From the IMG/VR virus record IMGVR_UViG_3300044801_000394, positions 5,955 to 69,954 of that record: a stretch of DNA of 64,000 nt; one strand, written 5' to 3'. Below are positions 1-64,000 of this stretch, piece by piece. Source of the stretch: a virus. The notes under the pieces are model-generated. The model saw only the letters and a list, made by a program, of their open reading frames with translations, searched no databases and was not told the DNA's origin. A program made the position numbers and the translations under genes. Position 1 is the first letter of the stretch, and the number at the start of each line of letters is the position of its first letter.

Positions 1-244
1 ATATAGGGGAATGATAAAAGAAAGACTATACTTGAGATTGGCGTATGATTATCTTGTGTTTCTAGGAAGATTTGAATCTTTTGATATAATAGAGGACGCA
101 AAATCTCCTTATAGATTTACGTACAATATAATCTTTAAAGCTGAAAAAACCATTTATTTGCTGGATAAGTCTCCGACCTCGGGGACTGACGCTCCAGCGA
201 ATACTCTTCAATCTAATAGCAATACTGAAATGATTCAAGGATAG
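1..244 (+). CDS. C-terminal part of tail tube-initiator/baseplate-like protein (probably truncated by window edge)
   Basis: Frame is open from position 2. Segment LAYDYLVFLGRFESFDIIEDAKSPYRFTYNIIF parallels INYDGVDYLGSFSNLTTDENTEMPFRFAFNFEF in the next gene. Confidence 0.55.
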   Translation, partial: YRGMIKERLYLRLAYDYLVFLGRFESFDIIEDAKSPYRFTYNIIFKAEKTIYLLDKSPTSGTDAPANTLQSNSNTEMIQG

Positions 245-247
245 CGT

Positions 248-1573
248 ATGGTTGCTGATGCCTCAAATACCATAAAAGCTTTCAATGATTTGATAACGAA
301 TCATTCTGGTGGGGGATTTTTTGTTCAACCAACCGGTATTACCACAGAGTTGCCCTATATAACAGCTGTTACAAGAGGCATCGATTATAAGCTTTTTAAT
401 GTTTCTATATACAATCAGAAAGAAGATGCTGATAGTATTTCCATGGCTTTGTTGATAAATCCATCAGATTTAACTATAGGTCAAACCTTCATGGCGGCAG
501 ATGCTTTTACCAGGCAAGGATGGTTATCGACGTTATGGGGCAGGAATCAGCAAACGCTTGTAGCAAACTTATCTACGGCAGCTTTTTACGTCTATGGTAT
601 AGGACTCTCCTCGTTCATGAGGAATTTTTCTTTATCCTTCAAGAATTTTGTAACTTTTGTCGGTATCTTCAAAAACAATGGATATTATTTTTACAAAGGA
701 TTACAAAATAGAGATTTTTTTAATAGTGACCCAGGTCGAGTTATTAATGTACTGGATCAGGTTAAGATAAACTATGACGGAGTAGATTACCTTGGATCTT
801 TTAGCAATCTCACTACTGATGAAAATACTGAGATGCCATTCAGGTTCGCTTTCAATTTTGAGTTTATAGTTTCTGGCTTAAGAGGAGAAAAGGCAGAGGG
901 GCATCTCAGGATATGTGATGCTAATGGGTGCAACGATAGTTCAGCAGTCACGATACGGACTCAGGGTATTTATAGTTTTAATGAAATAGCACAGTTGGAT
1001 ACGTCGGAGTTAACTGACATATTCAGTACAAGTAGCAACGAAACAGATGGTGTTTCTGATGCTAATGATAAAACCGAGTCTACTCCTGCCGGTGTCTATA
1101 GTTACACAAAAAACGAAAAGGGAGTTCTTGCAGACGAAGGAGTTCAACAGGCAATAACAGAGGTTGCCGCTGATCTTCATATCAATCCACAAACCCTTAT
1201 AAACCTTATTCATTTTGAAAGTGGGTGGGATGCGCAGGCCCTCAATAAGGAAGGATCTGGCGCACAGGGTCTGATTCAATTTACGGATGCAACAGCTATG
1301 AAACTAGGATTTAAAAGTGCCGCTGATTTGATTGCACAGTATCCGGATGCCCAAAGTCAGTTACTTGGTCCAGTGCTTAAATATCTTTCTCAGTGGAAAT
1401 ATACCACGAACCAATCTGTTTATATGGCGGTATTCTATCCGACTGCCCGCTATGTACCTCCTGATACGACGTTTAGTAGTATTGTCCCTGCTTCTAAGTA
1501 TCCTAGATTTGCCAGACAGAATCCAGGTATTAGCACTGTACAAGATTATGTTAATTATGTTGAAGGAAAGTAA
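248..1573 (+). CDS. Tail tube-initiator/baseplate protein fused to C-terminal lytic transglycosylase (SLT/lysozyme-like) domain
   Basis: 441 aa. N-terminal LLINPSDL tube-like motif. C-terminal LIHFESG...GAQGLIQF matches the SLT catalytic Glu and GLxQ motifs. Confidence 0.8.
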   Translation: MVADASNTIKAFNDLITNHSGGGFFVQPTGITTELPYITAVTRGIDYKLFNVSIYNQKEDADSISMALLINPSDLTIGQTFMAADAFTRQGWLSTLWGRNQQTLVANLSTAAFYVYGIGLSSFMRNFSLSFKNFVTFVGIFKNNGYYFYKGLQNRDFFNSDPGRVINVLDQVKINYDGVDYLGSFSNLTTDENTEMPFRFAFNFEFIVSGLRGEKAEGHLRICDANGCNDSSAVTIRTQGIYSFNEIAQLDTSELTDIFSTSSNETDGVSDANDKTESTPAGVYSYTKNEKGVLADEGVQQAITEVAADLHINPQTLINLIHFESGWDAQALNKEGSGAQGLIQFTDATAMKLGFKSAADLIAQYPDAQSQLLGPVLKYLSQWKYTTNQSVYMAVFYPTARYVPPDTTFSSIVPASKYPRFARQNPGISTVQDYVNYVEGK

Positions 1574-1575
1574 AA

Positions 1576-3876
1576 ATGCCGATTTTTGATCTTAACGATT
1601 TTGAATATAGAAGGGTACTGAAACTTGCCCCAGATGCTTTCGTGGTATTTAATGGAGCATTAGGAGGACGTATAGTTTCCCCCTTGAAACCTAATCAATA
1701 CCAAAATATAGATCCACAAGGGGGAATAACCTCTGTTAATGCTAACGGAACCGTATCTCCTCCAGGATCTGGAAGGGCTACGATCCAAGTTGTTGCGCCA
1801 AGATACAAGGGACTGCATCAAGATTATTATGTTACGGTACCGAGCGGCGTAAGAGTCCCTTATTTCCTTCCTATGATGGAAGTAAAAGTCTATATGAAGG
1901 GTCGTTTTTTTGCAAACAACAACCCAGTATATTACCCTGCTTTTTGGGGAATTATAATAGATATATCAGAGGACTATAGTGACGGAGTTTTTACTTTTAC
2001 CCTACAATGCTCTGATGTGCTAACGTGGTGGAAGTATCAGAAGCTCACTATTAACCCCAGCGTTTATACAAACGTGTTTGGGGGGCCTAAAATAGAGAAC
2101 ATGCCTACGGTTTTCAGGAATAAGAATCCGTGGCAGATAATATATCAACTTTTAATGGATACGCAATGGAGATCCAAAGACAATGAATCAACCTATAATT
2201 TTGTTTATCCTAATCTGTCTAATATAAATCTTTTGCCCGATTTAGGAGGAATCCCTCCGTCAACTATAGGAGCATTGGCTGTTCAAGTAAACAAGTACTG
2301 GTCAGACAGATTTAGTTTCTCCGGAGAGACCGTTCCATTAGAAATGTTCGGGCTTACTAAAGAGATAACTACTGAAGAAATGAAAGTAATGGATGAGTTG
2401 CAAAAAGCAGGAATAGACTCTATAGATTCAAGATATTCAGAAAGAATCGCAGCAGATATAGCCTTAGACTATAATCTATTAGCTAGAGTTTTACCTTTTG
2501 GTGATTTAAACCTCTTTGGAGACGGTTCGAGTCCAATGGAGTATACAAAACTGGAGATAGCACAAAGAGTTTGTGAATTAACTACTATGGAGTTTTATTT
2601 AGATCTAAATGGAACTATGGTTTTTAAACCTCCTTTTTATAACATGGATGTTACTAAAGCAGACGTCCCCTATTATGTTATAGAGCCGTCAGACGTGGTA
2701 AATTTCAATGCCAATGTTAATTCGGATCATATCGTTACATTCTTGGAAGTAAGCGCTCCTAAGATACAAAGGGTGCAAGAAATTGATATAATAGGATTCC
2801 ATATCGATTGGGATTTAATGGCTAGATACGGTATGAGATACCAAAAGGCTCACATAGCCTATGGTAATGATTCAAAATCTCTTCGTTTAATAGCTGCAGC
2901 AGAGATGGCACGTATAAATGGTAGAGCGACTTCGGGAAGTATTACTATACCGTTACGTCCAGAGATGAGACTAGGATACCCAGTTTATATAAGTCACATA
3001 GATGCCTACTACTATATCAACAGTATAAGCCATTCCTTTTCTTATGGATCAAGCGCAAACACTACACTATCCATGGAAATGAGAAGAGATCGTATGTATG
3101 ACCCAACTGGAGAGGTCGTAAATCAAATAGCTCCAGTTGTTCAAAGTAATCAAACCCTAGATAACACTAATACTTCAGATATAGGAAGAGTCTTGAGAGG
3201 TTTTGTGTATAGATTCAGAGAAGGATCTACAATTACAGCAAACACAATGTTTCAGAATACCCCTGATGGTCAAGCAGCAAAGCTGGCCGCAAATGCTGTT
3301 AATTTTAATAATCCAAGTTACGTACAACTTTTGCAACAGAAAGAAGATTTCAAAAGATTAACACAAGCAATGACTGGCCCTAGATTTAATGGGTTCTATG
3401 AAATATCTCCTGCCAGGATAGCGGCAGGATCATTTAACGCTGTGACTCAAAACACCAGTACTGTAAACGCATCAGGAGATAAATCTACAGTAATGTCTAA
3501 TGAGCTGCTTATGATAACAGATAGTACGATACCTTTTACAGATGTGAACGGGTATAAGCATATTGGCGCTTTTCCATATGGTGCTAATTTACAATTAGTA
3601 GGAGGAGTGGACCTTGTAGATAAAACTGACATTGAAGGACAATTAGATGAGATAGCCAGAAAAGTGTTGCAAGAGCCAAATCAAGACGGTAATCCGATGC
3701 AGGAAATATCACCTGTTAATAAGAATGCTCCTGTTTTCCAGCCTCTTGCAAGTGCTCCTATTACACAAAATAGCACACAGCAGATGTTAGCAGATCCTGT
3801 GACTTCTGGCACAGGTAATGGAAATAAAAACCAGTCCCTCGCTATGGGATCTTATACACCACCAACGACAGGATAA
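1576..3876 (+). CDS. Baseplate hub protein (gp27/gpD-like)
   Basis: 766 aa. FYLDLNGTMVFKPP and RPEMRLGYPVY...YYINSISHSF motifs; lies immediately before the spike gene. Confidence 0.7.
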   Translation: MPIFDLNDFEYRRVLKLAPDAFVVFNGALGGRIVSPLKPNQYQNIDPQGGITSVNANGTVSPPGSGRATIQVVAPRYKGLHQDYYVTVPSGVRVPYFLPMMEVKVYMKGRFFANNNPVYYPAFWGIIIDISEDYSDGVFTFTLQCSDVLTWWKYQKLTINPSVYTNVFGGPKIENMPTVFRNKNPWQIIYQLLMDTQWRSKDNESTYNFVYPNLSNINLLPDLGGIPPSTIGALAVQVNKYWSDRFSFSGETVPLEMFGLTKEITTEEMKVMDELQKAGIDSIDSRYSERIAADIALDYNLLARVLPFGDLNLFGDGSSPMEYTKLEIAQRVCELTTMEFYLDLNGTMVFKPPFYNMDVTKADVPYYVIEPSDVVNFNANVNSDHIVTFLEVSAPKIQRVQEIDIIGFHIDWDLMARYGMRYQKAHIAYGNDSKSLRLIAAAEMARINGRATSGSITIPLRPEMRLGYPVYISHIDAYYYINSISHSFSYGSSANTTLSMEMRRDRMYDPTGEVVNQIAPVVQSNQTLDNTNTSDIGRVLRGFVYRFREGSTITANTMFQNTPDGQAAKLAANAVNFNNPSYVQLLQQKEDFKRLTQAMTGPRFNGFYEISPARIAAGSFNAVTQNTSTVNASGDKSTVMSNELLMITDSTIPFTDVNGYKHIGAFPYGANLQLVGGVDLVDKTDIEGQLDEIARKVLQEPNQDGNPMQEISPVNKNAPVFQPLASAPITQNSTQQMLADPVTSGTGNGNKNQSLAMGSYTPPTTG

Positions 3877-3888
3877 AGGCACGAGACC

Positions 3889-5910
3889 ATGAACGATAAG
3901 ATGTTAAAAGCTTTTCAGCATAAGGGTTTTAAACTACCCCCAGGTGCTCGTCCTCCTATATCTTTGCAGAAACTTGATATAAATTTCTGGCTGGCAGAAG
4001 TAGTCGATGTTGATGTTGAGAGACAGACAATGTCTGTACAGACAAAGTTTAAGGATACTCCTATAGCTGGTGTCCCGATAACACAGCCTTTTGCAGGTAC
4101 TTCCTCTTTTATCTCCGGTGTCCCTGAAAAAGGATCTATGGTTTTATTGGGAGTCAACTTTGAATTTGATATCGTATATCCAGTAGCATATTTGCCAGCA
4201 TATATCTACGCGATAGATCACCAGCACGTACAAAAGTGGCCAGATATACTTCAGTCTGTTGATAATGATCTTTTCTACAGACATAGACTATTGAAACCTG
4301 GAGAGATCAACATAGGATCAGGGGAGGGCTCAGAGATCCTTTTAAGCTATGATACCCTATTGGAAAACTCCTATGGAGACTCTTTTTTAATGAGGAGCTC
4401 GGATCATTCTATTATATCCTCATCTTTAGCTAATTCTATGTTTACGAGTGGCGTGTGGATGAATGCTGGTATCATACAAAGAAACTCTTTGGATCAGCCC
4501 AACACGGATGATGGACATTTTGCATATAGGCGTGTTTTAAGAGATGGAAGAGTAACATATCAGTTACGCCCAGAGAACAGCAATGAGTTCAGCAAGTATT
4601 ATTCAGAATATCTGATAGAAGTAGAGGATCAAGGATCCCCTACACTACCTCTCAATGACATAAATTATGAAATAAATTCGGATATCCGTAGACCTATTGC
4701 CATTTTATCCATGGGGAACTTTGCTGGAAATAACTCAACAAAGCCTACTACGTATGGGAAGCTTTTAAGAGTAAATCTTTTTAACTCCCCAAACGCCTCA
4801 GATGGGACATTCTCATTCGTGCCCCTAATAAAAGATCAACCGGAAAATTACGGTATGGCTATTATGCTGTATGCCCCAAGGCGTGAGAACTATGAGGGTA
4901 AAGGAGCACTATTCGGAATAGATAAAGAGGGTCATTTTTATCAGTACATCCCTCGTGCTTCTGGAGGAGGACTTGGCAAAGGTAGATCCATGTCTATTTT
5001 TGCAGAAGGTAATAAAAAAGAGATATGGGGAGCAGAGGATACGTCGGGTAACTCTTGGGACATGACGCTTAAAGGTGGATTAAGGTGGGATGTTGGGACG
5101 CACAATGACGGAGACATCAATAATCCTTCTTTGAACTCAACTAGCATGTATGTTAAGACAAGCGGAAGAGTTTACTTTCAATATGGATTAAAACCAGAGA
5201 CTACAATCTATGACATCGATCAATCTGACAAAGTGCCTAAGGATATTTCTAAATACAAAAAGATAGAAAAAGTAGGGGGATACGAGCGAAAAGAAGTTAG
5301 TGGAAGCAGAGAAACAATAATCACTGGAGGAGATAGTTACAGTATAGGCGGATTAAAAAAAGAAAAGATCACAGGTTTCTATGACACACATGTCGGTACC
5401 AGCAGGAACATCAGCATAGGAGATTGTCATACTCTATCTGTAACAAACGAGGCTCAAGAAAAAATAGGCAGTAAGAAAATAACCTGCTCAAAAGGCAGTC
5501 ACGAACTTACTATAAATACGATTGGAAGCATCAAAGAATCTATAGTAGTACAAGGGGATAGGACTACCGATATAACACTGGGAAACATAAAAGAAAACAT
5601 AACAACTCTTGGAAGTAGGACATTTGAAACTAAAGCAGGAGACTACAGCGTCAATGTCCTTACTAAAGGAAATCTTACTCATAAAACAAACATAGGAGAT
5701 GTTGTATCTAATACTAAAGTAGGAAAAGCAGACATAGGCTCTAGTCTGGGTGTTAGCATTAAGACCCAAGCCGGAGTAACATTAGACGGGTTAAAAATAC
5801 AATTGAAGACACCCGCTTCAGCATTGGGTGGAAATATTATAACAAAAAACACATCAAATTGTTACATAACTGGTGCCCCTAATATAGGGATACCAACGAT
5901 TACGGCTTAA
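3889..5910 (+). CDS. Baseplate central spike (gp5/gpV/VgrG-like)
   Basis: 673 aa. N-terminal OB-fold-like AEVVDVD...PEKGSMVLLG; C-terminal short Gly-spaced beta-repeat region typical of spike beta-helices. Confidence 0.7.
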   Translation: MNDKMLKAFQHKGFKLPPGARPPISLQKLDINFWLAEVVDVDVERQTMSVQTKFKDTPIAGVPITQPFAGTSSFISGVPEKGSMVLLGVNFEFDIVYPVAYLPAYIYAIDHQHVQKWPDILQSVDNDLFYRHRLLKPGEINIGSGEGSEILLSYDTLLENSYGDSFLMRSSDHSIISSSLANSMFTSGVWMNAGIIQRNSLDQPNTDDGHFAYRRVLRDGRVTYQLRPENSNEFSKYYSEYLIEVEDQGSPTLPLNDINYEINSDIRRPIAILSMGNFAGNNSTKPTTYGKLLRVNLFNSPNASDGTFSFVPLIKDQPENYGMAIMLYAPRRENYEGKGALFGIDKEGHFYQYIPRASGGGLGKGRSMSIFAEGNKKEIWGAEDTSGNSWDMTLKGGLRWDVGTHNDGDINNPSLNSTSMYVKTSGRVYFQYGLKPETTIYDIDQSDKVPKDISKYKKIEKVGGYERKEVSGSRETIITGGDSYSIGGLKKEKITGFYDTHVGTSRNISIGDCHTLSVTNEAQEKIGSKKITCSKGSHELTINTIGSIKESIVVQGDRTTDITLGNIKENITTLGSRTFETKAGDYSVNVLTKGNLTHKTNIGDVVSNTKVGKADIGSSLGVSIKTQAGVTLDGLKIQLKTPASALGGNIITKNTSNCYITGAPNIGIPTITA

Positions 5911-5911
5911 T

Positions 5912-6529
5912 ATGCCACTAACAGCGACATCTATCTCTTCATCTATAAAAGGATTCATGGCTCTTGTAGGATTCAATGGAAGGGATATGGGTAAAATAGC
6001 AGACTCTGTAGGGAATGCGGTTTTTATGCACCTTTCTATACCTAATGCTGCTTCCGCTACAGTTTCTGGTACAGTAGGACCAATAGGAAGTATCACTAAC
6101 ATATCCGTACAGGGGATAGTACCCACAGTTATGAAGAGTTTAATGGAGGTTAAGGGAGCCTCATCTGGCTTCACAGGACGTGATTTAGGCAAGTTATCCC
6201 AGGCTATCTCTATGGGGCTTTCTACTCAATTAATGACGATGGTTTTTAACGGTAGTGCAATAGGATTAGCCATAGGAGGGGGCACAGCAAAGTTCACTAG
6301 TATCAATGTAAATGCGCTAGGATCACTGTTAAAAGTAGCTTTGGCAGGAGTAGGTTTTACTGGTAGGGATTTGAGTAAATTGGCGGATATGGTAGCTACC
6401 GGAGTAGTTCAACATTTACAGACCTCTGCCACATTTCCAGTTGTGGCTACTGGAGCCATTGCCCCAGTGCCCCCAACAGGACCATTAGCAGCTGTAGGGA
6501 TACCATCAGTTTTTTCAAAAATAAGCTAA
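5912..6529 (+). CDS. Gly/Ala-rich virion protein with three GFxGRD repeats
   Basis: 205 aa. GFNGRDMGKIA / GFTGRDLGKLS / GFTGRDLSKLA repeats; 1 nt after the spike gene. Confidence 0.65.
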   Translation: MPLTATSISSSIKGFMALVGFNGRDMGKIADSVGNAVFMHLSIPNAASATVSGTVGPIGSITNISVQGIVPTVMKSLMEVKGASSGFTGRDLGKLSQAISMGLSTQLMTMVFNGSAIGLAIGGGTAKFTSINVNALGSLLKVALAGVGFTGRDLSKLADMVATGVVQHLQTSATFPVVATGAIAPVPPTGPLAAVGIPSVFSKIS

Positions 6530-6545
6530 AAGGATATTATATAAC

Positions 6546-9500
6546 ATGAGCTTTGACATTTTTAAGTACCAATCGATAAACCTCGAGAATACTGTAATCC
6601 GTAATCCCCGTGTAGGTACCAAGAACAGGCCTACCTCCAGAACTATAGAAGTAGGTTGTACTGGTATTGGAGCCAGTGATGACATCTATACAGGTGAAAC
6701 AGGGGTCGATACTGACTATCTAATCCAGGGAGCTGTTCGTGGTAGTATCGTTAAGGGTACTGGTACGTATACCCTTAACAACAATACCATAACCGCTATC
6801 ACAGGTATAAACGGCCTTCAGCCTTCGGATAACTTAATATTTGGAGATATTGTAAGAGCGGACGGTTCTGAGACCTTCTATAACATAACAGGGATGAGCT
6901 CGGATTTTTCTACTATTTATCTCCAAGATAAAAACACGACAGAGACAGGGATAAAATCTTTTCAGGCTAGAAAAATAAAATTAAATAGCGTTTACTTTGA
7001 GTATGTCAAAAGTTTGGAAGATGAAAATAGATTCGTCTACGATAAAAATAATCGGGATTGGAGATTCACGGGATTGCAGCCTGATGGTCCCCTTGTTGCA
7101 AAATCTGACGCAGAGATGTATATCCCTGGAGATCCTGTAAGACTTCAGTTTTTGTCTGCTAATACAAAAACAGCTCCTGATGTCACATCTATCGATACCA
7201 CGACTACTGATCCAAAAGAGCCTTATAGTCAAAAGATCCTAGAATCTAAATTGGTTATCGACACCCCAGAGATCTCCCTTATGCCGGTACCGTATCCGGA
7301 TGACGATGAGAATTTTCACGTTTATTGGGGACCTCAGAATAGTCTGTCTTTGAAGACAAAGGACATAGATTACACTGTAAACTATCAGATGGATCCTGAT
7401 TACACTTCTGCCAAACCCCCTTATAAAGACAGGAATGTAGCGTATCTTAAGTTCCTCAAAGAACTTGATGACGTCACTCAGGTTACTGGTATCGATCAGA
7501 ATTTCCAAGGTTTATTCAATGTACATGAAGCTCCTTTGACTCCAACAGCTGTTGGTAAAGCTGTTACAAACATATATCCTAATGCACAGTTATATGACGA
7601 GAACGGAACGGAGTTCACTGGTTTGAGAGTTAAAGTTGGGGATAAAGTAGAGGATAGATTTTTTGACTACAATGTGGAATATGATAGTGGGATTGTCCAT
7701 TTTATTAAGCACCAGAATATGGAGCCAGTAGTTCAGAATATTATATACAATAAGAGTCTTTTATGGGATGGCATCAGTGTAATAAAAGGTACGAGCGAGA
7801 CAGGGTTAATTTCAAACAACAAAAACAATCTAGTCATCCCCTATGGCATCTCTGGGTTAACGGGGATAGACTATCCAGTTTTCTTTGAAGATGTAGATCA
7901 AAACGATTATGTAGAAAGAGTTGACTATCGAATAGAGTATACGAGTGGAGCTGTGGAGCTTACTAATCCGTTGAAATCAAACGAGTGTGTACTTGTCTCA
8001 TATTTTACCGAAGGGGAAGACGTTACAGACGAAGTTTTAAATCTTAATACTCTTCGTACAAGAAAAAATCCTGTCATAGAATCCTCAGTAACAATTAAGA
8101 AAAAGTATGCTATCACTAGCGGCTCGGGAACCGGTACTGGATTAAAAATTTTGATTGAGAATGTAGATTTTACTTTATCCTATCTTACAGGGAAAGTGAC
8201 TCTTCTTGATCCTTCTATAATAGAAGATTTAATAGAGTTGGATATAAGCTACACACCTTTTGCTCAAATAAATTGTATTATCCAGCCAGTAGTAAACGAT
8301 TCTAAGACCTATCGTATGACTATAGTGGACGATGTCCTTGAGACGGTTGATCCTTTTAATTTGAGATTTAACATACAAAATGGAGATGTTTCCGTTCCTG
8401 TTGTAGATCCTTTCGGGGAGAACCCTACAACATATTCTGGGACAATGCTCAATCTCTATTCCGTTAAAGGCGAAGGTGAGCCGGGATTCGGTCTAAGTAA
8501 TCTTACTGCTGACGACATGCTGAGTCTCGGAATGACAGGGTTAGAGAGCTTGGGACTAGCGGAAAAGCTAGGACAAACTCCCGATGAGTTTTATGCAATA
8601 GGGATAACAGGGATAATAGAGTTGGGTCTATCCCCTGACAAGACTATCGATTACAACACAACTAATTACACCTATACGGATGTTGATAAGATTCTGGCTC
8701 TTGATCTAAGCTATAATTCGGCCAAAGTAAGACCGGATATTAATGATCTTATTATGGCTACATACAGTTTTGAATCGGAGACATTGCCCTATGCTCCTAT
8801 TCAGACGGTCTTTCCAGTATTCAATCAAGATGAGAGCAGTTTTATTATTGAAGGTTTTGATAAAACAGATGTCATAGTACCAGGCATGATATTCAGGATC
8901 GATAATTTTGACCCAGAGAAATCCTATTATTTTATAGTTAAAGATTCGGTCTATGATGGATTGAGTACCACCGTTTACCTAACAGGGAGTTTTCCTGAAG
9001 ATATTAGAAATCCTTCTTTTTATCTATTTGACGACATTGTACAATGGAACGCCTTCCCTGACGGTACTGCTATAGACCCAAGCATAAGTGTCGGGTCTAA
9101 TACCCTTACGCTTACAGGAGACCTTTTAAAGATAACTGACCTGATAAAAAGCAACACACTTATTCTTATTAATGATACAGATATATACCAGGCTACTTCT
9201 GTTACGTCAGTCGGTAATACATTACAGGTAGGTATCTTTCCGAATCTCTTGAATGTAATGCCAGAAACTATTAAAATAACAGAGCCAATCTACCAGGTCG
9301 GAGATGTTAATTTAATATCCGATTATCCAGTCATAATAGATCCCCCTCATCCAGCTTTCTCCTTACGGTATGTAGGTCCAACCAATGCTGTCTATAGTCT
9401 AGCTACGTTGTTTATAGACGATGAGCAAATAGTCTTGAGTGAAGTAGTAGACGATAAGACTTCTGTAAATACTTTTATGTTTAATGATCCAAGTACTCCT

Positions 9501-12500
9501 GACATACGTAGTTTGGTCAATAAGATACAGGCTACTGCAGGTATTCCTGGATATACCTATCCAACAGGACCTTTTACTCTTATTTCTGAAGAGGGGATTG
9601 AGCAGTATTACATAGGCCCAGGATATTGGAGTTCAAACTTGATTATTCCTTTTACTGGGTCAAGTCCTGTAGTTATTCCTACAGAGGGTTATGTTTTCAC
9701 TATCAAGCAAGAGATGTTTAAGCATATTATAATCACAACGTCAAAAGGTGCCCAGAGCTTTCTGGTAGAACAGAAAGACAGAACAGACTATTTTTCTGCA
9801 GGGAATCTGCTGGCATTTATAAGTAAGGCTACTGGTGATATCAGCTTCTATGAAGTTTCTGGAGTAGGTTTAGTACAGGAGAAGATATCAGACAAAATAA
9901 CGTATACTCATACGCAGGTATCTTTTAACGATGTTTTCACCGAGAATCTTATAGATCCTAATATTTACAAGTATGACAGCGTGGTTTGGACTGATATTGC
10001 CTCTGCAGGTTTTTCCATAGATTCTACGGGATTGAAAATAACTTTTAGTTCTGATAGTCAATATTTCCGTACTGGTTCTATGATTAAGATAGGCGGCAAG
10101 TATGTTTATCAAATACGAGATATCTCCAAAGATATATCCTCTGTCACATTGACTATAAACACAGAAATAAATCCTCTTATTAAAGGGTCAGAGAGGGTAT
10201 TGGTTTCAGATATGCCGGTGTATCTTGATCAGTCTTCTCCTCAAAAATATTTCAACATAAACTATACGCTTCCTGTAGGAAAAACAGGGCAGGCCACAGT
10301 AGCAATAGACGATAAATATATTACTATAGTGGAGAGTATCGACGGAGTTGCTGTCCCAACAACAGCCAAAATAGATATGTCCAGGTATGATAATCTCGTT
10401 CAGCTAGCTTCTGCTCTATCCAGAGTACAACTGTCCACCTCTAATTCTGTCTATGTAGGCCTCTCCGATGAAGACAAAACTTTTTATACGACTTTGGGTA
10501 GAAACGCTGTTTTGACTCCTACTGTGTCTCCAGTAGTGCTATCTGCAAGCATAGAAGTTTCCACATCTTCTTTTAGCATAAACTACATAGCCTCTGATAA
10601 TACAGTAGATTCAGAGATATTGATGCCTCCAAGTTCAAACTATTTAGTCATAAACGAGTGGAAGAGAGCAGATCGACAAGGGACTTTGATAAGTCACACT
10701 GTAACTTTTGACGGAAAGACTTTGAACCAGATTACTGATGAGATACGGAACCTCGCGTCTATTACTAACAACAGCTGGAGCATAGGTCAAATATCCTATG
10801 ATGTCTATTTTGGCAGTATGAGAACGGACTATTACACAATAACGCAATCTTCAGACAATACTGCTAAACAGTTTCCATACTCTATTAGAGTCACCGTCAA
10901 TCCGAAGTACTGGTATCAAGTGGGTGTCCTTAACAGAAATATCCTTATTGAGGGTACTGATTATAATATAGAAGGGACAAGAGCAGTCCTAGTTAATCCA
11001 ATCCAGATTTATGAGAGATATGAGCTCAGCTATTTGGGACTTACAAATTTGGCAGAAGATTCTGGTTCGAGGATATCCTGTTCTTGCAGATATTTTTTCA
11101 GCATACCAACAGGATATCAAGTTAATGTCTATATGGATTACCTGAATCTTGACCAGTACTATATACAGAAGCTCACAGAGAGAAAATTTATAGAGATAGT
11201 CACAGTCCCACAGATTAAGGACATACTGCAGCAATCTGGTGAGAGTGTCGGTATAGGTAATGATAGTGGAAGTGATAATCCTCCCGCCGTTTATGAAGGC
11301 GGTTTAATAGATCTCTATTATTACCTAAAGGACGAGAAGATTAAAAAAGAGATCTATTTAAAAATATTCATGTGGTATAAGCAAAGACTTAGAAATTTTG
11401 CTGCAGAAGCCCAACTTACTATGGGGATAAAATATGGGCATAGTAATTTTGTAGGAGTAAACAGCAACGGGCAGTTTACTATGGATGATGCTTATGTTGA
11501 AAATGAAGACTACTCTTTGACTACATTGTCGGACATAGCCCAGATAGATAACAGTTTTTCTAAATTTTTCCCAGTCGGATATAACGACTCCGCCCCTATG
11601 CCCTATAGTCGTTTTGGAAGTACCTATCTATCCTACAACCAAGTTTTCTGCTACAACGTCAACTACTACGGAGAGACCGGGGCTTTTATAAAAACTGAAG
11701 GAAGAGTCCTGTCTATTAATCCCTACTGGGCAGATGTAGTGGATCCTACGACGACATTCTCAAATCTTGATTTTGATATTTTGCCATATACTCAGACGAC
11801 TTCGTTTGTGGAGGATACTAAAGGGACAGCTTTATATACTATTCCGTACGATCAGGAAGAGAAACATTTTAGATCCTCTGAATCTAATTTCCAGTTTTTG
11901 AAAAGAATTGAAGCAGGAGATCAGGTACAACTTAATGGTTTTAAAACCTTCTATGATATAGCCACAGTTGAACAAGTTGATCCTACGAATGTAAATGCCA
12001 GCGGATTTACAGAAGTAATTGAAAAAATAATGTTCCTAGGAACAGAAGGACCTTATGCCGGTAAACAGATGTTTAATGGAACAATCAGTGACCCAACAGA
12101 TCCCAACTATAGTCCTATATATGGAGTGTATGCTGAGAGTGATCCAACAAAAAGATTCTATGTTGCTGCAGACGAAGCCACTGTAGCTTTAATACAAGGT
12201 ACTCCAGTTGTAAGGCAAGATAAAAACGGGGATAATACTTCTAAAAATCCTATCATTGCATTGGGTTATACAGTTAAAAATATCATTATTTATGACAGGT
12301 TGATATTAAAAGACGGAGAATCCTTTACAGAATCTGGAGTCCCTACTTTTTCAGTATATCAAAGTGGTACTAATTGGATATATAAATATACTAAGAAAGA
12401 TTTTTGGGGAATCTCTAGTAACTATCAGGAGGGTTTAGCAGATCTCGAACTTAGTCTGCCCAAAGATGGAAGAGACATAAATGTTAAACGAAATGCCAGT

Positions 12501-15500
12501 AAAGATTTTCCAGTTCTGTTCCCAGCTTATGATGATGAATTTAATCTTGGGACTAAGATAGTAGGTTCTAAGATAGTAGAGCAAAAAACAGGCACTGATA
12601 CAATAATTAAAAATCTAGATATGTCTGACGTTCTTGGCATAGTACCAGGAGATCATAAAAATTTCACCATATACGAAGGCACCTATGACGACATATCAGG
12701 ACTATGGAAAGTAAGGAGTGTCCTTTCTATAGACACAACTCCTTTAAATTTTTTTGACGAGAGAAGTGTGTCGCGTATATTGAATACAATAGAATACGGT
12801 GTAGATGGATTTATACTACCAGGCACTTTCCCTCCATTTGTAATAAAAATTTCCGTTATTAAAGATAAAAAAGCCCAGCAAGGTGCCGATAAGCTGTTTT
12901 ATGTAAGTTTTGATAAGAGATATGAAGCCAACGAATCATCCCTTGGATATTATGAAAGTATCGTATTCAGATCAAGGGATAGAAATAGTTGGGTAGCTTT
13001 TGATACCAGAGATGACGCAAGCAACATAACAAAAGATTATGGGTTTTCAGATCCCAGTATCTTTACCAACTTCTACTACCCGAATAACATGTATACCAAA
13101 CTTCTTACAGAGAAGCAGACCTGGCTTACTGAGTTAAATATAATCAAAGATCTGTTCGATACTAATGACAAGCTCAAGCGAGCTTTTAAGCTTAACATAG
13201 TGGGAGAGGACGTTACAGTTTCCTCCGCTTCGGAATTTTTAGGTTATCTACAGCAGGTATCCACAATCTCTACCACAGACAACATAAAAGAAGCGATAGC
13301 AGCATATGCAGAGCACCTGAGATTTTTATTAGATTCTTCAGACACGAATCCGTATTTGGTTGCTAATACTTCTGGACCTTTAAACAGGACTATGCTGGAA
13401 CCTCAAGGGACATCAGATCCAGTAACAACATCGTATACTCAAGCGGCTGCGGCCAAACTAGAATATGGATCATTTCAACAAGAAAGTATTTTCTATTCCG
13501 ATCTTAATGATTATTACTACAGCAAATGGAATAGCGTTTACACAAAATGGGTTCTGGGTCTGGAAAAAGGGTTAGTTTTTCAAAAGCAGGCAAAGGAAAC
13601 ATTTGGATCAACGAGTTACATAGATGTTGGTATCGAGACATTCCCTGCTATAAAGCTAACTGTTGTGAATCAGGGTCTCAATCCTCCTTTCACAGTATCT
13701 AATGCAAAATATTTTGTTTCATATGACATGCTTATCACGGCAGATACAGACGAAGACGAGTACGATAATGCCACACTTACTATAGCCTATATGATCTCTG
13801 GTAACCTCGATTACACTGTAGAATTATTTGCTCTTAAAAGCTATCCTACTCTTCAGAATCTTGTTGATGCTATAAACGCCAAGTGTGTCCATCCAACTCT
13901 TGGAACACCTATCATTAGTGCAGCCAATGTATTTGATTATGCGCCTTATAGGGACTACTCTACAAGGTTTATACTTAGAACTTATAGAGCTACAGACAGC
14001 AACGATAGTAATGGTCCAGATACTAATACTTCTACGGGCGGTTGGACTGTCCTGTCCACAGACCCGTCTGTGGATGATCGTATCTATGCTTCAAATGTTT
14101 TGGATCAAAGGAAATATGATTCAAGAGTGCTCTTCATGAACAGAAAAGATATACAGAGTGATACTCTTGTTGTAAACGGAGAGAACAACATAACTTTCCC
14201 TAACTATGTTTCAAGTACAGGAAAAGAAATCCTTAGTGTGGATAAAATAGGTCCTCTTCCAGTTGCAGGAAGATGGGCTCTGAATGTTACAGATCCAACC
14301 AGTGGAAGTACAGTAGATTACACCTCTGAGTTTAATGTTTTGGATATCACTCCAGAGTCTCCGGACGATAAGATAATAAGTTATGAATTTTCAGACATAG
14401 CGCATGCGGAAGAGGAACTCCCTGGGCAGGAAGTCCCCATGAATCCGCAATACAAAATGAGCCCTGCAGAATTAGCAGCCATAGGATATGATGCTCAGTC
14501 TAAAACAATTACAGAAGTAAAACCAGACATTATAGATTTTAATTTATACATAGAAAGCTATCCTAATACTAAAGACAACAAGCCTTATTTAGATAAATTG
14601 ATTAATGACATAGTACCAAGTGTTACACAGAATAAGCCACAGACTGAGATAATACGAGATCTAAGGATAATACTCAGAGTGGCCGATCCTAGTAATGTTG
14701 GAAACTATAGGGATACCTCTTTCGTTTTTAGCATGAGAGATTATCCTACAGTTAAGGATCTTAAGGATGCTTTAAACAATAACAGATATATCATTACCCT
14801 GAATGCTACTACAAATGTTTATGAGGCTCAAATAGCTCCTGCGGGAGAAGGTGCCCAATATTTTTCAGCAGATTATCCTACTGGAGCAGTTGAAACACTT
14901 CAAGGTGCCATGAAATCTGTAGATTTAGTTACACAGTATGTACCACAGACGATACAGGTTGATTCACATATTTATTATCAGCCTGAGTATGTGTACGATA
15001 TTGCAGGAGCGACAGGTCCTCAACCTACTTTTGTGCCGATAACTGAGACTATCGGAGTAAATTATCAAGTAGGATGGGTACTACAGGAGTCACAAGGGGT
15101 TATAAATAGTACATTGATAAAATTCAGGATAAATCCAAGGACATACAGCCCCGGAGAAACCTATAGATTTGTTCCTAATAATCCAGAAACGGCAAGAGTC
15201 ACTAATATTTTATCTGAAAGTGTAAGGCAGGATATCCTGGCTTTTGATTTATATAGTTGGGATAATAATTCAGCCTACAAGATAAAAGACAATGTGCTTT
15301 ATCTCAGGAGCGATTCTATTCCTGAAACAGGACCCAACTCCGTTAGTATACCGTTATACAAAACTGCAAATTTGGATATGAGCATAGATCATCCAGAAGA
15401 GACTTATAAGCTTATAGACATAATAAGATTGATCAACAATAACGGGTTGTGTAGTAAATGGTTTTTCGCTAATTTGCGTTTCGGCAGGGAATATAATTCA

Positions 15501-17396
15501 GATTATGAGTATACCTATTTCCCTGATACGGCTTTGTGGTCAGGAAGAGACGGCTGGGTGTCAATCGGAAAATCTATTTTGGATACTTTATACCTAGACA
15601 TTGATGATGTTTTCTCTGTTCAATCTGAGGGTAGTAATGCCACATATATGATTGGATCAGTAGATCCTTTACCGCAAGTCCCTGATCCAGATTTGGTTTA
15701 CACGAGTAATCTATTGACTCTACAAGCTAATACTCGAGCTTTTTCTATAACTCCGAATACTTCAGATTATGATGTTGTCTCTTCGGAATATGATGTAAAC
15801 TCTGTGCCACACACTATGGTTCTTAATTTTACATATAGGACTTTTTCAGACGGAGGAGACGGCTATAATATATCTTCCGGTAACATACAATCATTGATAA
15901 ATAGCATAAACAGCAGCTTAGCTTTTTCAGCTACACTGGCCCAAGGTTGTACGGGAAGTATAGATGCCAATAATATTGTACAAGCTCCTAACAATTCTCT
16001 ACCTGGCATAATACTGGCAAAAGATAACACACAAACAGACAGACAAGCTATAGTTGTTACCATGAAAGCATCCTATACTGGGAGGTACTATAGTGTAAGT
16101 GCTGGATTTTTAACACTGTATTACACTCAGGTTGTAGATACTTTAGAAACCACTTCTATAGATCTTACGGTAAGCACTACTTTGAATTCTGTTATCACAG
16201 CTATCAATACATGGAACCCAGACCTCATCCATAACGGTTTTTCCTCAACTCTGAAATGGATAAATGGAAACGACAGTTCGGCTTTATTGGTAAAGGATAC
16301 AACAGAATCAATTCCTAATGCCGGTATGTTCGTACGCATGCTAGGCGCACATAACTATGCTTTAACATATGGTACTGGCTCAAAAACTATATATGAAGTG
16401 GTTGCGGATATAAACTCGACATCAGCCAGTACTGGGTTCTCGGCAATAGGACTGAACTCCCCTAATTATCTAGGATATGAGAACCTGCCAGCGGATCTTT
16501 TAATACCGACAGAAAATCCAGTTGCTTATTCTGGTTCTGCTGTGTTGGGAGCTGATTTTAGAAATACTCCAGGAGTTTATGTACTAAATATGAGCCATAC
16601 GGTTAATATCAAAAACGGAGCAATCAGTGAGTCTGGAGAACAGGCTCTTTGTTCTATCTCTTCAGCAGGGATGTTCTCTTGTACTAAAACAACCAGCCAC
16701 AACGATACTACTTTCATAGGTAATGAGTATAGTCAGGATATATCTGATAAGAACATAAGTAAATTTATAAGAAACTCCATGAGTTTAGACGGTTACCTAG
16801 AGCAATTGAATTTATATCCAAATCTAAGCTATGCTAACGGTATACTTAGAATGGATATAGCGCTTTTACCTATAAACAACATCACTTATGGAAAACTACG
16901 TTTGAGATCTAAGAGCAACAGTATAGATCCTAATAATGCGGGTAAAACAAATTCTATATATTTGTATATGAATGACCCAGAGGATCCTACGATGAAAGTA
17001 CATGTATATTTTGGATTTCTTGGGGATATACAATTCTATCAAATATCCGACTATAGCTTATGGAAACAGTATATACTTATAAAGAGACGGTTGGGTCAGC
17101 CGTGGAAAGATAGCTCTGATCAAGTTATTACGGATAAGTATGTCCCTAATAACGAGTACGACTTTGAAAGCTATGAATACACCTTGAATCAGGTTAAGAA
17201 CGGGAAATTTTTATACTATTTGAAGTATAAAAGATTTGGGGAGCTTATTAATAGCCTAAATTATGAAGATTTGTATAACAGCAAATATATGTGGTTGTTC
17301 TTAAAATTTCACAAGGAAATAGGATGCGATCAGAAAGTGATAGCGCTGGAAAAGAAGATCAACGAGGATCAGACGAAAGCACTCCAGCTGTCCTAA
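6546..17396 (+). CDS. Giant (3616 aa) virion structural protein, baseplate-associated
   Basis: Single uninterrupted ORF with AAGGA RBS. Beta-rich; repeated DYxVxYxxGxV and TLxxLVxAIN motifs; located among baseplate genes. Confidence 0.8.
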   Translation: MSFDIFKYQSINLENTVIRNPRVGTKNRPTSRTIEVGCTGIGASDDIYTGETGVDTDYLIQGAVRGSIVKGTGTYTLNNNTITAITGINGLQPSDNLIFGDIVRADGSETFYNITGMSSDFSTIYLQDKNTTETGIKSFQARKIKLNSVYFEYVKSLEDENRFVYDKNNRDWRFTGLQPDGPLVAKSDAEMYIPGDPVRLQFLSANTKTAPDVTSIDTTTTDPKEPYSQKILESKLVIDTPEISLMPVPYPDDDENFHVYWGPQNSLSLKTKDIDYTVNYQMDPDYTSAKPPYKDRNVAYLKFLKELDDVTQVTGIDQNFQGLFNVHEAPLTPTAVGKAVTNIYPNAQLYDENGTEFTGLRVKVGDKVEDRFFDYNVEYDSGIVHFIKHQNMEPVVQNIIYNKSLLWDGISVIKGTSETGLISNNKNNLVIPYGISGLTGIDYPVFFEDVDQNDYVERVDYRIEYTSGAVELTNPLKSNECVLVSYFTEGEDVTDEVLNLNTLRTRKNPVIESSVTIKKKYAITSGSGTGTGLKILIENVDFTLSYLTGKVTLLDPSIIEDLIELDISYTPFAQINCIIQPVVNDSKTYRMTIVDDVLETVDPFNLRFNIQNGDVSVPVVDPFGENPTTYSGTMLNLYSVKGEGEPGFGLSNLTADDMLSLGMTGLESLGLAEKLGQTPDEFYAIGITGIIELGLSPDKTIDYNTTNYTYTDVDKILALDLSYNSAKVRPDINDLIMATYSFESETLPYAPIQTVFPVFNQDESSFIIEGFDKTDVIVPGMIFRIDNFDPEKSYYFIVKDSVYDGLSTTVYLTGSFPEDIRNPSFYLFDDIVQWNAFPDGTAIDPSISVGSNTLTLTGDLLKITDLIKSNTLILINDTDIYQATSVTSVGNTLQVGIFPNLLNVMPETIKITEPIYQVGDVNLISDYPVIIDPPHPAFSLRYVGPTNAVYSLATLFIDDEQIVLSEVVDDKTSVNTFMFNDPSTPDIRSLVNKIQATAGIPGYTYPTGPFTLISEEGIEQYYIGPGYWSSNLIIPFTGSSPVVIPTEGYVFTIKQEMFKHIIITTSKGAQSFLVEQKDRTDYFSAGNLLAFISKATGDISFYEVSGVGLVQEKISDKITYTHTQVSFNDVFTENLIDPNIYKYDSVVWTDIASAGFSIDSTGLKITFSSDSQYFRTGSMIKIGGKYVYQIRDISKDISSVTLTINTEINPLIKGSERVLVSDMPVYLDQSSPQKYFNINYTLPVGKTGQATVAIDDKYITIVESIDGVAVPTTAKIDMSRYDNLVQLASALSRVQLSTSNSVYVGLSDEDKTFYTTLGRNAVLTPTVSPVVLSASIEVSTSSFSINYIASDNTVDSEILMPPSSNYLVINEWKRADRQGTLISHTVTFDGKTLNQITDEIRNLASITNNSWSIGQISYDVYFGSMRTDYYTITQSSDNTAKQFPYSIRVTVNPKYWYQVGVLNRNILIEGTDYNIEGTRAVLVNPIQIYERYELSYLGLTNLAEDSGSRISCSCRYFFSIPTGYQVNVYMDYLNLDQYYIQKLTERKFIEIVTVPQIKDILQQSGESVGIGNDSGSDNPPAVYEGGLIDLYYYLKDEKIKKEIYLKIFMWYKQRLRNFAAEAQLTMGIKYGHSNFVGVNSNGQFTMDDAYVENEDYSLTTLSDIAQIDNSFSKFFPVGYNDSAPMPYSRFGSTYLSYNQVFCYNVNYYGETGAFIKTEGRVLSINPYWADVVDPTTTFSNLDFDILPYTQTTSFVEDTKGTALYTIPYDQEEKHFRSSESNFQFLKRIEAGDQVQLNGFKTFYDIATVEQVDPTNVNASGFTEVIEKIMFLGTEGPYAGKQMFNGTISDPTDPNYSPIYGVYAESDPTKRFYVAADEATVALIQGTPVVRQDKNGDNTSKNPIIALGYTVKNIIIYDRLILKDGESFTESGVPTFSVYQSGTNWIYKYTKKDFWGISSNYQEGLADLELSLPKDGRDINVKRNASKDFPVLFPAYDDEFNLGTKIVGSKIVEQKTGTDTIIKNLDMSDVLGIVPGDHKNFTIYEGTYDDISGLWKVRSVLSIDTTPLNFFDERSVSRILNTIEYGVDGFILPGTFPPFVIKISVIKDKKAQQGADKLFYVSFDKRYEANESSLGYYESIVFRSRDRNSWVAFDTRDDASNITKDYGFSDPSIFTNFYYPNNMYTKLLTEKQTWLTELNIIKDLFDTNDKLKRAFKLNIVGEDVTVSSASEFLGYLQQVSTISTTDNIKEAIAAYAEHLRFLLDSSDTNPYLVANTSGPLNRTMLEPQGTSDPVTTSYTQAAAAKLEYGSFQQESIFYSDLNDYYYSKWNSVYTKWVLGLEKGLVFQKQAKETFGSTSYIDVGIETFPAIKLTVVNQGLNPPFTVSNAKYFVSYDMLITADTDEDEYDNATLTIAYMISGNLDYTVELFALKSYPTLQNLVDAINAKCVHPTLGTPIISAANVFDYAPYRDYSTRFILRTYRATDSNDSNGPDTNTSTGGWTVLSTDPSVDDRIYASNVLDQRKYDSRVLFMNRKDIQSDTLVVNGENNITFPNYVSSTGKEILSVDKIGPLPVAGRWALNVTDPTSGSTVDYTSEFNVLDITPESPDDKIISYEFSDIAHAEEELPGQEVPMNPQYKMSPAELAAIGYDAQSKTITEVKPDIIDFNLYIESYPNTKDNKPYLDKLINDIVPSVTQNKPQTEIIRDLRIILRVADPSNVGNYRDTSFVFSMRDYPTVKDLKDALNNNRYIITLNATTNVYEAQIAPAGEGAQYFSADYPTGAVETLQGAMKSVDLVTQYVPQTIQVDSHIYYQPEYVYDIAGATGPQPTFVPITETIGVNYQVGWVLQESQGVINSTLIKFRINPRTYSPGETYRFVPNNPETARVTNILSESVRQDILAFDLYSWDNNSAYKIKDNVLYLRSDSIPETGPNSVSIPLYKTANLDMSIDHPEETYKLIDIIRLINNNGLCSKWFFANLRFGREYNSDYEYTYFPDTALWSGRDGWVSIGKSILDTLYLDIDDVFSVQSEGSNATYMIGSVDPLPQVPDPDLVYTSNLLTLQANTRAFSITPNTSDYDVVSSEYDVNSVPHTMVLNFTYRTFSDGGDGYNISSGNIQSLINSINSSLAFSATLAQGCTGSIDANNIVQAPNNSLPGIILAKDNTQTDRQAIVVTMKASYTGRYYSVSAGFLTLYYTQVVDTLETTSIDLTVSTTLNSVITAINTWNPDLIHNGFSSTLKWINGNDSSALLVKDTTESIPNAGMFVRMLGAHNYALTYGTGSKTIYEVVADINSTSASTGFSAIGLNSPNYLGYENLPADLLIPTENPVAYSGSAVLGADFRNTPGVYVLNMSHTVNIKNGAISESGEQALCSISSAGMFSCTKTTSHNDTTFIGNEYSQDISDKNISKFIRNSMSLDGYLEQLNLYPNLSYANGILRMDIALLPINNITYGKLRLRSKSNSIDPNNAGKTNSIYLYMNDPEDPTMKVHVYFGFLGDIQFYQISDYSLWKQYILIKRRLGQPWKDSSDQVITDKYVPNNEYDFESYEYTLNQVKNGKFLYYLKYKRFGELINSLNYEDLYNSKYMWLFLKFHKEIGCDQKVIALEKKINEDQTKALQLS

Positions 17397-17557
17397 CGTG
17401 GAAAAGAATCGATGTTCCTGGTAGGGAGGAAGCTGTAAAACAGCTTACTGAGGAATATTTTGGGGATGTTATAGTTAAAATTAAGCAGCTTATTACTAAA
17501 GAAAAAAGAAATTTTGGAAAAGCTGTAAAGGAAAAAAAGCATGGGAATAAGGCCTAA
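17324..17557 (+). CDS. Small hypothetical protein overlapping both neighbours
   Basis: 77 aa from ATG 17324 with AAGGA upstream. Fills the otherwise empty 17397-17540 gap. Confidence 0.45.
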   Translation: MRSESDSAGKEDQRGSDESTPAVLTWKRIDVPGREEAVKQLTEEYFGDVIVKIKQLITKEKRNFGKAVKEKKHGNKA

Positions 17558-19295
17558 CATAATTTTTGAAAATGTCCGTCCTAAAATAGGCGGAGATGTT
17601 AAAGACATAGGTTTAGTAGATGCTGTTAACAGTATTTTTACTGTCCCTACTGTAAGTCCCATAACATCTCCTGTGACTCCCTTAACACAGGGAGGTGCTG
17701 TATGGAACGACTTTTCTATCAACCTATCTATAGGGGACATGCTGTCAAAACCTGACCTACAGAATTTTAATAATTTTTTAAAGAACATAGATGAAGCCTC
17801 AAAAAAACTAGTTGTAATTTTGAAGATAATAAGGATGCTGACTAGTGATCTCAAGTCTATATCCATGTTTTTTAAATTTGCCATAAAAATGATTGTACAG
17901 TTGTTAAAAGATCTGGTAGATTCTTTTATCTCTACCGGATTGTATATGTGTCTAATAAGGCCAGACAAAAACGAACAGGACAACACTTTCATTGTCCCTA
18001 CGTGGGGTAATTTTGAAGAGTTTAAAAGAAAGATAGTAGCAGCTTGTTTGGATATAAACAATCCTAAATCTCCTGCAAGATTAAATGTAGGTACAACTGT
18101 TGGAGGTATTGTAATCGGAGGCATAGTGGGTGTAAATGATCCTAAATCTGTAGATTCTTTCTTATATAATATGCAAATCTTGGGAAGATTTTTTGGCTTT
18201 GAGGGTTCTTTTCCTGGGCCTCCTAAAGGAGTAACAGCTATATCAGGAATCTACAACAGTAAGACTGGAATTAAGGTAAGTTGGAACAAAGCCAGTTCAA
18301 CAGGCGTTACAGGATATAGAGTCTATAGATGTCAGGACATATACGGAAGATTTTTACCCACTATGGACGATGTTACAAAAGCCATGGCACCATTTGTTAA
18401 AAAAAACGACAAGCCAGGAATAGAGTGGGCATCTCACATCAAAGTCTATGATAATGATAATCTGTATGCTCCAGAAGGTAAGAAATTTAATAATGGTAAA
18501 CCTTTAACAGTACTATCTATCCCGGAAACCAACTCTTTTTCTATTATAGACTACGATGTGGTAGAAGGAGAGACATATTATTACAAAGTGTTTTCTATAC
18601 CTGGGCTTGGAGAGTTGATATTTAGTAATCCTTATAACGAAATGATAGAGAGTCCTTTGGCTTCTCCAGCTGCAGGAGCACAAGCCCATGCATGTATCCC
18701 AATTTCTGAGATATCTAAAGGGATACTGTCTATGGAGGGGGATTTCATAGATGAGAAGGATTACAAATACCAATGGTTCTCGAAATCGTTGAGAACGTTT
18801 TTGGGTCCTACTTTCGATGATCTATTTAACGGGATAGACAGCTTTGCTGATAAACTTTTAGGAATGGTCTCGACATCCGGTGATGCTATAAGTGACTATT
18901 TGGATTTCTTTTCTAAAAAGATAGAAAGCTATATAAGTATCCTCAACACGATAGAGCAGGTTATAGAAATGCTGGCAAATTTCAGGTTAAGAGGATCTGT
19001 GCTCTTATTGAATGTCCCTCTCCAAAAGGGGGGTATAAAATATTTCACAGACACTGTGACCAACTCTCAAGTAGAGTCTCAAACTTTTGGATCAGCTGTC
19101 AATAATGACCAAGGAGCTGCCCTTGCCTCAATAGAAGGGTATTATTTCGGGCTAGTAGCTGTTTACGGCATACCAGATCCAAGTAACTATAATCAGCTTA
19201 CACAGCCCTACAAGACAGAATATAATAGCACTATAGCACAGTTACAGGCTAGTGGAAAAGCGATACAGACACTCTCAAAACTTCTCACGGGGTAA
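17541..19295 (+). CDS. Baseplate-region protein with fibronectin type III domain
   Basis: 584 aa. PPKGVTA...IKVSWN...GYRVYR...GETYYYKV FN3 signature, flanked by helical regions. Confidence 0.7.
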   Translation: MGIRPNIIFENVRPKIGGDVKDIGLVDAVNSIFTVPTVSPITSPVTPLTQGGAVWNDFSINLSIGDMLSKPDLQNFNNFLKNIDEASKKLVVILKIIRMLTSDLKSISMFFKFAIKMIVQLLKDLVDSFISTGLYMCLIRPDKNEQDNTFIVPTWGNFEEFKRKIVAACLDINNPKSPARLNVGTTVGGIVIGGIVGVNDPKSVDSFLYNMQILGRFFGFEGSFPGPPKGVTAISGIYNSKTGIKVSWNKASSTGVTGYRVYRCQDIYGRFLPTMDDVTKAMAPFVKKNDKPGIEWASHIKVYDNDNLYAPEGKKFNNGKPLTVLSIPETNSFSIIDYDVVEGETYYYKVFSIPGLGELIFSNPYNEMIESPLASPAAGAQAHACIPISEISKGILSMEGDFIDEKDYKYQWFSKSLRTFLGPTFDDLFNGIDSFADKLLGMVSTSGDAISDYLDFFSKKIESYISILNTIEQVIEMLANFRLRGSVLLLNVPLQKGGIKYFTDTVTNSQVESQTFGSAVNNDQGAALASIEGYYFGLVAVYGIPDPSNYNQLTQPYKTEYNSTIAQLQASGKAIQTLSKLLTG

Positions 19296-19298
19296 TCT

Positions 19299-19799
19299 AT
19301 GGGTTTCTTAAGACATCAATCAGAGTATATTGAGAAAGATAACACCGTAAATATCGATGATCTTTACGATGCCGTAAAGAACACCGAGACATATCGTTCC
19401 CTAAAAGTTGATGATATGAGGAGGGAGCATAGCTTCATCATCAAAAGAATCCAGGATATAAAGGCTCAAAAAGCTTCGTATCTTAGAAAAATAGGTGTTA
19501 CACCAGAGGATGACGATCCACTTGATTTATCTCCTGTATATTATTTCAATGATCTGGATACCGGATCTTCTTCTCTGTCGTCCAGTGTGGATACCAACTT
19601 GAAAACTATGCTTAGAAACCCATCGAATCCTATTTTTAACTATGTTAGGGCTAATTTTACCAGCAGCGTGGCAGAGATGGATGCAAGACTAAGGGACTAT
19701 GATTATCAGTTATTGAAACTGGCTCAGATGGAACAAAAAATAGTGTATTATCTTCAACAACTTATTAAATTTGAAGCTACTGCTCAACAGGGAGCATAA
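19299..19799 (+). CDS. Hypothetical helical protein
   Basis: 166 aa ORF tightly packed in the operon. Confidence 0.65.
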   Translation: MGFLRHQSEYIEKDNTVNIDDLYDAVKNTETYRSLKVDDMRREHSFIIKRIQDIKAQKASYLRKIGVTPEDDDPLDLSPVYYFNDLDTGSSSLSSSVDTNLKTMLRNPSNPIFNYVRANFTSSVAEMDARLRDYDYQLLKLAQMEQKIVYYLQQLIKFEATAQQGA

Positions 19800-19801
19800 A
19801 C

Positions 19802-20869
19802 ATGAGCGAAGCAACAGATATCATTATAGGACAACTAAGGGCACTTGATGGGAAAATAGATGTGCTCTTACTCCTTTTGGATAGAGGTATATCTTTTTTA
19901 AATAGTGTACTTCCTCCTACCGGTACCGCTGTCCCTAAAACTCCCTCGAAATCTGTAGAGGATAATTATAAGATTTTTTATACCTTCAAAGGAACTTTGC
20001 TACAGATAATTAGCTCGATAGTAACAGATCCAGTTACATTAGCGCTAATGAATAAGTACTCCTTAGACACTATAAACCTATCAGACGCAGCTAAAAGACT
20101 ATCCACTGTGTCGGCTATGGATACCTACGCAAAATTAGATGATAAAACAAAAACTGATTTTGTTACTTTTTTCACCGCACTAAAAAGTATCCTGGTTAAA
20201 GAAGTTAAGATACCGTTAGAGCAACAAGTAAGATCTCTTTCGGGTAATAGTGTTGGACAAACCACAACGGACAATAAACAGCCATCAAATCAAAACGTTC
20301 CTGTCTTGTATAGCGCTGTCCAAACCGAGACAAAGAATGCCACAGCGCAGTCTATTCTAAACACATTTGCTACTAGAGATGCAGCGAGACAGAAGAGTAA
20401 AGATAGCTTGAACAGTTATCTAAAAGACTGGGTAAGACTAAAACCGGTTACAGACATATTAACTGATCCAAAAAAATTACCGGATGTTGCAAATAAACTA
20501 ATAAACGGAGTAAATGCTGTAGCAGATTGGTTCAAAAAATATATAGCTCCAGATCCTTCTGCAGGAACGATAGCGACAAGTAGCGGTCTAACGACTAGTA
20601 CGGATCAGGAGAAGAGACTTAAATTTACATTGTCAAATCTGCTTTTAGGCAAAGATCTAGTAAAAACTTATGAAGCTTCTGAACAGACACAGGACTACAT
20701 ACAAAAGTATTGGAGGGAAAGGACCAGGAAAAAATTCGGTAATTTCCCTTTTTGTGATGAAACTTTGGTAAACGGTCAGTGGGTCCCAACAAACGAGGCA
20801 GAATCCCAGTTGGCTGTCAATATAGCCAAACAGCAGATATTGCTTAAGATGCTGAAAGAAAAGCCTTAA
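19802..20869 (+). CDS. Hypothetical helical protein
   Basis: 355 aa ORF with GGAG RBS, tightly packed. Confidence 0.65.
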   Translation: MSEATDIIIGQLRALDGKIDVLLLLLDRGISFLNSVLPPTGTAVPKTPSKSVEDNYKIFYTFKGTLLQIISSIVTDPVTLALMNKYSLDTINLSDAAKRLSTVSAMDTYAKLDDKTKTDFVTFFTALKSILVKEVKIPLEQQVRSLSGNSVGQTTTDNKQPSNQNVPVLYSAVQTETKNATAQSILNTFATRDAARQKSKDSLNSYLKDWVRLKPVTDILTDPKKLPDVANKLINGVNAVADWFKKYIAPDPSAGTIATSSGLTTSTDQEKRLKFTLSNLLLGKDLVKTYEASEQTQDYIQKYWRERTRKKFGNFPFCDETLVNGQWVPTNEAESQLAVNIAKQQILLKMLKEKP

Positions 20870-20895
20870 TACTCTATCAATAATATTACCGTTTT

Positions 20896-21639
20896 ATGTC
20901 CATCGACTACAAAATACAGAATTTATGTGATCACGTGATAAACTGGGAAGGAATTTCTCTCCAGACCGATAGGAAAACCATATACCTATCTTATCCTTTG
21001 GGGGCGGAATCGTCCTTAGTCATAAGGATGAATAACATAGTCCTTAATAGAAGCATGTATAATGTTACAACTCAGCCGGGGATACAAGAGGGCATATTTT
21101 CCAAGACATATATTACTCTTAAAAGCTCAACTAAACTATTTTTCCCAATAGTCGAAGCAAGATATGTCACTGGCTCTGGGTTTTGCCCTAAATGTGCTGG
21201 CATCAAGTACTTAGATGATATAGTATACGGTCCCGATAAAGATGTAGTGACAGCAAAAGATGAGTATCTACTTATTCAGACCCTAGAAAAGTTTATTGTG
21301 ACGAGAGTGAACAGTAATCCCTATCACACATGGTTAGGGACATCGTTGCATACTTTGATAGGGACTAAAATCACGGACATGAATTATATACAATCTAAGA
21401 TTTTTGAGGATGTTAAAAAAGCAGTAGACGATCTTAAAAAAGTTCAAGATCAGTACATCAAATCAGGAAGAGCAGTAAGCCAGGGGGAATTATTTGGGGA
21501 TCTTTTGTCTATAGATGTTCTACAAGATCCTTCTGATAATACGACGATCCAGATTTTTGTTAAATTTACTGCCCGTAGTGGCAGAGCTCTTTTGTTCGAG
21601 CAACTAATGGAATTAAGCCAATACAGGCAGCAGAGGTAA
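20896..21639 (+). CDS. Baseplate wedge/sheath-initiator protein (gp25/gpW-like) with N-terminal CxxC
   Basis: 247 aa. PYHTWLGTSL resembles the gp25 motif; CPKCAG; immediately precedes the baseplate J-like gene. Confidence 0.65.
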   Translation: MSIDYKIQNLCDHVINWEGISLQTDRKTIYLSYPLGAESSLVIRMNNIVLNRSMYNVTTQPGIQEGIFSKTYITLKSSTKLFFPIVEARYVTGSGFCPKCAGIKYLDDIVYGPDKDVVTAKDEYLLIQTLEKFIVTRVNSNPYHTWLGTSLHTLIGTKITDMNYIQSKIFEDVKKAVDDLKKVQDQYIKSGRAVSQGELFGDLLSIDVLQDPSDNTTIQIFVKFTARSGRALLFEQLMELSQYRQQR

Positions 21640-21640
21640 C

Positions 21641-24600
21641 ATGTTACAGCCTCCTTCAATATTATCCCCAATACAAAACTGGGAACCAACCTATAATTTT
21701 TCCTATTATACAGGTAATGTTATTCAACAGATCTCCGGGGACATTCCTGTACCAACAGGTCTCCTTCCTAATTTGTTACTTACTGTTGAATATAGTGTCC
21801 AACAGGGATTGTCTATAATTCCGCCACTTCCTGGAACTTATAGTCTGGCTGGGATAGTGGCAGGAGCAACCAATCCTTCAATAGACGATATAGCGTGGTC
21901 TTTTAATACTGAAGATTATATAACGTTGCAGGAAGGATCTATTGTAACTATATGGTTTAAGGCTGTGGAGTTTACTAGCCAAATAGGTTCTGTAGGAAAC
22001 GAAACAGACCAGAGTGACCCAGTAAGACTAGTAGTTAATGTTGTAAATGTAGACGCTATCTCTGCGTCTGTTTCTGTACCAACTGGTGTTACAGTAAAAG
22101 AGTTTAGAGATCAAATGAAAATCCTTATTCCAACGGATGCTATTATCATAAACGACAATAGCAGTTTTTTAGGGTGCAATTTCTATCTCAGCTTGTCCCC
22201 TGGAGGCGGTTCGTCAGGATATCAACTTATGAATGACTCATATGTAATCAATCCCGACACGTCTGAGACACAAAATACTACTGTCGTAGATTCTACATAT
22301 ACTGATGAAGCCGGAGATCTTACGATCCAGACTACAAAGACTATAGCAAGACAAATAAACTATTATACGTTTACGGTCGATAAAGATGTTTTGAAAGCTA
22401 TGGTAATTGCAGGAACTATACCTAATGTTTTCTTGTCTGATAACACGACACTGAATGATGACATACAGTATTATTTCGTAACAACAGCAGCTGCCTATGA
22501 CAACACTCTTACTCAGGCAGTAGAGAGTCCTTATTCTGTAGAGATTAATTCCTCGTTTATAAGATATCAAACTAATTTTCAGAGTCTTCCCGCACGAAGG
22601 AGACCCGACATCCTTTTGTCGATGGCCAAAAGAATCAACGCCAACAACGATCAGATAAATCTTGTTTCTGGACAGGTAATCCGTGATCAAATAGATCCAG
22701 TTTCTGATATGTTCGAGAAGTTCTACATTGTTGAAGATTTCGTGTTCACTTGTGAGTCGATAGATAGCTTGATGCAGTTCGATGATGCAAACGGGGATGG
22801 AGTCAGTGACGATCCTACCACAAGTTTACAAAAACAGAAACTGGCAGATGCCCTTAATGTAACAGATCCAGTGGTGTTACAAGCTTTGATAGATGAACAA
22901 TTTGATAAATCAGCGGCGAATTTTAATCTCTTAAGAAAACCGGCAACGTCTTCGACAGGATCTGTGACTTTTTTTATGACTGTTCGTACAACAACAGATC
23001 TGTTGGTACAGAACAATACGATAGTCCAGTATCCTGGGAATACAAGCCTAAATATGAGCCCTGTAAATTTTAATGTGCAAGGTAATTACATATTTGAGGC
23101 AGCTACTATAGACAACTACTATAATGCATCTCTAAAGAGATACGAGATAAAAGCCGCTATAATGGCTGTCAATTTAGGGTCTGCAGGAAATCTTCCTGCT
23201 GGAGTTATTACTGTGGTAACAAACCTGGATCCAAGGATTCAGGTAGAAAACGATGTTCCGACAAACTATGGCTCAGACCAGGAATCAAACCAGAGCCTTG
23301 GAAACCGCATTAAGCTGGCACGGTCTTCTTTTGATTCAGGGACTAGCCCAGGATATTTGTCTACGGTTTACGAAGTCCCTGGAGTTTTGGAAGTTAAAGG
23401 ACAATTTGGCGGAGACCCTCTTATGACTCGTGATTATGATGCTGATAGCAAACAGCATATAGGAGGAAAGGTAGATCTTTATATACGTGGTTCTAATATC
23501 AGCCAAGTAGTAGATCAGCTGGCTTTCAAATTCGAGTATCCTTCTGATGTTGATGGCAACAAAATTGAGGAAAGATTTTATGTCACAGATGCTCGGGATT
23601 TCAGGATAAAAACTACAAATCCTAAAGTCACAAGCGATAGTCCCATAGTCATTGTAAACAAGGTAAGAAATGCCACCAGGAACAAAGAATATGATCTGGC
23701 TGGATATCAAACTCTTTCTGATACTATAATTCTAAACAGCTCCAGTCAGCTTAATATTGCAATAGGTATGGCAACATTAGATGTTATTGAAGTCGACTAT
23801 GTCTATAGGAGCTCCAATGTTCTTGTTCTTGAGAATCAACCTATTTTGGATGTCATATCCGTACAGGATAAAGACGGGAATGTGATAGATGCTTCAAAGT
23901 ATCAAACAGTACAAATAGAGGATCCTCTAAAAACAGGAAGATCAACTATTGCAAAGGACGGTATAGAGTTTCTTTTTACTTCCAGTAACGACATAGCAGA
24001 ATCTATGAGCATATCCGATGAGCAGCATTTGGTTAGATTAAACAGCCCTGCAGAGTTAAATTTTAAAGGAGTCGATCTAGATTCTATTGTGGTGAAATCT
24101 TCAGACAACTCGATAGTCTATAGAAACACCATAGACTATACGGTAACTCTAGGGACTCAGACAGATTATACGTACATAAACTTAGTATCTAATGGTATGA
24201 TAAGATCAGGTGATACCATAAGTGTGGACTATACAGCAAGCACTAATCTATTTGTGACGTATACATATAACAGCCTGATGTCACAGGTACAGGATAAAGT
24301 AAACATAATGAAACACGCATGTGCTGATGCTATCGTTAAAGAAGCAGTCGAAAACCCAATCGATTTGAGTTTTGATATAGAACGAGATCTAAGCGTGGCA
24401 AATTCCAATGACGGGACAACAACCGACGATGAAAATAGATTAAGATCTAAAATACAAACAGCTATATACAACGCTGTAGCTGGGTTGAAGATGGGCGAGA
24501 CACTTACACAAGGATATCTTGTAAAAACTATCCTCTCTGTTCAAGGAGTAGAATCCGTAACTACTCCTTTCTCCATAATGATGAAAAGGCAAGGATCCTT

Positions 24601-25009
24601 TATACCCCTGGACGATTTAGGATATTTATCCTTTGAAGTATTTCAGAGGAACGGAGAAGAAGGAATAACGTCGTATAAGAGCATAACATCAGTTTTGACT
24701 TATTCCACTACGGATAACGGAGGACCAGCAAATCTTTTTAGAGCCGTCTATGAGGATATGATCGAACTAGAGTTAGTGGACGATCCAACATTGGTAGCCA
24801 AGCAAGCAGGAAGCGCATATATAATGGCAGATGGAAGCATAGTCGTCAGCACTACAGATGGGAGACCTCCCCAGGCTAAGCATTACACGGCAGCATATTA
24901 TGTTTCTTATCCTGTAGGAGTAACAGAGGTCGGAGATATTAAGACCTCTGAAATAGAATATCTTGTTGCAGACAGTATCAGCTTCAAAGGTATAGACTTT
25001 ACCAACTAA
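21641..25009 (+). CDS. Baseplate J/gp6-like wedge protein
   Basis: 1122 aa. RKPATSSTGSVTF, GSAGNLPAG, GSDQESNQSL and VPGV motifs are typical of Baseplate_J. Confidence 0.8.
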   Translation: MLQPPSILSPIQNWEPTYNFSYYTGNVIQQISGDIPVPTGLLPNLLLTVEYSVQQGLSIIPPLPGTYSLAGIVAGATNPSIDDIAWSFNTEDYITLQEGSIVTIWFKAVEFTSQIGSVGNETDQSDPVRLVVNVVNVDAISASVSVPTGVTVKEFRDQMKILIPTDAIIINDNSSFLGCNFYLSLSPGGGSSGYQLMNDSYVINPDTSETQNTTVVDSTYTDEAGDLTIQTTKTIARQINYYTFTVDKDVLKAMVIAGTIPNVFLSDNTTLNDDIQYYFVTTAAAYDNTLTQAVESPYSVEINSSFIRYQTNFQSLPARRRPDILLSMAKRINANNDQINLVSGQVIRDQIDPVSDMFEKFYIVEDFVFTCESIDSLMQFDDANGDGVSDDPTTSLQKQKLADALNVTDPVVLQALIDEQFDKSAANFNLLRKPATSSTGSVTFFMTVRTTTDLLVQNNTIVQYPGNTSLNMSPVNFNVQGNYIFEAATIDNYYNASLKRYEIKAAIMAVNLGSAGNLPAGVITVVTNLDPRIQVENDVPTNYGSDQESNQSLGNRIKLARSSFDSGTSPGYLSTVYEVPGVLEVKGQFGGDPLMTRDYDADSKQHIGGKVDLYIRGSNISQVVDQLAFKFEYPSDVDGNKIEERFYVTDARDFRIKTTNPKVTSDSPIVIVNKVRNATRNKEYDLAGYQTLSDTIILNSSSQLNIAIGMATLDVIEVDYVYRSSNVLVLENQPILDVISVQDKDGNVIDASKYQTVQIEDPLKTGRSTIAKDGIEFLFTSSNDIAESMSISDEQHLVRLNSPAELNFKGVDLDSIVVKSSDNSIVYRNTIDYTVTLGTQTDYTYINLVSNGMIRSGDTISVDYTASTNLFVTYTYNSLMSQVQDKVNIMKHACADAIVKEAVENPIDLSFDIERDLSVANSNDGTTTDDENRLRSKIQTAIYNAVAGLKMGETLTQGYLVKTILSVQGVESVTTPFSIMMKRQGSFIPLDDLGYLSFEVFQRNGEEGITSYKSITSVLTYSTTDNGGPANLFRAVYEDMIELELVDDPTLVAKQAGSAYIMADGSIVVSTTDGRPPQAKHYTAAYYVSYPVGVTEVGDIKTSEIEYLVADSISFKGIDFTN

Positions 25010-25024
25010 TAAAAAGGGCTCGAC

Positions 25025-28000
25025 ATGGCACAAAATGTAGAAAAAAATGTATCCAATATCTATCAGGATCTTCAGTACTCCTATGATAGAGTTTCTTTTA
25101 ATCCTGGAGTCCCTCCTTTAGCCAACGAGCTGAACGACCTTCAGGAATTTCAAGAGATCCTAACTCAAAAGTCTACGGCAGGTTTTCCTTCTGGATGGCT
25201 TAGCTATAGGCCTTTCTATACCTCCAAAGATTTGTCCAATAGTTTCTACACACAAGATCCAGCTGAACCAAAGCCGGAAGTAGCACTTGTTAATGGCTGG
25301 CCTATTTATGTTACGAATACAAATACTTCTTTAAGGCATGTCAATCAGATAAATCTTAGTGACTTTGAATTGAAATCTGGATCGAGGGTTGATGGTGTAT
25401 TCCTGGAAGTGTGGAGATCTTTAATCACTCCACAAGATTCTAATGTCATGGCAAAGCCCCAGAATACTAGTCAAATAAGTACCGTCTATAGCATAGAGAT
25501 GTTTGATGAAAGTCTGGGATGGGCTGTAGGAGATAAGGGCACCATATTAAAGACGGTGGACGGGGGAGATAACTGGGTCACTAAAGATACCCCTATCGCG
25601 GTTAAATTCAATAGAGTTAAATTTTACAACCAGAGCATAGGATATGCCATAGCAGAAAAGGGATACATCATAAAGACTCTTAATGGTGGAGAGTCCTGGT
25701 TTGTTGTTTCGACAACAGTAAACGACAATCTGAATGATTTATCCATAATAAATCAGAACACGATTATAGCGGTAGGGGATAACGGAACGATATTAAAAAC
25801 TTTGGACGGAACTAATTTTGAGCTCATTCTAAGTACCTCTGGTACTACTGCTAATTTAAATGGTATCTTTTTCTATGATGACACGATAGGTTGGATCGTA
25901 GGAGATGCTGGGACTCTGCTTATTACAAAAGATAGAGGTCAAACATGGCAGACTCAGGTTATTTTGGATACCAAGGCTTCAGCTATAGTTACAACCGATC
26001 TAACTTCCGTGGCATTTTTCAATTTGAATGATGGTATAGTAATAGGAAAAGACGGAACAATCCTGAAAACCTCTGATAGTGGGTATCATTTTGTAGGCAT
26101 GTCTGACATGGTCTGGAACAGCACTACTAGCACATACAATACTTTGGATCAAATATATCCGAATACTAGTACCGATCTAAATAGGATTTTCATTGATGAA
26201 CATTTCGCCAATAATTTCAGTATTAGTTTATACGGTCCATCAGCGACTCTATTCAGCAATGCAAGTTATAATGTGACCCCTGATTATTTTACTTTGCAGT
26301 TTAGAAGCATAGCAGACAGTGTAGATCACTGTAAACAGTTTTCTTTAACACAGTATCCTTCGGCAGAAGCACTGACTAAAGCAGTTAATAGTTACTCTGA
26401 AGTATATGATATCCGTTCTGGTAAGATGGCACAAGTGTTTCAGATGACAGCATCCTATGCCACCACTATAGCTGGTTTTGTACCAACTAGTGGGGCTATT
26501 TCCAGCTCCGGAACCACTACTATATCGTTTTCTATCGAAGATACAGCCTGGATCGTGGGAAATGATGGTTTAGTACTGAAGACCAGTAACAGCGGGTCAA
26601 GATGGGATATTATACCGAATCTATTAGGTTTTGATTTGTATGATGCCGCTTTTGTAAGTGACACTCTTGGGTGGGTATCAGGATCTGATGGCAGTATCCT
26701 GTTCTATAATCCACCAAACAGTTTTGTTGCTCAGAATACAGATTTACCTTTAAAATCAAAAGGAAGAATATACCCCGAAGGTAACATCTTGTCTCAAGCT
26801 GAGAATTTCCTTGATGATGATATCATAGATCCTCAAGTGGGTGTGGAAACATCTGACAGGATACAAATCCAATACAGTATAAGAGTAGCAACTGGCATAG
26901 ACCCGTTTACGTATCCTGAATCTGGCCTGGGAGCAGAATACATAAATAGTTTAGGTCCAAACGATAATAATAGCGATGCTGGATCATATACTTTCTCTAA
27001 TATGGGGCAGGAAAATGGGGACTATGGTCTTTGGAAAGCACACTGCAGAAACACATATGATGGTTGGGTCTGGGCAATACCTATGTTTATTGTTACGAGA
27101 AGGAACTCCTCTCCTTTTGATCCGGATACCAACATAAACGGTTCCACAGATTATTCCCTTAATGCTATAAGACCAGATGAGCTGACTTATGAAGAGATAG
27201 ACGATTCAGAAATAACTGACCTTAGAAAGAAGATCAACATCCAGTCTTACACAGCTTTAATGGAAAAGAATTTTGATAAGCTTATGGGTAACAGGTTGAG
27301 AACCAAGCTTAGTACTAGGGATGAAAAGGGTACTCAGTATGGGACATCAATCCTTCTCGCGGACACATTTATCGGCACAGATCCGTTGAATAATCTTGTG
27401 AGTGGATTGGTAACTTCAGAAGCGGCACTAACAGAGGATGTTAAAGAATTAGATCCCAACAATGTGACACCTCTTACTACTGCTGATTTTACTTTTGGCC
27501 CTGTGGTCGATGGTATATACTTGACCGATCCCTCTTATCATATAGTAAGATCTAAAATTAACGGAGTTGAGACTTCAAAAGTGATTCCAGGATCTTTCGA
27601 GGGGCTTGGGACTAACACTTTGATATTTGATATTGGTCAGTATTCTCCAGATCCTGGAGAGACCTATGTCATGCACGCATGGAGGATAGACTACACAAAA
27701 GACGGGTTAAGTCAAGTACCGAACGAACCACTCGGTGTTAAGTACGTGCCTGATGTAGAAGATAATAGTGTTTTCTATAGAGGCATCAATGCGAATGTGG
27801 AAAATCAAAATATAGAATACCTGACAGAGAGAGTCCCGGGATATCAGGATTACACGGATTTTTATTCTGCCAAAAATATAGGGAATAATCAGGATGATAT
27901 AGACCTGTATCAAAGTACTGATAATTATGTGGAGAGCTCTTTAGACTACACAAGATCTTTAACGAAGTTTAAGGGACAACAGTTTAAAGGATCACTTCTG

Positions 28001-29395
28001 GAATACCATTACTTTTTACAGACGACAGACTATATCAATCAGCTTGTTATCCCAAAAAACATTAACAATTATACTGTTTTTAATGTTAAGAAAGTAGCAG
28101 ATGCAAATAGCGGGGCAGCATATCTTATTTCAACAGGCTATGATAACACAAGTGCCCCTAGTACTACTTTGTGGAGCGAAAGCCCTATAAGTGGAGGCTC
28201 TTATGATAATAGCACTATAACCATAAATATTGACCCTGCTTTTACTATTCCAAAATCGGCTGTAGTTGAAGTTATTCTTGAAGTAGTGCCATCCATTACT
28301 CCTGTTTCAACTACATTAGGTTTCACTCAGACTAATATAGGACCGAACATCCAGGCGTACAGAGCTCCTTTTACCGCAAACTTCAACGTTGGATCAAAAG
28401 GAGTAGACGGTCTTTATAAATCAGCTTTGTTTGTTACTCCTGTAACAGCAGCGTCTAAATCTATTACTGTTGATTTAACCAATCCTGGTTCAAATAATGA
28501 TGGGAGTTTAACCAACGGAACGATCCTAGGTATTAGCTCTTTTGTAACTAAAGAAGTTACATACCAATCATATGTGTGGTATAGTACTGATGGACTATTT
28601 TTCTACGCGATACCCATTAGCAGTGTAGAGAATTTAGGAACAAGTTCTGTTACCATCTATTTTGATAATAGGGTGACTATTACTGGGGGGACTATTTATG
28701 TCCCTATGCTGGTACAACAGACCCAATTCACAGGAGCTACGGCTACATCCGAGGCATATGTGTTTTACAAGTTCAGACCGTATCAGGCATTGGATAATCT
28801 TCCAACAGAACTGACAGTTGAAGTATTGACAAGTTCTGATTTCCTGTATGTGTCCAATCTTGGTACAGGAGGTAGCAACAAAATCAAAAAGGATCCTTAC
28901 GAGAATCCTATAGATCATATACCTGTTAATGATGCTAGTTTTGTTAATGATAACATCTTCACGAACATAGATGACTTGGACTTCATAGACATTAGTGTGG
29001 ATACCGGTTTGGTTAAGATACCGGCTTTTCTCTCTCGTAAATTAGGAGAAGATATTACTCTGTCAAAGCCTAACAACATAGGGGACAGACTTGGAAGAGC
29101 TTTTTATACAGCATGTGATGATACGTTCAAGTATCAATCTGAAGGGTTGGTGCATGCAGTACCGAGAAAAGTTTTCTTCCCTGTTTTGGCTCGAGTAAGA
29201 TCAGATTTGATAAGCCCTGTTGTTCGTGGAGAGATTGTCCTTATCGTCTTTTCAAAGATGTTCAAGGCTCGTACGGAGAACATGTCAGGGATGTTTGAGG
29301 ATGATGATACAGAGTACACACCAGGTTACTTTGAAAGTGCGGATACAGCTATAGCCGTTTACAGACTGTTAAATTATCCGACCGTCAGGATGTAA
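25025..29395 (+). CDS. Large tail/fibre-associated protein with YCF48/BNR-like beta-propeller insert
   Basis: 1456 aa. N-terminal FNPGVPPLANELNDLQE; repeated GWxVGxxGTILKTxDGGxxW blades; paralogous to 46685-50020. Confidence 0.75.
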   Translation: MAQNVEKNVSNIYQDLQYSYDRVSFNPGVPPLANELNDLQEFQEILTQKSTAGFPSGWLSYRPFYTSKDLSNSFYTQDPAEPKPEVALVNGWPIYVTNTNTSLRHVNQINLSDFELKSGSRVDGVFLEVWRSLITPQDSNVMAKPQNTSQISTVYSIEMFDESLGWAVGDKGTILKTVDGGDNWVTKDTPIAVKFNRVKFYNQSIGYAIAEKGYIIKTLNGGESWFVVSTTVNDNLNDLSIINQNTIIAVGDNGTILKTLDGTNFELILSTSGTTANLNGIFFYDDTIGWIVGDAGTLLITKDRGQTWQTQVILDTKASAIVTTDLTSVAFFNLNDGIVIGKDGTILKTSDSGYHFVGMSDMVWNSTTSTYNTLDQIYPNTSTDLNRIFIDEHFANNFSISLYGPSATLFSNASYNVTPDYFTLQFRSIADSVDHCKQFSLTQYPSAEALTKAVNSYSEVYDIRSGKMAQVFQMTASYATTIAGFVPTSGAISSSGTTTISFSIEDTAWIVGNDGLVLKTSNSGSRWDIIPNLLGFDLYDAAFVSDTLGWVSGSDGSILFYNPPNSFVAQNTDLPLKSKGRIYPEGNILSQAENFLDDDIIDPQVGVETSDRIQIQYSIRVATGIDPFTYPESGLGAEYINSLGPNDNNSDAGSYTFSNMGQENGDYGLWKAHCRNTYDGWVWAIPMFIVTRRNSSPFDPDTNINGSTDYSLNAIRPDELTYEEIDDSEITDLRKKINIQSYTALMEKNFDKLMGNRLRTKLSTRDEKGTQYGTSILLADTFIGTDPLNNLVSGLVTSEAALTEDVKELDPNNVTPLTTADFTFGPVVDGIYLTDPSYHIVRSKINGVETSKVIPGSFEGLGTNTLIFDIGQYSPDPGETYVMHAWRIDYTKDGLSQVPNEPLGVKYVPDVEDNSVFYRGINANVENQNIEYLTERVPGYQDYTDFYSAKNIGNNQDDIDLYQSTDNYVESSLDYTRSLTKFKGQQFKGSLLEYHYFLQTTDYINQLVIPKNINNYTVFNVKKVADANSGAAYLISTGYDNTSAPSTTLWSESPISGGSYDNSTITINIDPAFTIPKSAVVEVILEVVPSITPVSTTLGFTQTNIGPNIQAYRAPFTANFNVGSKGVDGLYKSALFVTPVTAASKSITVDLTNPGSNNDGSLTNGTILGISSFVTKEVTYQSYVWYSTDGLFFYAIPISSVENLGTSSVTIYFDNRVTITGGTIYVPMLVQQTQFTGATATSEAYVFYKFRPYQALDNLPTELTVEVLTSSDFLYVSNLGTGGSNKIKKDPYENPIDHIPVNDASFVNDNIFTNIDDLDFIDISVDTGLVKIPAFLSRKLGEDITLSKPNNIGDRLGRAFYTACDDTFKYQSEGLVHAVPRKVFFPVLARVRSDLISPVVRGEIVLIVFSKMFKARTENMSGMFEDDDTEYTPGYFESADTAIAVYRLLNYPTVRM

Positions 29396-29399
29396 TCAC

Positions 29400-30596
29400 A
29401 TGGACCTGCAGTTTTCTAAGAGTAATACTATTAGTGTCTATTACTCAGCCGTAGGTCTCACAGGTCCTAGCGGTTTTAGCAGGATTACGGGAGAAAAACA
29501 GTATTCAGTGGATCTTGGTACGATCCTGTATAATAATTCTTTTTTGAAGTTGAACAGTTTGGTTATCCCGCTAAAAGATCAGATTTTTTTTGATCCTGTT
29601 GCGGATAAAAATAAGTATGCAGCAGTAAATGTTTACTATGATGCGGAATATGGGCAGTTTGTTTTTGACAGGGTAGCTGTTTCCGATAAATATATAAGAA
29701 AATACACGGCTGCAGCTATTCCGAATGTCATACCAATAGCCCAGTTTATAATAAGGCAGGCACAGGAAAGCTTTGAGGTTATAAGCTATAATGAGTACTC
29801 TCAGATGTCGACGTTTACTATAACGGACGATTTTGAGCAGGGAGACACAGGGGTAGATCTTTTACAAGGGGATACAGGACCCTATGGTCCTACCGGACTG
29901 ATAGGGGATATGGGGTATACAGGACTGCCGGGAGATCCTGGGTTTATGGGTCTTACTGGTGTATCTTTACCAGGTAGTGCAGGAGAACAAGGAGGGACGG
30001 GTGTTTATGTGGACACAGATATGCAACTTTATCTCAAGTTTAAGACGGATGATCGAAGACAAACAGATTATTCCCCGTATGAAAGAGATTGTTTTTATAC
30101 TTGGACAGGTATATATCAAGATGGGACTCAGAAATCTTATTATTTAGTAGAACCGGGTCCTGTAGATAACTGTCACAATGTTGTATTTAACGGGGAATTT
30201 GCTGCGTATCGAAGGAATGAGTTCCTTGAGTTTGGAAGGGAAACCGGGACTATCTGTGCTTGGATAAGAACAACAGATAAACCAAGAGCCGATTTCACTT
30301 ATACTTACAAAGGGATAACGGGGATCTACGGGATTACTGGGGCTCCGATCTATGGAGTTACCGGGGCTTACAGAGTGTCTTTTAAGGATACATCAGGATA
30401 TTCGCCTACATCGTGGAAGTGGATAATAAACTATGATCCTTCTTATGAGGGGGAAGACCACGGTATAGTTTATACTATGCAAAATGTGTCCTATACGTTT
30501 CCCGGTATTACTGGGACTTATATAGTAAAGTTGGTAGCAGGGAATCTTAACGGGTCTTCGGAAATAGTTCATTTTATTAACTTACCTTTACCTTAA
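29400..30596 (+). CDS. Collagen-containing tail appendage protein with N-terminal half of a LamG-like domain and a PKD domain
   Basis: 398 aa. Gly-X-Y run at 29841-30002; LYLKF...TICAWIR; PRADF...VSFKDTS...SWKW PKD motif. Confidence 0.75.
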   Translation: MDLQFSKSNTISVYYSAVGLTGPSGFSRITGEKQYSVDLGTILYNNSFLKLNSLVIPLKDQIFFDPVADKNKYAAVNVYYDAEYGQFVFDRVAVSDKYIRKYTAAAIPNVIPIAQFIIRQAQESFEVISYNEYSQMSTFTITDDFEQGDTGVDLLQGDTGPYGPTGLIGDMGYTGLPGDPGFMGLTGVSLPGSAGEQGGTGVYVDTDMQLYLKFKTDDRRQTDYSPYERDCFYTWTGIYQDGTQKSYYLVEPGPVDNCHNVVFNGEFAAYRRNEFLEFGRETGTICAWIRTTDKPRADFTYTYKGITGIYGITGAPIYGVTGAYRVSFKDTSGYSPTSWKWIINYDPSYEGEDHGIVYTMQNVSYTFPGITGTYIVKLVAGNLNGSSEIVHFINLPLP

Positions 30597-30622
30597 ATAT
30601 AAAAATCAAAAGGAGCTTTATT

Positions 30623-31042
30623 ATGGCCTCACAAGTTCGTTTAGCCAATGAAACGGTATCAATTGAAGCTGCTGCTCTCAACGCTCAATTCAACGGAGCA
30701 ATTTTACAGATTATGGACGGTATCCAACCTGTTAATGGGGACACAGGACCGATTGGAAACACATTAGTTGGGTATACTTTGCCAAATCCTTGTTTTATAA
30801 CGGGCATAAACGGAGTGCTTATGTCAGACACTATAACACCCGAAGCTGCACAGAATTCGGGTACAGCCACATGGTTCAGGATTACGAGTCATATAGGCTT
30901 TGGACCGTACTATCCTCCTCTTATGGACGGAAGTGTTGGTGTGTCAGGCTCTAACTGTGATTTAATTCTTAATAGTACGGCAATTATAGATTCGGCAATA
31001 GTTACTTTAACGTCATTCACGTACACTGTTACCAAACAATAA
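30623..31042 (+). CDS. Small virion structural protein
   Basis: 139 aa with AAGGAG RBS. GTATWFRI...DGSVG motif is common in small phage tail proteins. Confidence 0.65.
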   Translation: MASQVRLANETVSIEAAALNAQFNGAILQIMDGIQPVNGDTGPIGNTLVGYTLPNPCFITGINGVLMSDTITPEAAQNSGTATWFRITSHIGFGPYYPPLMDGSVGVSGSNCDLILNSTAIIDSAIVTLTSFTYTVTKQ

Positions 31043-31072
31043 TTTTGTTGTATTTAGAATAAGGTAACGTAT

Positions 31073-32278
31073 ATGGGATATATAGGATATATAGATACTT
31101 TTCAGCCAAAACAATCTGTTAATTTGTCAGGCTATACTTTTTATGGCTCGATAAATATTTTGCAGAAAAAGCAGGTTGCAAGTATATCTGGTACAAATTT
31201 TTATGGATCAGTAGCTGTGTTTCAGAAAAAGCAGGCTACAAGTATATCCGGTACAAATTTTTATGGAGCAGTAAATACCTCGCAGAAAAAGCAATCCACC
31301 AATATATCAGCAGTAATGAGTCCGCCAGCTGCTTCTACTCTCGTATCCCCACTAAACGGGGCAACAGGAGTTTTTAGATCTCTAACGTTTACGTGGAACT
31401 CGTCAGCCGGAGCCGCAACATATGAACTTCAGATATCTACAGAAAATACTTTTACGACCGGAGTTGTGTACGATAAAAGCGGAATCATTACAACTTCTCA
31501 ACAGGTGACGGGGTTATCAGCTAGTACACAGTATTACTGGAGAGTTGGTGCCACTAATGGGGCTGGTACGACCTGGTCAACTTCGTGGCCGTGGAATTTC
31601 ACAACGGGGTATGTAGATTTTTCTGCTGTTGTTGCAGGACATCCACCAAACAGTCCTCATGAAGGAGACGGATCCGTTCAGTTTGGTTATACGGGTGCAT
31701 ATACTTCTATTACTTCCTATGTTTGGAATTATGGAGATGGTAGTAGAGCAAGCTACATTTTTAATCCTCCACCTTCTCACGTATATCCATCTTCCAACGT
31801 ATATTCAGTCTCTTTAACAGTTAGCAACGGTATGTACTCGGATACCATTATAAAGTATAACTACATAATAATAAACGAATTACAGGCTTCATCAGAAAGC
31901 ATAATCATAGAGTCTTTTGAAAATAGCAGCAGCAGAGATTGGAAATTTTATGTAGATGATATGGGACATCTTTCTTTTGATATTGGTGCAGATACCTTCA
32001 GGTCTACTAATCCAGTCGTTAATTTGGGGGTATGGACTTTAGTCGAGTTTCATCCTGGTAGAAATAAAATGTATGTTGCATCAGTAGGCAACGGAAGAAA
32101 AGAAGTACCTTGTTATTTGTCCACCACGGGAAGTACAGGCATGCATATGGAAGACAAAATATATATCGCTGAAAATTCGAATATGAAGATAGACGAACTT
32201 AAAGTTACAAAAAAAGATTTGAATTTAGACTCCTATTTTAGATCTCTCCAAGGTACTGTATACTACCTTCCTAAATAA
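31073..32278 (+). CDS. Appendage protein: 20-aa repeats, FN3-like, PKD and C-terminal half of LamG-like domain
   Basis: 401 aa. LSASTQYYWRV (FN3), YVWNYGDG (PKD), GVWTLV...IDELKV (LamG C-terminal part). Confidence 0.75.
   Translation: MGYIGYIDTFQPKQSVNLSGYTFYGSINILQKKQVASISGTNFYGSVAVFQKKQATSISGTNFYGAVNTSQKKQSTNISAVMSPPAASTLVSPLNGATGVFRSLTFTWNSSAGAATYELQISTENTFTTGVVYDKSGIITTSQQVTGLSASTQYYWRVGATNGAGTTWSTSWPWNFTTGYVDFSAVVAGHPPNSPHEGDGSVQFGYTGAYTSITSYVWNYGDGSRASYIFNPPPSHVYPSSNVYSVSLTVSNGMYSDTIIKYNYIIINELQASSESIIIESFENSSSRDWKFYVDDMGHLSFDIGADTFRSTNPVVNLGVWTLVEFHPGRNKMYVASVGNGRKEVPCYLSTTGSTGMHMEDKIYIAENSNMKIDELKVTKKDLNLDSYFRSLQGTVYYLPK
31081..31310 (+). repeat. About four imperfect 60-bp in-frame tandem repeats
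   Basis: Units align at 60-nt period (ttatgg...cagaaaaagca...agtatatc.ggtacaaattt), encoding YGxxxxxQKKQxxSISGTNF. Confidence 0.9.
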
Positions 32279-32351
32279 CAGTTTCCCGCATAAGCTATTA
32301 ATATTTTCCGTCTAATGTAGTAGGTATATCCTATAAAAGGGCATAAGCATA

Positions 32352-33428
32352 ATGTTTTTAAATCCTCCAGGGTATATAGGTTTTAATGCAGATGTTCAAG
32401 CCGGATCAGCGCCGCTTACTGTGACGTTTAGTCCAGCTATTTATGTCCGTCTTAAACCTGTTTCTTATGTGTGGATTTTTGGAGATGGTTTTAAAAGTTC
32501 AAAGAAAAATCCAACTCATACATATACTGTAGGGGGAGATTTTGATGTAGAACTGATAGTTACTTTTGAAGACGGATCACAAAGTGATCTAATACAAACT
32601 CCCTATATAAAAATAGTTAGACTAATAGTATCTGTTTTAGAACAAAGTGGGCAGGCTCCTTTTACCACTAAATTTTATGTAATTCCAGATCTACCAGAAA
32701 ACGTTGCCATTACCTCTTATGATTGGAATTTTTCCGATGGGTCTGCCCATGCCACCGGTGTGGATATTGTTCATACCTTCATAACAAAAGGGGAGTATTC
32801 TACCGACATAGTAGGAGGTCTAACAGGGACAGGAACAGGGGGCTTAACAGGGGTAGAGAACTTAACAGAGGTAGACAGTAGCATAGAAATTTCTGCAACC
32901 CAACCCTCTATAAAATACAGCAATATGTTTTCGTGCCTGGGATGGATCAAAAAGCCTCTTGTTGATGATCAAAGTACTTTAATTTGTTTGGCGATAGCAG
33001 ATCCTTACAACAATGTAATAGGAGTAGATACATCTATAAAATTTGAAATAATGAGAGACGGATTCGACTACAGACTGTTACATTTGGGGTCTAAGTCAAA
33101 GCTAATAGGTAAAACTTTAACAATAGTTTTAAATGACGGTACCTGGCATTGTGTAGCCTATGAGTGTGATAATAGCGGGACGATGACCTTCTATGTAGAT
33201 GGAGTATCTTTACCTGCAGAAGATGGTATAGGTACTGATGGAATAGCTTTTAATAAAGCACACTCAGTACACGAAAGAATGGGCGGTGGCCCGGTGTGGG
33301 CTCCTTATCTATACGAACTCAGTCAAAGTATCTATTTGTATAATTGGAGATATGGAAAGAATTTTAATCTAGGGCAAAGTTGGATCAATTCCTTAGTAGG
33401 AATAGATAAAACTTATCTGAATATCTAA
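32352..33428 (+). CDS. Two PKD domains plus LamG/ConA-like domain protein
   Basis: 358 aa. GSAPLTVTF..WIFGDG..NPTHTY; WNFSDG; DGTWHCVA...FYVDG. Confidence 0.8.
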   Translation: MFLNPPGYIGFNADVQAGSAPLTVTFSPAIYVRLKPVSYVWIFGDGFKSSKKNPTHTYTVGGDFDVELIVTFEDGSQSDLIQTPYIKIVRLIVSVLEQSGQAPFTTKFYVIPDLPENVAITSYDWNFSDGSAHATGVDIVHTFITKGEYSTDIVGGLTGTGTGGLTGVENLTEVDSSIEISATQPSIKYSNMFSCLGWIKKPLVDDQSTLICLAIADPYNNVIGVDTSIKFEIMRDGFDYRLLHLGSKSKLIGKTLTIVLNDGTWHCVAYECDNSGTMTFYVDGVSLPAEDGIGTDGIAFNKAHSVHERMGGGPVWAPYLYELSQSIYLYNWRYGKNFNLGQSWINSLVGIDKTYLNI

Positions 33429-33440
33429 ATAGGATTTAAA

Positions 33441-33923
33441 ATGTCGATTATAAATCACACTAATTTAATAGCAAATTTTTTTGTTCTACCTTACTTCTCG
33501 TTGAGCATTTCAACGAGCCCAAGAGAGGGAAGGATACCCCTTACAGTGGTTATTACTGGTGTTTCCAGTAGTCAGGTGAATACTTGGAATTGGTTTATAA
33601 ACGGTATCCAACAAATAGAAACTACTCAGCAAATTAATAGAACTTTCACACAAAAGGGACAATATCTATTACAACTAGTGGCGACGGATATTTATTCTCA
33701 AGGACCTTTGACTGTGTATAACTCTGTTGTGGCCACAAGTAACCTCGCCGTTTTAGATAGCGCTTTAGACGATATGGATCCAAATAGAGTAGTTGAGTTA
33801 GCAGGTTCGGCGGATTTCCTTTATGATGGAAAAGGGATAGGAGTAAAAACTCCTATCTACAGCACTAGTTTCAATAATGCAGGGTTTTCACACGCTAGTG
33901 GTCCAGATATAATATTCAGCTAA
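33441..33923 (+). CDS. PKD-like domain protein
   Basis: 160 aa. SPREGRIPLTV...WNW...TFTQKGQY. Confidence 0.7.
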   Translation: MSIINHTNLIANFFVLPYFSLSISTSPREGRIPLTVVITGVSSSQVNTWNWFINGIQQIETTQQINRTFTQKGQYLLQLVATDIYSQGPLTVYNSVVATSNLAVLDSALDDMDPNRVVELAGSADFLYDGKGIGVKTPIYSTSFNNAGFSHASGPDIIFS

Positions 33924-33933
33924 AGAGAAGAAG

Positions 33934-34578
33934 ATGCTTAAGACTAAAAACAATACTGTACGAGCCAATGTTCAGCAAAACATAACAGATACTTCTGTTG
34001 TAATAAGCTCAGGGTCTCTCGTATTTGATAACAAGTGGATAGACTATCCAGGCACTGTTTTTAATGTTCAGGATTATATAAATTCCCAAATAAGTGCTGG
34101 ACGAACACGATTTTTTAACGGGCTTAATTATGCAGTCTGTCTTATAGTTGGTGTCGGTATCACTGGGGAAATAACGGTAGTGGAAGGGGCACAAGTCCTC
34201 TATACTACTTTAGCATCTGTTCCGGTACCTCCAACTTTTTCTATTATACCTTTAATTGGTATAGTTCTGATCCAAGACGGCACTTCCGACGTGAATGCTG
34301 GAGTAAAGCCACTAAAAAATAACAATGTAATTTATTTCTCTGGAATGGGAAACGTAATAGATAAGAATATAAAAGGTACCGATGGAGCAACCGGTTTGTT
34401 AGGAGTACTAGGATCTAGTGGTGAAACAGGGCTAATTGGAGAAGACGGTATCACCGGTTTAAACGGTATCATGGGAACCACAGGTCCTATGGGTTTTGGT
34501 ATTATAGGAGCACAAGGAGCCCAGGGGATGACGGGCATAAATTGGGATATACATATTTTGTTTGATCATTTAATCTAA
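33934..34578 (+). CDS. Collagen-containing appendage protein
   Basis: 214 aa. Gly-X-Y run at 34375-34536; N-terminal domain paralogous to 34592. Confidence 0.75.
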   Translation: MLKTKNNTVRANVQQNITDTSVVISSGSLVFDNKWIDYPGTVFNVQDYINSQISAGRTRFFNGLNYAVCLIVGVGITGEITVVEGAQVLYTTLASVPVPPTFSIIPLIGIVLIQDGTSDVNAGVKPLKNNNVIYFSGMGNVIDKNIKGTDGATGLLGVLGSSGETGLIGEDGITGLNGIMGTTGPMGFGIIGAQGAQGMTGINWDIHILFDHLI

Positions 34579-34591
34579 AACGACATATCTA

Positions 34592-35608
34592 ATGGGACTT
34601 ATTACTAGAAAAAATCAGCCTTTTACCACGGTATCAAAAAATAGTGCGATACAGGGTGATAATATTGTCTTCATCAAGGGCGGATCCACTATAATAGGGG
34701 ACACCTGGGTCCAGTTTAATGATATAAGAGTATACATCAAAGATCTGGTAGATAGTTTTATTGCAAGCTCAGCTAGAAGAGTTTTCAATGTTAAAAACGG
34801 AGTCTTATATGTACTTATTACAGTCGATAAAGACAGCAGACTAGAAGTAGTACCTAGTGTATCTCTTAATCAGACAGTTGCAGGTAATGTAAAAGTTTTC
34901 TCCTCGTTGTCTGGTAGGTTGCCCCTTATTTTGGTGCAACTAGTTCAGGACGGGTCAGATAATTTATCCAGTTACCTTCCAATTACAAGTTCCAGTTATG
35001 AAGTTTTTAAAGGATATGGAAATTTTACTTTATCTGGTAATCAAGGAGAAACAGGTCCTCAAGGAGATACAGGTTTAGAGGGTTTAGAAGGTCTCTCAGG
35101 TATTACTGGATTAATTGGTTTTGAGGCAGCTGAGTCTAATATAGTTCAAGATAGTGTAGAAGAAGAAAATGACATTTGGATATGTGTGGTGGGGTATAGC
35201 GGTGTTATTCAGAACACAGTTAATTATTCAATTACTATTGGACCAGAAGGTCTTAGAGGTGCTACGGGGATTGTAGGCGATACTGGGATACAAGGTTCTC
35301 TTGGAGTATCTATAGCGAGATTTGTTCATAACAGACCTGTAGATCCTGTAGCAGATTTTTCTGGGTATCCTTTGACTGGAGTAGTTGGTTTATCAGGAGT
35401 CCAGTTTACAAATTTGTCTACAGGATCCTGGGATAGTGCATTATGGGTTTTTGGAGATGGCAATAGCTTTATAGACAATAGTCAGGGGATTACTGGTCCT
35501 GTTCATTATTATGGCGAGACAGGGACTTATGATGTAATTCTCTATTTATATAGTATTGATTATGAGGTTCATAAAACTAAATACGACTACATAACGGTGA
35601 CTAGTTAA
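34592..35608 (+). CDS. Collagen-containing appendage protein with C-terminal PKD domain
   Basis: 338 aa. Gly-X-Y at 35036-35311 interrupted by 38 aa; PVADF...FTNLSTG...WVFGDG. Confidence 0.75.
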   Translation: MGLITRKNQPFTTVSKNSAIQGDNIVFIKGGSTIIGDTWVQFNDIRVYIKDLVDSFIASSARRVFNVKNGVLYVLITVDKDSRLEVVPSVSLNQTVAGNVKVFSSLSGRLPLILVQLVQDGSDNLSSYLPITSSSYEVFKGYGNFTLSGNQGETGPQGDTGLEGLEGLSGITGLIGFEAAESNIVQDSVEEENDIWICVVGYSGVIQNTVNYSITIGPEGLRGATGIVGDTGIQGSLGVSIARFVHNRPVDPVADFSGYPLTGVVGLSGVQFTNLSTGSWDSALWVFGDGNSFIDNSQGITGPVHYYGETGTYDVILYLYSIDYEVHKTKYDYITVTS

Positions 35609-35624
35609 TACAAGGAGTTCGACA

Positions 35625-36200
35625 ATGTCAGATACAGGGGTCTTAAAACACATCATACAGATTAATGATCTAAGAAGCAATTTAGATCAGGGTCTTAGTG
35701 GGGCTGGGGATACTGAGCTAAAAGTTAATCAGATAGCAATAGCTTTGGGTACCACAGGCTATAGACTTTTGTATAGAGATGAGTTGGGTGGGGCACATGA
35801 TGTTGCTAATTTAGATGATATTGGATCAGGGCCTGCAGGAGCTACTGTAGGAAACATTAATCTGTCTTTTGGAACTACAGGTACTGTAATCAGTACGGGT
35901 ATCAAAGCAGATGTTACCCTTCCTTTTAATTTAGCATTTACATCGTGGAGAGTAGTAGGGCAACCAACAGGATCTGTACTGTTTACCTTAACAAGTTATT
36001 CTTATGCAAACTATCCTTATACTGGTACTGGACATATGATACCAGGTTATACAGGTCCTTATGTTAATAATGATTTCAAGAATCAAGCGACAAGTTTAGT
36101 GGGGTGGACTGGCTCTTCTGGTGACATCCTTGAGATAGTAATAGATTCTTGCTCTAATTTCAACAACCTTTCTTTGTCTTTGGGATATAGTAAAGTATAA
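35625..36200 (+). CDS. TG-rich tail-associated protein
   Basis: 191 aa with AAGGAG RBS. Beta-rich C-terminal domain and many TG motifs. Confidence 0.65.
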   Translation: MSDTGVLKHIIQINDLRSNLDQGLSGAGDTELKVNQIAIALGTTGYRLLYRDELGGAHDVANLDDIGSGPAGATVGNINLSFGTTGTVISTGIKADVTLPFNLAFTSWRVVGQPTGSVLFTLTSYSYANYPYTGTGHMIPGYTGPYVNNDFKNQATSLVGWTGSSGDILEIVIDSCSNFNNLSLSLGYSKV

Positions 36201-36277
36201 AGAGGAAAATGTCTAATGTTCGTGGTACACAAAGCAGTTGAGAGTTATTTGAAAGATAAAAACAGTAGGTACTAATT

Positions 36278-36949
36278 GTGATAAAACTAGTGACAAGGTA
36301 TAAAGATAGAAGACCATTTTTAGAAAGAACTATACATACATGGTTAAGAAATCCATTTTATCAAGAAATAATAATTGTTGATTGGTCGTCAAGTGATGAT
36401 ATTGTTCCATATCTGAAAACCTTGAATGATTCTCGATTGACAGTATTAAGAGTTAAAGGACAGAAATATATAGATCGCGGCGCTGCTTGGAATGTTGGGA
36501 TAAAATATGCAGACAGTACATGGATTCATGCAGTTGATTGTGATGTGATGGTAAGACCAACAATTTATGAAAATGTTGATTTCTCAAATCTAAATACTTT
36601 TTATATGAGTAAGGAGTGCAGTGCTGTTCGTGGTTCATGTCTTTTCCCTAAATATGCTTGGAGACTGGTCAATGGATATATAGAGGGTTTGAAATCTTTT
36701 GGAGCGGAAGATCCATTGTTTTATGAAAATCTTGAATTGATAGGATTAAAAGAGAATAATATATTTACAGCAAGAGATTTATTTCATATTACTCACGGTG
36801 ATTACATTCGACAGCAAAATCATGAAGTAATATATAAAGGTAGTAACTGGATGGGTGATGCACACAGAACAAATTGGCGTTTAGCACATGAATTAAATGA
36901 TCCTAAACGACAGTTGAAAAAATATGAGACAGAAATAATTAAATCATGA
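36278..36949 (+). CDS. GT-A fold glycosyltransferase (GT2/GT7-like)
   Basis: 223 aa, GTG start. IIIVDWSSSD, AWNVG, DCD (DxD), and NGYIEGLKSFGAED resembling the GT7 C-terminal motif. Confidence 0.85.
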   Translation: MIKLVTRYKDRRPFLERTIHTWLRNPFYQEIIIVDWSSSDDIVPYLKTLNDSRLTVLRVKGQKYIDRGAAWNVGIKYADSTWIHAVDCDVMVRPTIYENVDFSNLNTFYMSKECSAVRGSCLFPKYAWRLVNGYIEGLKSFGAEDPLFYENLELIGLKENNIFTARDLFHITHGDYIRQQNHEVIYKGSNWMGDAHRTNWRLAHELNDPKRQLKKYETEIIKS

Positions 36950-37941
36950 AAATCTTATTGATTTCAACACCTTGGCTTCCAACACCCCCAATAACTCACG
37001 GGGGTGTAGAAAGAGATGTTGCTTGTCTGGCAAAAGAATTTGTAAAATTAGGACATATTGTAACTATTATTGCTGCAAAAGGAAGTAATGTACCTGGTTG
37101 TAAAATTATAGAAGCGTATAACCGCAAGGAAAACGAACAAGTATTAGACCAGATTGTTTTTTGGCGAAATGTTATTCAATACATGGAAAGTAATAAGCAC
37201 GATGTTGTTAATTCTCATACTTCTTTACTTAATATGCCTTATGATACTATAAATGATTTATCCCAAAAAAGACTGTGTGTGTCAATACACTATGAGGAAA
37301 GAGTTGCGCCAAGAAACAATATATTCATATCAGAAGCACAACAAAAAGCCTTAAAATCGTGTGCAAAATACATTCATAACCCGATTGACGCTAATATTTA
37401 TACATTTTGTACAGAGAAAGATAATTACTTTACATTTGTTGGAAGGATTCATTTTGAAAAGGGTGCTGACATAGCAATTAAAATCGCTAAAGACACTAAT
37501 GTTCCATTGAAACTTGCTGGGAACATAGATGATAAAATTTTTTTTGATACAAAAATTTCTCCTCATCTTAATAATAGTATACAATATGTGGGAGAAGTCA
37601 ACGATCAACAAAAATCTGATCTTTTATCAAAATCAAGGGCAGTATTGTATCCGACAAGAGTAAACCCTGAAGCATTTGGCCTAGTACCACTTGAGGCAAA
37701 TGCCTGTGGCACACCAGCAATAGCTTTTCGCAGCGGCGGCCTAAAAGAAGTCATTAAGGATGGAGAAACAGGATTTCTTGTTGATACTATTGGAGAAATG
37801 ATTGCAGCAGTAACAAAAGTTAAAGACATTGATCCTGTTATTTGTAGAAAATGGGTAGAAGACAATTTTAAACCAGAAATTATTAGTAACAAATATCTCC
37901 AGCTATATGAAGAGTTAATCAATGGAAACAATTGGGGTTAG
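36946..37941 (+). CDS. GT-B fold glycosyltransferase, family 4
   Basis: 331 aa. PPITHGGVE, GRIHFEKG, EAFGLVPLEANACGTP. Confidence 0.92.
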   Translation: MKILLISTPWLPTPPITHGGVERDVACLAKEFVKLGHIVTIIAAKGSNVPGCKIIEAYNRKENEQVLDQIVFWRNVIQYMESNKHDVVNSHTSLLNMPYDTINDLSQKRLCVSIHYEERVAPRNNIFISEAQQKALKSCAKYIHNPIDANIYTFCTEKDNYFTFVGRIHFEKGADIAIKIAKDTNVPLKLAGNIDDKIFFDTKISPHLNNSIQYVGEVNDQQKSDLLSKSRAVLYPTRVNPEAFGLVPLEANACGTPAIAFRSGGLKEVIKDGETGFLVDTIGEMIAAVTKVKDIDPVICRKWVEDNFKPEIISNKYLQLYEELINGNNWG

Positions 37942-37944
37942 ATT

Positions 37945-38484
37945 ATGAAAATATTTATGCCAGTTCCAGCTGATAGACCTGTTACTGCTGAAATTCTGGC
38001 GTCTATTAAGAAGCAGGGTATAGAACCGGAAATAATAGATTGTACCTTTGATGCGAAGAAGTTTTTTAAGCCACAAAGGTTGGTCTTATCCGAAAAAAAA
38101 TTCAAGGAAGTAGCGTTAAAATGTACTGATGAATTTATTGTATATCAGCAATGTGATATTTTGCATCTTAGGGATGATAATATATCCGTTATGCAAACAT
38201 TTTTAACAAGTCATCCTGATTTTGGGGCGGTTGCTTTATCAAGATATAGAATAAATTCTAAATTAGTTTATGATCCTGCAGAGAAAAATACAATTATTAG
38301 TGGATGTGTAATGTTTACAAGAAAAGGACTTGAAGCAGTAGAATTTGAAGAGCCAGATGAAATAAGACAACCTACTTCTAAGATTATTGCGAGTTCTTTG
38401 AATAAAGCAGGATTAAAATATGGATATGTAGATGATATAATGAGAGTACAACATCCAAGTATGAACTTTTTCTACCGAGGTTAA
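37945..38484 (+). CDS. Divergent GT-A-like glycosyltransferase
   Basis: 179 aa. EFIVYQQCDI at the DxD position, DFGAVAL, GCVMFTRKGL; adjacent to two glycosyltransferases. Confidence 0.5.
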   Translation: MKIFMPVPADRPVTAEILASIKKQGIEPEIIDCTFDAKKFFKPQRLVLSEKKFKEVALKCTDEFIVYQQCDILHLRDDNISVMQTFLTSHPDFGAVALSRYRINSKLVYDPAEKNTIISGCVMFTRKGLEAVEFEEPDEIRQPTSKIIASSLNKAGLKYGYVDDIMRVQHPSMNFFYRG

Positions 38485-38485
38485 A

Positions 38486-40066
38486 ATGCCTTATTACGAC
38501 ATATCTTTAGATACTTATGGAAGTGGAACTACGGGTGATCCCTACGGATGGCCAGCCGCTATGGATGATGGTAATCCTGACGTATGTTGGAATGGTTATG
38601 GAAACCAAACCTATTATGTCCGTGGTGAGAGACATCTTGCATCTGGTTCCATTGGAATAGGTAATAGCTATTGCGGGGCTGGTTATGTATTTAGACCGTG
38701 GAACCTTAGTTTGTACGGACCTTGGAGAATTGGAGTAGATTCTGGTTCTATACAATTATTTGGAGGAAATGAAACTGTCGGTGATATTTTAGATGGTGCT
38801 ATTCTGAAAGCAGGTAGTGTAACTATTGATGGATCCTATTCTAATATAAATATCTACCGAACAACCATAATAGCGGATAATATAAATTTATGGAATAATT
38901 ATGGTTATGAAGGCTACGATTACACTCACTACTATGGCTGTTCTTTTATAGCCTCTAACAGTATTAACTTTAACACCTTATGGAAACCCTACGGTACACA
39001 ATTTATAGATTGTATCTTTAAATTTTCCTCCGCTTTATTTGATCCATATGATACTCAAGGTAGTATTCTATCTTTTATTAATTGTGCAATGCCTTCTCCA
39101 GTTACTTTTGATAAAGGTCAAAGTATTATTCCTAGTAGTTATTCAAATGTTAATGATATTTTTATAGTTGGAGGTATTGTTAGTAAATTCTATACTTCAG
39201 ATGGTTCTGATACTCAGGATAGTGGATTAACAACAATTAAGGGTAGTTCTTTATTACCTGGAGACGTTTTTGCTTCAAGTTTTAATTTTGCAGGTGCTAA
39301 TTTATCTCCTTCTGGATATTCTTTAGCTGATTTTTTAACTCATTATAATCTTCATAATGGAGATGCTTTCACAATTGATGGAACAGATACAACAGGCGGA
39401 GATTTTCTTACTGCAAAAGGTTCCGCTCTGGCACAGGGAGATATATTTTATACCTATGGAGGTTCTGTTACTTATACAACTGACTTCTATGTTGGTTATG
39501 TAGGTAATTTACTTTATAATGCTGGTTGCCAAACTGATTGGATTCCAACAACATGGCCTGAATGGAATGATAACATAAAAGCACATTGGTCGCATGATAT
39601 TTTAGCAGTTGGAATTTCAACACCACCAGAACCAGGTGCTGGGTATCCTACTTATTCTGGATATGCAACCGGAATGTTTGGTGAAGCAAGAACAGGTATT
39701 GGATTTTTATATTTCAAAAATGTCATATATTATATCAACGCAAATCCAACAAGTACACCCGACGGTCTAACGCCAGATACAGGTTATCCTAGTTTTAATG
39801 ATTTAATATCCAATATAACTCTTGAGGATTATTTTATCATTATAGTTGTTGACAATGGAATAATAAATGAACCTTTAACATCTGTATCTTTTCCTTACGC
39901 TATTTTGATAATACAATCATGGACATCAAATTTAAATAAACCTACGGTGCAGTTAGGTGATGGTCTTACTTTTAATAAACCACCATTTGAGTTAAGTGAT
40001 ATTAATTTTATCCGTAGGGGGGGAAGACTTGGAATAATAATAGTAAGGGATAGTCCGCCAGAATAG
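38486..40066 (+). CDS. Beta-helix-like adhesin/tailspike-type protein
   Basis: 526 aa. GTTGDPY start motif, FIDCIF/FINC beta-helix-like rungs, and a second YYINAN..DGLTPDTGY start motif near the C-terminus. Confidence 0.55.
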   Translation: MPYYDISLDTYGSGTTGDPYGWPAAMDDGNPDVCWNGYGNQTYYVRGERHLASGSIGIGNSYCGAGYVFRPWNLSLYGPWRIGVDSGSIQLFGGNETVGDILDGAILKAGSVTIDGSYSNINIYRTTIIADNINLWNNYGYEGYDYTHYYGCSFIASNSINFNTLWKPYGTQFIDCIFKFSSALFDPYDTQGSILSFINCAMPSPVTFDKGQSIIPSSYSNVNDIFIVGGIVSKFYTSDGSDTQDSGLTTIKGSSLLPGDVFASSFNFAGANLSPSGYSLADFLTHYNLHNGDAFTIDGTDTTGGDFLTAKGSALAQGDIFYTYGGSVTYTTDFYVGYVGNLLYNAGCQTDWIPTTWPEWNDNIKAHWSHDILAVGISTPPEPGAGYPTYSGYATGMFGEARTGIGFLYFKNVIYYINANPTSTPDGLTPDTGYPSFNDLISNITLEDYFIIIVVDNGIINEPLTSVSFPYAILIIQSWTSNLNKPTVQLGDGLTFNKPPFELSDINFIRRGGRLGIIIVRDSPPE

Positions 40067-40074
40067 GAGATAAA

Positions 40075-40362
40075 ATGACTAATATTAAAAGATGTATTTT
40101 TAACGATATATACATACAAACCGAAAATCCTTCGGATTTTTATGTAATAAATAGCATTTTTGATGCACATGCAGATACATTACCTTATTTTATATTGTTT
40201 AATGGAGAGTCAAAGGGAATTTTTGCTTGCAATAATGATTTCTACAATCTACCTACTGTTGCAGCTATAAAAGTTGTTGGAACTGTTAGAACAGCTAGAA
40301 TTCTTAATAACAATTTTGAATTAGTTGGATTTGCAGTTGATGCAAATGAGGTTACAACATGA
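40075..40362 (+). CDS. Short beta-helix-rung protein
   Basis: 95 aa with AGGAG RBS. INSIF, CNNDF, LNNNF rungs. Confidence 0.55.
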   Translation: MTNIKRCIFNDIYIQTENPSDFYVINSIFDAHADTLPYFILFNGESKGIFACNNDFYNLPTVAAIKVVGTVRTARILNNNFELVGFAVDANEVTT

Positions 40363-40703
40363 AACCATTTTCTTATGGCCCAAGCACAGACTTTTTAATA
40401 GACAATAATATAACATATGAAGCATCTGATGATCCTTTCCGTTGCAGCGATCAAGTTCATGTAGGAGTTTTTAATCAAATAAATATTGATCCGTTATTAG
40501 TGGATCCAGCAAGCGGTGACTTTAAATTGCAAACAGGAAGTCCAGCTATTGGTGCGGGTGTTGACAATATTCACGAACCATCTGTTCCAACAGACGATAT
40601 TATTGGAAATCCAAGAACACCAAATACTGATAGTGGAGCATATCAATATATTCCAAGTGGGGCTGCTCCTCATGAAGATATAAATATTGTGATGATCTAT
40701 TAA
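40359..40703 (+). CDS. Beta-helix C-terminal cap (choice-of-anchor Q-like) protein
   Basis: 114 aa. DPLLVDPASGDFKLQTGSPAIGAG...DIIGNPR...DSGAYQY. Confidence 0.7.
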   Translation: MKPFSYGPSTDFLIDNNITYEASDDPFRCSDQVHVGVFNQINIDPLLVDPASGDFKLQTGSPAIGAGVDNIHEPSVPTDDIIGNPRTPNTDSGAYQYIPSGAAPHEDINIVMIY

Positions 40704-40741
40704 CAGAACATGATATATAATTTTAGTTAGGAACAAATAAA

Positions 40742-43700
40742 ATGGCTGATCTCTCTACCTCTTCTTATAATCAACAGGAGAGGGTCGGAAGAAAAAGATT
40801 CGAATCAGGAATCGAGTTTGAAAAGATTGTCCTCAATCTTGCTCGAACGATTCAGGATCGTTTACTCCAAAATTTACCTAGCAACTATCCTCAGGATCCA
40901 AATACAAATCTGGCTGAGATTTTCAGGGCTATCTCCGAAGAGTTCGCACGGCTTCAATCTTCTATTTCCGATGTAAACGAGGATCAGTATCATGTTAGTA
41001 TTAAAGCAGAGTATCTCTATCAAATCTTGGGGGATACTTTGTTTCTGGACAACAAAGCTATAAACTATAACATCTCCGATGCTGCTTATAGAGATTTCTT
41101 GATAAATGTGAGAAATGCCTACTACGGTGGAAGCCGAAAAGACAACATTGAACAGTCTGTTTCGGATATTTTAGGAATACCTGTAACCATAAAAGAGCTC
41201 TATTTAGACCTCAGAGAAGAAAACACTTCCGTTACAATTAAAGATACTCATAAGATGTTTTGTGACATCCTTATGGACTATGTATCCTCTACCTCTGTAG
41301 GTCTGTTGCTGGAAAATCTCAAATTCTTTTTGGATCTTATCAAACCTGCCCACACCCTATATGACACTCGTTTGATCTGGACAGATACCATACAGACACA
41401 AAATAATGCCTGTACACCAGTTTATGCTGAGACAGGAGCTCTATCCGAGATAATCTATGGCGTAGATAAAATCGACATGGTTACGTCAGTAGACGATAGA
41501 CTATATAGGATCACCGGAGCATATATAGATCCTAAAGAAAGTTGGACAACTGGTATTGTATCTTCCATAGACGAAACAAAAGGAATACTCTATTTAGAAG
41601 ATAAAACTATCCTAGTTTGTACAGATACCTCTAAACTCTATGAAAGAGCGTACGAAGACGCTGGCGTTACTGGTTTCTATACCGCTTCAGATTCAACTAT
41701 CTTGTTGGGATCTCTAAACCCTGGAGACGATATCTTCTATTATGCCACTCAAGATGGCCCAAATTCTTCATCGGTTATAACAAGTGATTGGCTCTACACC
41801 GGGATAGTAGGGTTAACTGCTGGGATCGATACCAGCAATGAAACAATAACTCTGACCTCAGGGCAAATCCTTGTCTACAACAAGGATGTTTTAGTATACA
41901 CAAGGGATAAAAACGGAGAGTATAGAATCTTTGTATCAGGCCTTACTGGAGGACAAGAGATAGCTTTTAGAGGAACAGAGTATTCACAGCTTCTTCAATT
42001 CTACAACGTGCCAGAAGCGGTGAAAGAAAACCCTTATAAACAGTTCGATCCTGAAGTCATGGAAACTCCGTACTTCCAGGGTAACGTTAAAAAAGTCCTA
42101 GAAACACGAGAAGAAGGTCTTACTGGCTTATCCGTAGGACCTCACGTTATAGTTGAAGATGGAATAGTTAAAGTAGTTGATGTAGAGAGTAAATTCTATA
42201 AGAGAGAAAACTCAGTAGCATGTAAACCATTCAAGGTACACAGATACAATCTTTTTATAGATGAAGTATTTAAGGATCAGTTTTCAATAGAAGAACCTGA
42301 TCCAGAGATAACAGAGGATGAAGCTTTACTGGTTTTTGGAAACATGCCAGGAGAGTCTGGATTAGGCCTGACTGGTTTGAATTATAACATAACAATAAAC
42401 GAAACTAGTCAACTAGAGGAGACTTCCGAAGAGCCTACAGTCCAAAGTATAGGTGTAACCGGCCATACAGAAATGTGCGACAGGAAAGCCGAGTGCCAAT
42501 TAGTCCCTTACTATGAGGATACGCGAAAGTACTATGATTTTCCAGACATACAGCTTACCTCTGGTTTCATAACTACAGTTATTCTACCGGTCCCTTATGG
42601 TGTAACAGGACTGGAACTTCCAGCTTATTTCACGATATCTAATGATCCTAATAGCTATGTAATGCCATGTCTTCCTATTTTAAACAGTGATGGAGAACCA
42701 GCAGAACCAGAAGATTTAATAGTCTATATAAATGGATTACAGGTTTTAGACGCCGTAAACAGTGTAAAGCCTTGGACTGGCGAAGTAGATCTTAATTTTT
42801 TACCTCCAGCTAATTCTAAAGTCAGGGTAGACTATTACTATTCAAACAGATATCCTGCCCCACAAACATACATAGAGCATGTAGGTCAGACTTTATCATC
42901 TCAACGTCTACAGTGGCCGTATCCGATAGTCGAGACGGGACTATATGGAAACTCTCAGGATTTCCAAGTAGACAAATATCCAATTTTGAATCAACGAGGT
43001 CAATTAGCGAATCCTTGTGATATAATGACCTCTATAGGAAGTCTCGATGTTACTGGGAACATTATTGGTGTCACAGGCTGTGGGATAACAGGTTTGGATA
43101 AAAGTGTCCTTATATCAGACTCTTCAGTTACGGGAATACACGCAGGGGATACCTTAGTAATAGATGCTGAAAGCTATTTCAATACTACTCTCATATATAC
43201 CACAACAGGAATAATAGGCTATAACTATATAGTACTAAATAAAAATTTTGGAGTACCAATAGATCCTGCAGGATTCCCGTACGAATCAGTTAGCTTTACT
43301 GGTGCCCCTACAGGAACAGTAGAGTGTGTAAGACCTATCCTAGGACATATCCACCTAACAGGAGCTCCAGCCTTAGGATCTTTTGTTAAGTTCGACTATT
43401 ACTACAACGTTTATAACAGGACTTATACCTTTGTCCCTGATGTTGGAGTCACTGGTCCCTACATGAATCAGGGCTATGCCTCTGATACGTTTTATGGAAA
43501 CTACAATGGATTTACCCTAGTACCAGATGAAGGTTTTACTGGATATCAGAATCCTATTTTTGATTACAACCAAGTAGAAAAAATAGGGTACCGTTACAGG
43601 GTTTTCAACCTTTCAAACAGTTCCGTTTTGAATTCAAAAGATACCTTGGTATTAGACGGATATTATAGGAATAGTGGAGAAGCTTCCTGGGCTAATAATC

Positions 43701-45040
43701 ACAACAAGCTTAATCAGTACAATCTTCTGTTCAGCCCAGAGTACCTAACTGATCAGGATCAAAATGTTATTCTAAATGATAAATATTTAGAAAAGAATTT
43801 GGATCCCGTCACTAAACTCTATCCTGGTTCGGTACCTTTCGTAGCAACATTCACCGATGATGGTCGTTTTCGTAATAATACCTACCCAGAGAGTACAAGT
43901 ACTTATATAGAACCTACAGTTACAACACATGATATCTCTGCAGGATTTACGATTGTTGGTGCGGACGATTCTGGGCTAATAGATTATAAACCTATATGTG
44001 AGTACGAGAAGAACAGGAAGATAAAGCTTTACTCGGCTCTTAAAATAGTAGAGCAAGATTTTGAAGGATTCGATGGTCCTCTTTCTACAATATCTGAGGG
44101 ACAGAGGACGATTCCTTTCTCAGTAACGTATATAGATCAATACTACCCAAGCAGAGAATTGAGACTTAATGACTATTTGGATTATATAAATCGTGTCCCT
44201 GAAGAAGGAGCTACCGGTGTTTTGAGGATCATGAGAAACTCAAAGGTAGCTAAAAGGGTAAAGGGGATATGGAGAAATTTAAAAATAGGGGACATGTTCA
44301 ATGTTAATACTTCCCCTTATACTCATTATTATACCGTTATAGAAAGAATCGATAGTGATACTGTTTTATTTAGTACCAATTTTAAGGAAGCTTCTGGAGA
44401 GTATATCTATAATTTGTATCGGGATACTGTTTACCAGACTGATGTGTCTTTAGATGAGGTCACCAGAGAACTAGTTCTCAATGGAATAAGCGATCCTTCC
44501 TATGGTTTGACAGGTTTTCCAGGAAATGGAGACACAGGGATAAATTTTGGTATCCATTTTCCTGACCCAAGTCTTTCTGCACATCCAAGAAGTCCGTACA
44601 ACCCCAACATCACCGGCTTGCCTACTGGTGATAGATTCCTTCTTCTCGTGACAGGTCCCCCTGCCTCAAGTCTAACAGGTCCAAGATATGTACCCCTAAC
44701 TAGGGAAATCATAGATGCTGATGGAAACACTGTGTATTACACCGGCATGCTATCGGGATATACAGGTCCAAGTGGAGCACTAAATTTAGGGTTGACAGGA
44801 CCGACAAGAGACAATAATCCTAGAACGTTAGAAGGTGATGACAAGTATTTCATACCCTCTGGAGACTCTGGGATATTCTGGGCATACAGCGAATCTGAGT
44901 ATCGTGTAAATTGGCGGAACTGGGATCAGGCTATCATGATAATACATGGGTCAAGCGGAATGGCAGGGTTGACAGGTCCAGATAAGCTATGGGTACAAGG
45001 GATAACAGGATCACCAGAATGGGGAATCAAAATAATCTAA
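40742..45040 (+). CDS. Baseplate wedge gpI/gp7-like protein with long GxTG-rich extension
   Basis: 1432 aa. LLQNLPSNY and IKPAHT motifs typical of tail protein I-like wedge subunits; about 34 TG dipeptides by hand count. Confidence 0.7.
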   Translation: MADLSTSSYNQQERVGRKRFESGIEFEKIVLNLARTIQDRLLQNLPSNYPQDPNTNLAEIFRAISEEFARLQSSISDVNEDQYHVSIKAEYLYQILGDTLFLDNKAINYNISDAAYRDFLINVRNAYYGGSRKDNIEQSVSDILGIPVTIKELYLDLREENTSVTIKDTHKMFCDILMDYVSSTSVGLLLENLKFFLDLIKPAHTLYDTRLIWTDTIQTQNNACTPVYAETGALSEIIYGVDKIDMVTSVDDRLYRITGAYIDPKESWTTGIVSSIDETKGILYLEDKTILVCTDTSKLYERAYEDAGVTGFYTASDSTILLGSLNPGDDIFYYATQDGPNSSSVITSDWLYTGIVGLTAGIDTSNETITLTSGQILVYNKDVLVYTRDKNGEYRIFVSGLTGGQEIAFRGTEYSQLLQFYNVPEAVKENPYKQFDPEVMETPYFQGNVKKVLETREEGLTGLSVGPHVIVEDGIVKVVDVESKFYKRENSVACKPFKVHRYNLFIDEVFKDQFSIEEPDPEITEDEALLVFGNMPGESGLGLTGLNYNITINETSQLEETSEEPTVQSIGVTGHTEMCDRKAECQLVPYYEDTRKYYDFPDIQLTSGFITTVILPVPYGVTGLELPAYFTISNDPNSYVMPCLPILNSDGEPAEPEDLIVYINGLQVLDAVNSVKPWTGEVDLNFLPPANSKVRVDYYYSNRYPAPQTYIEHVGQTLSSQRLQWPYPIVETGLYGNSQDFQVDKYPILNQRGQLANPCDIMTSIGSLDVTGNIIGVTGCGITGLDKSVLISDSSVTGIHAGDTLVIDAESYFNTTLIYTTTGIIGYNYIVLNKNFGVPIDPAGFPYESVSFTGAPTGTVECVRPILGHIHLTGAPALGSFVKFDYYYNVYNRTYTFVPDVGVTGPYMNQGYASDTFYGNYNGFTLVPDEGFTGYQNPIFDYNQVEKIGYRYRVFNLSNSSVLNSKDTLVLDGYYRNSGEASWANNHNKLNQYNLLFSPEYLTDQDQNVILNDKYLEKNLDPVTKLYPGSVPFVATFTDDGRFRNNTYPESTSTYIEPTVTTHDISAGFTIVGADDSGLIDYKPICEYEKNRKIKLYSALKIVEQDFEGFDGPLSTISEGQRTIPFSVTYIDQYYPSRELRLNDYLDYINRVPEEGATGVLRIMRNSKVAKRVKGIWRNLKIGDMFNVNTSPYTHYYTVIERIDSDTVLFSTNFKEASGEYIYNLYRDTVYQTDVSLDEVTRELVLNGISDPSYGLTGFPGNGDTGINFGIHFPDPSLSAHPRSPYNPNITGLPTGDRFLLLVTGPPASSLTGPRYVPLTREIIDADGNTVYYTGMLSGYTGPSGALNLGLTGPTRDNNPRTLEGDDKYFIPSGDSGIFWAYSESEYRVNWRNWDQAIMIIHGSSGMAGLTGPDKLWVQGITGSPEWGIKII

Positions 45041-45109
45041 ATAGCTCTAATACTCTCTTAATTTATTTACATATATAGGGGCACTATCAAGTGCTTAAGG
45101 AGCCAAACT

Positions 45110-45685
45110 ATGTTTAAAGAGTTTTTGGAAAAAGGCCTGAAGCAACTTCTTCGGGTGGTTACTGGAATAAAATATGAGGAAGAGACTAAGAAAATGAAGG
45201 GTGAGCTTTTCTTGTTCCTTAGGGAAAAAGGGAAGCTGATCAAGGTCATACACCAGTCTAATATCATAGTCAATACTGCGTCTGTTCTTATAGCCCGTCT
45301 ACTCAAGGACAGTCACGAACCTACTGCAGGTATATCCTATTTGGCTGTAGGAAGCGGTGACGATGCCTGGGACCCTTATGATCCTCCTGCTCCTACGACC
45401 TCACAAACTATGTTAGAAAGTGAATTCTTCAGAAAGAACATATCAATTGCCACGTTTATAGATCCTCAGACAGCAGAGCCCACTGAAAACGATACAAACA
45501 TCGTAGACTATGCCACTACTTTCTCGGAAGCAGAGGCTGTTGGACCAATCATGGAGCTAGCTTTATTTGGTGGGGATGCTGATTCGACATATGGGACTGG
45601 TACAATGGTAAACTGGAGAACATTCCCGGTGATAAACAAGACAAATGCGATGACTTTGACTATTATTTTCAGGATTACGGCTTAA
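45110..45685 (+). CDS. Baseplate/tail-collar fibre-attachment protein
   Basis: 191 aa. ISYLAVGSG, EAVGPIMELALFGG, FPVINKT motifs; AAGGAG RBS. Confidence 0.65.
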   Translation: MFKEFLEKGLKQLLRVVTGIKYEEETKKMKGELFLFLREKGKLIKVIHQSNIIVNTASVLIARLLKDSHEPTAGISYLAVGSGDDAWDPYDPPAPTTSQTMLESEFFRKNISIATFIDPQTAEPTENDTNIVDYATTFSEAEAVGPIMELALFGGDADSTYGTGTMVNWRTFPVINKTNAMTLTIIFRITA

Positions 45686-45694
45686 GGATAATCA

Positions 45695-46672
45695 ATGCGT
45701 CAGCTTATCAAGAGATGTTCCAACATAGGCTCGAATGTTATCGGTTTTATTCGAGTTGGAAGCAATTCCTTGTCACTTATCAGTAAAAATGATGTCGTTA
45801 AAGGCGTCCTTAATGGGTGTGAGATCTTTAAAACAAGTAATCTGAAAGAAGTGAAGAATAATGTTGCATGTGTCATGAGTGATTTGATTCTTGGCATGAA
45901 TGAGAAGGATAAATCCGACTCACTTACAATATATAGGGATCACTGGTCTAGTGAAGAGTACCCAGTTCAAGAAATAGCCGACCAAATCATCGATAGCTTG
46001 AAAAATAACGTAAAGTTGGCCGTAAAAGTTAGAGCAAAAGAGGCAAAAGTAGCTTTTGAGCCCGAACTACACATAAAAGGCAAAATAAATGCTGGGATAC
46101 TTAGCACAAACATGAAAGTCTTGAATCGTAAACTAGCGAGTACGGTATGTGTCCTTCAAAGCGCTTTAAAAAACACTAATATCATAGTAAATCACAGATT
46201 TAAAGCCAAAAACTCAGCTTGGGGATTGAAATCAATACAGAAATTTGTAGATGATGTAAAGGAAACGATAGATGGTAGTGACGCAGAGATAGACAAAACG
46301 GATTTTTACAAGGAAATGTTAGATAGGACCATTGGGAAGCTGGCTTTGAAGCTAGGATCTGAAGTTTGCCTTAACAGTCCTGAAGAAAAAAAGATAATGA
46401 GTCAAGTTCTCATACCGGACATTTTAGATAACTATGAAAAAACCAAGGATCTGACATCAAAAGTCGTCCTAGATATAGTTCCACTTGTTTATATAGGTGA
46501 TGTATTCAAAAAAAATACAAACTATCCAGTAAACTGGTTCATTTCTGACGATATTATCATGAATTTAAACGAAGATTACAAGTTTCTTATTGGTTTTATG
46601 CAGGAGATACCAAGAATAGAGGCAAACGCTATAGTACCTTTGGATATTTTTAAAGATCAACTAATAAAATAA
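45695..46672 (+). CDS. Hypothetical protein
   Basis: 325 aa ORF with AAGGA RBS. Confidence 0.65.
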   Translation: MRQLIKRCSNIGSNVIGFIRVGSNSLSLISKNDVVKGVLNGCEIFKTSNLKEVKNNVACVMSDLILGMNEKDKSDSLTIYRDHWSSEEYPVQEIADQIIDSLKNNVKLAVKVRAKEAKVAFEPELHIKGKINAGILSTNMKVLNRKLASTVCVLQSALKNTNIIVNHRFKAKNSAWGLKSIQKFVDDVKETIDGSDAEIDKTDFYKEMLDRTIGKLALKLGSEVCLNSPEEKKIMSQVLIPDILDNYEKTKDLTSKVVLDIVPLVYIGDVFKKNTNYPVNWFISDDIIMNLNEDYKFLIGFMQEIPRIEANAIVPLDIFKDQLIK

Positions 46673-46684
46673 TTGGGATATAAA

Positions 46685-49600
46685 ATGAGCGACAATCTAG
46701 GTCCCGGACAACCTCGCGTACTGAGTGTAGATGATCGAAGTCTGGACATGGTGGTGTTCCAACAGGGAAGGCCTGCCCTTACCTCTGAGTGGAATCTTAT
46801 TAATCAAATCGGTGACTTCAAAACACAGCAGGGTATACAAACAAACCTACCCTCAGGATGGTTAAAAGTTGGAACCATAGAGGATACAGGGGCTACCACA
46901 ACAGTTTCTGTTGTGAGTGCTGCAGAAGCAGCAGCACGTAGCGGACAGGCTTTGACCTCTCTTACCTACGGTAGTGGCGCTTTTAAATACGTCTGCAGAG
47001 ACCAGACTAATATAGCTGTAGTAAATGGATGGCCAATAATAATCCAGGACTCATCAACTAATCTTCTTGATATTTTAATAACGTTGCCCGCAATTACTGG
47101 AACATATCGTTATGATGTTGTGTTTTTAGAAGTCTGGAAGCAACTTGTCAGTTATGGAGATCCCATATATAATTACGGTAATGTGCAAAGTGGCTTTGTC
47201 CCTGACAATGAAATTTACTGGAATGTTTTGGGCGCAGAAAGCACAAAAAGAGTACAGATACAATATCGAGTAAGCACGGCTTCTAATGTGTCCCCATCTC
47301 AATATTCAGACGGACTCGGTCAAGGATCGGGCATTACATCTTTTATTGGAAATGAAGAGTTTTGGAGTGTAGGACCAAAGGATATAGGTCTATACAGAAC
47401 ACATACCGGTACTTTGAACACAGTTGACGGCTATGTATATGCTATTCCAATGTTTCTAGTTTATAGAAGAGCTCAATTAGGATCCAACATATATTTCTCT
47501 CAAAGTAGCATATCCAGTGGAAATTCATCTTGGACAAGTGCTGTATCGGGGGTGGGATTTGACAGACCTGATAGCAAGTACTCTGATGTGATCTATCCAG
47601 AAGACATTATAGATACTAGGCACCAAATCATAACGTCTGGAAGAGAGTTGGATAGTGCTCTTCAAGAATCCTTCCGAAAATTGGTTTCAGGAGAATTGTC
47701 CACAAAGGTAGCAGATCCTAGCAGTGTATCTTATTCTGGAGGAGCCACAGTTCTTACAGTAGGGCAATTAAACGGGACAGGCCCCTTACCTGTTATAGCT
47801 ACCGCTGCTTCCGCTGGAACGTTTGATTTTAAAAGAAGAGCTTATAGTAATGCAGAGATAGTGTGTGATCACAATATTATTGAGATACCCATCAATAACG
47901 TAACCAGTTGGAATTATGGCGACATATTCTTGTCATCTTTTATAACTCCAGAGATTACTGGAATTGGTGAGATAGTATCTATAGACGGTCTTTATTATGT
48001 AGATACCGTAATTCATTTAGACCCCACTGGAAGGCTTGCAGGAAGTGTAAATAACTGGTCAACTGACGGGACTCCAACAAATCTTCCTACAAAGATAACT
48101 TTATCTGCCCAAACATTTTCTTCTATTAATCCTAGTATTGGAAGTTCTTGTCACGTCTACATGGAGTTTACTTTTAAATACTATGCTAGTAGCGTCGGAT
48201 TCTCAGATGTGCCTAAGAAATTTTATGAAGTAGGAATAACTCCATATCAATCTATAGCCACAAGAGACCAGACTGTTCCAGTTCGTTTCAACAACACTAC
48301 TTTTATTTATGATCAAAGTCATTATCCAAACCAGTTTAGGGATTCTTTGCATTACGATTTTTTAAACTACTGTGGTGGAAACTATACTGAAAACTATGAA
48401 TTTGGTCATGAGTATGTCTATTATGTCATAAAAAGTAGTAACAGTTTTAGTATCACGTGTCCTAGTGGTCTTTTAAATAATTATCCTATCCTTGGTGTAA
48501 AGACAGTTCAATTGTCCTCAGATAGTGGAATATCTTATGGTAATCCGGAAATAATATCTCATGCGGATAGAACGATAAGCGGTCTAGACGTTATTTTCAA
48601 TATAACACTTAGTACGCCCATATCAGCTCCAACACACCTTTTAGTTAAACTCTATACAGGATACGATTTGATATCTGCAGGAATTAGTGGGTATGATCCT
48701 ACAGATCCTAAATCCTTCAAATTTTTCGAACTATCAAAACAGGGTAAGGGCATAATAGACACCTACGAAATGATCCTTGTTGAAAGTTCTGTCAAGGATA
48801 TCAATAACAACTATGTAATTGATATCTCAACTCTAGGTATGCCAATTGTCGCCGTAGCTACTTATACTAGCTACGACAATGTAAACAGTGCAATAACCGG
48901 GCAAGCTTACGCATATGAGGATTCTGGAAACCGTGTAGATGTTTCGATAGTACCAAGCATAGGCTCTCCTTCCTCTGCTGTGAACAGTTTTCTGCCAGTT
49001 CTTTCCATGAGTCCTGGTTATAGTAATAGCGGATTATTACCAACAAGAATTTGGCTCACGTACAACTCTCCAACAAGTAGCACATTATATGTACCTCTTT
49101 TAGTTCATAGCTACGTCATGTCGCCGCATGAGGGTCCTTATACTTTCTACTACAAGACAACTCCTTATCAGGGATTGTTAAGCTCTGATATTGAAAAAGG
49201 AAAAATTGAAAAGGAAGGTTCCGCCGTAATCACCTCAGAGGGCTCTGGGGCAATAGGTAATCTTACAACAAATGTTGGGGGGACTGCCTCCATAACGCAA
49301 GGGCAAAGAAATGTTATTGTTGACAATTTAGGGGCAACATCGTTACTAAACTATATTGATGTGGGAGATTATTTTAATGTTACAGGTTCTCCTTATTACT
49401 ACAGAATATCCAATGTAGCATCTAATTCAATAACTTTGGCAGAATTATTTGTAGAGGGCACAGTAATATCTCAGTCTTATTCCTGTGTACGGTTGGATGT
49501 TTCAAACAGTAATATCTCAAACGTCATAAACAGGATGCCCACGTACAATAACCAAGATGATTATCAGGGAATTGGTACACCAATAGCTTTAGGTGCTGTC

Positions 49601-50020
49601 ACCGCTTCCATAATTAATACAGAAACTAAAAATTCGATGCAGGATCCATTAGATACCATAATAAATGATTTTCAATTAGGAATGAACGACTATAGTGCCA
49701 GAGGAAGGGCAGATTTTGTTTTAACTGACGGAAGGAATAGCTTTATCAAATTAGGAAAGCTAACTCCGAGCATCGTTTACGGAGCCGATCAGGGATGGTT
49801 ACCAGCAAATGGCTATAAAAAAGTCTATCAGGCATATCTCTACAATAAAGCTTATTATGACGGAACTTATTATCGTGATCTAACTGGTAGGGTATATCTG
49901 TTAGTAGTATCCAGTGAAACTAACCAGGATCAACCTGGAATCTTGTTGAATGCTTTTTCTACCAATGATGCTGTTGATATTTTTGAATTGGTTGGAAGAC
50001 CTATTATAAAGACACTCTAA
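46685..50020 (+). CDS. Large tail/fibre-associated protein, paralogue of 25025-29395
   Basis: ATG 46685 preferred over TTG 46673. Shares VNGWPI, VFLEVW, QIQY, AIPMFxVxRR and RPD blocks with 25025-29395. Confidence 0.75.
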   Translation: MSDNLGPGQPRVLSVDDRSLDMVVFQQGRPALTSEWNLINQIGDFKTQQGIQTNLPSGWLKVGTIEDTGATTTVSVVSAAEAAARSGQALTSLTYGSGAFKYVCRDQTNIAVVNGWPIIIQDSSTNLLDILITLPAITGTYRYDVVFLEVWKQLVSYGDPIYNYGNVQSGFVPDNEIYWNVLGAESTKRVQIQYRVSTASNVSPSQYSDGLGQGSGITSFIGNEEFWSVGPKDIGLYRTHTGTLNTVDGYVYAIPMFLVYRRAQLGSNIYFSQSSISSGNSSWTSAVSGVGFDRPDSKYSDVIYPEDIIDTRHQIITSGRELDSALQESFRKLVSGELSTKVADPSSVSYSGGATVLTVGQLNGTGPLPVIATAASAGTFDFKRRAYSNAEIVCDHNIIEIPINNVTSWNYGDIFLSSFITPEITGIGEIVSIDGLYYVDTVIHLDPTGRLAGSVNNWSTDGTPTNLPTKITLSAQTFSSINPSIGSSCHVYMEFTFKYYASSVGFSDVPKKFYEVGITPYQSIATRDQTVPVRFNNTTFIYDQSHYPNQFRDSLHYDFLNYCGGNYTENYEFGHEYVYYVIKSSNSFSITCPSGLLNNYPILGVKTVQLSSDSGISYGNPEIISHADRTISGLDVIFNITLSTPISAPTHLLVKLYTGYDLISAGISGYDPTDPKSFKFFELSKQGKGIIDTYEMILVESSVKDINNNYVIDISTLGMPIVAVATYTSYDNVNSAITGQAYAYEDSGNRVDVSIVPSIGSPSSAVNSFLPVLSMSPGYSNSGLLPTRIWLTYNSPTSSTLYVPLLVHSYVMSPHEGPYTFYYKTTPYQGLLSSDIEKGKIEKEGSAVITSEGSGAIGNLTTNVGGTASITQGQRNVIVDNLGATSLLNYIDVGDYFNVTGSPYYYRISNVASNSITLAELFVEGTVISQSYSCVRLDVSNSNISNVINRMPTYNNQDDYQGIGTPIALGAVTASIINTETKNSMQDPLDTIINDFQLGMNDYSARGRADFVLTDGRNSFIKLGKLTPSIVYGADQGWLPANGYKKVYQAYLYNKAYYDGTYYRDLTGRVYLLVVSSETNQDQPGILLNAFSTNDAVDIFELVGRPIIKTL

Positions 50021-50043
50021 CGTTACTTTAAGAAGGATCTACT

Positions 50044-50358
50044 ATGGCTGGAGAACTTATTAGAACAGCAATTGACATAGCTGCTGGAGAACCAAAGAAA
50101 AACGGTAACGGTAATGGAAAGAGATGGCAGCTAATTAGGGATGTCCTTCTTAGTGGTACGTTCCTGTTTTGCCTGGGTATCCTGTGGCAGACATCAAGTT
50201 TTGTCACGAAGGTAGATGATTTTATGGCTCAGCAAAAAGATGAGTGGATTAAAATAGATGTCAGGGTAAAGCTTGCAGAGAGTGACCTACAGATACTAAA
50301 AGAATGGAAGGTAGCTAGAACACAACAGCCTTTCAACGATAGTAAACAAAAGGACTAA
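50044..50358 (+). CDS. Small single-TM membrane protein (possible holin-like)
   Basis: 104 aa. Hydrophobic VLLSGTFLFCLGILW followed by a coiled-coil-like tail; at the end of the structural module. Confidence 0.5.
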   Translation: MAGELIRTAIDIAAGEPKKNGNGNGKRWQLIRDVLLSGTFLFCLGILWQTSSFVTKVDDFMAQQKDEWIKIDVRVKLAESDLQILKEWKVARTQQPFNDSKQKD

Positions 50359-50360
50359 TA

Positions 50361-51887
50361 GTGTCGATACAAAAAAAGTCAGTATCTAAAGTACTAAAAA
50401 TGGTTTTTGCTGCTGACCCAGTAATGGATCCAGCCACGGAGGAAGATCCCTCTATTAAAGGCCCAGAAGCTCCTGCAGCAATAAATAAACCGTTACCAAA
50501 AACTGAAGCTGCCCCATCTACTTCCGAAATCCTAAGGGTAGTTAACAGGATTTATTTCTATAGTGTGGATCCAAATAAAAAAATCGATTTTAATAATTTG
50601 ACTACTATCTTGTCTGGTACAGACGAGGGAGCTAAGAACCAGTTACTAGCAAATCTTAAAGGTGGAAATACCGGGGACGCCCACGCAGATTATTTTAAAT
50701 GGGTGTCCTTGTTCGTAAAAGCTGTAGCTCCTTCTGATGAAAAGAGAGCAGTAGTGTATCAATTTGATTTAAATCCATGGGGGACAAAAGCCACTAAAGA
50801 TCAAATGTTTAAAACAGAGATAGCAGGATTCGAGCCTCCATCCCCTGATGAAATGTCCCAAGATACAGAAAATTACAATCTTTTTTCCAACATAAATCAA
50901 CTTAGTAAGATGTTAGTTTTGAGTACCGGCCCAGAAGCTTTGTTTACGGATAAAGAGCTCTCAGCTAATTTTGGGAAAATGCTTTTAACTGGGAGAGCAG
51001 AGTCTCTTATACCAAATCCCCAGAATTATAATGCTTTTAAAAATGAAGTTTTCTCATACTATAGAATATGGATCCCTGTCCAGGGTATAGAAGAATTGAG
51101 GAATGTCGACGGGACTAAGCCAAATGCTGATCAACTTCCTGCAACGATGCAAAGAGAGGGTAAGCAGTATAAAGGTGGGGCTGATTTCTATAAAAAATTC
51201 ATGGTAGCAGGAAGATTTAAAGAGCCTGCTGCTGAAGGAGAGAGTATGCCTGCAACACCACAAGCTCAGCCGCAACCACAAGCCCAGCCAAGACAGCCCT
51301 CACCTCGTTTTGAGCCTGTCACGACTAAAGAAGCAAATTTGGTTGAGATAAAAGAAGATGTCGGTAGAGGCGCTACGCACTACACGGGAAGCTATGATAT
51401 CATGCAGAAGCTTGTTGAAGCACAGCATAAGAAGATGAGGATAAGGAAGGAAGCTCTGTATGCTCCATCAACAACACCTTCTAGTACCAGTAAGGGGATA
51501 AATGTCCCTGAAGATGTTTTAGGAGATCCAACGCAAACAAAACGTGTTACAGATGAAATTACAAAAGCTTCTAAACAAATTGCTAACGCTAAAAAAAAGA
51601 TAAATCCTAACGTTCAACCCGGTGCTACTCAACCTACCCCACAGGGGACTCAACCGGCCTATGCTGCAGTATGCAGTTCGGATAAAGTGTCGAAAGTCGT
51701 TAATAGCTTTTTGGATTCGAGGTCGTGGAGTGAGATAAGAGACGCCTATACCGCTAAATATGGGGAAAATCACCATCACCTTAGTCTTAAGTGTGTAAAG
51801 TGCGGGAATATAGAGACTTGCAAATGTCGTGCCCCTAAAATCACAGAAGAGGGGGTCTGTGACGCATGTATGGCGGCGGGTGTATAA
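50361..51887 (+). CDS. Hypothetical modular protein with Pro/Gln linkers and C-terminal Cys/His cluster
   Basis: 508 aa. PQAQPQPQAQP linker; HHH..CVKC...CKC...CDAC. Confidence 0.65.
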   Translation: MSIQKKSVSKVLKMVFAADPVMDPATEEDPSIKGPEAPAAINKPLPKTEAAPSTSEILRVVNRIYFYSVDPNKKIDFNNLTTILSGTDEGAKNQLLANLKGGNTGDAHADYFKWVSLFVKAVAPSDEKRAVVYQFDLNPWGTKATKDQMFKTEIAGFEPPSPDEMSQDTENYNLFSNINQLSKMLVLSTGPEALFTDKELSANFGKMLLTGRAESLIPNPQNYNAFKNEVFSYYRIWIPVQGIEELRNVDGTKPNADQLPATMQREGKQYKGGADFYKKFMVAGRFKEPAAEGESMPATPQAQPQPQAQPRQPSPRFEPVTTKEANLVEIKEDVGRGATHYTGSYDIMQKLVEAQHKKMRIRKEALYAPSTTPSSTSKGINVPEDVLGDPTQTKRVTDEITKASKQIANAKKKINPNVQPGATQPTPQGTQPAYAAVCSSDKVSKVVNSFLDSRSWSEIRDAYTAKYGENHHHLSLKCVKCGNIETCKCRAPKITEEGVCDACMAAGV

Positions 51888-51918
51888 AAGTTTTTGAAAC
51901 AAAGATTTTATTTTAAAT

Positions 51919-51934
51919 TTGGGCTGTTGCCCAA
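51919..51934. terminator. Short hairpin at the structural/replication module boundary
   Basis: TTGGGC-TGTT-GCCCAA inverted repeat in an AT-rich intergenic gap; no clean U-tract. Confidence 0.3.
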
Positions 51935-51986
51935 CTATATTGTATTAAGTAGTTTTTGAAAAATGTCCTAAAATAGAGAACATAAA

Positions 51987-53747
51987 ATGGCTGGATACGG
52001 CTTAGTTCCTTCCAATTATGATACCCTGAAAAAGTTAAGAGAGAGCAAAACTGCTACTCTTAAACCCTGCAAATATTTAAAACCCACCACAAAGCTGAGA
52101 TACTATCAAGTCATCGGAGCCGCTAATCTACTCCTGCTTAACAGAATGATTTTGGCAGATTCTGCAGGTTTAGGTAAGACGGTCCAACTTATAGCTGCTT
52201 ACTGTTTTTTGTTAGAAAAAGATCCTACTCTTAAGCTACTTATTATATGCCCTAAATCTGCCGTAGATCAATGGGCGGAGGAGTTCGAGAAATTTACAAC
52301 TGGTATTTCCGTACATATCATGTCAAACGAGTACGGAAAAATTAAGGGATCGGACAAATACGATCACGTGGATGTCCTCAAGAAAAAAGGTATTCCTTTT
52401 GAAAAGTCTAAATGGTTCGAGGCAAGAAAGATACAATACACAACTATAAACGCCAACGTACTGATAACAAACTGGCATGCTGTGCAAGACGATTATCCAT
52501 TCCTTGCTTCAAACCGTACTGATAATTTTATACTTGCTCTAGATGAAGTACAGGAGATAAAAAACAGAAAAACCGATACTCATTTTGGGGCCGACTACAT
52601 AGCACAAAAAGCAGTAAGAGTCTATGGCCTAAGTGCAACGATCATAAAAAACAAGCTCGAGGAAGCTTACAATATATTCAGGGTAGTCGTTCCCGGGCTT
52701 TTTGGGAGCCGTGCAAAGTTTAACAAGAACTATCTCAAGCTTAAGAAACAGAGGATAAAAAGAGGAAAGAGACTTTTCTTTTTTAACAAAATAATAGGAT
52801 ACAAGAATCTCAAGGAGTTCAGGCAGACTATTGATCCATATTTTCTTATCAGGAAGACAAAGGATGTTGCCAGTGAGTTGCCAACGATTATTGCTAAAAA
52901 GATAATGGTGGAGATGACAGATGCCCAACGTAAGCTGTATGTGTATGCTCTCAGTGGAGATCTCTACAGAGATCGAGTAAAAGATAGATATTTTCAATAT
53001 AAAACGCTGTTTGATGCTCAGCTGACGCACTCCGAGAAGGAGTATGCCATGCTTGAGAAGTTCTGCAAAAATTACCAGGACTCGTTGACAGTGGAGGGTG
53101 CCCAGAAGAACAAGATCGCTAGACTAGCTTTTTGCCAACTAGTAGCCAACGGTCCTCAGTGGTTAAACGCTAAGGAGGTAGGAGATAGCAGTAAAGAGGA
53201 AGAGTTCAGACGGATATTTGACCAGGAGCTTAGAGCGGAGAAGACAATTGTTTTTACAAGATTTAAATCTGGGATACCCCGTTTAGAATCTATCTTAAAC
53301 GATCTGGAGATTAAAAGTACCAAAATAACGGGCGACGTAACAGGAAAAGACAGGAAAACAGCCCGTTTACAGTTCCAAGAGAAAGAAGACACCCCTGTAA
53401 TATTTATTACATTTGCTGGAAGTGCTGCTTTAAATTTGCAAGCCGCTAATATTATATTGTTCTATGATACACCCTGGTCTTATGGGGATCTGTACCAGAC
53501 AATAGGTAGGGCTCAAAGGATTGGAAGTATCTACCAGCATATCCATGTGATACACATGGTGTCACAAAACTCTATAGATGAACATGTTATAGAGGTTTTA
53601 GAGGGCAAAAAAGATTTGATTTCCAATGTCATGGGAGATATAGCCGAGGGAGCTATCGAGTTTAAGCCAGATGAGACGTTGTTTAAGGAAGAGGAAGAGA
53701 GCACAATAAATGCCCTCTTCAATTCTGTTTTTAAAAAAATCGTTTAA
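51987..53747 (+). CDS. SNF2-family (SF2) helicase/ATPase
   Basis: 586 aa. LADSAGLGKT, DEVQ, SAT, QTIGRAQRIG. Confidence 0.92.
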   Translation: MAGYGLVPSNYDTLKKLRESKTATLKPCKYLKPTTKLRYYQVIGAANLLLLNRMILADSAGLGKTVQLIAAYCFLLEKDPTLKLLIICPKSAVDQWAEEFEKFTTGISVHIMSNEYGKIKGSDKYDHVDVLKKKGIPFEKSKWFEARKIQYTTINANVLITNWHAVQDDYPFLASNRTDNFILALDEVQEIKNRKTDTHFGADYIAQKAVRVYGLSATIIKNKLEEAYNIFRVVVPGLFGSRAKFNKNYLKLKKQRIKRGKRLFFFNKIIGYKNLKEFRQTIDPYFLIRKTKDVASELPTIIAKKIMVEMTDAQRKLYVYALSGDLYRDRVKDRYFQYKTLFDAQLTHSEKEYAMLEKFCKNYQDSLTVEGAQKNKIARLAFCQLVANGPQWLNAKEVGDSSKEEEFRRIFDQELRAEKTIVFTRFKSGIPRLESILNDLEIKSTKITGDVTGKDRKTARLQFQEKEDTPVIFITFAGSAALNLQAANIILFYDTPWSYGDLYQTIGRAQRIGSIYQHIHVIHMVSQNSIDEHVIEVLEGKKDLISNVMGDIAEGAIEFKPDETLFKEEEESTINALFNSVFKKIV

Positions 53748-53779
53748 CAGTTTTTAAACAGCCCTTTTGTTAGGGATCT

Positions 53780-54502
53780 ATGCAAAACGAAAACGTGTGC
53801 CCTTATTGCGGCGGTGCAGGGCAGATCATCGACCGCGATAGAAAAAATTTTACATTTGATAAGAGCGGTAAGCCCCTTGAGGAGTATCGCTATTATACCT
53901 GCTTTTGTATCAACAACAAAATAGTCAGTAAATCTTTTACAAAGCTATATGGCATTCCGGATATAACCCCTGATGGCACTATCAAAGCTGGTAAATTCGG
54001 TGGATTTAAGAATCTCGTCATATACGGTAATGAACAGAAATTTCTGCATCTTGTAAAAGCTACAATGGTTTTGCATGCAAACTATCACCACACATTTGAA
54101 TTCGTAAACGGGACCGAACTTGTTCACAAATATTTTGTTGAACAGCCCAGGGGTATTACACGACACCTTCCTGATTTGGAAAATAAGGATATGGTTATTT
54201 TTATTTTTGACGCTTCTACAGAGAACAAAGCCCAAAGCAGGGCAGTATTTGAAGTAGTCAAAAATAGATTCAGGATGAACAATCCGGAAAAATTGGCCAA
54301 AAAGGAAAAGATAGAGAGACCCACGTGGGTTTACTCCAGTAACTCTGATTCATTAAAAAGCAGCAAAGAGTACTCCCCGGAACTCGCTCCGTATCTTAGC
54401 AGGTATGAAGAGAGGGATCTCAAAAGCTATGCTGTTCCTTTTGATGTAGTTGATGTCGATACAAGCACAGTAAACAACATACAATTTGATTTAGGAAGCT
54501 AA
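53780..54502 (+). CDS. Zn-finger protein resembling a degenerate DnaC/DnaI-like helicase loader
   Basis: 240 aa. CPYCGG...CFC N-terminus; NLVIYG without GKT; directly upstream of DnaB. Confidence 0.5.
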   Translation: MQNENVCPYCGGAGQIIDRDRKNFTFDKSGKPLEEYRYYTCFCINNKIVSKSFTKLYGIPDITPDGTIKAGKFGGFKNLVIYGNEQKFLHLVKATMVLHANYHHTFEFVNGTELVHKYFVEQPRGITRHLPDLENKDMVIFIFDASTENKAQSRAVFEVVKNRFRMNNPEKLAKKEKIERPTWVYSSNSDSLKSSKEYSPELAPYLSRYEERDLKSYAVPFDVVDVDTSTVNNIQFDLGS

Positions 54503-54508
54503 TATACT

Positions 54509-56062
54509 ATGATAGATCTAAGTTTGATCTTCAGATCGATAATAAACTTCAAAGATTCTTCTGGGTCAGAAACCCTGTCCCAGAAGAATCTCATAAAGAA
54601 TTTTCAGGCTCTTCAAAAAAATGTCCCCGATGAGCCAGAAGATCGAGCCTATAAAGAGCTATATTTTTTTATACTAGACCACGTAAGAAGTTGTGACACT
54701 TCCCAAGAGTATGAGCTTCCTTCGTATGATATAATTAAGAAGTTTTTTGAGGAGAGTGGAGGGGAGCATCCTGAAGAGGTATTAAAAGCCCTTGAACAGA
54801 TTAAGACACAAGTTCCTTTCATCGGTCAGGACTATTACCGGATACTCAGAACATACAAGGAAGAACTGGACCAAGAGAAATTAAATCAAATTCTTATCAA
54901 GACAAATAAAATAGCTCAGGTTGGGGACAAAGAAGGAACAGGCAAAAACATTATCACGTTGAAAGGGATACCTGATGCTCTGAACTATTTTGCGCGGAAA
55001 TCACGGAGTCTTAGGAACAGTTCCACGGGAATCAAATTAGAGTCTCAGATTATAAGTAGGGATGATGTTGACGAAGAAAAAAAAGACTATTTAGCTGTAA
55101 AAAAAGATCCTCTGGATACTTATGGGATAACCACGGGACTGTCTCCTATAGATAAGGTCTGGAATCTAGGTCTACAAAATACAGAATTGATGCTTGTCAC
55201 GGCTTTTACTTCACACGGCAAGACCGCATTTTCTATGTATATGGCATATCGAGCTATACTGATGGGATTCAATACGGCAGTCATATCCCTGGAACAGACG
55301 TTCAAAGAAATAAGAACTCAGATTTATGTCAAACATACCTGTAACCCGATAATGGCAAAAAGATTTCCGGAGTTTGCCCATCTTATAGGAACATTAGATA
55401 TAAAGAATGTGAAATCAGGGAAGCTTACAGAGGAACAACAGGCATTTTATTTTGCGGCCTGTGAAGATCTGGCAACTACAGAGGGCTACGGCAAACTTAA
55501 TTTGTGGTATCCCCCTAAGGCTAAACCCACAGTCTCAGAAATTGAATTTAATCTTTCTCAGGTCCAGCAGGAGTACAAAACAGTTGGTAGAAATCTTGAA
55601 TTTGTAGTGTTAGATTACATATCACTTCTCGGCCTTTCAAGAGAAGAAATGACTAAAGATGCAAACGAGAACCAAAATGTAATCATAAGAAATTTAAAGA
55701 GCCTTTGTAACACATTTAATGGCGGTCAAGGATTAAGGATGTTATCTCCGTTTCAGGCGAATAGGGACGGATTAAGAGAAGCCAAGCAAAATGATGGTGT
55801 GTACCAACTAACAGCACTATCTGGTGCTCATGAAGCAGAAAGATCTGCCGACGGAGTTATAGCTATGTACATGGAAGATATTTGGAGAAATGAGGGCAAG
55901 ATAAAGTTCTCTTGTTTAAAAGGAAGAAGAAATGGTTTTTTTAATGCTTTTAACGCACGAGTAAATTACAAATCTCTATTCTATACAGATAGTAACATAG
56001 ATGAGAATATGGATGAGATAGAAGCGGTCGAACGAATACAGACATCTCTGCAACATACTTAA
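54509..56062 (+). CDS. dnaB: Replicative DnaB-like (SF4) helicase
   Basis: 517 aa. ITTGLSPID, Walker A AFTSHGKT, VVLDY, FQANR, ERSADGVI, KGR. Confidence 0.88.
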   Translation: MIDLSLIFRSIINFKDSSGSETLSQKNLIKNFQALQKNVPDEPEDRAYKELYFFILDHVRSCDTSQEYELPSYDIIKKFFEESGGEHPEEVLKALEQIKTQVPFIGQDYYRILRTYKEELDQEKLNQILIKTNKIAQVGDKEGTGKNIITLKGIPDALNYFARKSRSLRNSSTGIKLESQIISRDDVDEEKKDYLAVKKDPLDTYGITTGLSPIDKVWNLGLQNTELMLVTAFTSHGKTAFSMYMAYRAILMGFNTAVISLEQTFKEIRTQIYVKHTCNPIMAKRFPEFAHLIGTLDIKNVKSGKLTEEQQAFYFAACEDLATTEGYGKLNLWYPPKAKPTVSEIEFNLSQVQQEYKTVGRNLEFVVLDYISLLGLSREEMTKDANENQNVIIRNLKSLCNTFNGGQGLRMLSPFQANRDGLREAKQNDGVYQLTALSGAHEAERSADGVIAMYMEDIWRNEGKIKFSCLKGRRNGFFNAFNARVNYKSLFYTDSNIDENMDEIEAVERIQTSLQHT

Positions 56063-56070
56063 CATAGACT

Positions 56071-56619
56071 ATGAAAGATTTTGTAAAATTAAAAGAAGAG
56101 ATAAAAAAGCATGTAACTCTCGGTGAGATGCTTCGAGAAGACGGGAGAGTCACCCTTGAAGTAGATGAGGAACAGATACATTGTCCTTTTCATGGAGCAG
56201 ACAATAAGAAAAGTGCCCGATACTATAAGCAGACAGATACTATGTACTGCTGGGCATGCAAAAAGATTTGGGATGTCTTCTCTTATACACAGCAGGAGAG
56301 GGGATCGACACTTAGAGAGGCAATCAATAGTCTAGTAAAAGAAAACCATATTGACATCTCATCTGTGCCTGAACAGATAGATGTCCTTATACAAGGGATA
56401 ACCGGACAAGAAAAGCCAGCAGAGATAAACAGGAACAGGATATTTTTGATGCAAGTACGTGACTGTATCTTTAAATTAAAAGATAGTATAGCCGTTGAAA
56501 AATATCAAAGATTAGTCCATTCCTATATGCTTTTGAAATATCTTGTGTCAGATGAAAAATATGTAGAGGCATGCAACAAAATGAATGAAGCACTTACCAG
56601 AATAACGAAAGAAATATAA
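56071..56619 (+). CDS. Stand-alone CHC2 zinc-finger (DnaG primase zinc-binding domain) protein
   Basis: 182 aa. CPFHGADNKKSA...YCWAC; no TOPRIM domain. Confidence 0.8.
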   Translation: MKDFVKLKEEIKKHVTLGEMLREDGRVTLEVDEEQIHCPFHGADNKKSARYYKQTDTMYCWACKKIWDVFSYTQQERGSTLREAINSLVKENHIDISSVPEQIDVLIQGITGQEKPAEINRNRIFLMQVRDCIFKLKDSIAVEKYQRLVHSYMLLKYLVSDEKYVEACNKMNEALTRITKEI

Positions 56620-56620
56620 T

Positions 56621-59290
56621 ATGGACGAGTTTGACATGATAATTGATGATGCAGAGCCAGTAAAGAAAACTGTGGATAAACCAGTTGCTAAAGAACCAGA
56701 AGTTAACACAGATGATCTTGTTCTGGCGATACCTCAATTAGATGCTCTTGCAAAGATAGATGTAAAGCATATCGTGGACGAAATGCCTTGGATGAAAAAT
56801 AAGAAGTTTCTTCTTCTTCATGACAGGAGGTCAATAGAAGATTTTATTGATAGGATGATAAAGCAAGGCATAGGAGCTCTCGACACAGAGACAACTGGTT
56901 TGAATACAAGGTTGGATAAAAATGGTGTCCCCTATGATAAACTGGTAGGGATATCTCTTGCATTAAGCAGAGAGGAAGCATGCTATATCCCTATAGCCCA
57001 CGCAGACAAAGAGTACAATGTTTCTTTAGAGTTTGTTTTGGATCAACTAAAAAAATTGGCAGCAAACTGTACGCTTATTTTTCACAATTTTAAATATGAC
57101 GGTCAGGTATTAAGGAATTACGGAATAATAATTGGTGGCGAGATATACGATGAAAACATGTTTGAAGATACTCTTATCATGGCCGTAATTCAGGATGCTT
57201 CGAGAAAAGCCAACGGATTAAAAATATTGTCTAAGAATATCCTCAAAAGAGAAATGATGGAGATAAAAGGTCTCGGTGTTAAAGTCACTAATGATACTAT
57301 CCCTGCTTTTGACCAAGTCCCTCCGGAAAAAGCGGTATATTATGCAGCTGCAGACGCCATGAATACCTTTTACCTGTATGAAGTCTTTACAGATTTAATA
57401 AATCAACAGGATCATGACAGAAGACAAGGTCCCTGGGGAATATACAAAATTGAAAAACGTTGCATGTTTGTTACTATGGAGATGGAGCGTAATTATGCTA
57501 AAGTAGATTTGGAATATCTAAAGAAGATAAAGGCAGACCTTGAGAATCGAAGCCAAGAATGTGTAAATAAGGTCCATGAGATAGTGGGAAGACCAATTGA
57601 TATAAACAGTCCAAAACAACTAGGGACTCTTCTTTTTGATGAACTAAAATTAAAATACACCTCTAAGACCCCCAAGGAAAAAACAAAATCTGGGAACTAC
57701 GAAACCTCAGAAGATGTCCTAAAAAAAATTAAGAAAGATCACCCAATAATTAATTATATCCTTGACTATCGTGGGTATCAAAAGTATCTTTCTACATATG
57801 TCGACAACCTCATTAACCACTCAGACCAAAACAATGAGATAAAATTCGAGTTAAATCAGACACGAGCAGATACAGGAAGATACTCAGCAACAGGCGGAAA
57901 GGGATTAAAAATAGATGGATATGGAAAGATAAACTGTCAGAATCTTCCAAAATCCAACTCAAAAGACCCTAAATCAGTAGATATTAGAAGGGCTATCATA
58001 GCCCATCCTGGATTTAAAATAGTATCAATAGACTACAGCGGTGAAGAGTTACGCATAGCCGCCAACCTCTCGAAAGAAGAAAAGTGGATCAATGAATTCC
58101 TTCACGGTTCAGGAGATCTACACACAGTCACCGGAAAAATCATATACAACAAAAACGAAATCAGTAAAGAAGAGCGGGAGAAGGCAAAGACTCTGAACTT
58201 CACAATTTTGTATGGTGGGGGACCGGGAACATTCGCAGCACGAGCTGAAATAACTTTTGATCAAGCAAAAAAGTTGATTCATAACTTTTTTAAACAGTAT
58301 AAAGGTATTGAAAAGTGGGCAAAAACTGAAGCTAAGATATGTAGAAAACAAGGATACTGCCGAACAGCACTCGGGAGAAGAAGACCCTTAACAGAATTCT
58401 ATAACTCGACTGAAATAGAGGTGCAGAAACACGGTGATAGGTGTGCCATAAATGGCACGGTCCAGGGTACAGCGGCAGATATAATAAAGATAGCTTTGCA
58501 GCGTGTATCTAAATGGGTCAGGGAACAAGGTTTGCAGGATAAGATAAAACTAATGGTCCCTATTCATGATGAAATAGTATTTGAGATAAAAAACGACGGC
58601 TCGGAAGAAGATCAAGCTGCTTTTGGACACTATATAGAAGAGCTGTCAAATATAATGATAATAGATGACGTTGTTACTAATCTAAGATGGCCCGTCCATC
58701 TTGATGTAGATGCCGAATATGGGGATTCTCTCTCTGTAGATCACAGTTATTTTGAAGAGAAAGAAGAACTCATGCAAAACTCCAAAAATACTAACGAATC
58801 CCAATCTCAACCCAAAAAGGAGAGTAAAACTACTAATGTGGAGGCTACAGCTACGGGTGTTAAAGAGATAGATCAGATTAGTGTTTCTACCACACAGCAT
58901 TCAACGGGTCAAAGTATGGGGTATCAGTTTGAGGCAAACATACGTTCAAAAATATTAGGAGAAGACGATCTACGTTTAGCAAAAGAGATACTGTTGTCTC
59001 GAGTGAAAGAAGAACCTAAAGAAATAGAGAAAGCGATTTCTGACAGTCCTAATTTGAATGTCTTCATTGATAAGCAGAACTATTTTGCCTATTCCATATC
59101 CAATTTTGATACCGTTGTAGCGAAGCAAGTTGACACTGTTATTAGTATTTTGGAAACAGTTGGGGACATTTTTATCGGACCCAAATGCTACATTAAACTA
59201 TTAACAGAAAACAACGAAGTGCTGTATGTCAGCACCAAAAAAGTATCGGTTGATGCTTTTATTTCGTTGTGTCTCTGGCTTAACATTTAA
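56621..59290 (+). CDS. polA: DNA polymerase family A with 3'-5' exonuclease
   Basis: 889 aa. Exo motifs DTETTG, HNFKYD, YAAADA; Pol motifs DYSGEELR, KTLNFTILYG, IHDE; no 5'-3' exonuclease. Confidence 0.95.
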   Translation: MDEFDMIIDDAEPVKKTVDKPVAKEPEVNTDDLVLAIPQLDALAKIDVKHIVDEMPWMKNKKFLLLHDRRSIEDFIDRMIKQGIGALDTETTGLNTRLDKNGVPYDKLVGISLALSREEACYIPIAHADKEYNVSLEFVLDQLKKLAANCTLIFHNFKYDGQVLRNYGIIIGGEIYDENMFEDTLIMAVIQDASRKANGLKILSKNILKREMMEIKGLGVKVTNDTIPAFDQVPPEKAVYYAAADAMNTFYLYEVFTDLINQQDHDRRQGPWGIYKIEKRCMFVTMEMERNYAKVDLEYLKKIKADLENRSQECVNKVHEIVGRPIDINSPKQLGTLLFDELKLKYTSKTPKEKTKSGNYETSEDVLKKIKKDHPIINYILDYRGYQKYLSTYVDNLINHSDQNNEIKFELNQTRADTGRYSATGGKGLKIDGYGKINCQNLPKSNSKDPKSVDIRRAIIAHPGFKIVSIDYSGEELRIAANLSKEEKWINEFLHGSGDLHTVTGKIIYNKNEISKEEREKAKTLNFTILYGGGPGTFAARAEITFDQAKKLIHNFFKQYKGIEKWAKTEAKICRKQGYCRTALGRRRPLTEFYNSTEIEVQKHGDRCAINGTVQGTAADIIKIALQRVSKWVREQGLQDKIKLMVPIHDEIVFEIKNDGSEEDQAAFGHYIEELSNIMIIDDVVTNLRWPVHLDVDAEYGDSLSVDHSYFEEKEELMQNSKNTNESQSQPKKESKTTNVEATATGVKEIDQISVSTTQHSTGQSMGYQFEANIRSKILGEDDLRLAKEILLSRVKEEPKEIEKAISDSPNLNVFIDKQNYFAYSISNFDTVVAKQVDTVISILETVGDIFIGPKCYIKLLTENNEVLYVSTKKVSVDAFISLCLWLNI

Positions 59291-59309
59291 AATTTAGGAA
59301 GGAACTACA

Positions 59310-59963
59310 ATGGTTGTCGTAAAGACCGTAGAAGAGTTTTGTGAAAAAAATGAAAAAGAGTTAAGAGCTTTTATGACGTATAAGACCGGGATTAAAGATG
59401 TAGACATGATCAATGACACGATTCAAGAGTTTTACAAGGGTCTCATCATGTACCATTCCTTGGAGTTATACGATGAGAACAGGGCTCCGACAGAGGAACA
59501 GAATAAACTTAATTTTGAAACATGGATATGTAATAACTTGTGCTGGCTTCTCAACATTATGAAGAGAAGGAATTTCAGGGACAGATTTGAAGTATACTCC
59601 CAAGTCGATACATGCTCCGAAAAACCAGGCTCAGCAGAGCCGGTAGATGTGTGGGAGGTCCTTGATACCACAAAAAACAACAATTTTTTCTCTGTGGATG
59701 AGAGGTATAAAGTTTCCCAAGTAGAGCAAGAACAAGAAAACGGCTTGAACAGGGAAATGAATGCCTTCTTAAGATATATAGAAAGGAATCTTCCTGAGAA
59801 AAAATCAAAAGAGATTAAAAATTTTATACTGTATCGTGCCAAAGGATTGAACAATACCGACATAAGCTACTTGCTGGGTAAATCAAACAACATGATTAAG
59901 ATCATACGGCAAGATGCCGAACGAAGGTATAATAAGTGGAAGAAAATCAGAATAAAAGTTTGA
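59310..59963 (+). CDS. Sigma-70/ECF-like RNA polymerase sigma factor
   Basis: 217 aa. Region-2-like DTIQEFY...FETWI and C-terminal HTH GLNNTDISYLLGKSNNMIK. Confidence 0.65.
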   Translation: MVVVKTVEEFCEKNEKELRAFMTYKTGIKDVDMINDTIQEFYKGLIMYHSLELYDENRAPTEEQNKLNFETWICNNLCWLLNIMKRRNFRDRFEVYSQVDTCSEKPGSAEPVDVWEVLDTTKNNNFFSVDERYKVSQVEQEQENGLNREMNAFLRYIERNLPEKKSKEIKNFILYRAKGLNNTDISYLLGKSNNMIKIIRQDAERRYNKWKKIRIKV

Positions 59964-60145
59964 GAGAGTCCCTTGTAGAAGAGATTGAAAAGACAAAGGA
60001 TCTCCTTGTCCGCTATTGGGCGGGGGATCTTTTAATGCCCAAAGATTTTAATTACAAATCGACTATATTGAAACTGCAACATCTACGGAACAAACAAAAA
60101 GTAATCAAAAAACAGGAGAGAACCGACCATGAAAAAGAACAATAA
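59936..60145 (+). CDS. Small hypothetical protein
   Basis: 69 aa, GTG start; overlaps both neighbours in operon fashion. Confidence 0.5.
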   Translation: MEENQNKSLRESLVEEIEKTKDLLVRYWAGDLLMPKDFNYKSTILKLQHLRNKQKVIKKQERTDHEKEQ

Positions 60146-61397
60146 AAAAACAGAAGATGTAGATGTTACGATAGATGACGTGCTAGGAGATTCCTTTGGT
60201 ACTGTGGAAGAGGAACCTGCTATCCCGGAAGAAAAGGACTATTTGGATCAACCTCCAACTACCCATTTAACTGCTAAAAAAAATAAAACCGATGAGATGG
60301 CAGAGCCCGAACTAATAGAGGATAAGAAAGAGGAAGTAAAAAAAGACCCTAAGACTATGGCAGAGGATGCCATATCTCTTGCAGGTCGTTTGGAGATGTG
60401 GAACAAATCCTGCGTCGACAAGTTTTTTGATCTTAGGTCCGTAACATTCACGGCGACAGATGAAGAGATGTTCATTGAGAGTAACGATAAGAAATATTAT
60501 TCAAAACCCCTGTATTTCAAAGCTGACCCCCAGAAGCCTAAAGATCCTAAGATAGTACATGCACAGAAGCAATTTTGCAAAATGATAGGGATTCCTCACG
60601 GCTTTTTCGTGAATAACAGGCCTCAGCTTAAAATGGATATTGTTAAAACATGGCAGGCAGGATTAGGAGCAGACGAAACCAAAGGTCGCTGCATAGTTAG
60701 ATTCAGAGAATCCCAGGATTATAACGTCATAAGAGCATTTGTCCCAGAGACATTCGCTCTCATACAGAACCACGAACTTATCCAGACGGTGAATAGTACT
60801 TTTATTAAAGTGGACGATCCAAATCCTAATGTCTTGGAATTTGCCTACGGGGATGATAGGGACGAGCTTACTATACACGCTAGGTATCTTTCCGGACAGA
60901 AATTTCAGATATTAGGAGATGATGTTTGCGTAGGATTCTCTGTAATAGCCTCAGAGCTGGGAGATAGTCCCCTTATCGTTGAGGCGTTGCTGCATCACAT
61001 CCCAAGCAGGACGGCTTTTATATCTTCGTACGGTGCAGAGTCTTTTTTAAGGGCTAAGTATGAGGGGATCCAGCCACAAGATATTAAGGAGATCTTCCCA
61101 AAACTTATTGAGCGAATAACTCAAGAATCTCCTGAGATAAAAAATCGAATCGAAAGCTTAAAAACCGAAATAGATCCAAACGAAGAGTGTGTCGAGGTAG
61201 TTTCTTGGAGGGGATTACCGTCTAAATTTAAAAGGTCTTTGTTCCACGAAGTCAGCAAATGCTCTGACGACATGAAGACCAGATGGGATTTTGCCAGACA
61301 TATGTCATTAATTGCTAAGGATTTTGAGTCTTTGAAGAGGTTAGCGATAGAAAGAGCAGCCGGACAATATCTTAATCTCATGTTTGACAAACAGTAG
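60129..61397 (+). CDS. DUF932-like phage protein with acidic N-terminus
   Basis: 422 aa. IRAFVPETFALIQNHELI and GFSVIASELG resemble the DUF932 family; AGGAG RBS. Confidence 0.55.
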   Translation: MKKNNKKTEDVDVTIDDVLGDSFGTVEEEPAIPEEKDYLDQPPTTHLTAKKNKTDEMAEPELIEDKKEEVKKDPKTMAEDAISLAGRLEMWNKSCVDKFFDLRSVTFTATDEEMFIESNDKKYYSKPLYFKADPQKPKDPKIVHAQKQFCKMIGIPHGFFVNNRPQLKMDIVKTWQAGLGADETKGRCIVRFRESQDYNVIRAFVPETFALIQNHELIQTVNSTFIKVDDPNPNVLEFAYGDDRDELTIHARYLSGQKFQILGDDVCVGFSVIASELGDSPLIVEALLHHIPSRTAFISSYGAESFLRAKYEGIQPQDIKEIFPKLIERITQESPEIKNRIESLKTEIDPNEECVEVVSWRGLPSKFKRSLFHEVSKCSDDMKTRWDFARHMSLIAKDFESLKRLAIERAAGQYLNLMFDKQ

Positions 61398-61405
61398 GAG
61401 ATATT

Positions 61406-61576
61406 ATGTGCGACTCACCAATGAAGGTTTTGTTTTCTGTAGGAAAATATGGGACAAAAGGATATTGGTCCATTTGTTTCGCTGGTAAAAGATTTTTGTA
61501 TAAAGGTATCTGGGTATGCCACAACGGTAATCATCGTATTATTCCGTTTAACAAATTTTTTGAAAAAGCAAAATAA
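61406..61576 (+). CDS. Small hypothetical protein (not in ORF track)
   Basis: 56 aa MCDSPMKVLFSVGKYG...FFEKAK, AGGAG RBS at 61396-61400; fills the gap. Confidence 0.6.
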   Translation: MCDSPMKVLFSVGKYGTKGYWSICFAGKRFLYKGIWVCHNGNHRIIPFNKFFEKAK

Positions 61577-61587
61577 AAGGCAATCAG

Positions 61588-61803
61588 ATGACTATGTCTA
61601 CTGACTGGCTTCCCTTTCCAGGAGAAAGCCTCAATACAATTAAAAAAAGAAGAGAATCCATGGCGCGAGAGGAAGGATGGGTCTATAAAATAAAATTGTC
61701 TGAGCTTCGCAAGGAGCTTTCAACATTGAGCTATAAAGGAGTTTTTCCGTGGCCAAAATCCAAATCAAAAAAACAATCTAAGAAAGGAATTAATTATGCG
61801 TAA
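61588..61803 (+). CDS. Small basic hypothetical protein
   Basis: 71 aa, in operon. Confidence 0.55.
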   Translation: MTMSTDWLPFPGESLNTIKKRRESMAREEGWVYKIKLSELRKELSTLSYKGVFPWPKSKSKKQSKKGINYA

Positions 61804-62383
61804 AAATCACACAGAACTAGTGTGTATCCTTGATCGTTCGGGTTCTATGGAATCTATACGCTCAGATGCCGTTGGGGGTTTCAATACTTTTATAGAAGGT
61901 CAGCGTCAAGTACCAGGAACAGCCTCGGTTACTGTGGTGCTGTTCGATGACAGGTACGAACTCCTATACGAAAACATCGATCTCCAAACCGTAAAAAATC
62001 TAACAGATGAAACCTTTGTCCCGCGAGGGATGACTGCCCTGCTCGATGCAGTAGGGAGGACCATAAACGAAGTGGGAATACGACTCGATAAAACTCCGGA
62101 AGATCAGCGTCCGGAAAAAGTTATGATTTGCATCGTAACTGATGGTCAAGAAAATTTCAGTCATGAGTTTCAACTTGATAAGATAAAAGAGATGATCAGT
62201 CACCAGAGAGATAAATATAGCTGGGAATTTTGTTTCTTAGCAGCAAATCAGGATGCCTTTGCTACCGCTGGTGGTATGGGTGTTTCCAAACAGTATACTT
62301 CGAATTTTGCCGCAACATCAGCTGGAGTACGAGGAGCATATGGATGTGCAGGAGTTTATGCCACACAGTACAGGACTAAATAA
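61796..62383 (+). CDS. von Willebrand factor A (vWA) domain protein
   Basis: 195 aa. MIDAS DRSGSM, GMTALLDA, VTDGQEN. Confidence 0.9.
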   Translation: MRKNHTELVCILDRSGSMESIRSDAVGGFNTFIEGQRQVPGTASVTVVLFDDRYELLYENIDLQTVKNLTDETFVPRGMTALLDAVGRTINEVGIRLDKTPEDQRPEKVMICIVTDGQENFSHEFQLDKIKEMISHQRDKYSWEFCFLAANQDAFATAGGMGVSKQYTSNFAATSAGVRGAYGCAGVYATQYRTK

Positions 62384-62399
62384 ATTTTAGGGGGTATTT

Positions 62400-62786
62400 A
62401 TGCTGGATTCAAAAGGGTTAGATGAAAAAGTACAAAGTGAAGTAAACGAAGAGGAGATTAAAAAAATAGAGGAGCAAGCCAGAGAGAGTTTTACGCGGTG
62501 TATAGCCTACACACTGTTTGGAGAGAGGTGTTCAAAACAGGAAAATCCAAAGAAAAACGCAGAAGATTTCATAAAATCTTGGTATATCCAAATGCACAAA
62601 AATACTCTTGATAGTTTGAATAGAAATTTTGAAGAGGAATCTAAAGCTAATCCTGCAGCCGATTTCATGCTGGCTCTTTGTGGTCTCACCAGAGAGAAAC
62701 TGAGAGAGAGGTACGAAACAGCTTTTAAAAATGTCCTCCAGGAATTGCAGCAGGTGGTAGATAGTATCCCGGAAAAAACTAAATAG
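62400..62786 (+). CDS. Hypothetical protein
   Basis: 128 aa with GGGGG RBS. Confidence 0.65.
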   Translation: MLDSKGLDEKVQSEVNEEEIKKIEEQARESFTRCIAYTLFGERCSKQENPKKNAEDFIKSWYIQMHKNTLDSLNRNFEEESKANPAADFMLALCGLTREKLRERYETAFKNVLQELQQVVDSIPEKTK

Positions 62787-62950
62787 GAAAAGGATATATG
62801 GCAAAGAAGAAAAAAAAGCTAGGGTATAAAGGCTGTACCCATTTTGGTGAGGGACCTACAGAAATTTGTGGAGCTTGCGGTCCATACCACGATTTTCGTT
62901 ATAGGACTCCCATAAACTATGAAGAAGAATTCCACAGGTTGCTTGACACT

Positions 62951-63183
62951 GTGACTACTCCCCCGACTAAAGTCGGGGGCTTCTATGAGTCCTAGCCTTC
63001 GCAAATGCCTTACGGCAAAAGCGTAGGCCACTCAACAGACTCTAATCCGAGTCTGGGTATTTTAACAGAAATTTTAAGTGTTCCGAATCAGATTTTTTAG
63101 GATCTGAAGCAAGGAACTGAGAATAGATTTAAAGTTGGTAGTCCTCATCCAGCATTTTCAGCTTTGATGAGACCTTAAATCTA
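62951..63183 (-). ncRNA. Putative TnpB omegaRNA-like structured RNA
   Basis: Consecutive hairpins (63122-63132/63175-63185; CAGACTC/GAGTCTG; TGCC/GGCA nested stem; RE hairpin) downstream of an internal promoter and ending at the RE. Confidence 0.55.
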
Positions 63184-63188
63184 TTTTA

Positions 63189-63217
63189 AATATAAACTAA
63201 TTCTAAATAGAAGTCAA
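63189..63217 (-). promoter_or_regulatory. Sigma70-type promoter inside the mini-element
   Basis: TTGACT (63217-63212) - 17 nt - TATATT (63194-63189) on the - strand. Confidence 0.65.
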
Positions 63218-63367
63218 GGTTTATTGTTCGCTTTCATCCCACGGCTAAAGCCGTGGGCTTTCCCGCTCACAAGATCGTAAATCAATTTTTAGGGGATACT
63301 GCCTCAAGAGCAGCCATACAGGTGCTTAAGAACGCCTCCGACTTTTACAGCATGAGGGGAGATTAAA

Positions 63368-63883
63368 ATGACTGAGGAAAAAAAAGCTCTTCCACTCGAC
63401 CAGGTAGTAGACCCAAACAATTTTAAGATGCTTCTTCACGAGGTCGTGAAGACAAGAGAGCCTGTAGCAGATGGTAGATCTTTTACGTATAAGGAAGTCA
63501 AATACCCTTATAACGGCAAGGTCATTTATGTCATGGGTAGGCATGTGTCTTTAGAAGATGTGTTTAAACATGGTAAGGCAAGTTGTAAGATATGTTCAGG
63601 AAAAGGGTACTACTTCATGAACATAACCAAAAAACGGTTCCCTGATCCAAGTGAGTTTTTAATGCAAGAAGAAGAACTTCCAAAAGATCTCTCTCCAGAA
63701 CAGCAGGAAAAATGGAGAAAAGATGAAGAAGCTAAGACTACTTGGAGGATATTGGCTGTTTGTTTGTGCGCCGTAAAAGCCGCCCATAAAAAAGACTCCC
63801 GGTTATTAAGCAACGAGAATCATAATATATGGATGATATTGGACTATGAAATAAAAGATGTTGAAGAGCCTATTACCAAATAG
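63368..63883 (+). CDS. Hypothetical Zn-binding protein
   Basis: 171 aa. CKICSGKG and CLC motifs; GGGGAG RBS. Confidence 0.7.
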   Translation: MTEEKKALPLDQVVDPNNFKMLLHEVVKTREPVADGRSFTYKEVKYPYNGKVIYVMGRHVSLEDVFKHGKASCKICSGKGYYFMNITKKRFPDPSEFLMQEEELPKDLSPEQQEKWRKDEEAKTTWRILAVCLCAVKAAHKKDSRLLSNENHNIWMILDYEIKDVEEPITK

Positions 63884-63889
63884 TATATT
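63861..63889 (+). promoter_or_regulatory. Sigma70-type promoter
   Basis: TTGAAG (63861-63866) - 17 nt - TATATT (63884-63889), upstream of the gene starting at 63935. Confidence 0.45.
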
Positions 63890-63934
63890 AATATTTAGAT
63901 AGAGTTTTTACCACACACTAAAAAGGAGTATTTT

Positions 63935-64000
63935 ATGTATCTTCAACAAGGTGATGTACTAATCGAAAAATCCCCTATCCCGGAAGCTGCCAAAAAATCC
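63935..64000 (+). CDS. N-terminus of QGDV-motif phage protein (truncated by window edge)
   Basis: AAGGAG RBS; MYLQQGDVLIEKSPIPEAAKKS. Confidence 0.6.
   Translation, partial: MYLQQGDVLIEKSPIPEAAKKS

Follow-up and report, generated by a model that had tools for sequence, protein, structure and literature searches.

Why are the tail proteins of a large phage studded with the four-residue motif GxTG, and what are three glycosyltransferase genes doing in their midst? The question is raised by a window of 64,000 nucleotides, i.e., the whole stretch of viral DNA analysed here. The initial annotation took the motif as an acceptor sequon for O-glycosylation of the virion by the enzymes encoded alongside. 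This interpretation is partly supported. We tentatively suggest from our comparisons that in a clade of ~460-kb phages GxTG may be a selected short linear motif of the outer tail, where it would serve as a sugar acceptor. The features under discussion are collected in Table 1.

Table 1. Motif-bearing proteins and the glycosyltransferase cassette, with positions in the window
Feature	Position	Strand	Evidence
3616-aa giant virion-module protein	6546..17396	+	9 GxTG vs 1.2 expected, 8 outside collagen-like runs
398-aa collagen-like fibre protein, motif-bearing insertion near C-terminus	29400..30596	+	11 GxTG, 8 in 66-residue G-x-Y run
401-aa fn3/PKD protein	31073..32278	+	PKD_4 and PKD over cut-offs; fn3 under cut-off
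358-aa PKD and lectin-like protein with GGLTGTGTGGLTG linker	32352..33428	+	PKD_4 E 2.4e-21
214-aa collagen-like fibre protein	33934..34578	+	6 GxTG, 5 in 56-residue G-x-Y run; Pfam Collagen 29.9 bits, over cut-off
338-aa collagen-like fibre protein, C-terminal PKD-like match	34592..35608	+	7 GxTG, 5 in G-x-Y runs (63 residues)
191-aa protein, short version of relatives' long collagen-like fibre	35625..36200	+	4 GxTG, 3 isolated
223-aa GT2-family (GT-A) glycosyltransferase	36278..36949	+	Pfam Glycos_transf_2 E 3.3e-8, over cut-off
331-aa GT4-family (GT-B) glycosyltransferase	36946..37941	+	Pfam Glycos_transf_1 E 4.9e-27
179-aa GT-A-fold protein, probable third glycosyltransferase	37945..38484	+	ESM Atlas model vs GT2-family clusters, TM 0.72-0.79
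Three more genes (526, 95 and 114 aa)	38486..40703	+	526-aa gene wholly within low-GC stretch, two small genes just beyond
1432-aa baseplate wedge protein, Mu Gp48-like N-terminus, dispersed G-[LVIFYAD]-T-G	40742..45040	+	phrog_1160 baseplate protein E 4.3e-10

A motif of the tail appendages

The 41 plus-strand ORFs of the window were translated and each was shuffled 500 times, which gives the expectation for TG and GxTG. The hand counts of the initial annotation were exact on recounting by program, and the enrichment it had proposed holds against the shuffled controls. The wedge protein possesses 34 TG where 9.8 are expected (z 8.5) and 17 GxTG where 0.8 are expected (z 19). TG is its top dipeptide with a z of 8.7; the runner-up reaches 3.8. 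In the 398-aa protein we find 14 TG, and its GxTG count compares with an expectation of 0.4 (z 16.5). The 191-aa and 358-aa proteins have 9 and 5 TG, respectively. Baseplate J (1122 aa; Pfam PF04865, E 1.8e-13) has 5 TG and no GxTG, the structural proteins of 1456 aa (BNR) and 1115 aa have none by ORF count, and the replication proteins carry 0 or 1 GxTG apiece with no excess over shuffles. The motif is confined to tail-appendage proteins, and baseplate J and the replication proteins lack the enrichment, as had been noticed from the start.

The excess also extends beyond the part of the window in which it was first described. The giant 3616-aa protein, for which no Pfam or PHROG family match was found, retains 8 isolated GxTG after masking of G-x-Y runs. 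The expectation is 1.16, and 0 of 500 shuffles reach 8.

GxTG occurs in two settings: at the Y-position Thr of collagen-like stalks, and as isolated copies in loops, linkers and short insertions. Roughly half of the GxTG in the window belong to ordinary collagen-like G-x-Y triplets with Thr at Y. Hence the enrichment in the flanking fibres is real, but much of it in the 398-, 214- and 338-aa proteins belongs to G-x-Y runs. All three have uninterrupted Gly-X-Y repeats (a PF01391-type feature). Against a Pfam Collagen cut-off of 27.2 bits the 338-aa protein scores 28.5, and the 398-aa protein stays below it with 23.8. The PKD_4 and PKD matches of the 338-aa protein are under their cut-offs. The 214-aa protein has homologs in nearly all related loci, and the relatives' homologs of the 191-aa protein are drawn out into (G-x-T-G-x-Q)n stalks with 57-120 GxTG.

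The single-copy setting covers the wedge protein, the PKD proteins and the 3616-aa protein. Just 30 residues of the wedge protein lie in G-x-Y runs, and after masking 14 isolated GxTG remain where 0.66 are expected. The 401-aa protein has 3 isolated copies (0.29 expected; 4 of 500 shuffles reach 3). When all 27 G..G tetrapeptides of the wedge protein are examined, the third place is occupied by Thr in 17, by Ser in 4 and by all others in 6. The motif's codons are mixed, like codon use in the remainder of the wedge gene, and a search for a dispersed DNA repeat beneath the motif found none. The initial claim of varied codons is therefore sound, and the motif acts at the protein level with a preference for Thr over Ser.

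Two of its readings of individual copies have to be revised. GIYGITGAPIYGVTG in the 398-aa protein was thought to lie inside a PKD domain. No Pfam PKD match exists in this protein; the segment is an insertion of ~15 aa, missing from 3 of 3 homologs, and coincides with the 24-nt tandem duplication at 30323-30368 by which it was made. VGGLTGTGTGGLTGV was regarded as a loop within a domain, but sits as a linker between the PKD and Laminin_G_3 matches of the 358-aa protein. The latter match spans residues 182-290 and is under cut-off; a TG cluster is located at residues 158-166.

Gain and loss among wedge homologs

Besides its PHROG assignment the wedge protein has a weak Pfam Phage_Mu_Gp48 match (E 8.8e-4). 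No gapped tetrapeptide is as over-represented in the 29 wedge homologs as G.TG, with 258 copies versus 15.1 expected, i.e., ~17-fold. The next-best is 6-fold, and G.SG occurs 59 times versus 15.2 expected. An alignment of these homologs has 72 GxTG columns; 40 are singletons and 6 are common to at least 15 sequences. Seen from the window's own wedge protein, 10 of its 17 GxTG are common to at most 1 of the 28 homologs. Some copies come as lineage-specific insertions. The alignment supports the view that GxTG has been gained and lost at non-homologous positions, as one would predict for a selected short linear motif.

Mapping on a predicted structure, which the initial annotation had proposed as a check on surface exposure, points in the direction it expected as far as secondary structure can stand for exposure. 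In an AlphaFold model of wedge residues 215-960, of moderate quality (pLDDT 67.8), 10 of 10 GxTG are in predicted coil, the overall coil fraction being 0.56, and 7 of the 10 are in blocks with a pLDDT below 60. For the C-terminal third of the protein the pLDDT was 36.4, too low for a usable model.

The glycosyltransferase cassette

Three glycosyltransferases had been reported inside the tail operon and indeed are encoded there, two recognised by Pfam and the third, a probable one, by its fold model. The GT2 enzyme has a DCD motif at residues 87-89, is without a membrane-like segment and has no PDB relative at E <= 0.01. The best solved relative of the GT4 enzyme is 7fg9, matched over the full length (E 1.9e-43); 5ze7 was matched too. 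According to PMC9909042, 7fg9 is a glucosylsucrose synthase. The acceptors of the nearest solved GT4 relatives are small molecules, sucrose and tetrahydrobiopterin. Among the 105 GT4 matches listed, the window's own included, a single homolog exceeds 35% identity. The 179-aa protein has no Pfam or NCBIfam match, and no canonical DxD motif was seen. Neither TPR repeats nor another protein-binding module were found in the three enzymes by Pfam search. Of the genes further downstream, the 114-aa product has a choice-of-anchor Q domain (E 1.5e-7) and a match in one related locus (L035); the 526-aa product has only partial matches, in 4 loci (among them L003, L004 and L015). In all six proteins of the cassette region the highest 19-residue Kyte-Doolittle mean is <=1.52, i.e., no membrane-like segment is present, and Pfam detected no flippase, polymerase or membrane-embedded transferase families in the cassette.

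The cassette genes follow one another on one strand at intervals of <=78 nt, placed between the fibre genes and the wedge gene and away from the nucleotide-metabolism genes. The GT2 gene begins 78 nt past the 191-aa fibre gene and ~670 nt past the 338-aa collagen-like gene. GC is 0.338-0.341 over 36-40 kb as against 0.387 and 0.369 alongside. Homologs of the three glycosyltransferases were absent from all 49 related loci, searched up to 10 kb to each side. The proposed link between GxTG and the window's own cassette is thus not supported: none of these loci carries the cassette, yet their wedge proteins have 3-17 GxTG each. Because the cassette is low in GC and missing from 49 motif-bearing loci, the motif is taken to be older than the cassette. 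Probably the window's cassette does not supply the initiating enzyme.

Sugar enzymes in related phages

A different picture emerges at the level of enzyme families. Glycosyltransferase families are present in the window's own record (69,954 bp, 15% complete) and in all 7 related records that are 131 kb or longer. The suggested co-occurrence of motif and enzymes is seen for the families and not for the cassette homologs. Large phages commonly encode glycosyltransferases, as reported in PMC12619734, and for this reason finding both together carries little weight as evidence.

In the 98% complete relative G004 the same tail operon contains a cassette with a TylF-like methyltransferase, two GT2 enzymes and two radical SAM proteins, the last weakly similar to peptide maturases; none is homologous to the window's enzymes. 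In locus L016 a sugar-nucleotide epimerase/dehydratase is directly upstream of the wedge gene. With the window's own cassette counted in, at least two lineages have sugar-enzyme genes within the tail operon, and the cassettes of the window and of G004 are non-homologous. What occupies the slot upstream of the wedge gene differs between relatives: lectin-like fibre proteins, a beta-helix protein, an HNH endonuclease or sugar enzymes. Among the 480 ORFs of G004 isolated GxTG show no overall excess (75 versus 88.5 expected from crude composition); an excess is seen in 7 ORFs.

A 1378-aa enzyme with several glycosyltransferase domains was found in 6 of 14 records searched (G003, G004, G009, G010, G011, G013). 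Starting from the G004 protein, four relatives match with 52-58% identity over nearly the full length, and in G010 it is split. Among solved structures its N-terminus comes closest to GmaR (E 2.1e-9) and SunS (E 1.3e-8), with TPR repeats behind it. No match to the enzyme was found in the window's own record of 69,954 bp, which is 15% complete.

What the motif may be for

The reading we favour, tentatively, would have soluble phage-encoded glycosyltransferases put sugar on the Thr of GxTG in the cytoplasm, while the tail is being assembled or earlier. The initiating enzyme would more likely be the clade-conserved GmaR/SunS-like multi-domain glycosyltransferase with TPR repeats, and the window's GT2, GT4 and GT-A cassette a later, lineage-specific insertion into the fibre operon which may extend or vary the glycan. 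Against this count the wholly inferential nature of the modification, a motif that predates the cassette, cassette enzymes without TPR and GT4 relatives that work on small molecules. The missing clear DxD in the 179-aa protein and the absence of the GmaR/SunS-like enzyme from the window's record were counted against it as well.

That GxTG is purely structural, an unmodified collagen-derived or turn-forming element of flexible loops and stalks, is a serious alternative although we consider it rather doubtful. The cassette would then be an unrelated moron which happened to settle at a tolerant site within the tail operon and acts on host envelope glycans or a small molecule. Thr is the predominant Y residue of bacterial collagens according to PMC8968730; being the norm there, Thr at Y needs no glycosylation as explanation, and about half of the window's motifs are in G-x-Y runs. 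The variable slot, a low-GC cassette unique to the window's phage, the small-molecule acceptors of the GT4 relatives and one motif gain by simple tandem duplication are likewise in accord with a structural role. A turn motif, however, should be conserved in position or occur in all beta-rich proteins, whereas 40 of 72 columns are singletons and the motif is missing from baseplate J and the 1456- and 1115-aa proteins. A lone G-x-T-G cannot make a triple helix, and the Thr bias outside collagen is without obvious structural reason. Nor does a cassette lacking membrane segment, flippase and polymerase sit well with this explanation, or the recurrence of sugar genes in the same operon of G004, by a non-homologous cassette, and in L016.

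Two further explanations dispense with a sugar on the motif. One is that GxTG is a target or handle for something else, either another modification, e.g., by radical SAM enzymes, or the docking of fibres or of a host surface component. It draws on the two radical SAM proteins of G004, and on the fact that the evolutionary signature speaks for selection of the motif and leaves the selective agent unnamed. We regard it as improbable: family searches identified no radical SAM or other modifying enzyme in the window besides the glycosyltransferases, and radical SAM proteins encoded beside a TylF-like methyltransferase and glycosyltransferases would suit sugar tailoring just as well. We know of no precedent for a radical SAM-type or other non-sugar modification at G-x-T-G. 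The other, that the cassette puts sugar on a hypermodified base of the phage DNA as protection against restriction and the motif is unrelated, appears very improbable indeed. In its favour, GT-B enzymes with predicted structures resembling 7fg9, 5ze7 and 6kih were proposed or shown to be phage DNA glycosyltransferases in PMC13326640, and the window's GT4 matches the first two by sequence. But none of 5 records, the nearly complete G004 among them, yielded the thymidylate-synthase/hydroxymethylase family PF00303, while the control search matched 10 of 14 reference genomes. Moreover, the cassette lies among late structural genes, apart from the genes for helicase, primase and polymerase (52-59 kb), and is itself not kept across the clade.

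Returning to the sugar acceptor, a more specific form is conceivable which we rate as somewhat unlikely in its entirety. A clade-wide cytoplasmic, sequon-directed O-glycosylation would use the TPR-bearing GmaR/SunS-like enzyme to read G-[hydrophobic]-T-G; lineage-specific cassettes would diversify the glycan, and the sequon would turn over in exposed loops. Such turnover on fibres and outer baseplate would resemble that in the N-glycan shields of animal-virus envelope proteins. If true, the system would amount to a tunable sugar coat on the tail.

Significance

Phage virion glycosylation is documented mainly for the C-termini of mycobacteriophage capsid and tail-tube subunits. A motif of four residues would make the role of the many glycosyltransferases of huge phages directly testable. 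A defined short acceptor motif is known for few bacterial O-glycosylation systems, and several are without one according to PMC12645811. If confirmed, the sequon could serve as a portable glyco-tag, and phages would be seen to evolve glycan coats on their host-recognition apparatus. Even if GxTG is purely structural, no other short motif of these proteins is so over-represented or so mobile, and this calls for an explanation.

Comparison with known systems

In Bacillus anthracis the collagen-like exosporium protein BclA is O-glycosylated at Thr. The closest parallel to the motif comes from Clostridioides difficile, where SgtA transfers O-GlcNAc in vitro onto single Thr residues of G-x-T-G peptides from the collagen-like BclA3; SgtA is a GT-A enzyme with TPR repeats and its gene adjoins bclA3 (as described in PMC7157674). 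The window likewise has collagen-like proteins with G-x-T repeats and Thr at Y, and a GT-A glycosyltransferase gene beside genes for candidate fibre substrates; in relatives a single fibre protein can carry as many as 120 GxTG. The likeness has its limits: the setting is a phage tail in place of a spore coat, single copies of the motif are also present in proteins that are not collagen-like, and the GT-A enzymes of the window lack a TPR domain, which is found only in the 1378-aa enzyme of relatives.

GmaR is the Listeria flagellin O-GlcNAc transferase and SunS the peptide S-glycosyltransferase of SPbeta. Among all PDB sequences these two are the best matches for the GT-A domain at the N-terminus of the 1378-aa enzyme found in the clade. 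Its TPR repeats come next as in GmaR, which transfers GlcNAc onto flagellin and whose glycosyltransferase domain is N-terminal and precedes the TPR repeats (as outlined in PMC9638930). In contrast to both, the phage enzyme has at least three further glycosyltransferase domains. As far as tested it is without the antirepressor function of GmaR, and it was found in relatives of the window's phage only.

Collagen-like tail fibres of phages and prophages share the G-x-Y runs in which Thr and Gln occupy Y, and there were PHROG matches to families of collagen-like minor tail and tail fibre proteins. These families account only for motifs within G-x-Y runs and not for the isolated copies of the wedge protein, the PKD proteins and the 3616-aa protein. 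Unlike lipid-linked pathways (Wzx/Wzy, oligosaccharyltransferase) the window's cassette has no membrane-embedded transferase, flippase or polymerase. Work by Freeman et al. in 2023 reportedly located mycobacteriophage glycans at the C-termini of capsid and tail-tube subunits. The phages of this clade would resemble mycobacteriophages in having their own glycosyltransferases for their own structural proteins, yet the candidate acceptors here are the fibres and the wedge protein, and the motif is dispersed and internal.

The GxTG motif is enriched in wedge and fibre proteins

The initial annotation proposed that Gly-x-Thr-Gly (GxTG) is an acceptor sequon for O-glycosylation of tail proteins by a glycosyltransferase cassette embedded in the fibre operon. 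Motifs were counted in 41 translated plus-strand ORFs, each of which was shuffled 500 times. The earlier hand counts turned out to be exact, i.e., the translated ORFs give identical figures, and enrichment over shuffled controls is present in wedge and fibre proteins. The 1432-aa wedge protein has 34 TG (9.8 expected) and 17 GxTG (0.8 expected; z 19). TG ranks first among its dipeptides with a z of 8.7, the runner-up having 3.8, and the third position of its 27 G..G patterns is Thr in 17 and Ser in 4. The 398-aa protein contains 14 TG and 11 GxTG (z 16.5); the 214-, 338- and 191-aa proteins carry 6, 7 and 4 GxTG, respectively. As was claimed, enrichment is absent from Baseplate J (5 TG, no GxTG) and from the replication proteins, which have 0 or 1 GxTG apiece and no excess. 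GxTG is also absent from the 1115-aa protein and from the 1456-aa BNR protein, although the latter adjoins enriched proteins. A DNA-level origin of the motif was rejected: codons at the motif are mixed, like codon use elsewhere, a single 24-nt tandem duplication is present, and long direct repeats do not underlie the motifs, in agreement with the earlier view that they are not a DNA repeat.

A part of these motifs is collagen-like. G-x-Y runs make up 66, 56 and 63 residues of the 398-, 214- and 338-aa proteins, and most GxTG of these proteins fall within them. In relatives, the homolog of the 191-aa protein is an extended (G-x-T-G-x-Q)n stalk in which GxTG occurs 57 to 120 times, and the related virus G004 encodes a 2561-aa collagen-like protein with 295. 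As the Y residue of bacterial collagens is described as predominantly Thr (PMC8968730), the collagen-like part belongs to a familiar protein type. When G-x-Y runs of at least three triplets are masked, the wedge protein retains 14 GxTG against 0.66 expected and the 3616-aa protein 8 against 1.16, in both cases matched by none of 500 shuffles. Observed and expected numbers are 3 and 0.08 for the 398-aa, 3 and 0.26 for the 191-aa, 3 and 0.29 for the 401-aa, and 2 and 0.11 for the 338-aa protein.

A genome-wide count in G004 (480 ORFs of at least 100 aa) yielded 568 GxTG, 493 of them within collagen-like runs. The 75 isolated ones are not above a crude composition expectation of 88.5, a value inflated because Gly-rich collagen proteins contribute. 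The excess is confined to seven ORFs with at least three isolated GxTG: a 1332-aa protein without known family (10), the wedge protein (8), a 377-aa protein adjoining the giant collagen gene (5), the 3248-aa giant (4), a PKD protein (4), and two fibre proteins.

Motif turnover and predicted structure

A database search returned 40 wedge homologs, of which 29 full-length sequences were aligned. They carry 0 to 17 GxTG. The four lowest numbers (0-2) belong to P0028, P0029, P0032 and P0034, all among the five most divergent sequences; P0036 and P0040 are further wedge homologs with 0-2 GxTG. Among all gapped a.bc patterns expected at least 5 times in the aligned homologs, G.TG was the most over-represented (258 vs 15.1 expected, about 17-fold), the next motif reaching 6-fold; G.SG occurred 59 times against 15.2 expected. 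The alignment has 72 motif columns. Forty are occupied in a single sequence, 19 in two to four, and only 6 in at least 15 sequences. In the window's wedge protein 10 of 17 motifs are common to at most one of 28 homologs, and only the C-terminal T1265, T1341 and T1352 are common to at least 17. Motif insertions at positions 310 and 461 are found in the window protein alone. The 398-aa protein possesses a motif-bearing insert of about 15 aa, the product of the 24-nt tandem duplication, which is missing from all three homologs; another insert, larger and rich in YTG, is present in one homolog (L009) at a different site.

An AlphaFold model of wedge residues 215-960, built on an alignment of 26 sequences, has a mean pLDDT of 67.8. 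All 10 GxTG in this model are in coil at a coil fraction of 0.56, and for 7 of them the surrounding block has a pLDDT below 60. TG that lack the first Gly of the motif are frequently placed in strands (6 of 12). A model of residues 940-1432 is unusable (pLDDT 36.4), and 6 motifs thereby lack a structural position; its one confident block holds only T1158, at a loop-to-strand junction. A Foldseek comparison of the wedge model with the PDB gave no credible match, all query-length-normalised TM-scores being at most 0.11.

The glycosyltransferase cassette and its genomic setting

The 69,954-bp source record, of which the window forms bases 5955-69954, is 15% complete according to CheckV, and the genome therefore should comprise several hundred kb; G004 has 466,729 bp at 98% completeness. 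Nearly all long ORFs of the window are on the plus strand. Assignments are compiled in the table. Searches of 50,697 phage records by megablast and tblastn found no cultured relative. Single-protein scans of viral contigs with the wedge protein, GT4, P0028, P0034, P0029 and P0040 gave no match, nor did two scans of genome contigs.

Features of the window and of related records and loci; numbers in brackets give the gene order from about 21.6 to 50 kb of the window
Feature	Source	Coordinates (strand)	Remarks
3616-aa ORF	window	6546-17396 (+)	single ORF 5' of baseplate genes; no Pfam or PHROG family; also bears isolated GxTG
Baseplate J protein (1)	window		PF04865, E 1.8e-13
1456-aa BNR-repeat structural protein (2)	window	25025-29395 (+)	four BNR/YCF48-like beta-propeller stretches (PSII_BNR, E 1e-24)
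Fibre-like proteins (3)	window		Collagen, PKD, fn3 and lectin-like matches
60-nt tandem repeat	window	31162-31308	in 401-aa fn3/PKD gene; about 2.2-2.5 copies, 80-83% identity
GT2 (4)	window	36278-36949	Pfam match; DCD motif
GT4 (4)	window	36946-37941	Pfam E 4.9e-27; best solved relative 7fg9, E 1.9e-43
179-aa probable glycosyltransferase (4)	window	37945-38484	no family match; GT-A fold in ESM Atlas model, TM 0.72-0.79; no clear DxD motif
Three genes without assigned function (5)	window
114-aa protein (one of these three; 5)	window	40359-40703 (+)	choice-of-anchor Q domain (NCBIfam, E 1.5e-7); directly 5' of wedge gene; partial match within larger fibre protein of L035
1432-aa wedge protein (6)	window	40742-45040 (+)	N-terminus resembles baseplate wedge families (phrog_1160, E 4.3e-10; Mu Gp48 weak)
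Helicase, primase-helicase and DNA polymerase genes	window	from 52 kb on
RRXRR/HNH endonuclease gene	L012	5924-7282	in fibre operon between collagen-like fibre and lectin-like protein genes; probably a homing endonuclease
Wedge gene in two ORFs	L007 / L039	9980-14629	607 + 930 aa; could be frameshift, stop codon or assembly error
Second fibre module	G004 (L052, L053)	31411-43806	the 2561-aa collagen-like protein and a 694-aa one (66 GxTG)
1378-aa multi-GT enzyme	G004	289709-293845 (L076:3709-7845)
3248-aa ORF	G004	332111-341857	putative counterpart of the 3616-aa ORF, judged by position
Cassette	G004	357435-363694 (L075:4435-10694)	TylF-like methyltransferase, two GT2-type, two radical SAM, 439-aa protein

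The cassette genes are tightly packed with the fibre genes. Promoter and terminator signals scanned over 29000-46000 do not exceed the chance level (50 sites vs 58.9 in shuffles, and 12 vs 9.7). The GC content of the 36-40 kb stretch is 0.338-0.341, that of the flanks 0.387 and 0.369. The solved relative closest to GT4 is a glucosylsucrose synthase, and tetrahydrobiopterin glucosyltransferases come next. The GT4 search listed 105 proteins, with that of the window counted among them, and identity is above 35% for only a single homolog. None of the three cassette glycosyltransferases has a membrane-like segment or a TPR domain.

Loci with wedge homologs (13 viral and 36 metagenomic, up to 10 kb per side, several redundant or short) were compared. 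In these 49 loci no ORF matches the three cassette glycosyltransferases at E <= 1e-4, yet the full-length wedge homologs have 3-17 GxTG. The proposed tie between the motif and this particular cassette was thus not supported; judged from this gene content, the motif is older than the cassette, which cannot have created it. The families PF00534 and PF00535 are present in 8 of 14 records, i.e., the window's own and all 7 related records of at least 131 kb; the 6 records without are fragments of 52-84 kb. This co-occurrence carries little weight as evidence, since glycosyltransferases are described as widespread among large phages (PMC12619734). The 179-aa protein has no similarity to a 170-aa ORF of L016, nor has GT2 to a 286-aa ORF of L014. 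A Pfam scan of 22 unassigned ORFs from 13 loci identified a sugar-nucleotide epimerase/dehydratase (E 2.9e-38) directly 5' of the wedge gene in L016; the L014 ORF gave GT-A hints, all sub-threshold, and the remaining slots encode lectin-like fibre proteins, a beta-helix protein or an HNH endonuclease.

In G004 a different cassette occupies this operon about 16 kb 5' of the wedge gene, flanked on one side by a collagen-like protein and on the other by the PKD and collagen fibres. None of its enzymes is homologous to those of the window. The 439-aa protein has a glycanase-like C-terminus. The radical SAM enzymes and the TylF-like O-methyltransferase beside a GT2 pair suggest that a sugar is tailored or methylated, or that some other modification is made.

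In addition, G004 encodes a 1378-aa enzyme which consists of a GmaR/SunS-like GT-A domain, TPR repeats, a GT4-type, a GT2 and a further GT4-type domain. Four other related records (G003, G009, G011 and G013, the last being the closest relative) encode matches of 52-58% identity that span almost the whole enzyme; in G010 the enzyme is split. The best PDB matches of its N-terminal GT-A domain are GmaR (E 2.1e-9) and SunS (E 1.3e-8). The window's 69,954-bp record, itself 15% complete, contains no match. The G004 cassette, the L016 sugar enzyme and the conserved multi-GT enzyme add weight to the case for glycosylation.

Possible functions of motif and cassette

As the best explanation we tentatively propose that Thr is O-glycosylated at G-x-T-G, both in collagen-like tail proteins and in tail proteins of non-collagen type. 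The main rival is that the motif is purely structural and the cassette an unrelated moron, a possibility which we consider only slightly less likely. Turnover and insertion among the homologs match a short linear motif under selection and do not match a structural element that is conserved. It is most improbable that the cassette glycosylates DNA. In other phages, enzymes with similar GT-B folds are described as acting on DNA (PMC13326640); here, PF00303 members occur in none of five records and the cassette is placed among structural genes, which makes DNA glycosylation unlikely. If tail proteins are O-glycosylated, the conserved GmaR/SunS-like enzyme would be a likelier initiator than the window's cassette, which may be a later add-on.

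A literature search, mostly of titles and abstract openings, found no GxTG acceptor motif described on phage tail proteins and no description of glycosylated collagen-like phage fibres. Known bacterial systems offer parallels. GmaR, described as transferring GlcNAc onto flagellin, has a GT domain followed by TPR (PMC9638930); likewise, the 1378-aa enzyme has its GT domain first and TPR repeats after. SgtA of C. difficile, whose gene adjoins bclA3, is reported to combine a GT-A fold with TPR repeats and to attach O-GlcNAc to Thr of peptides, including those containing GATG or GPTG (PMC7157674). SgtA is the closest precedent for a Thr modification at G-x-T-G.
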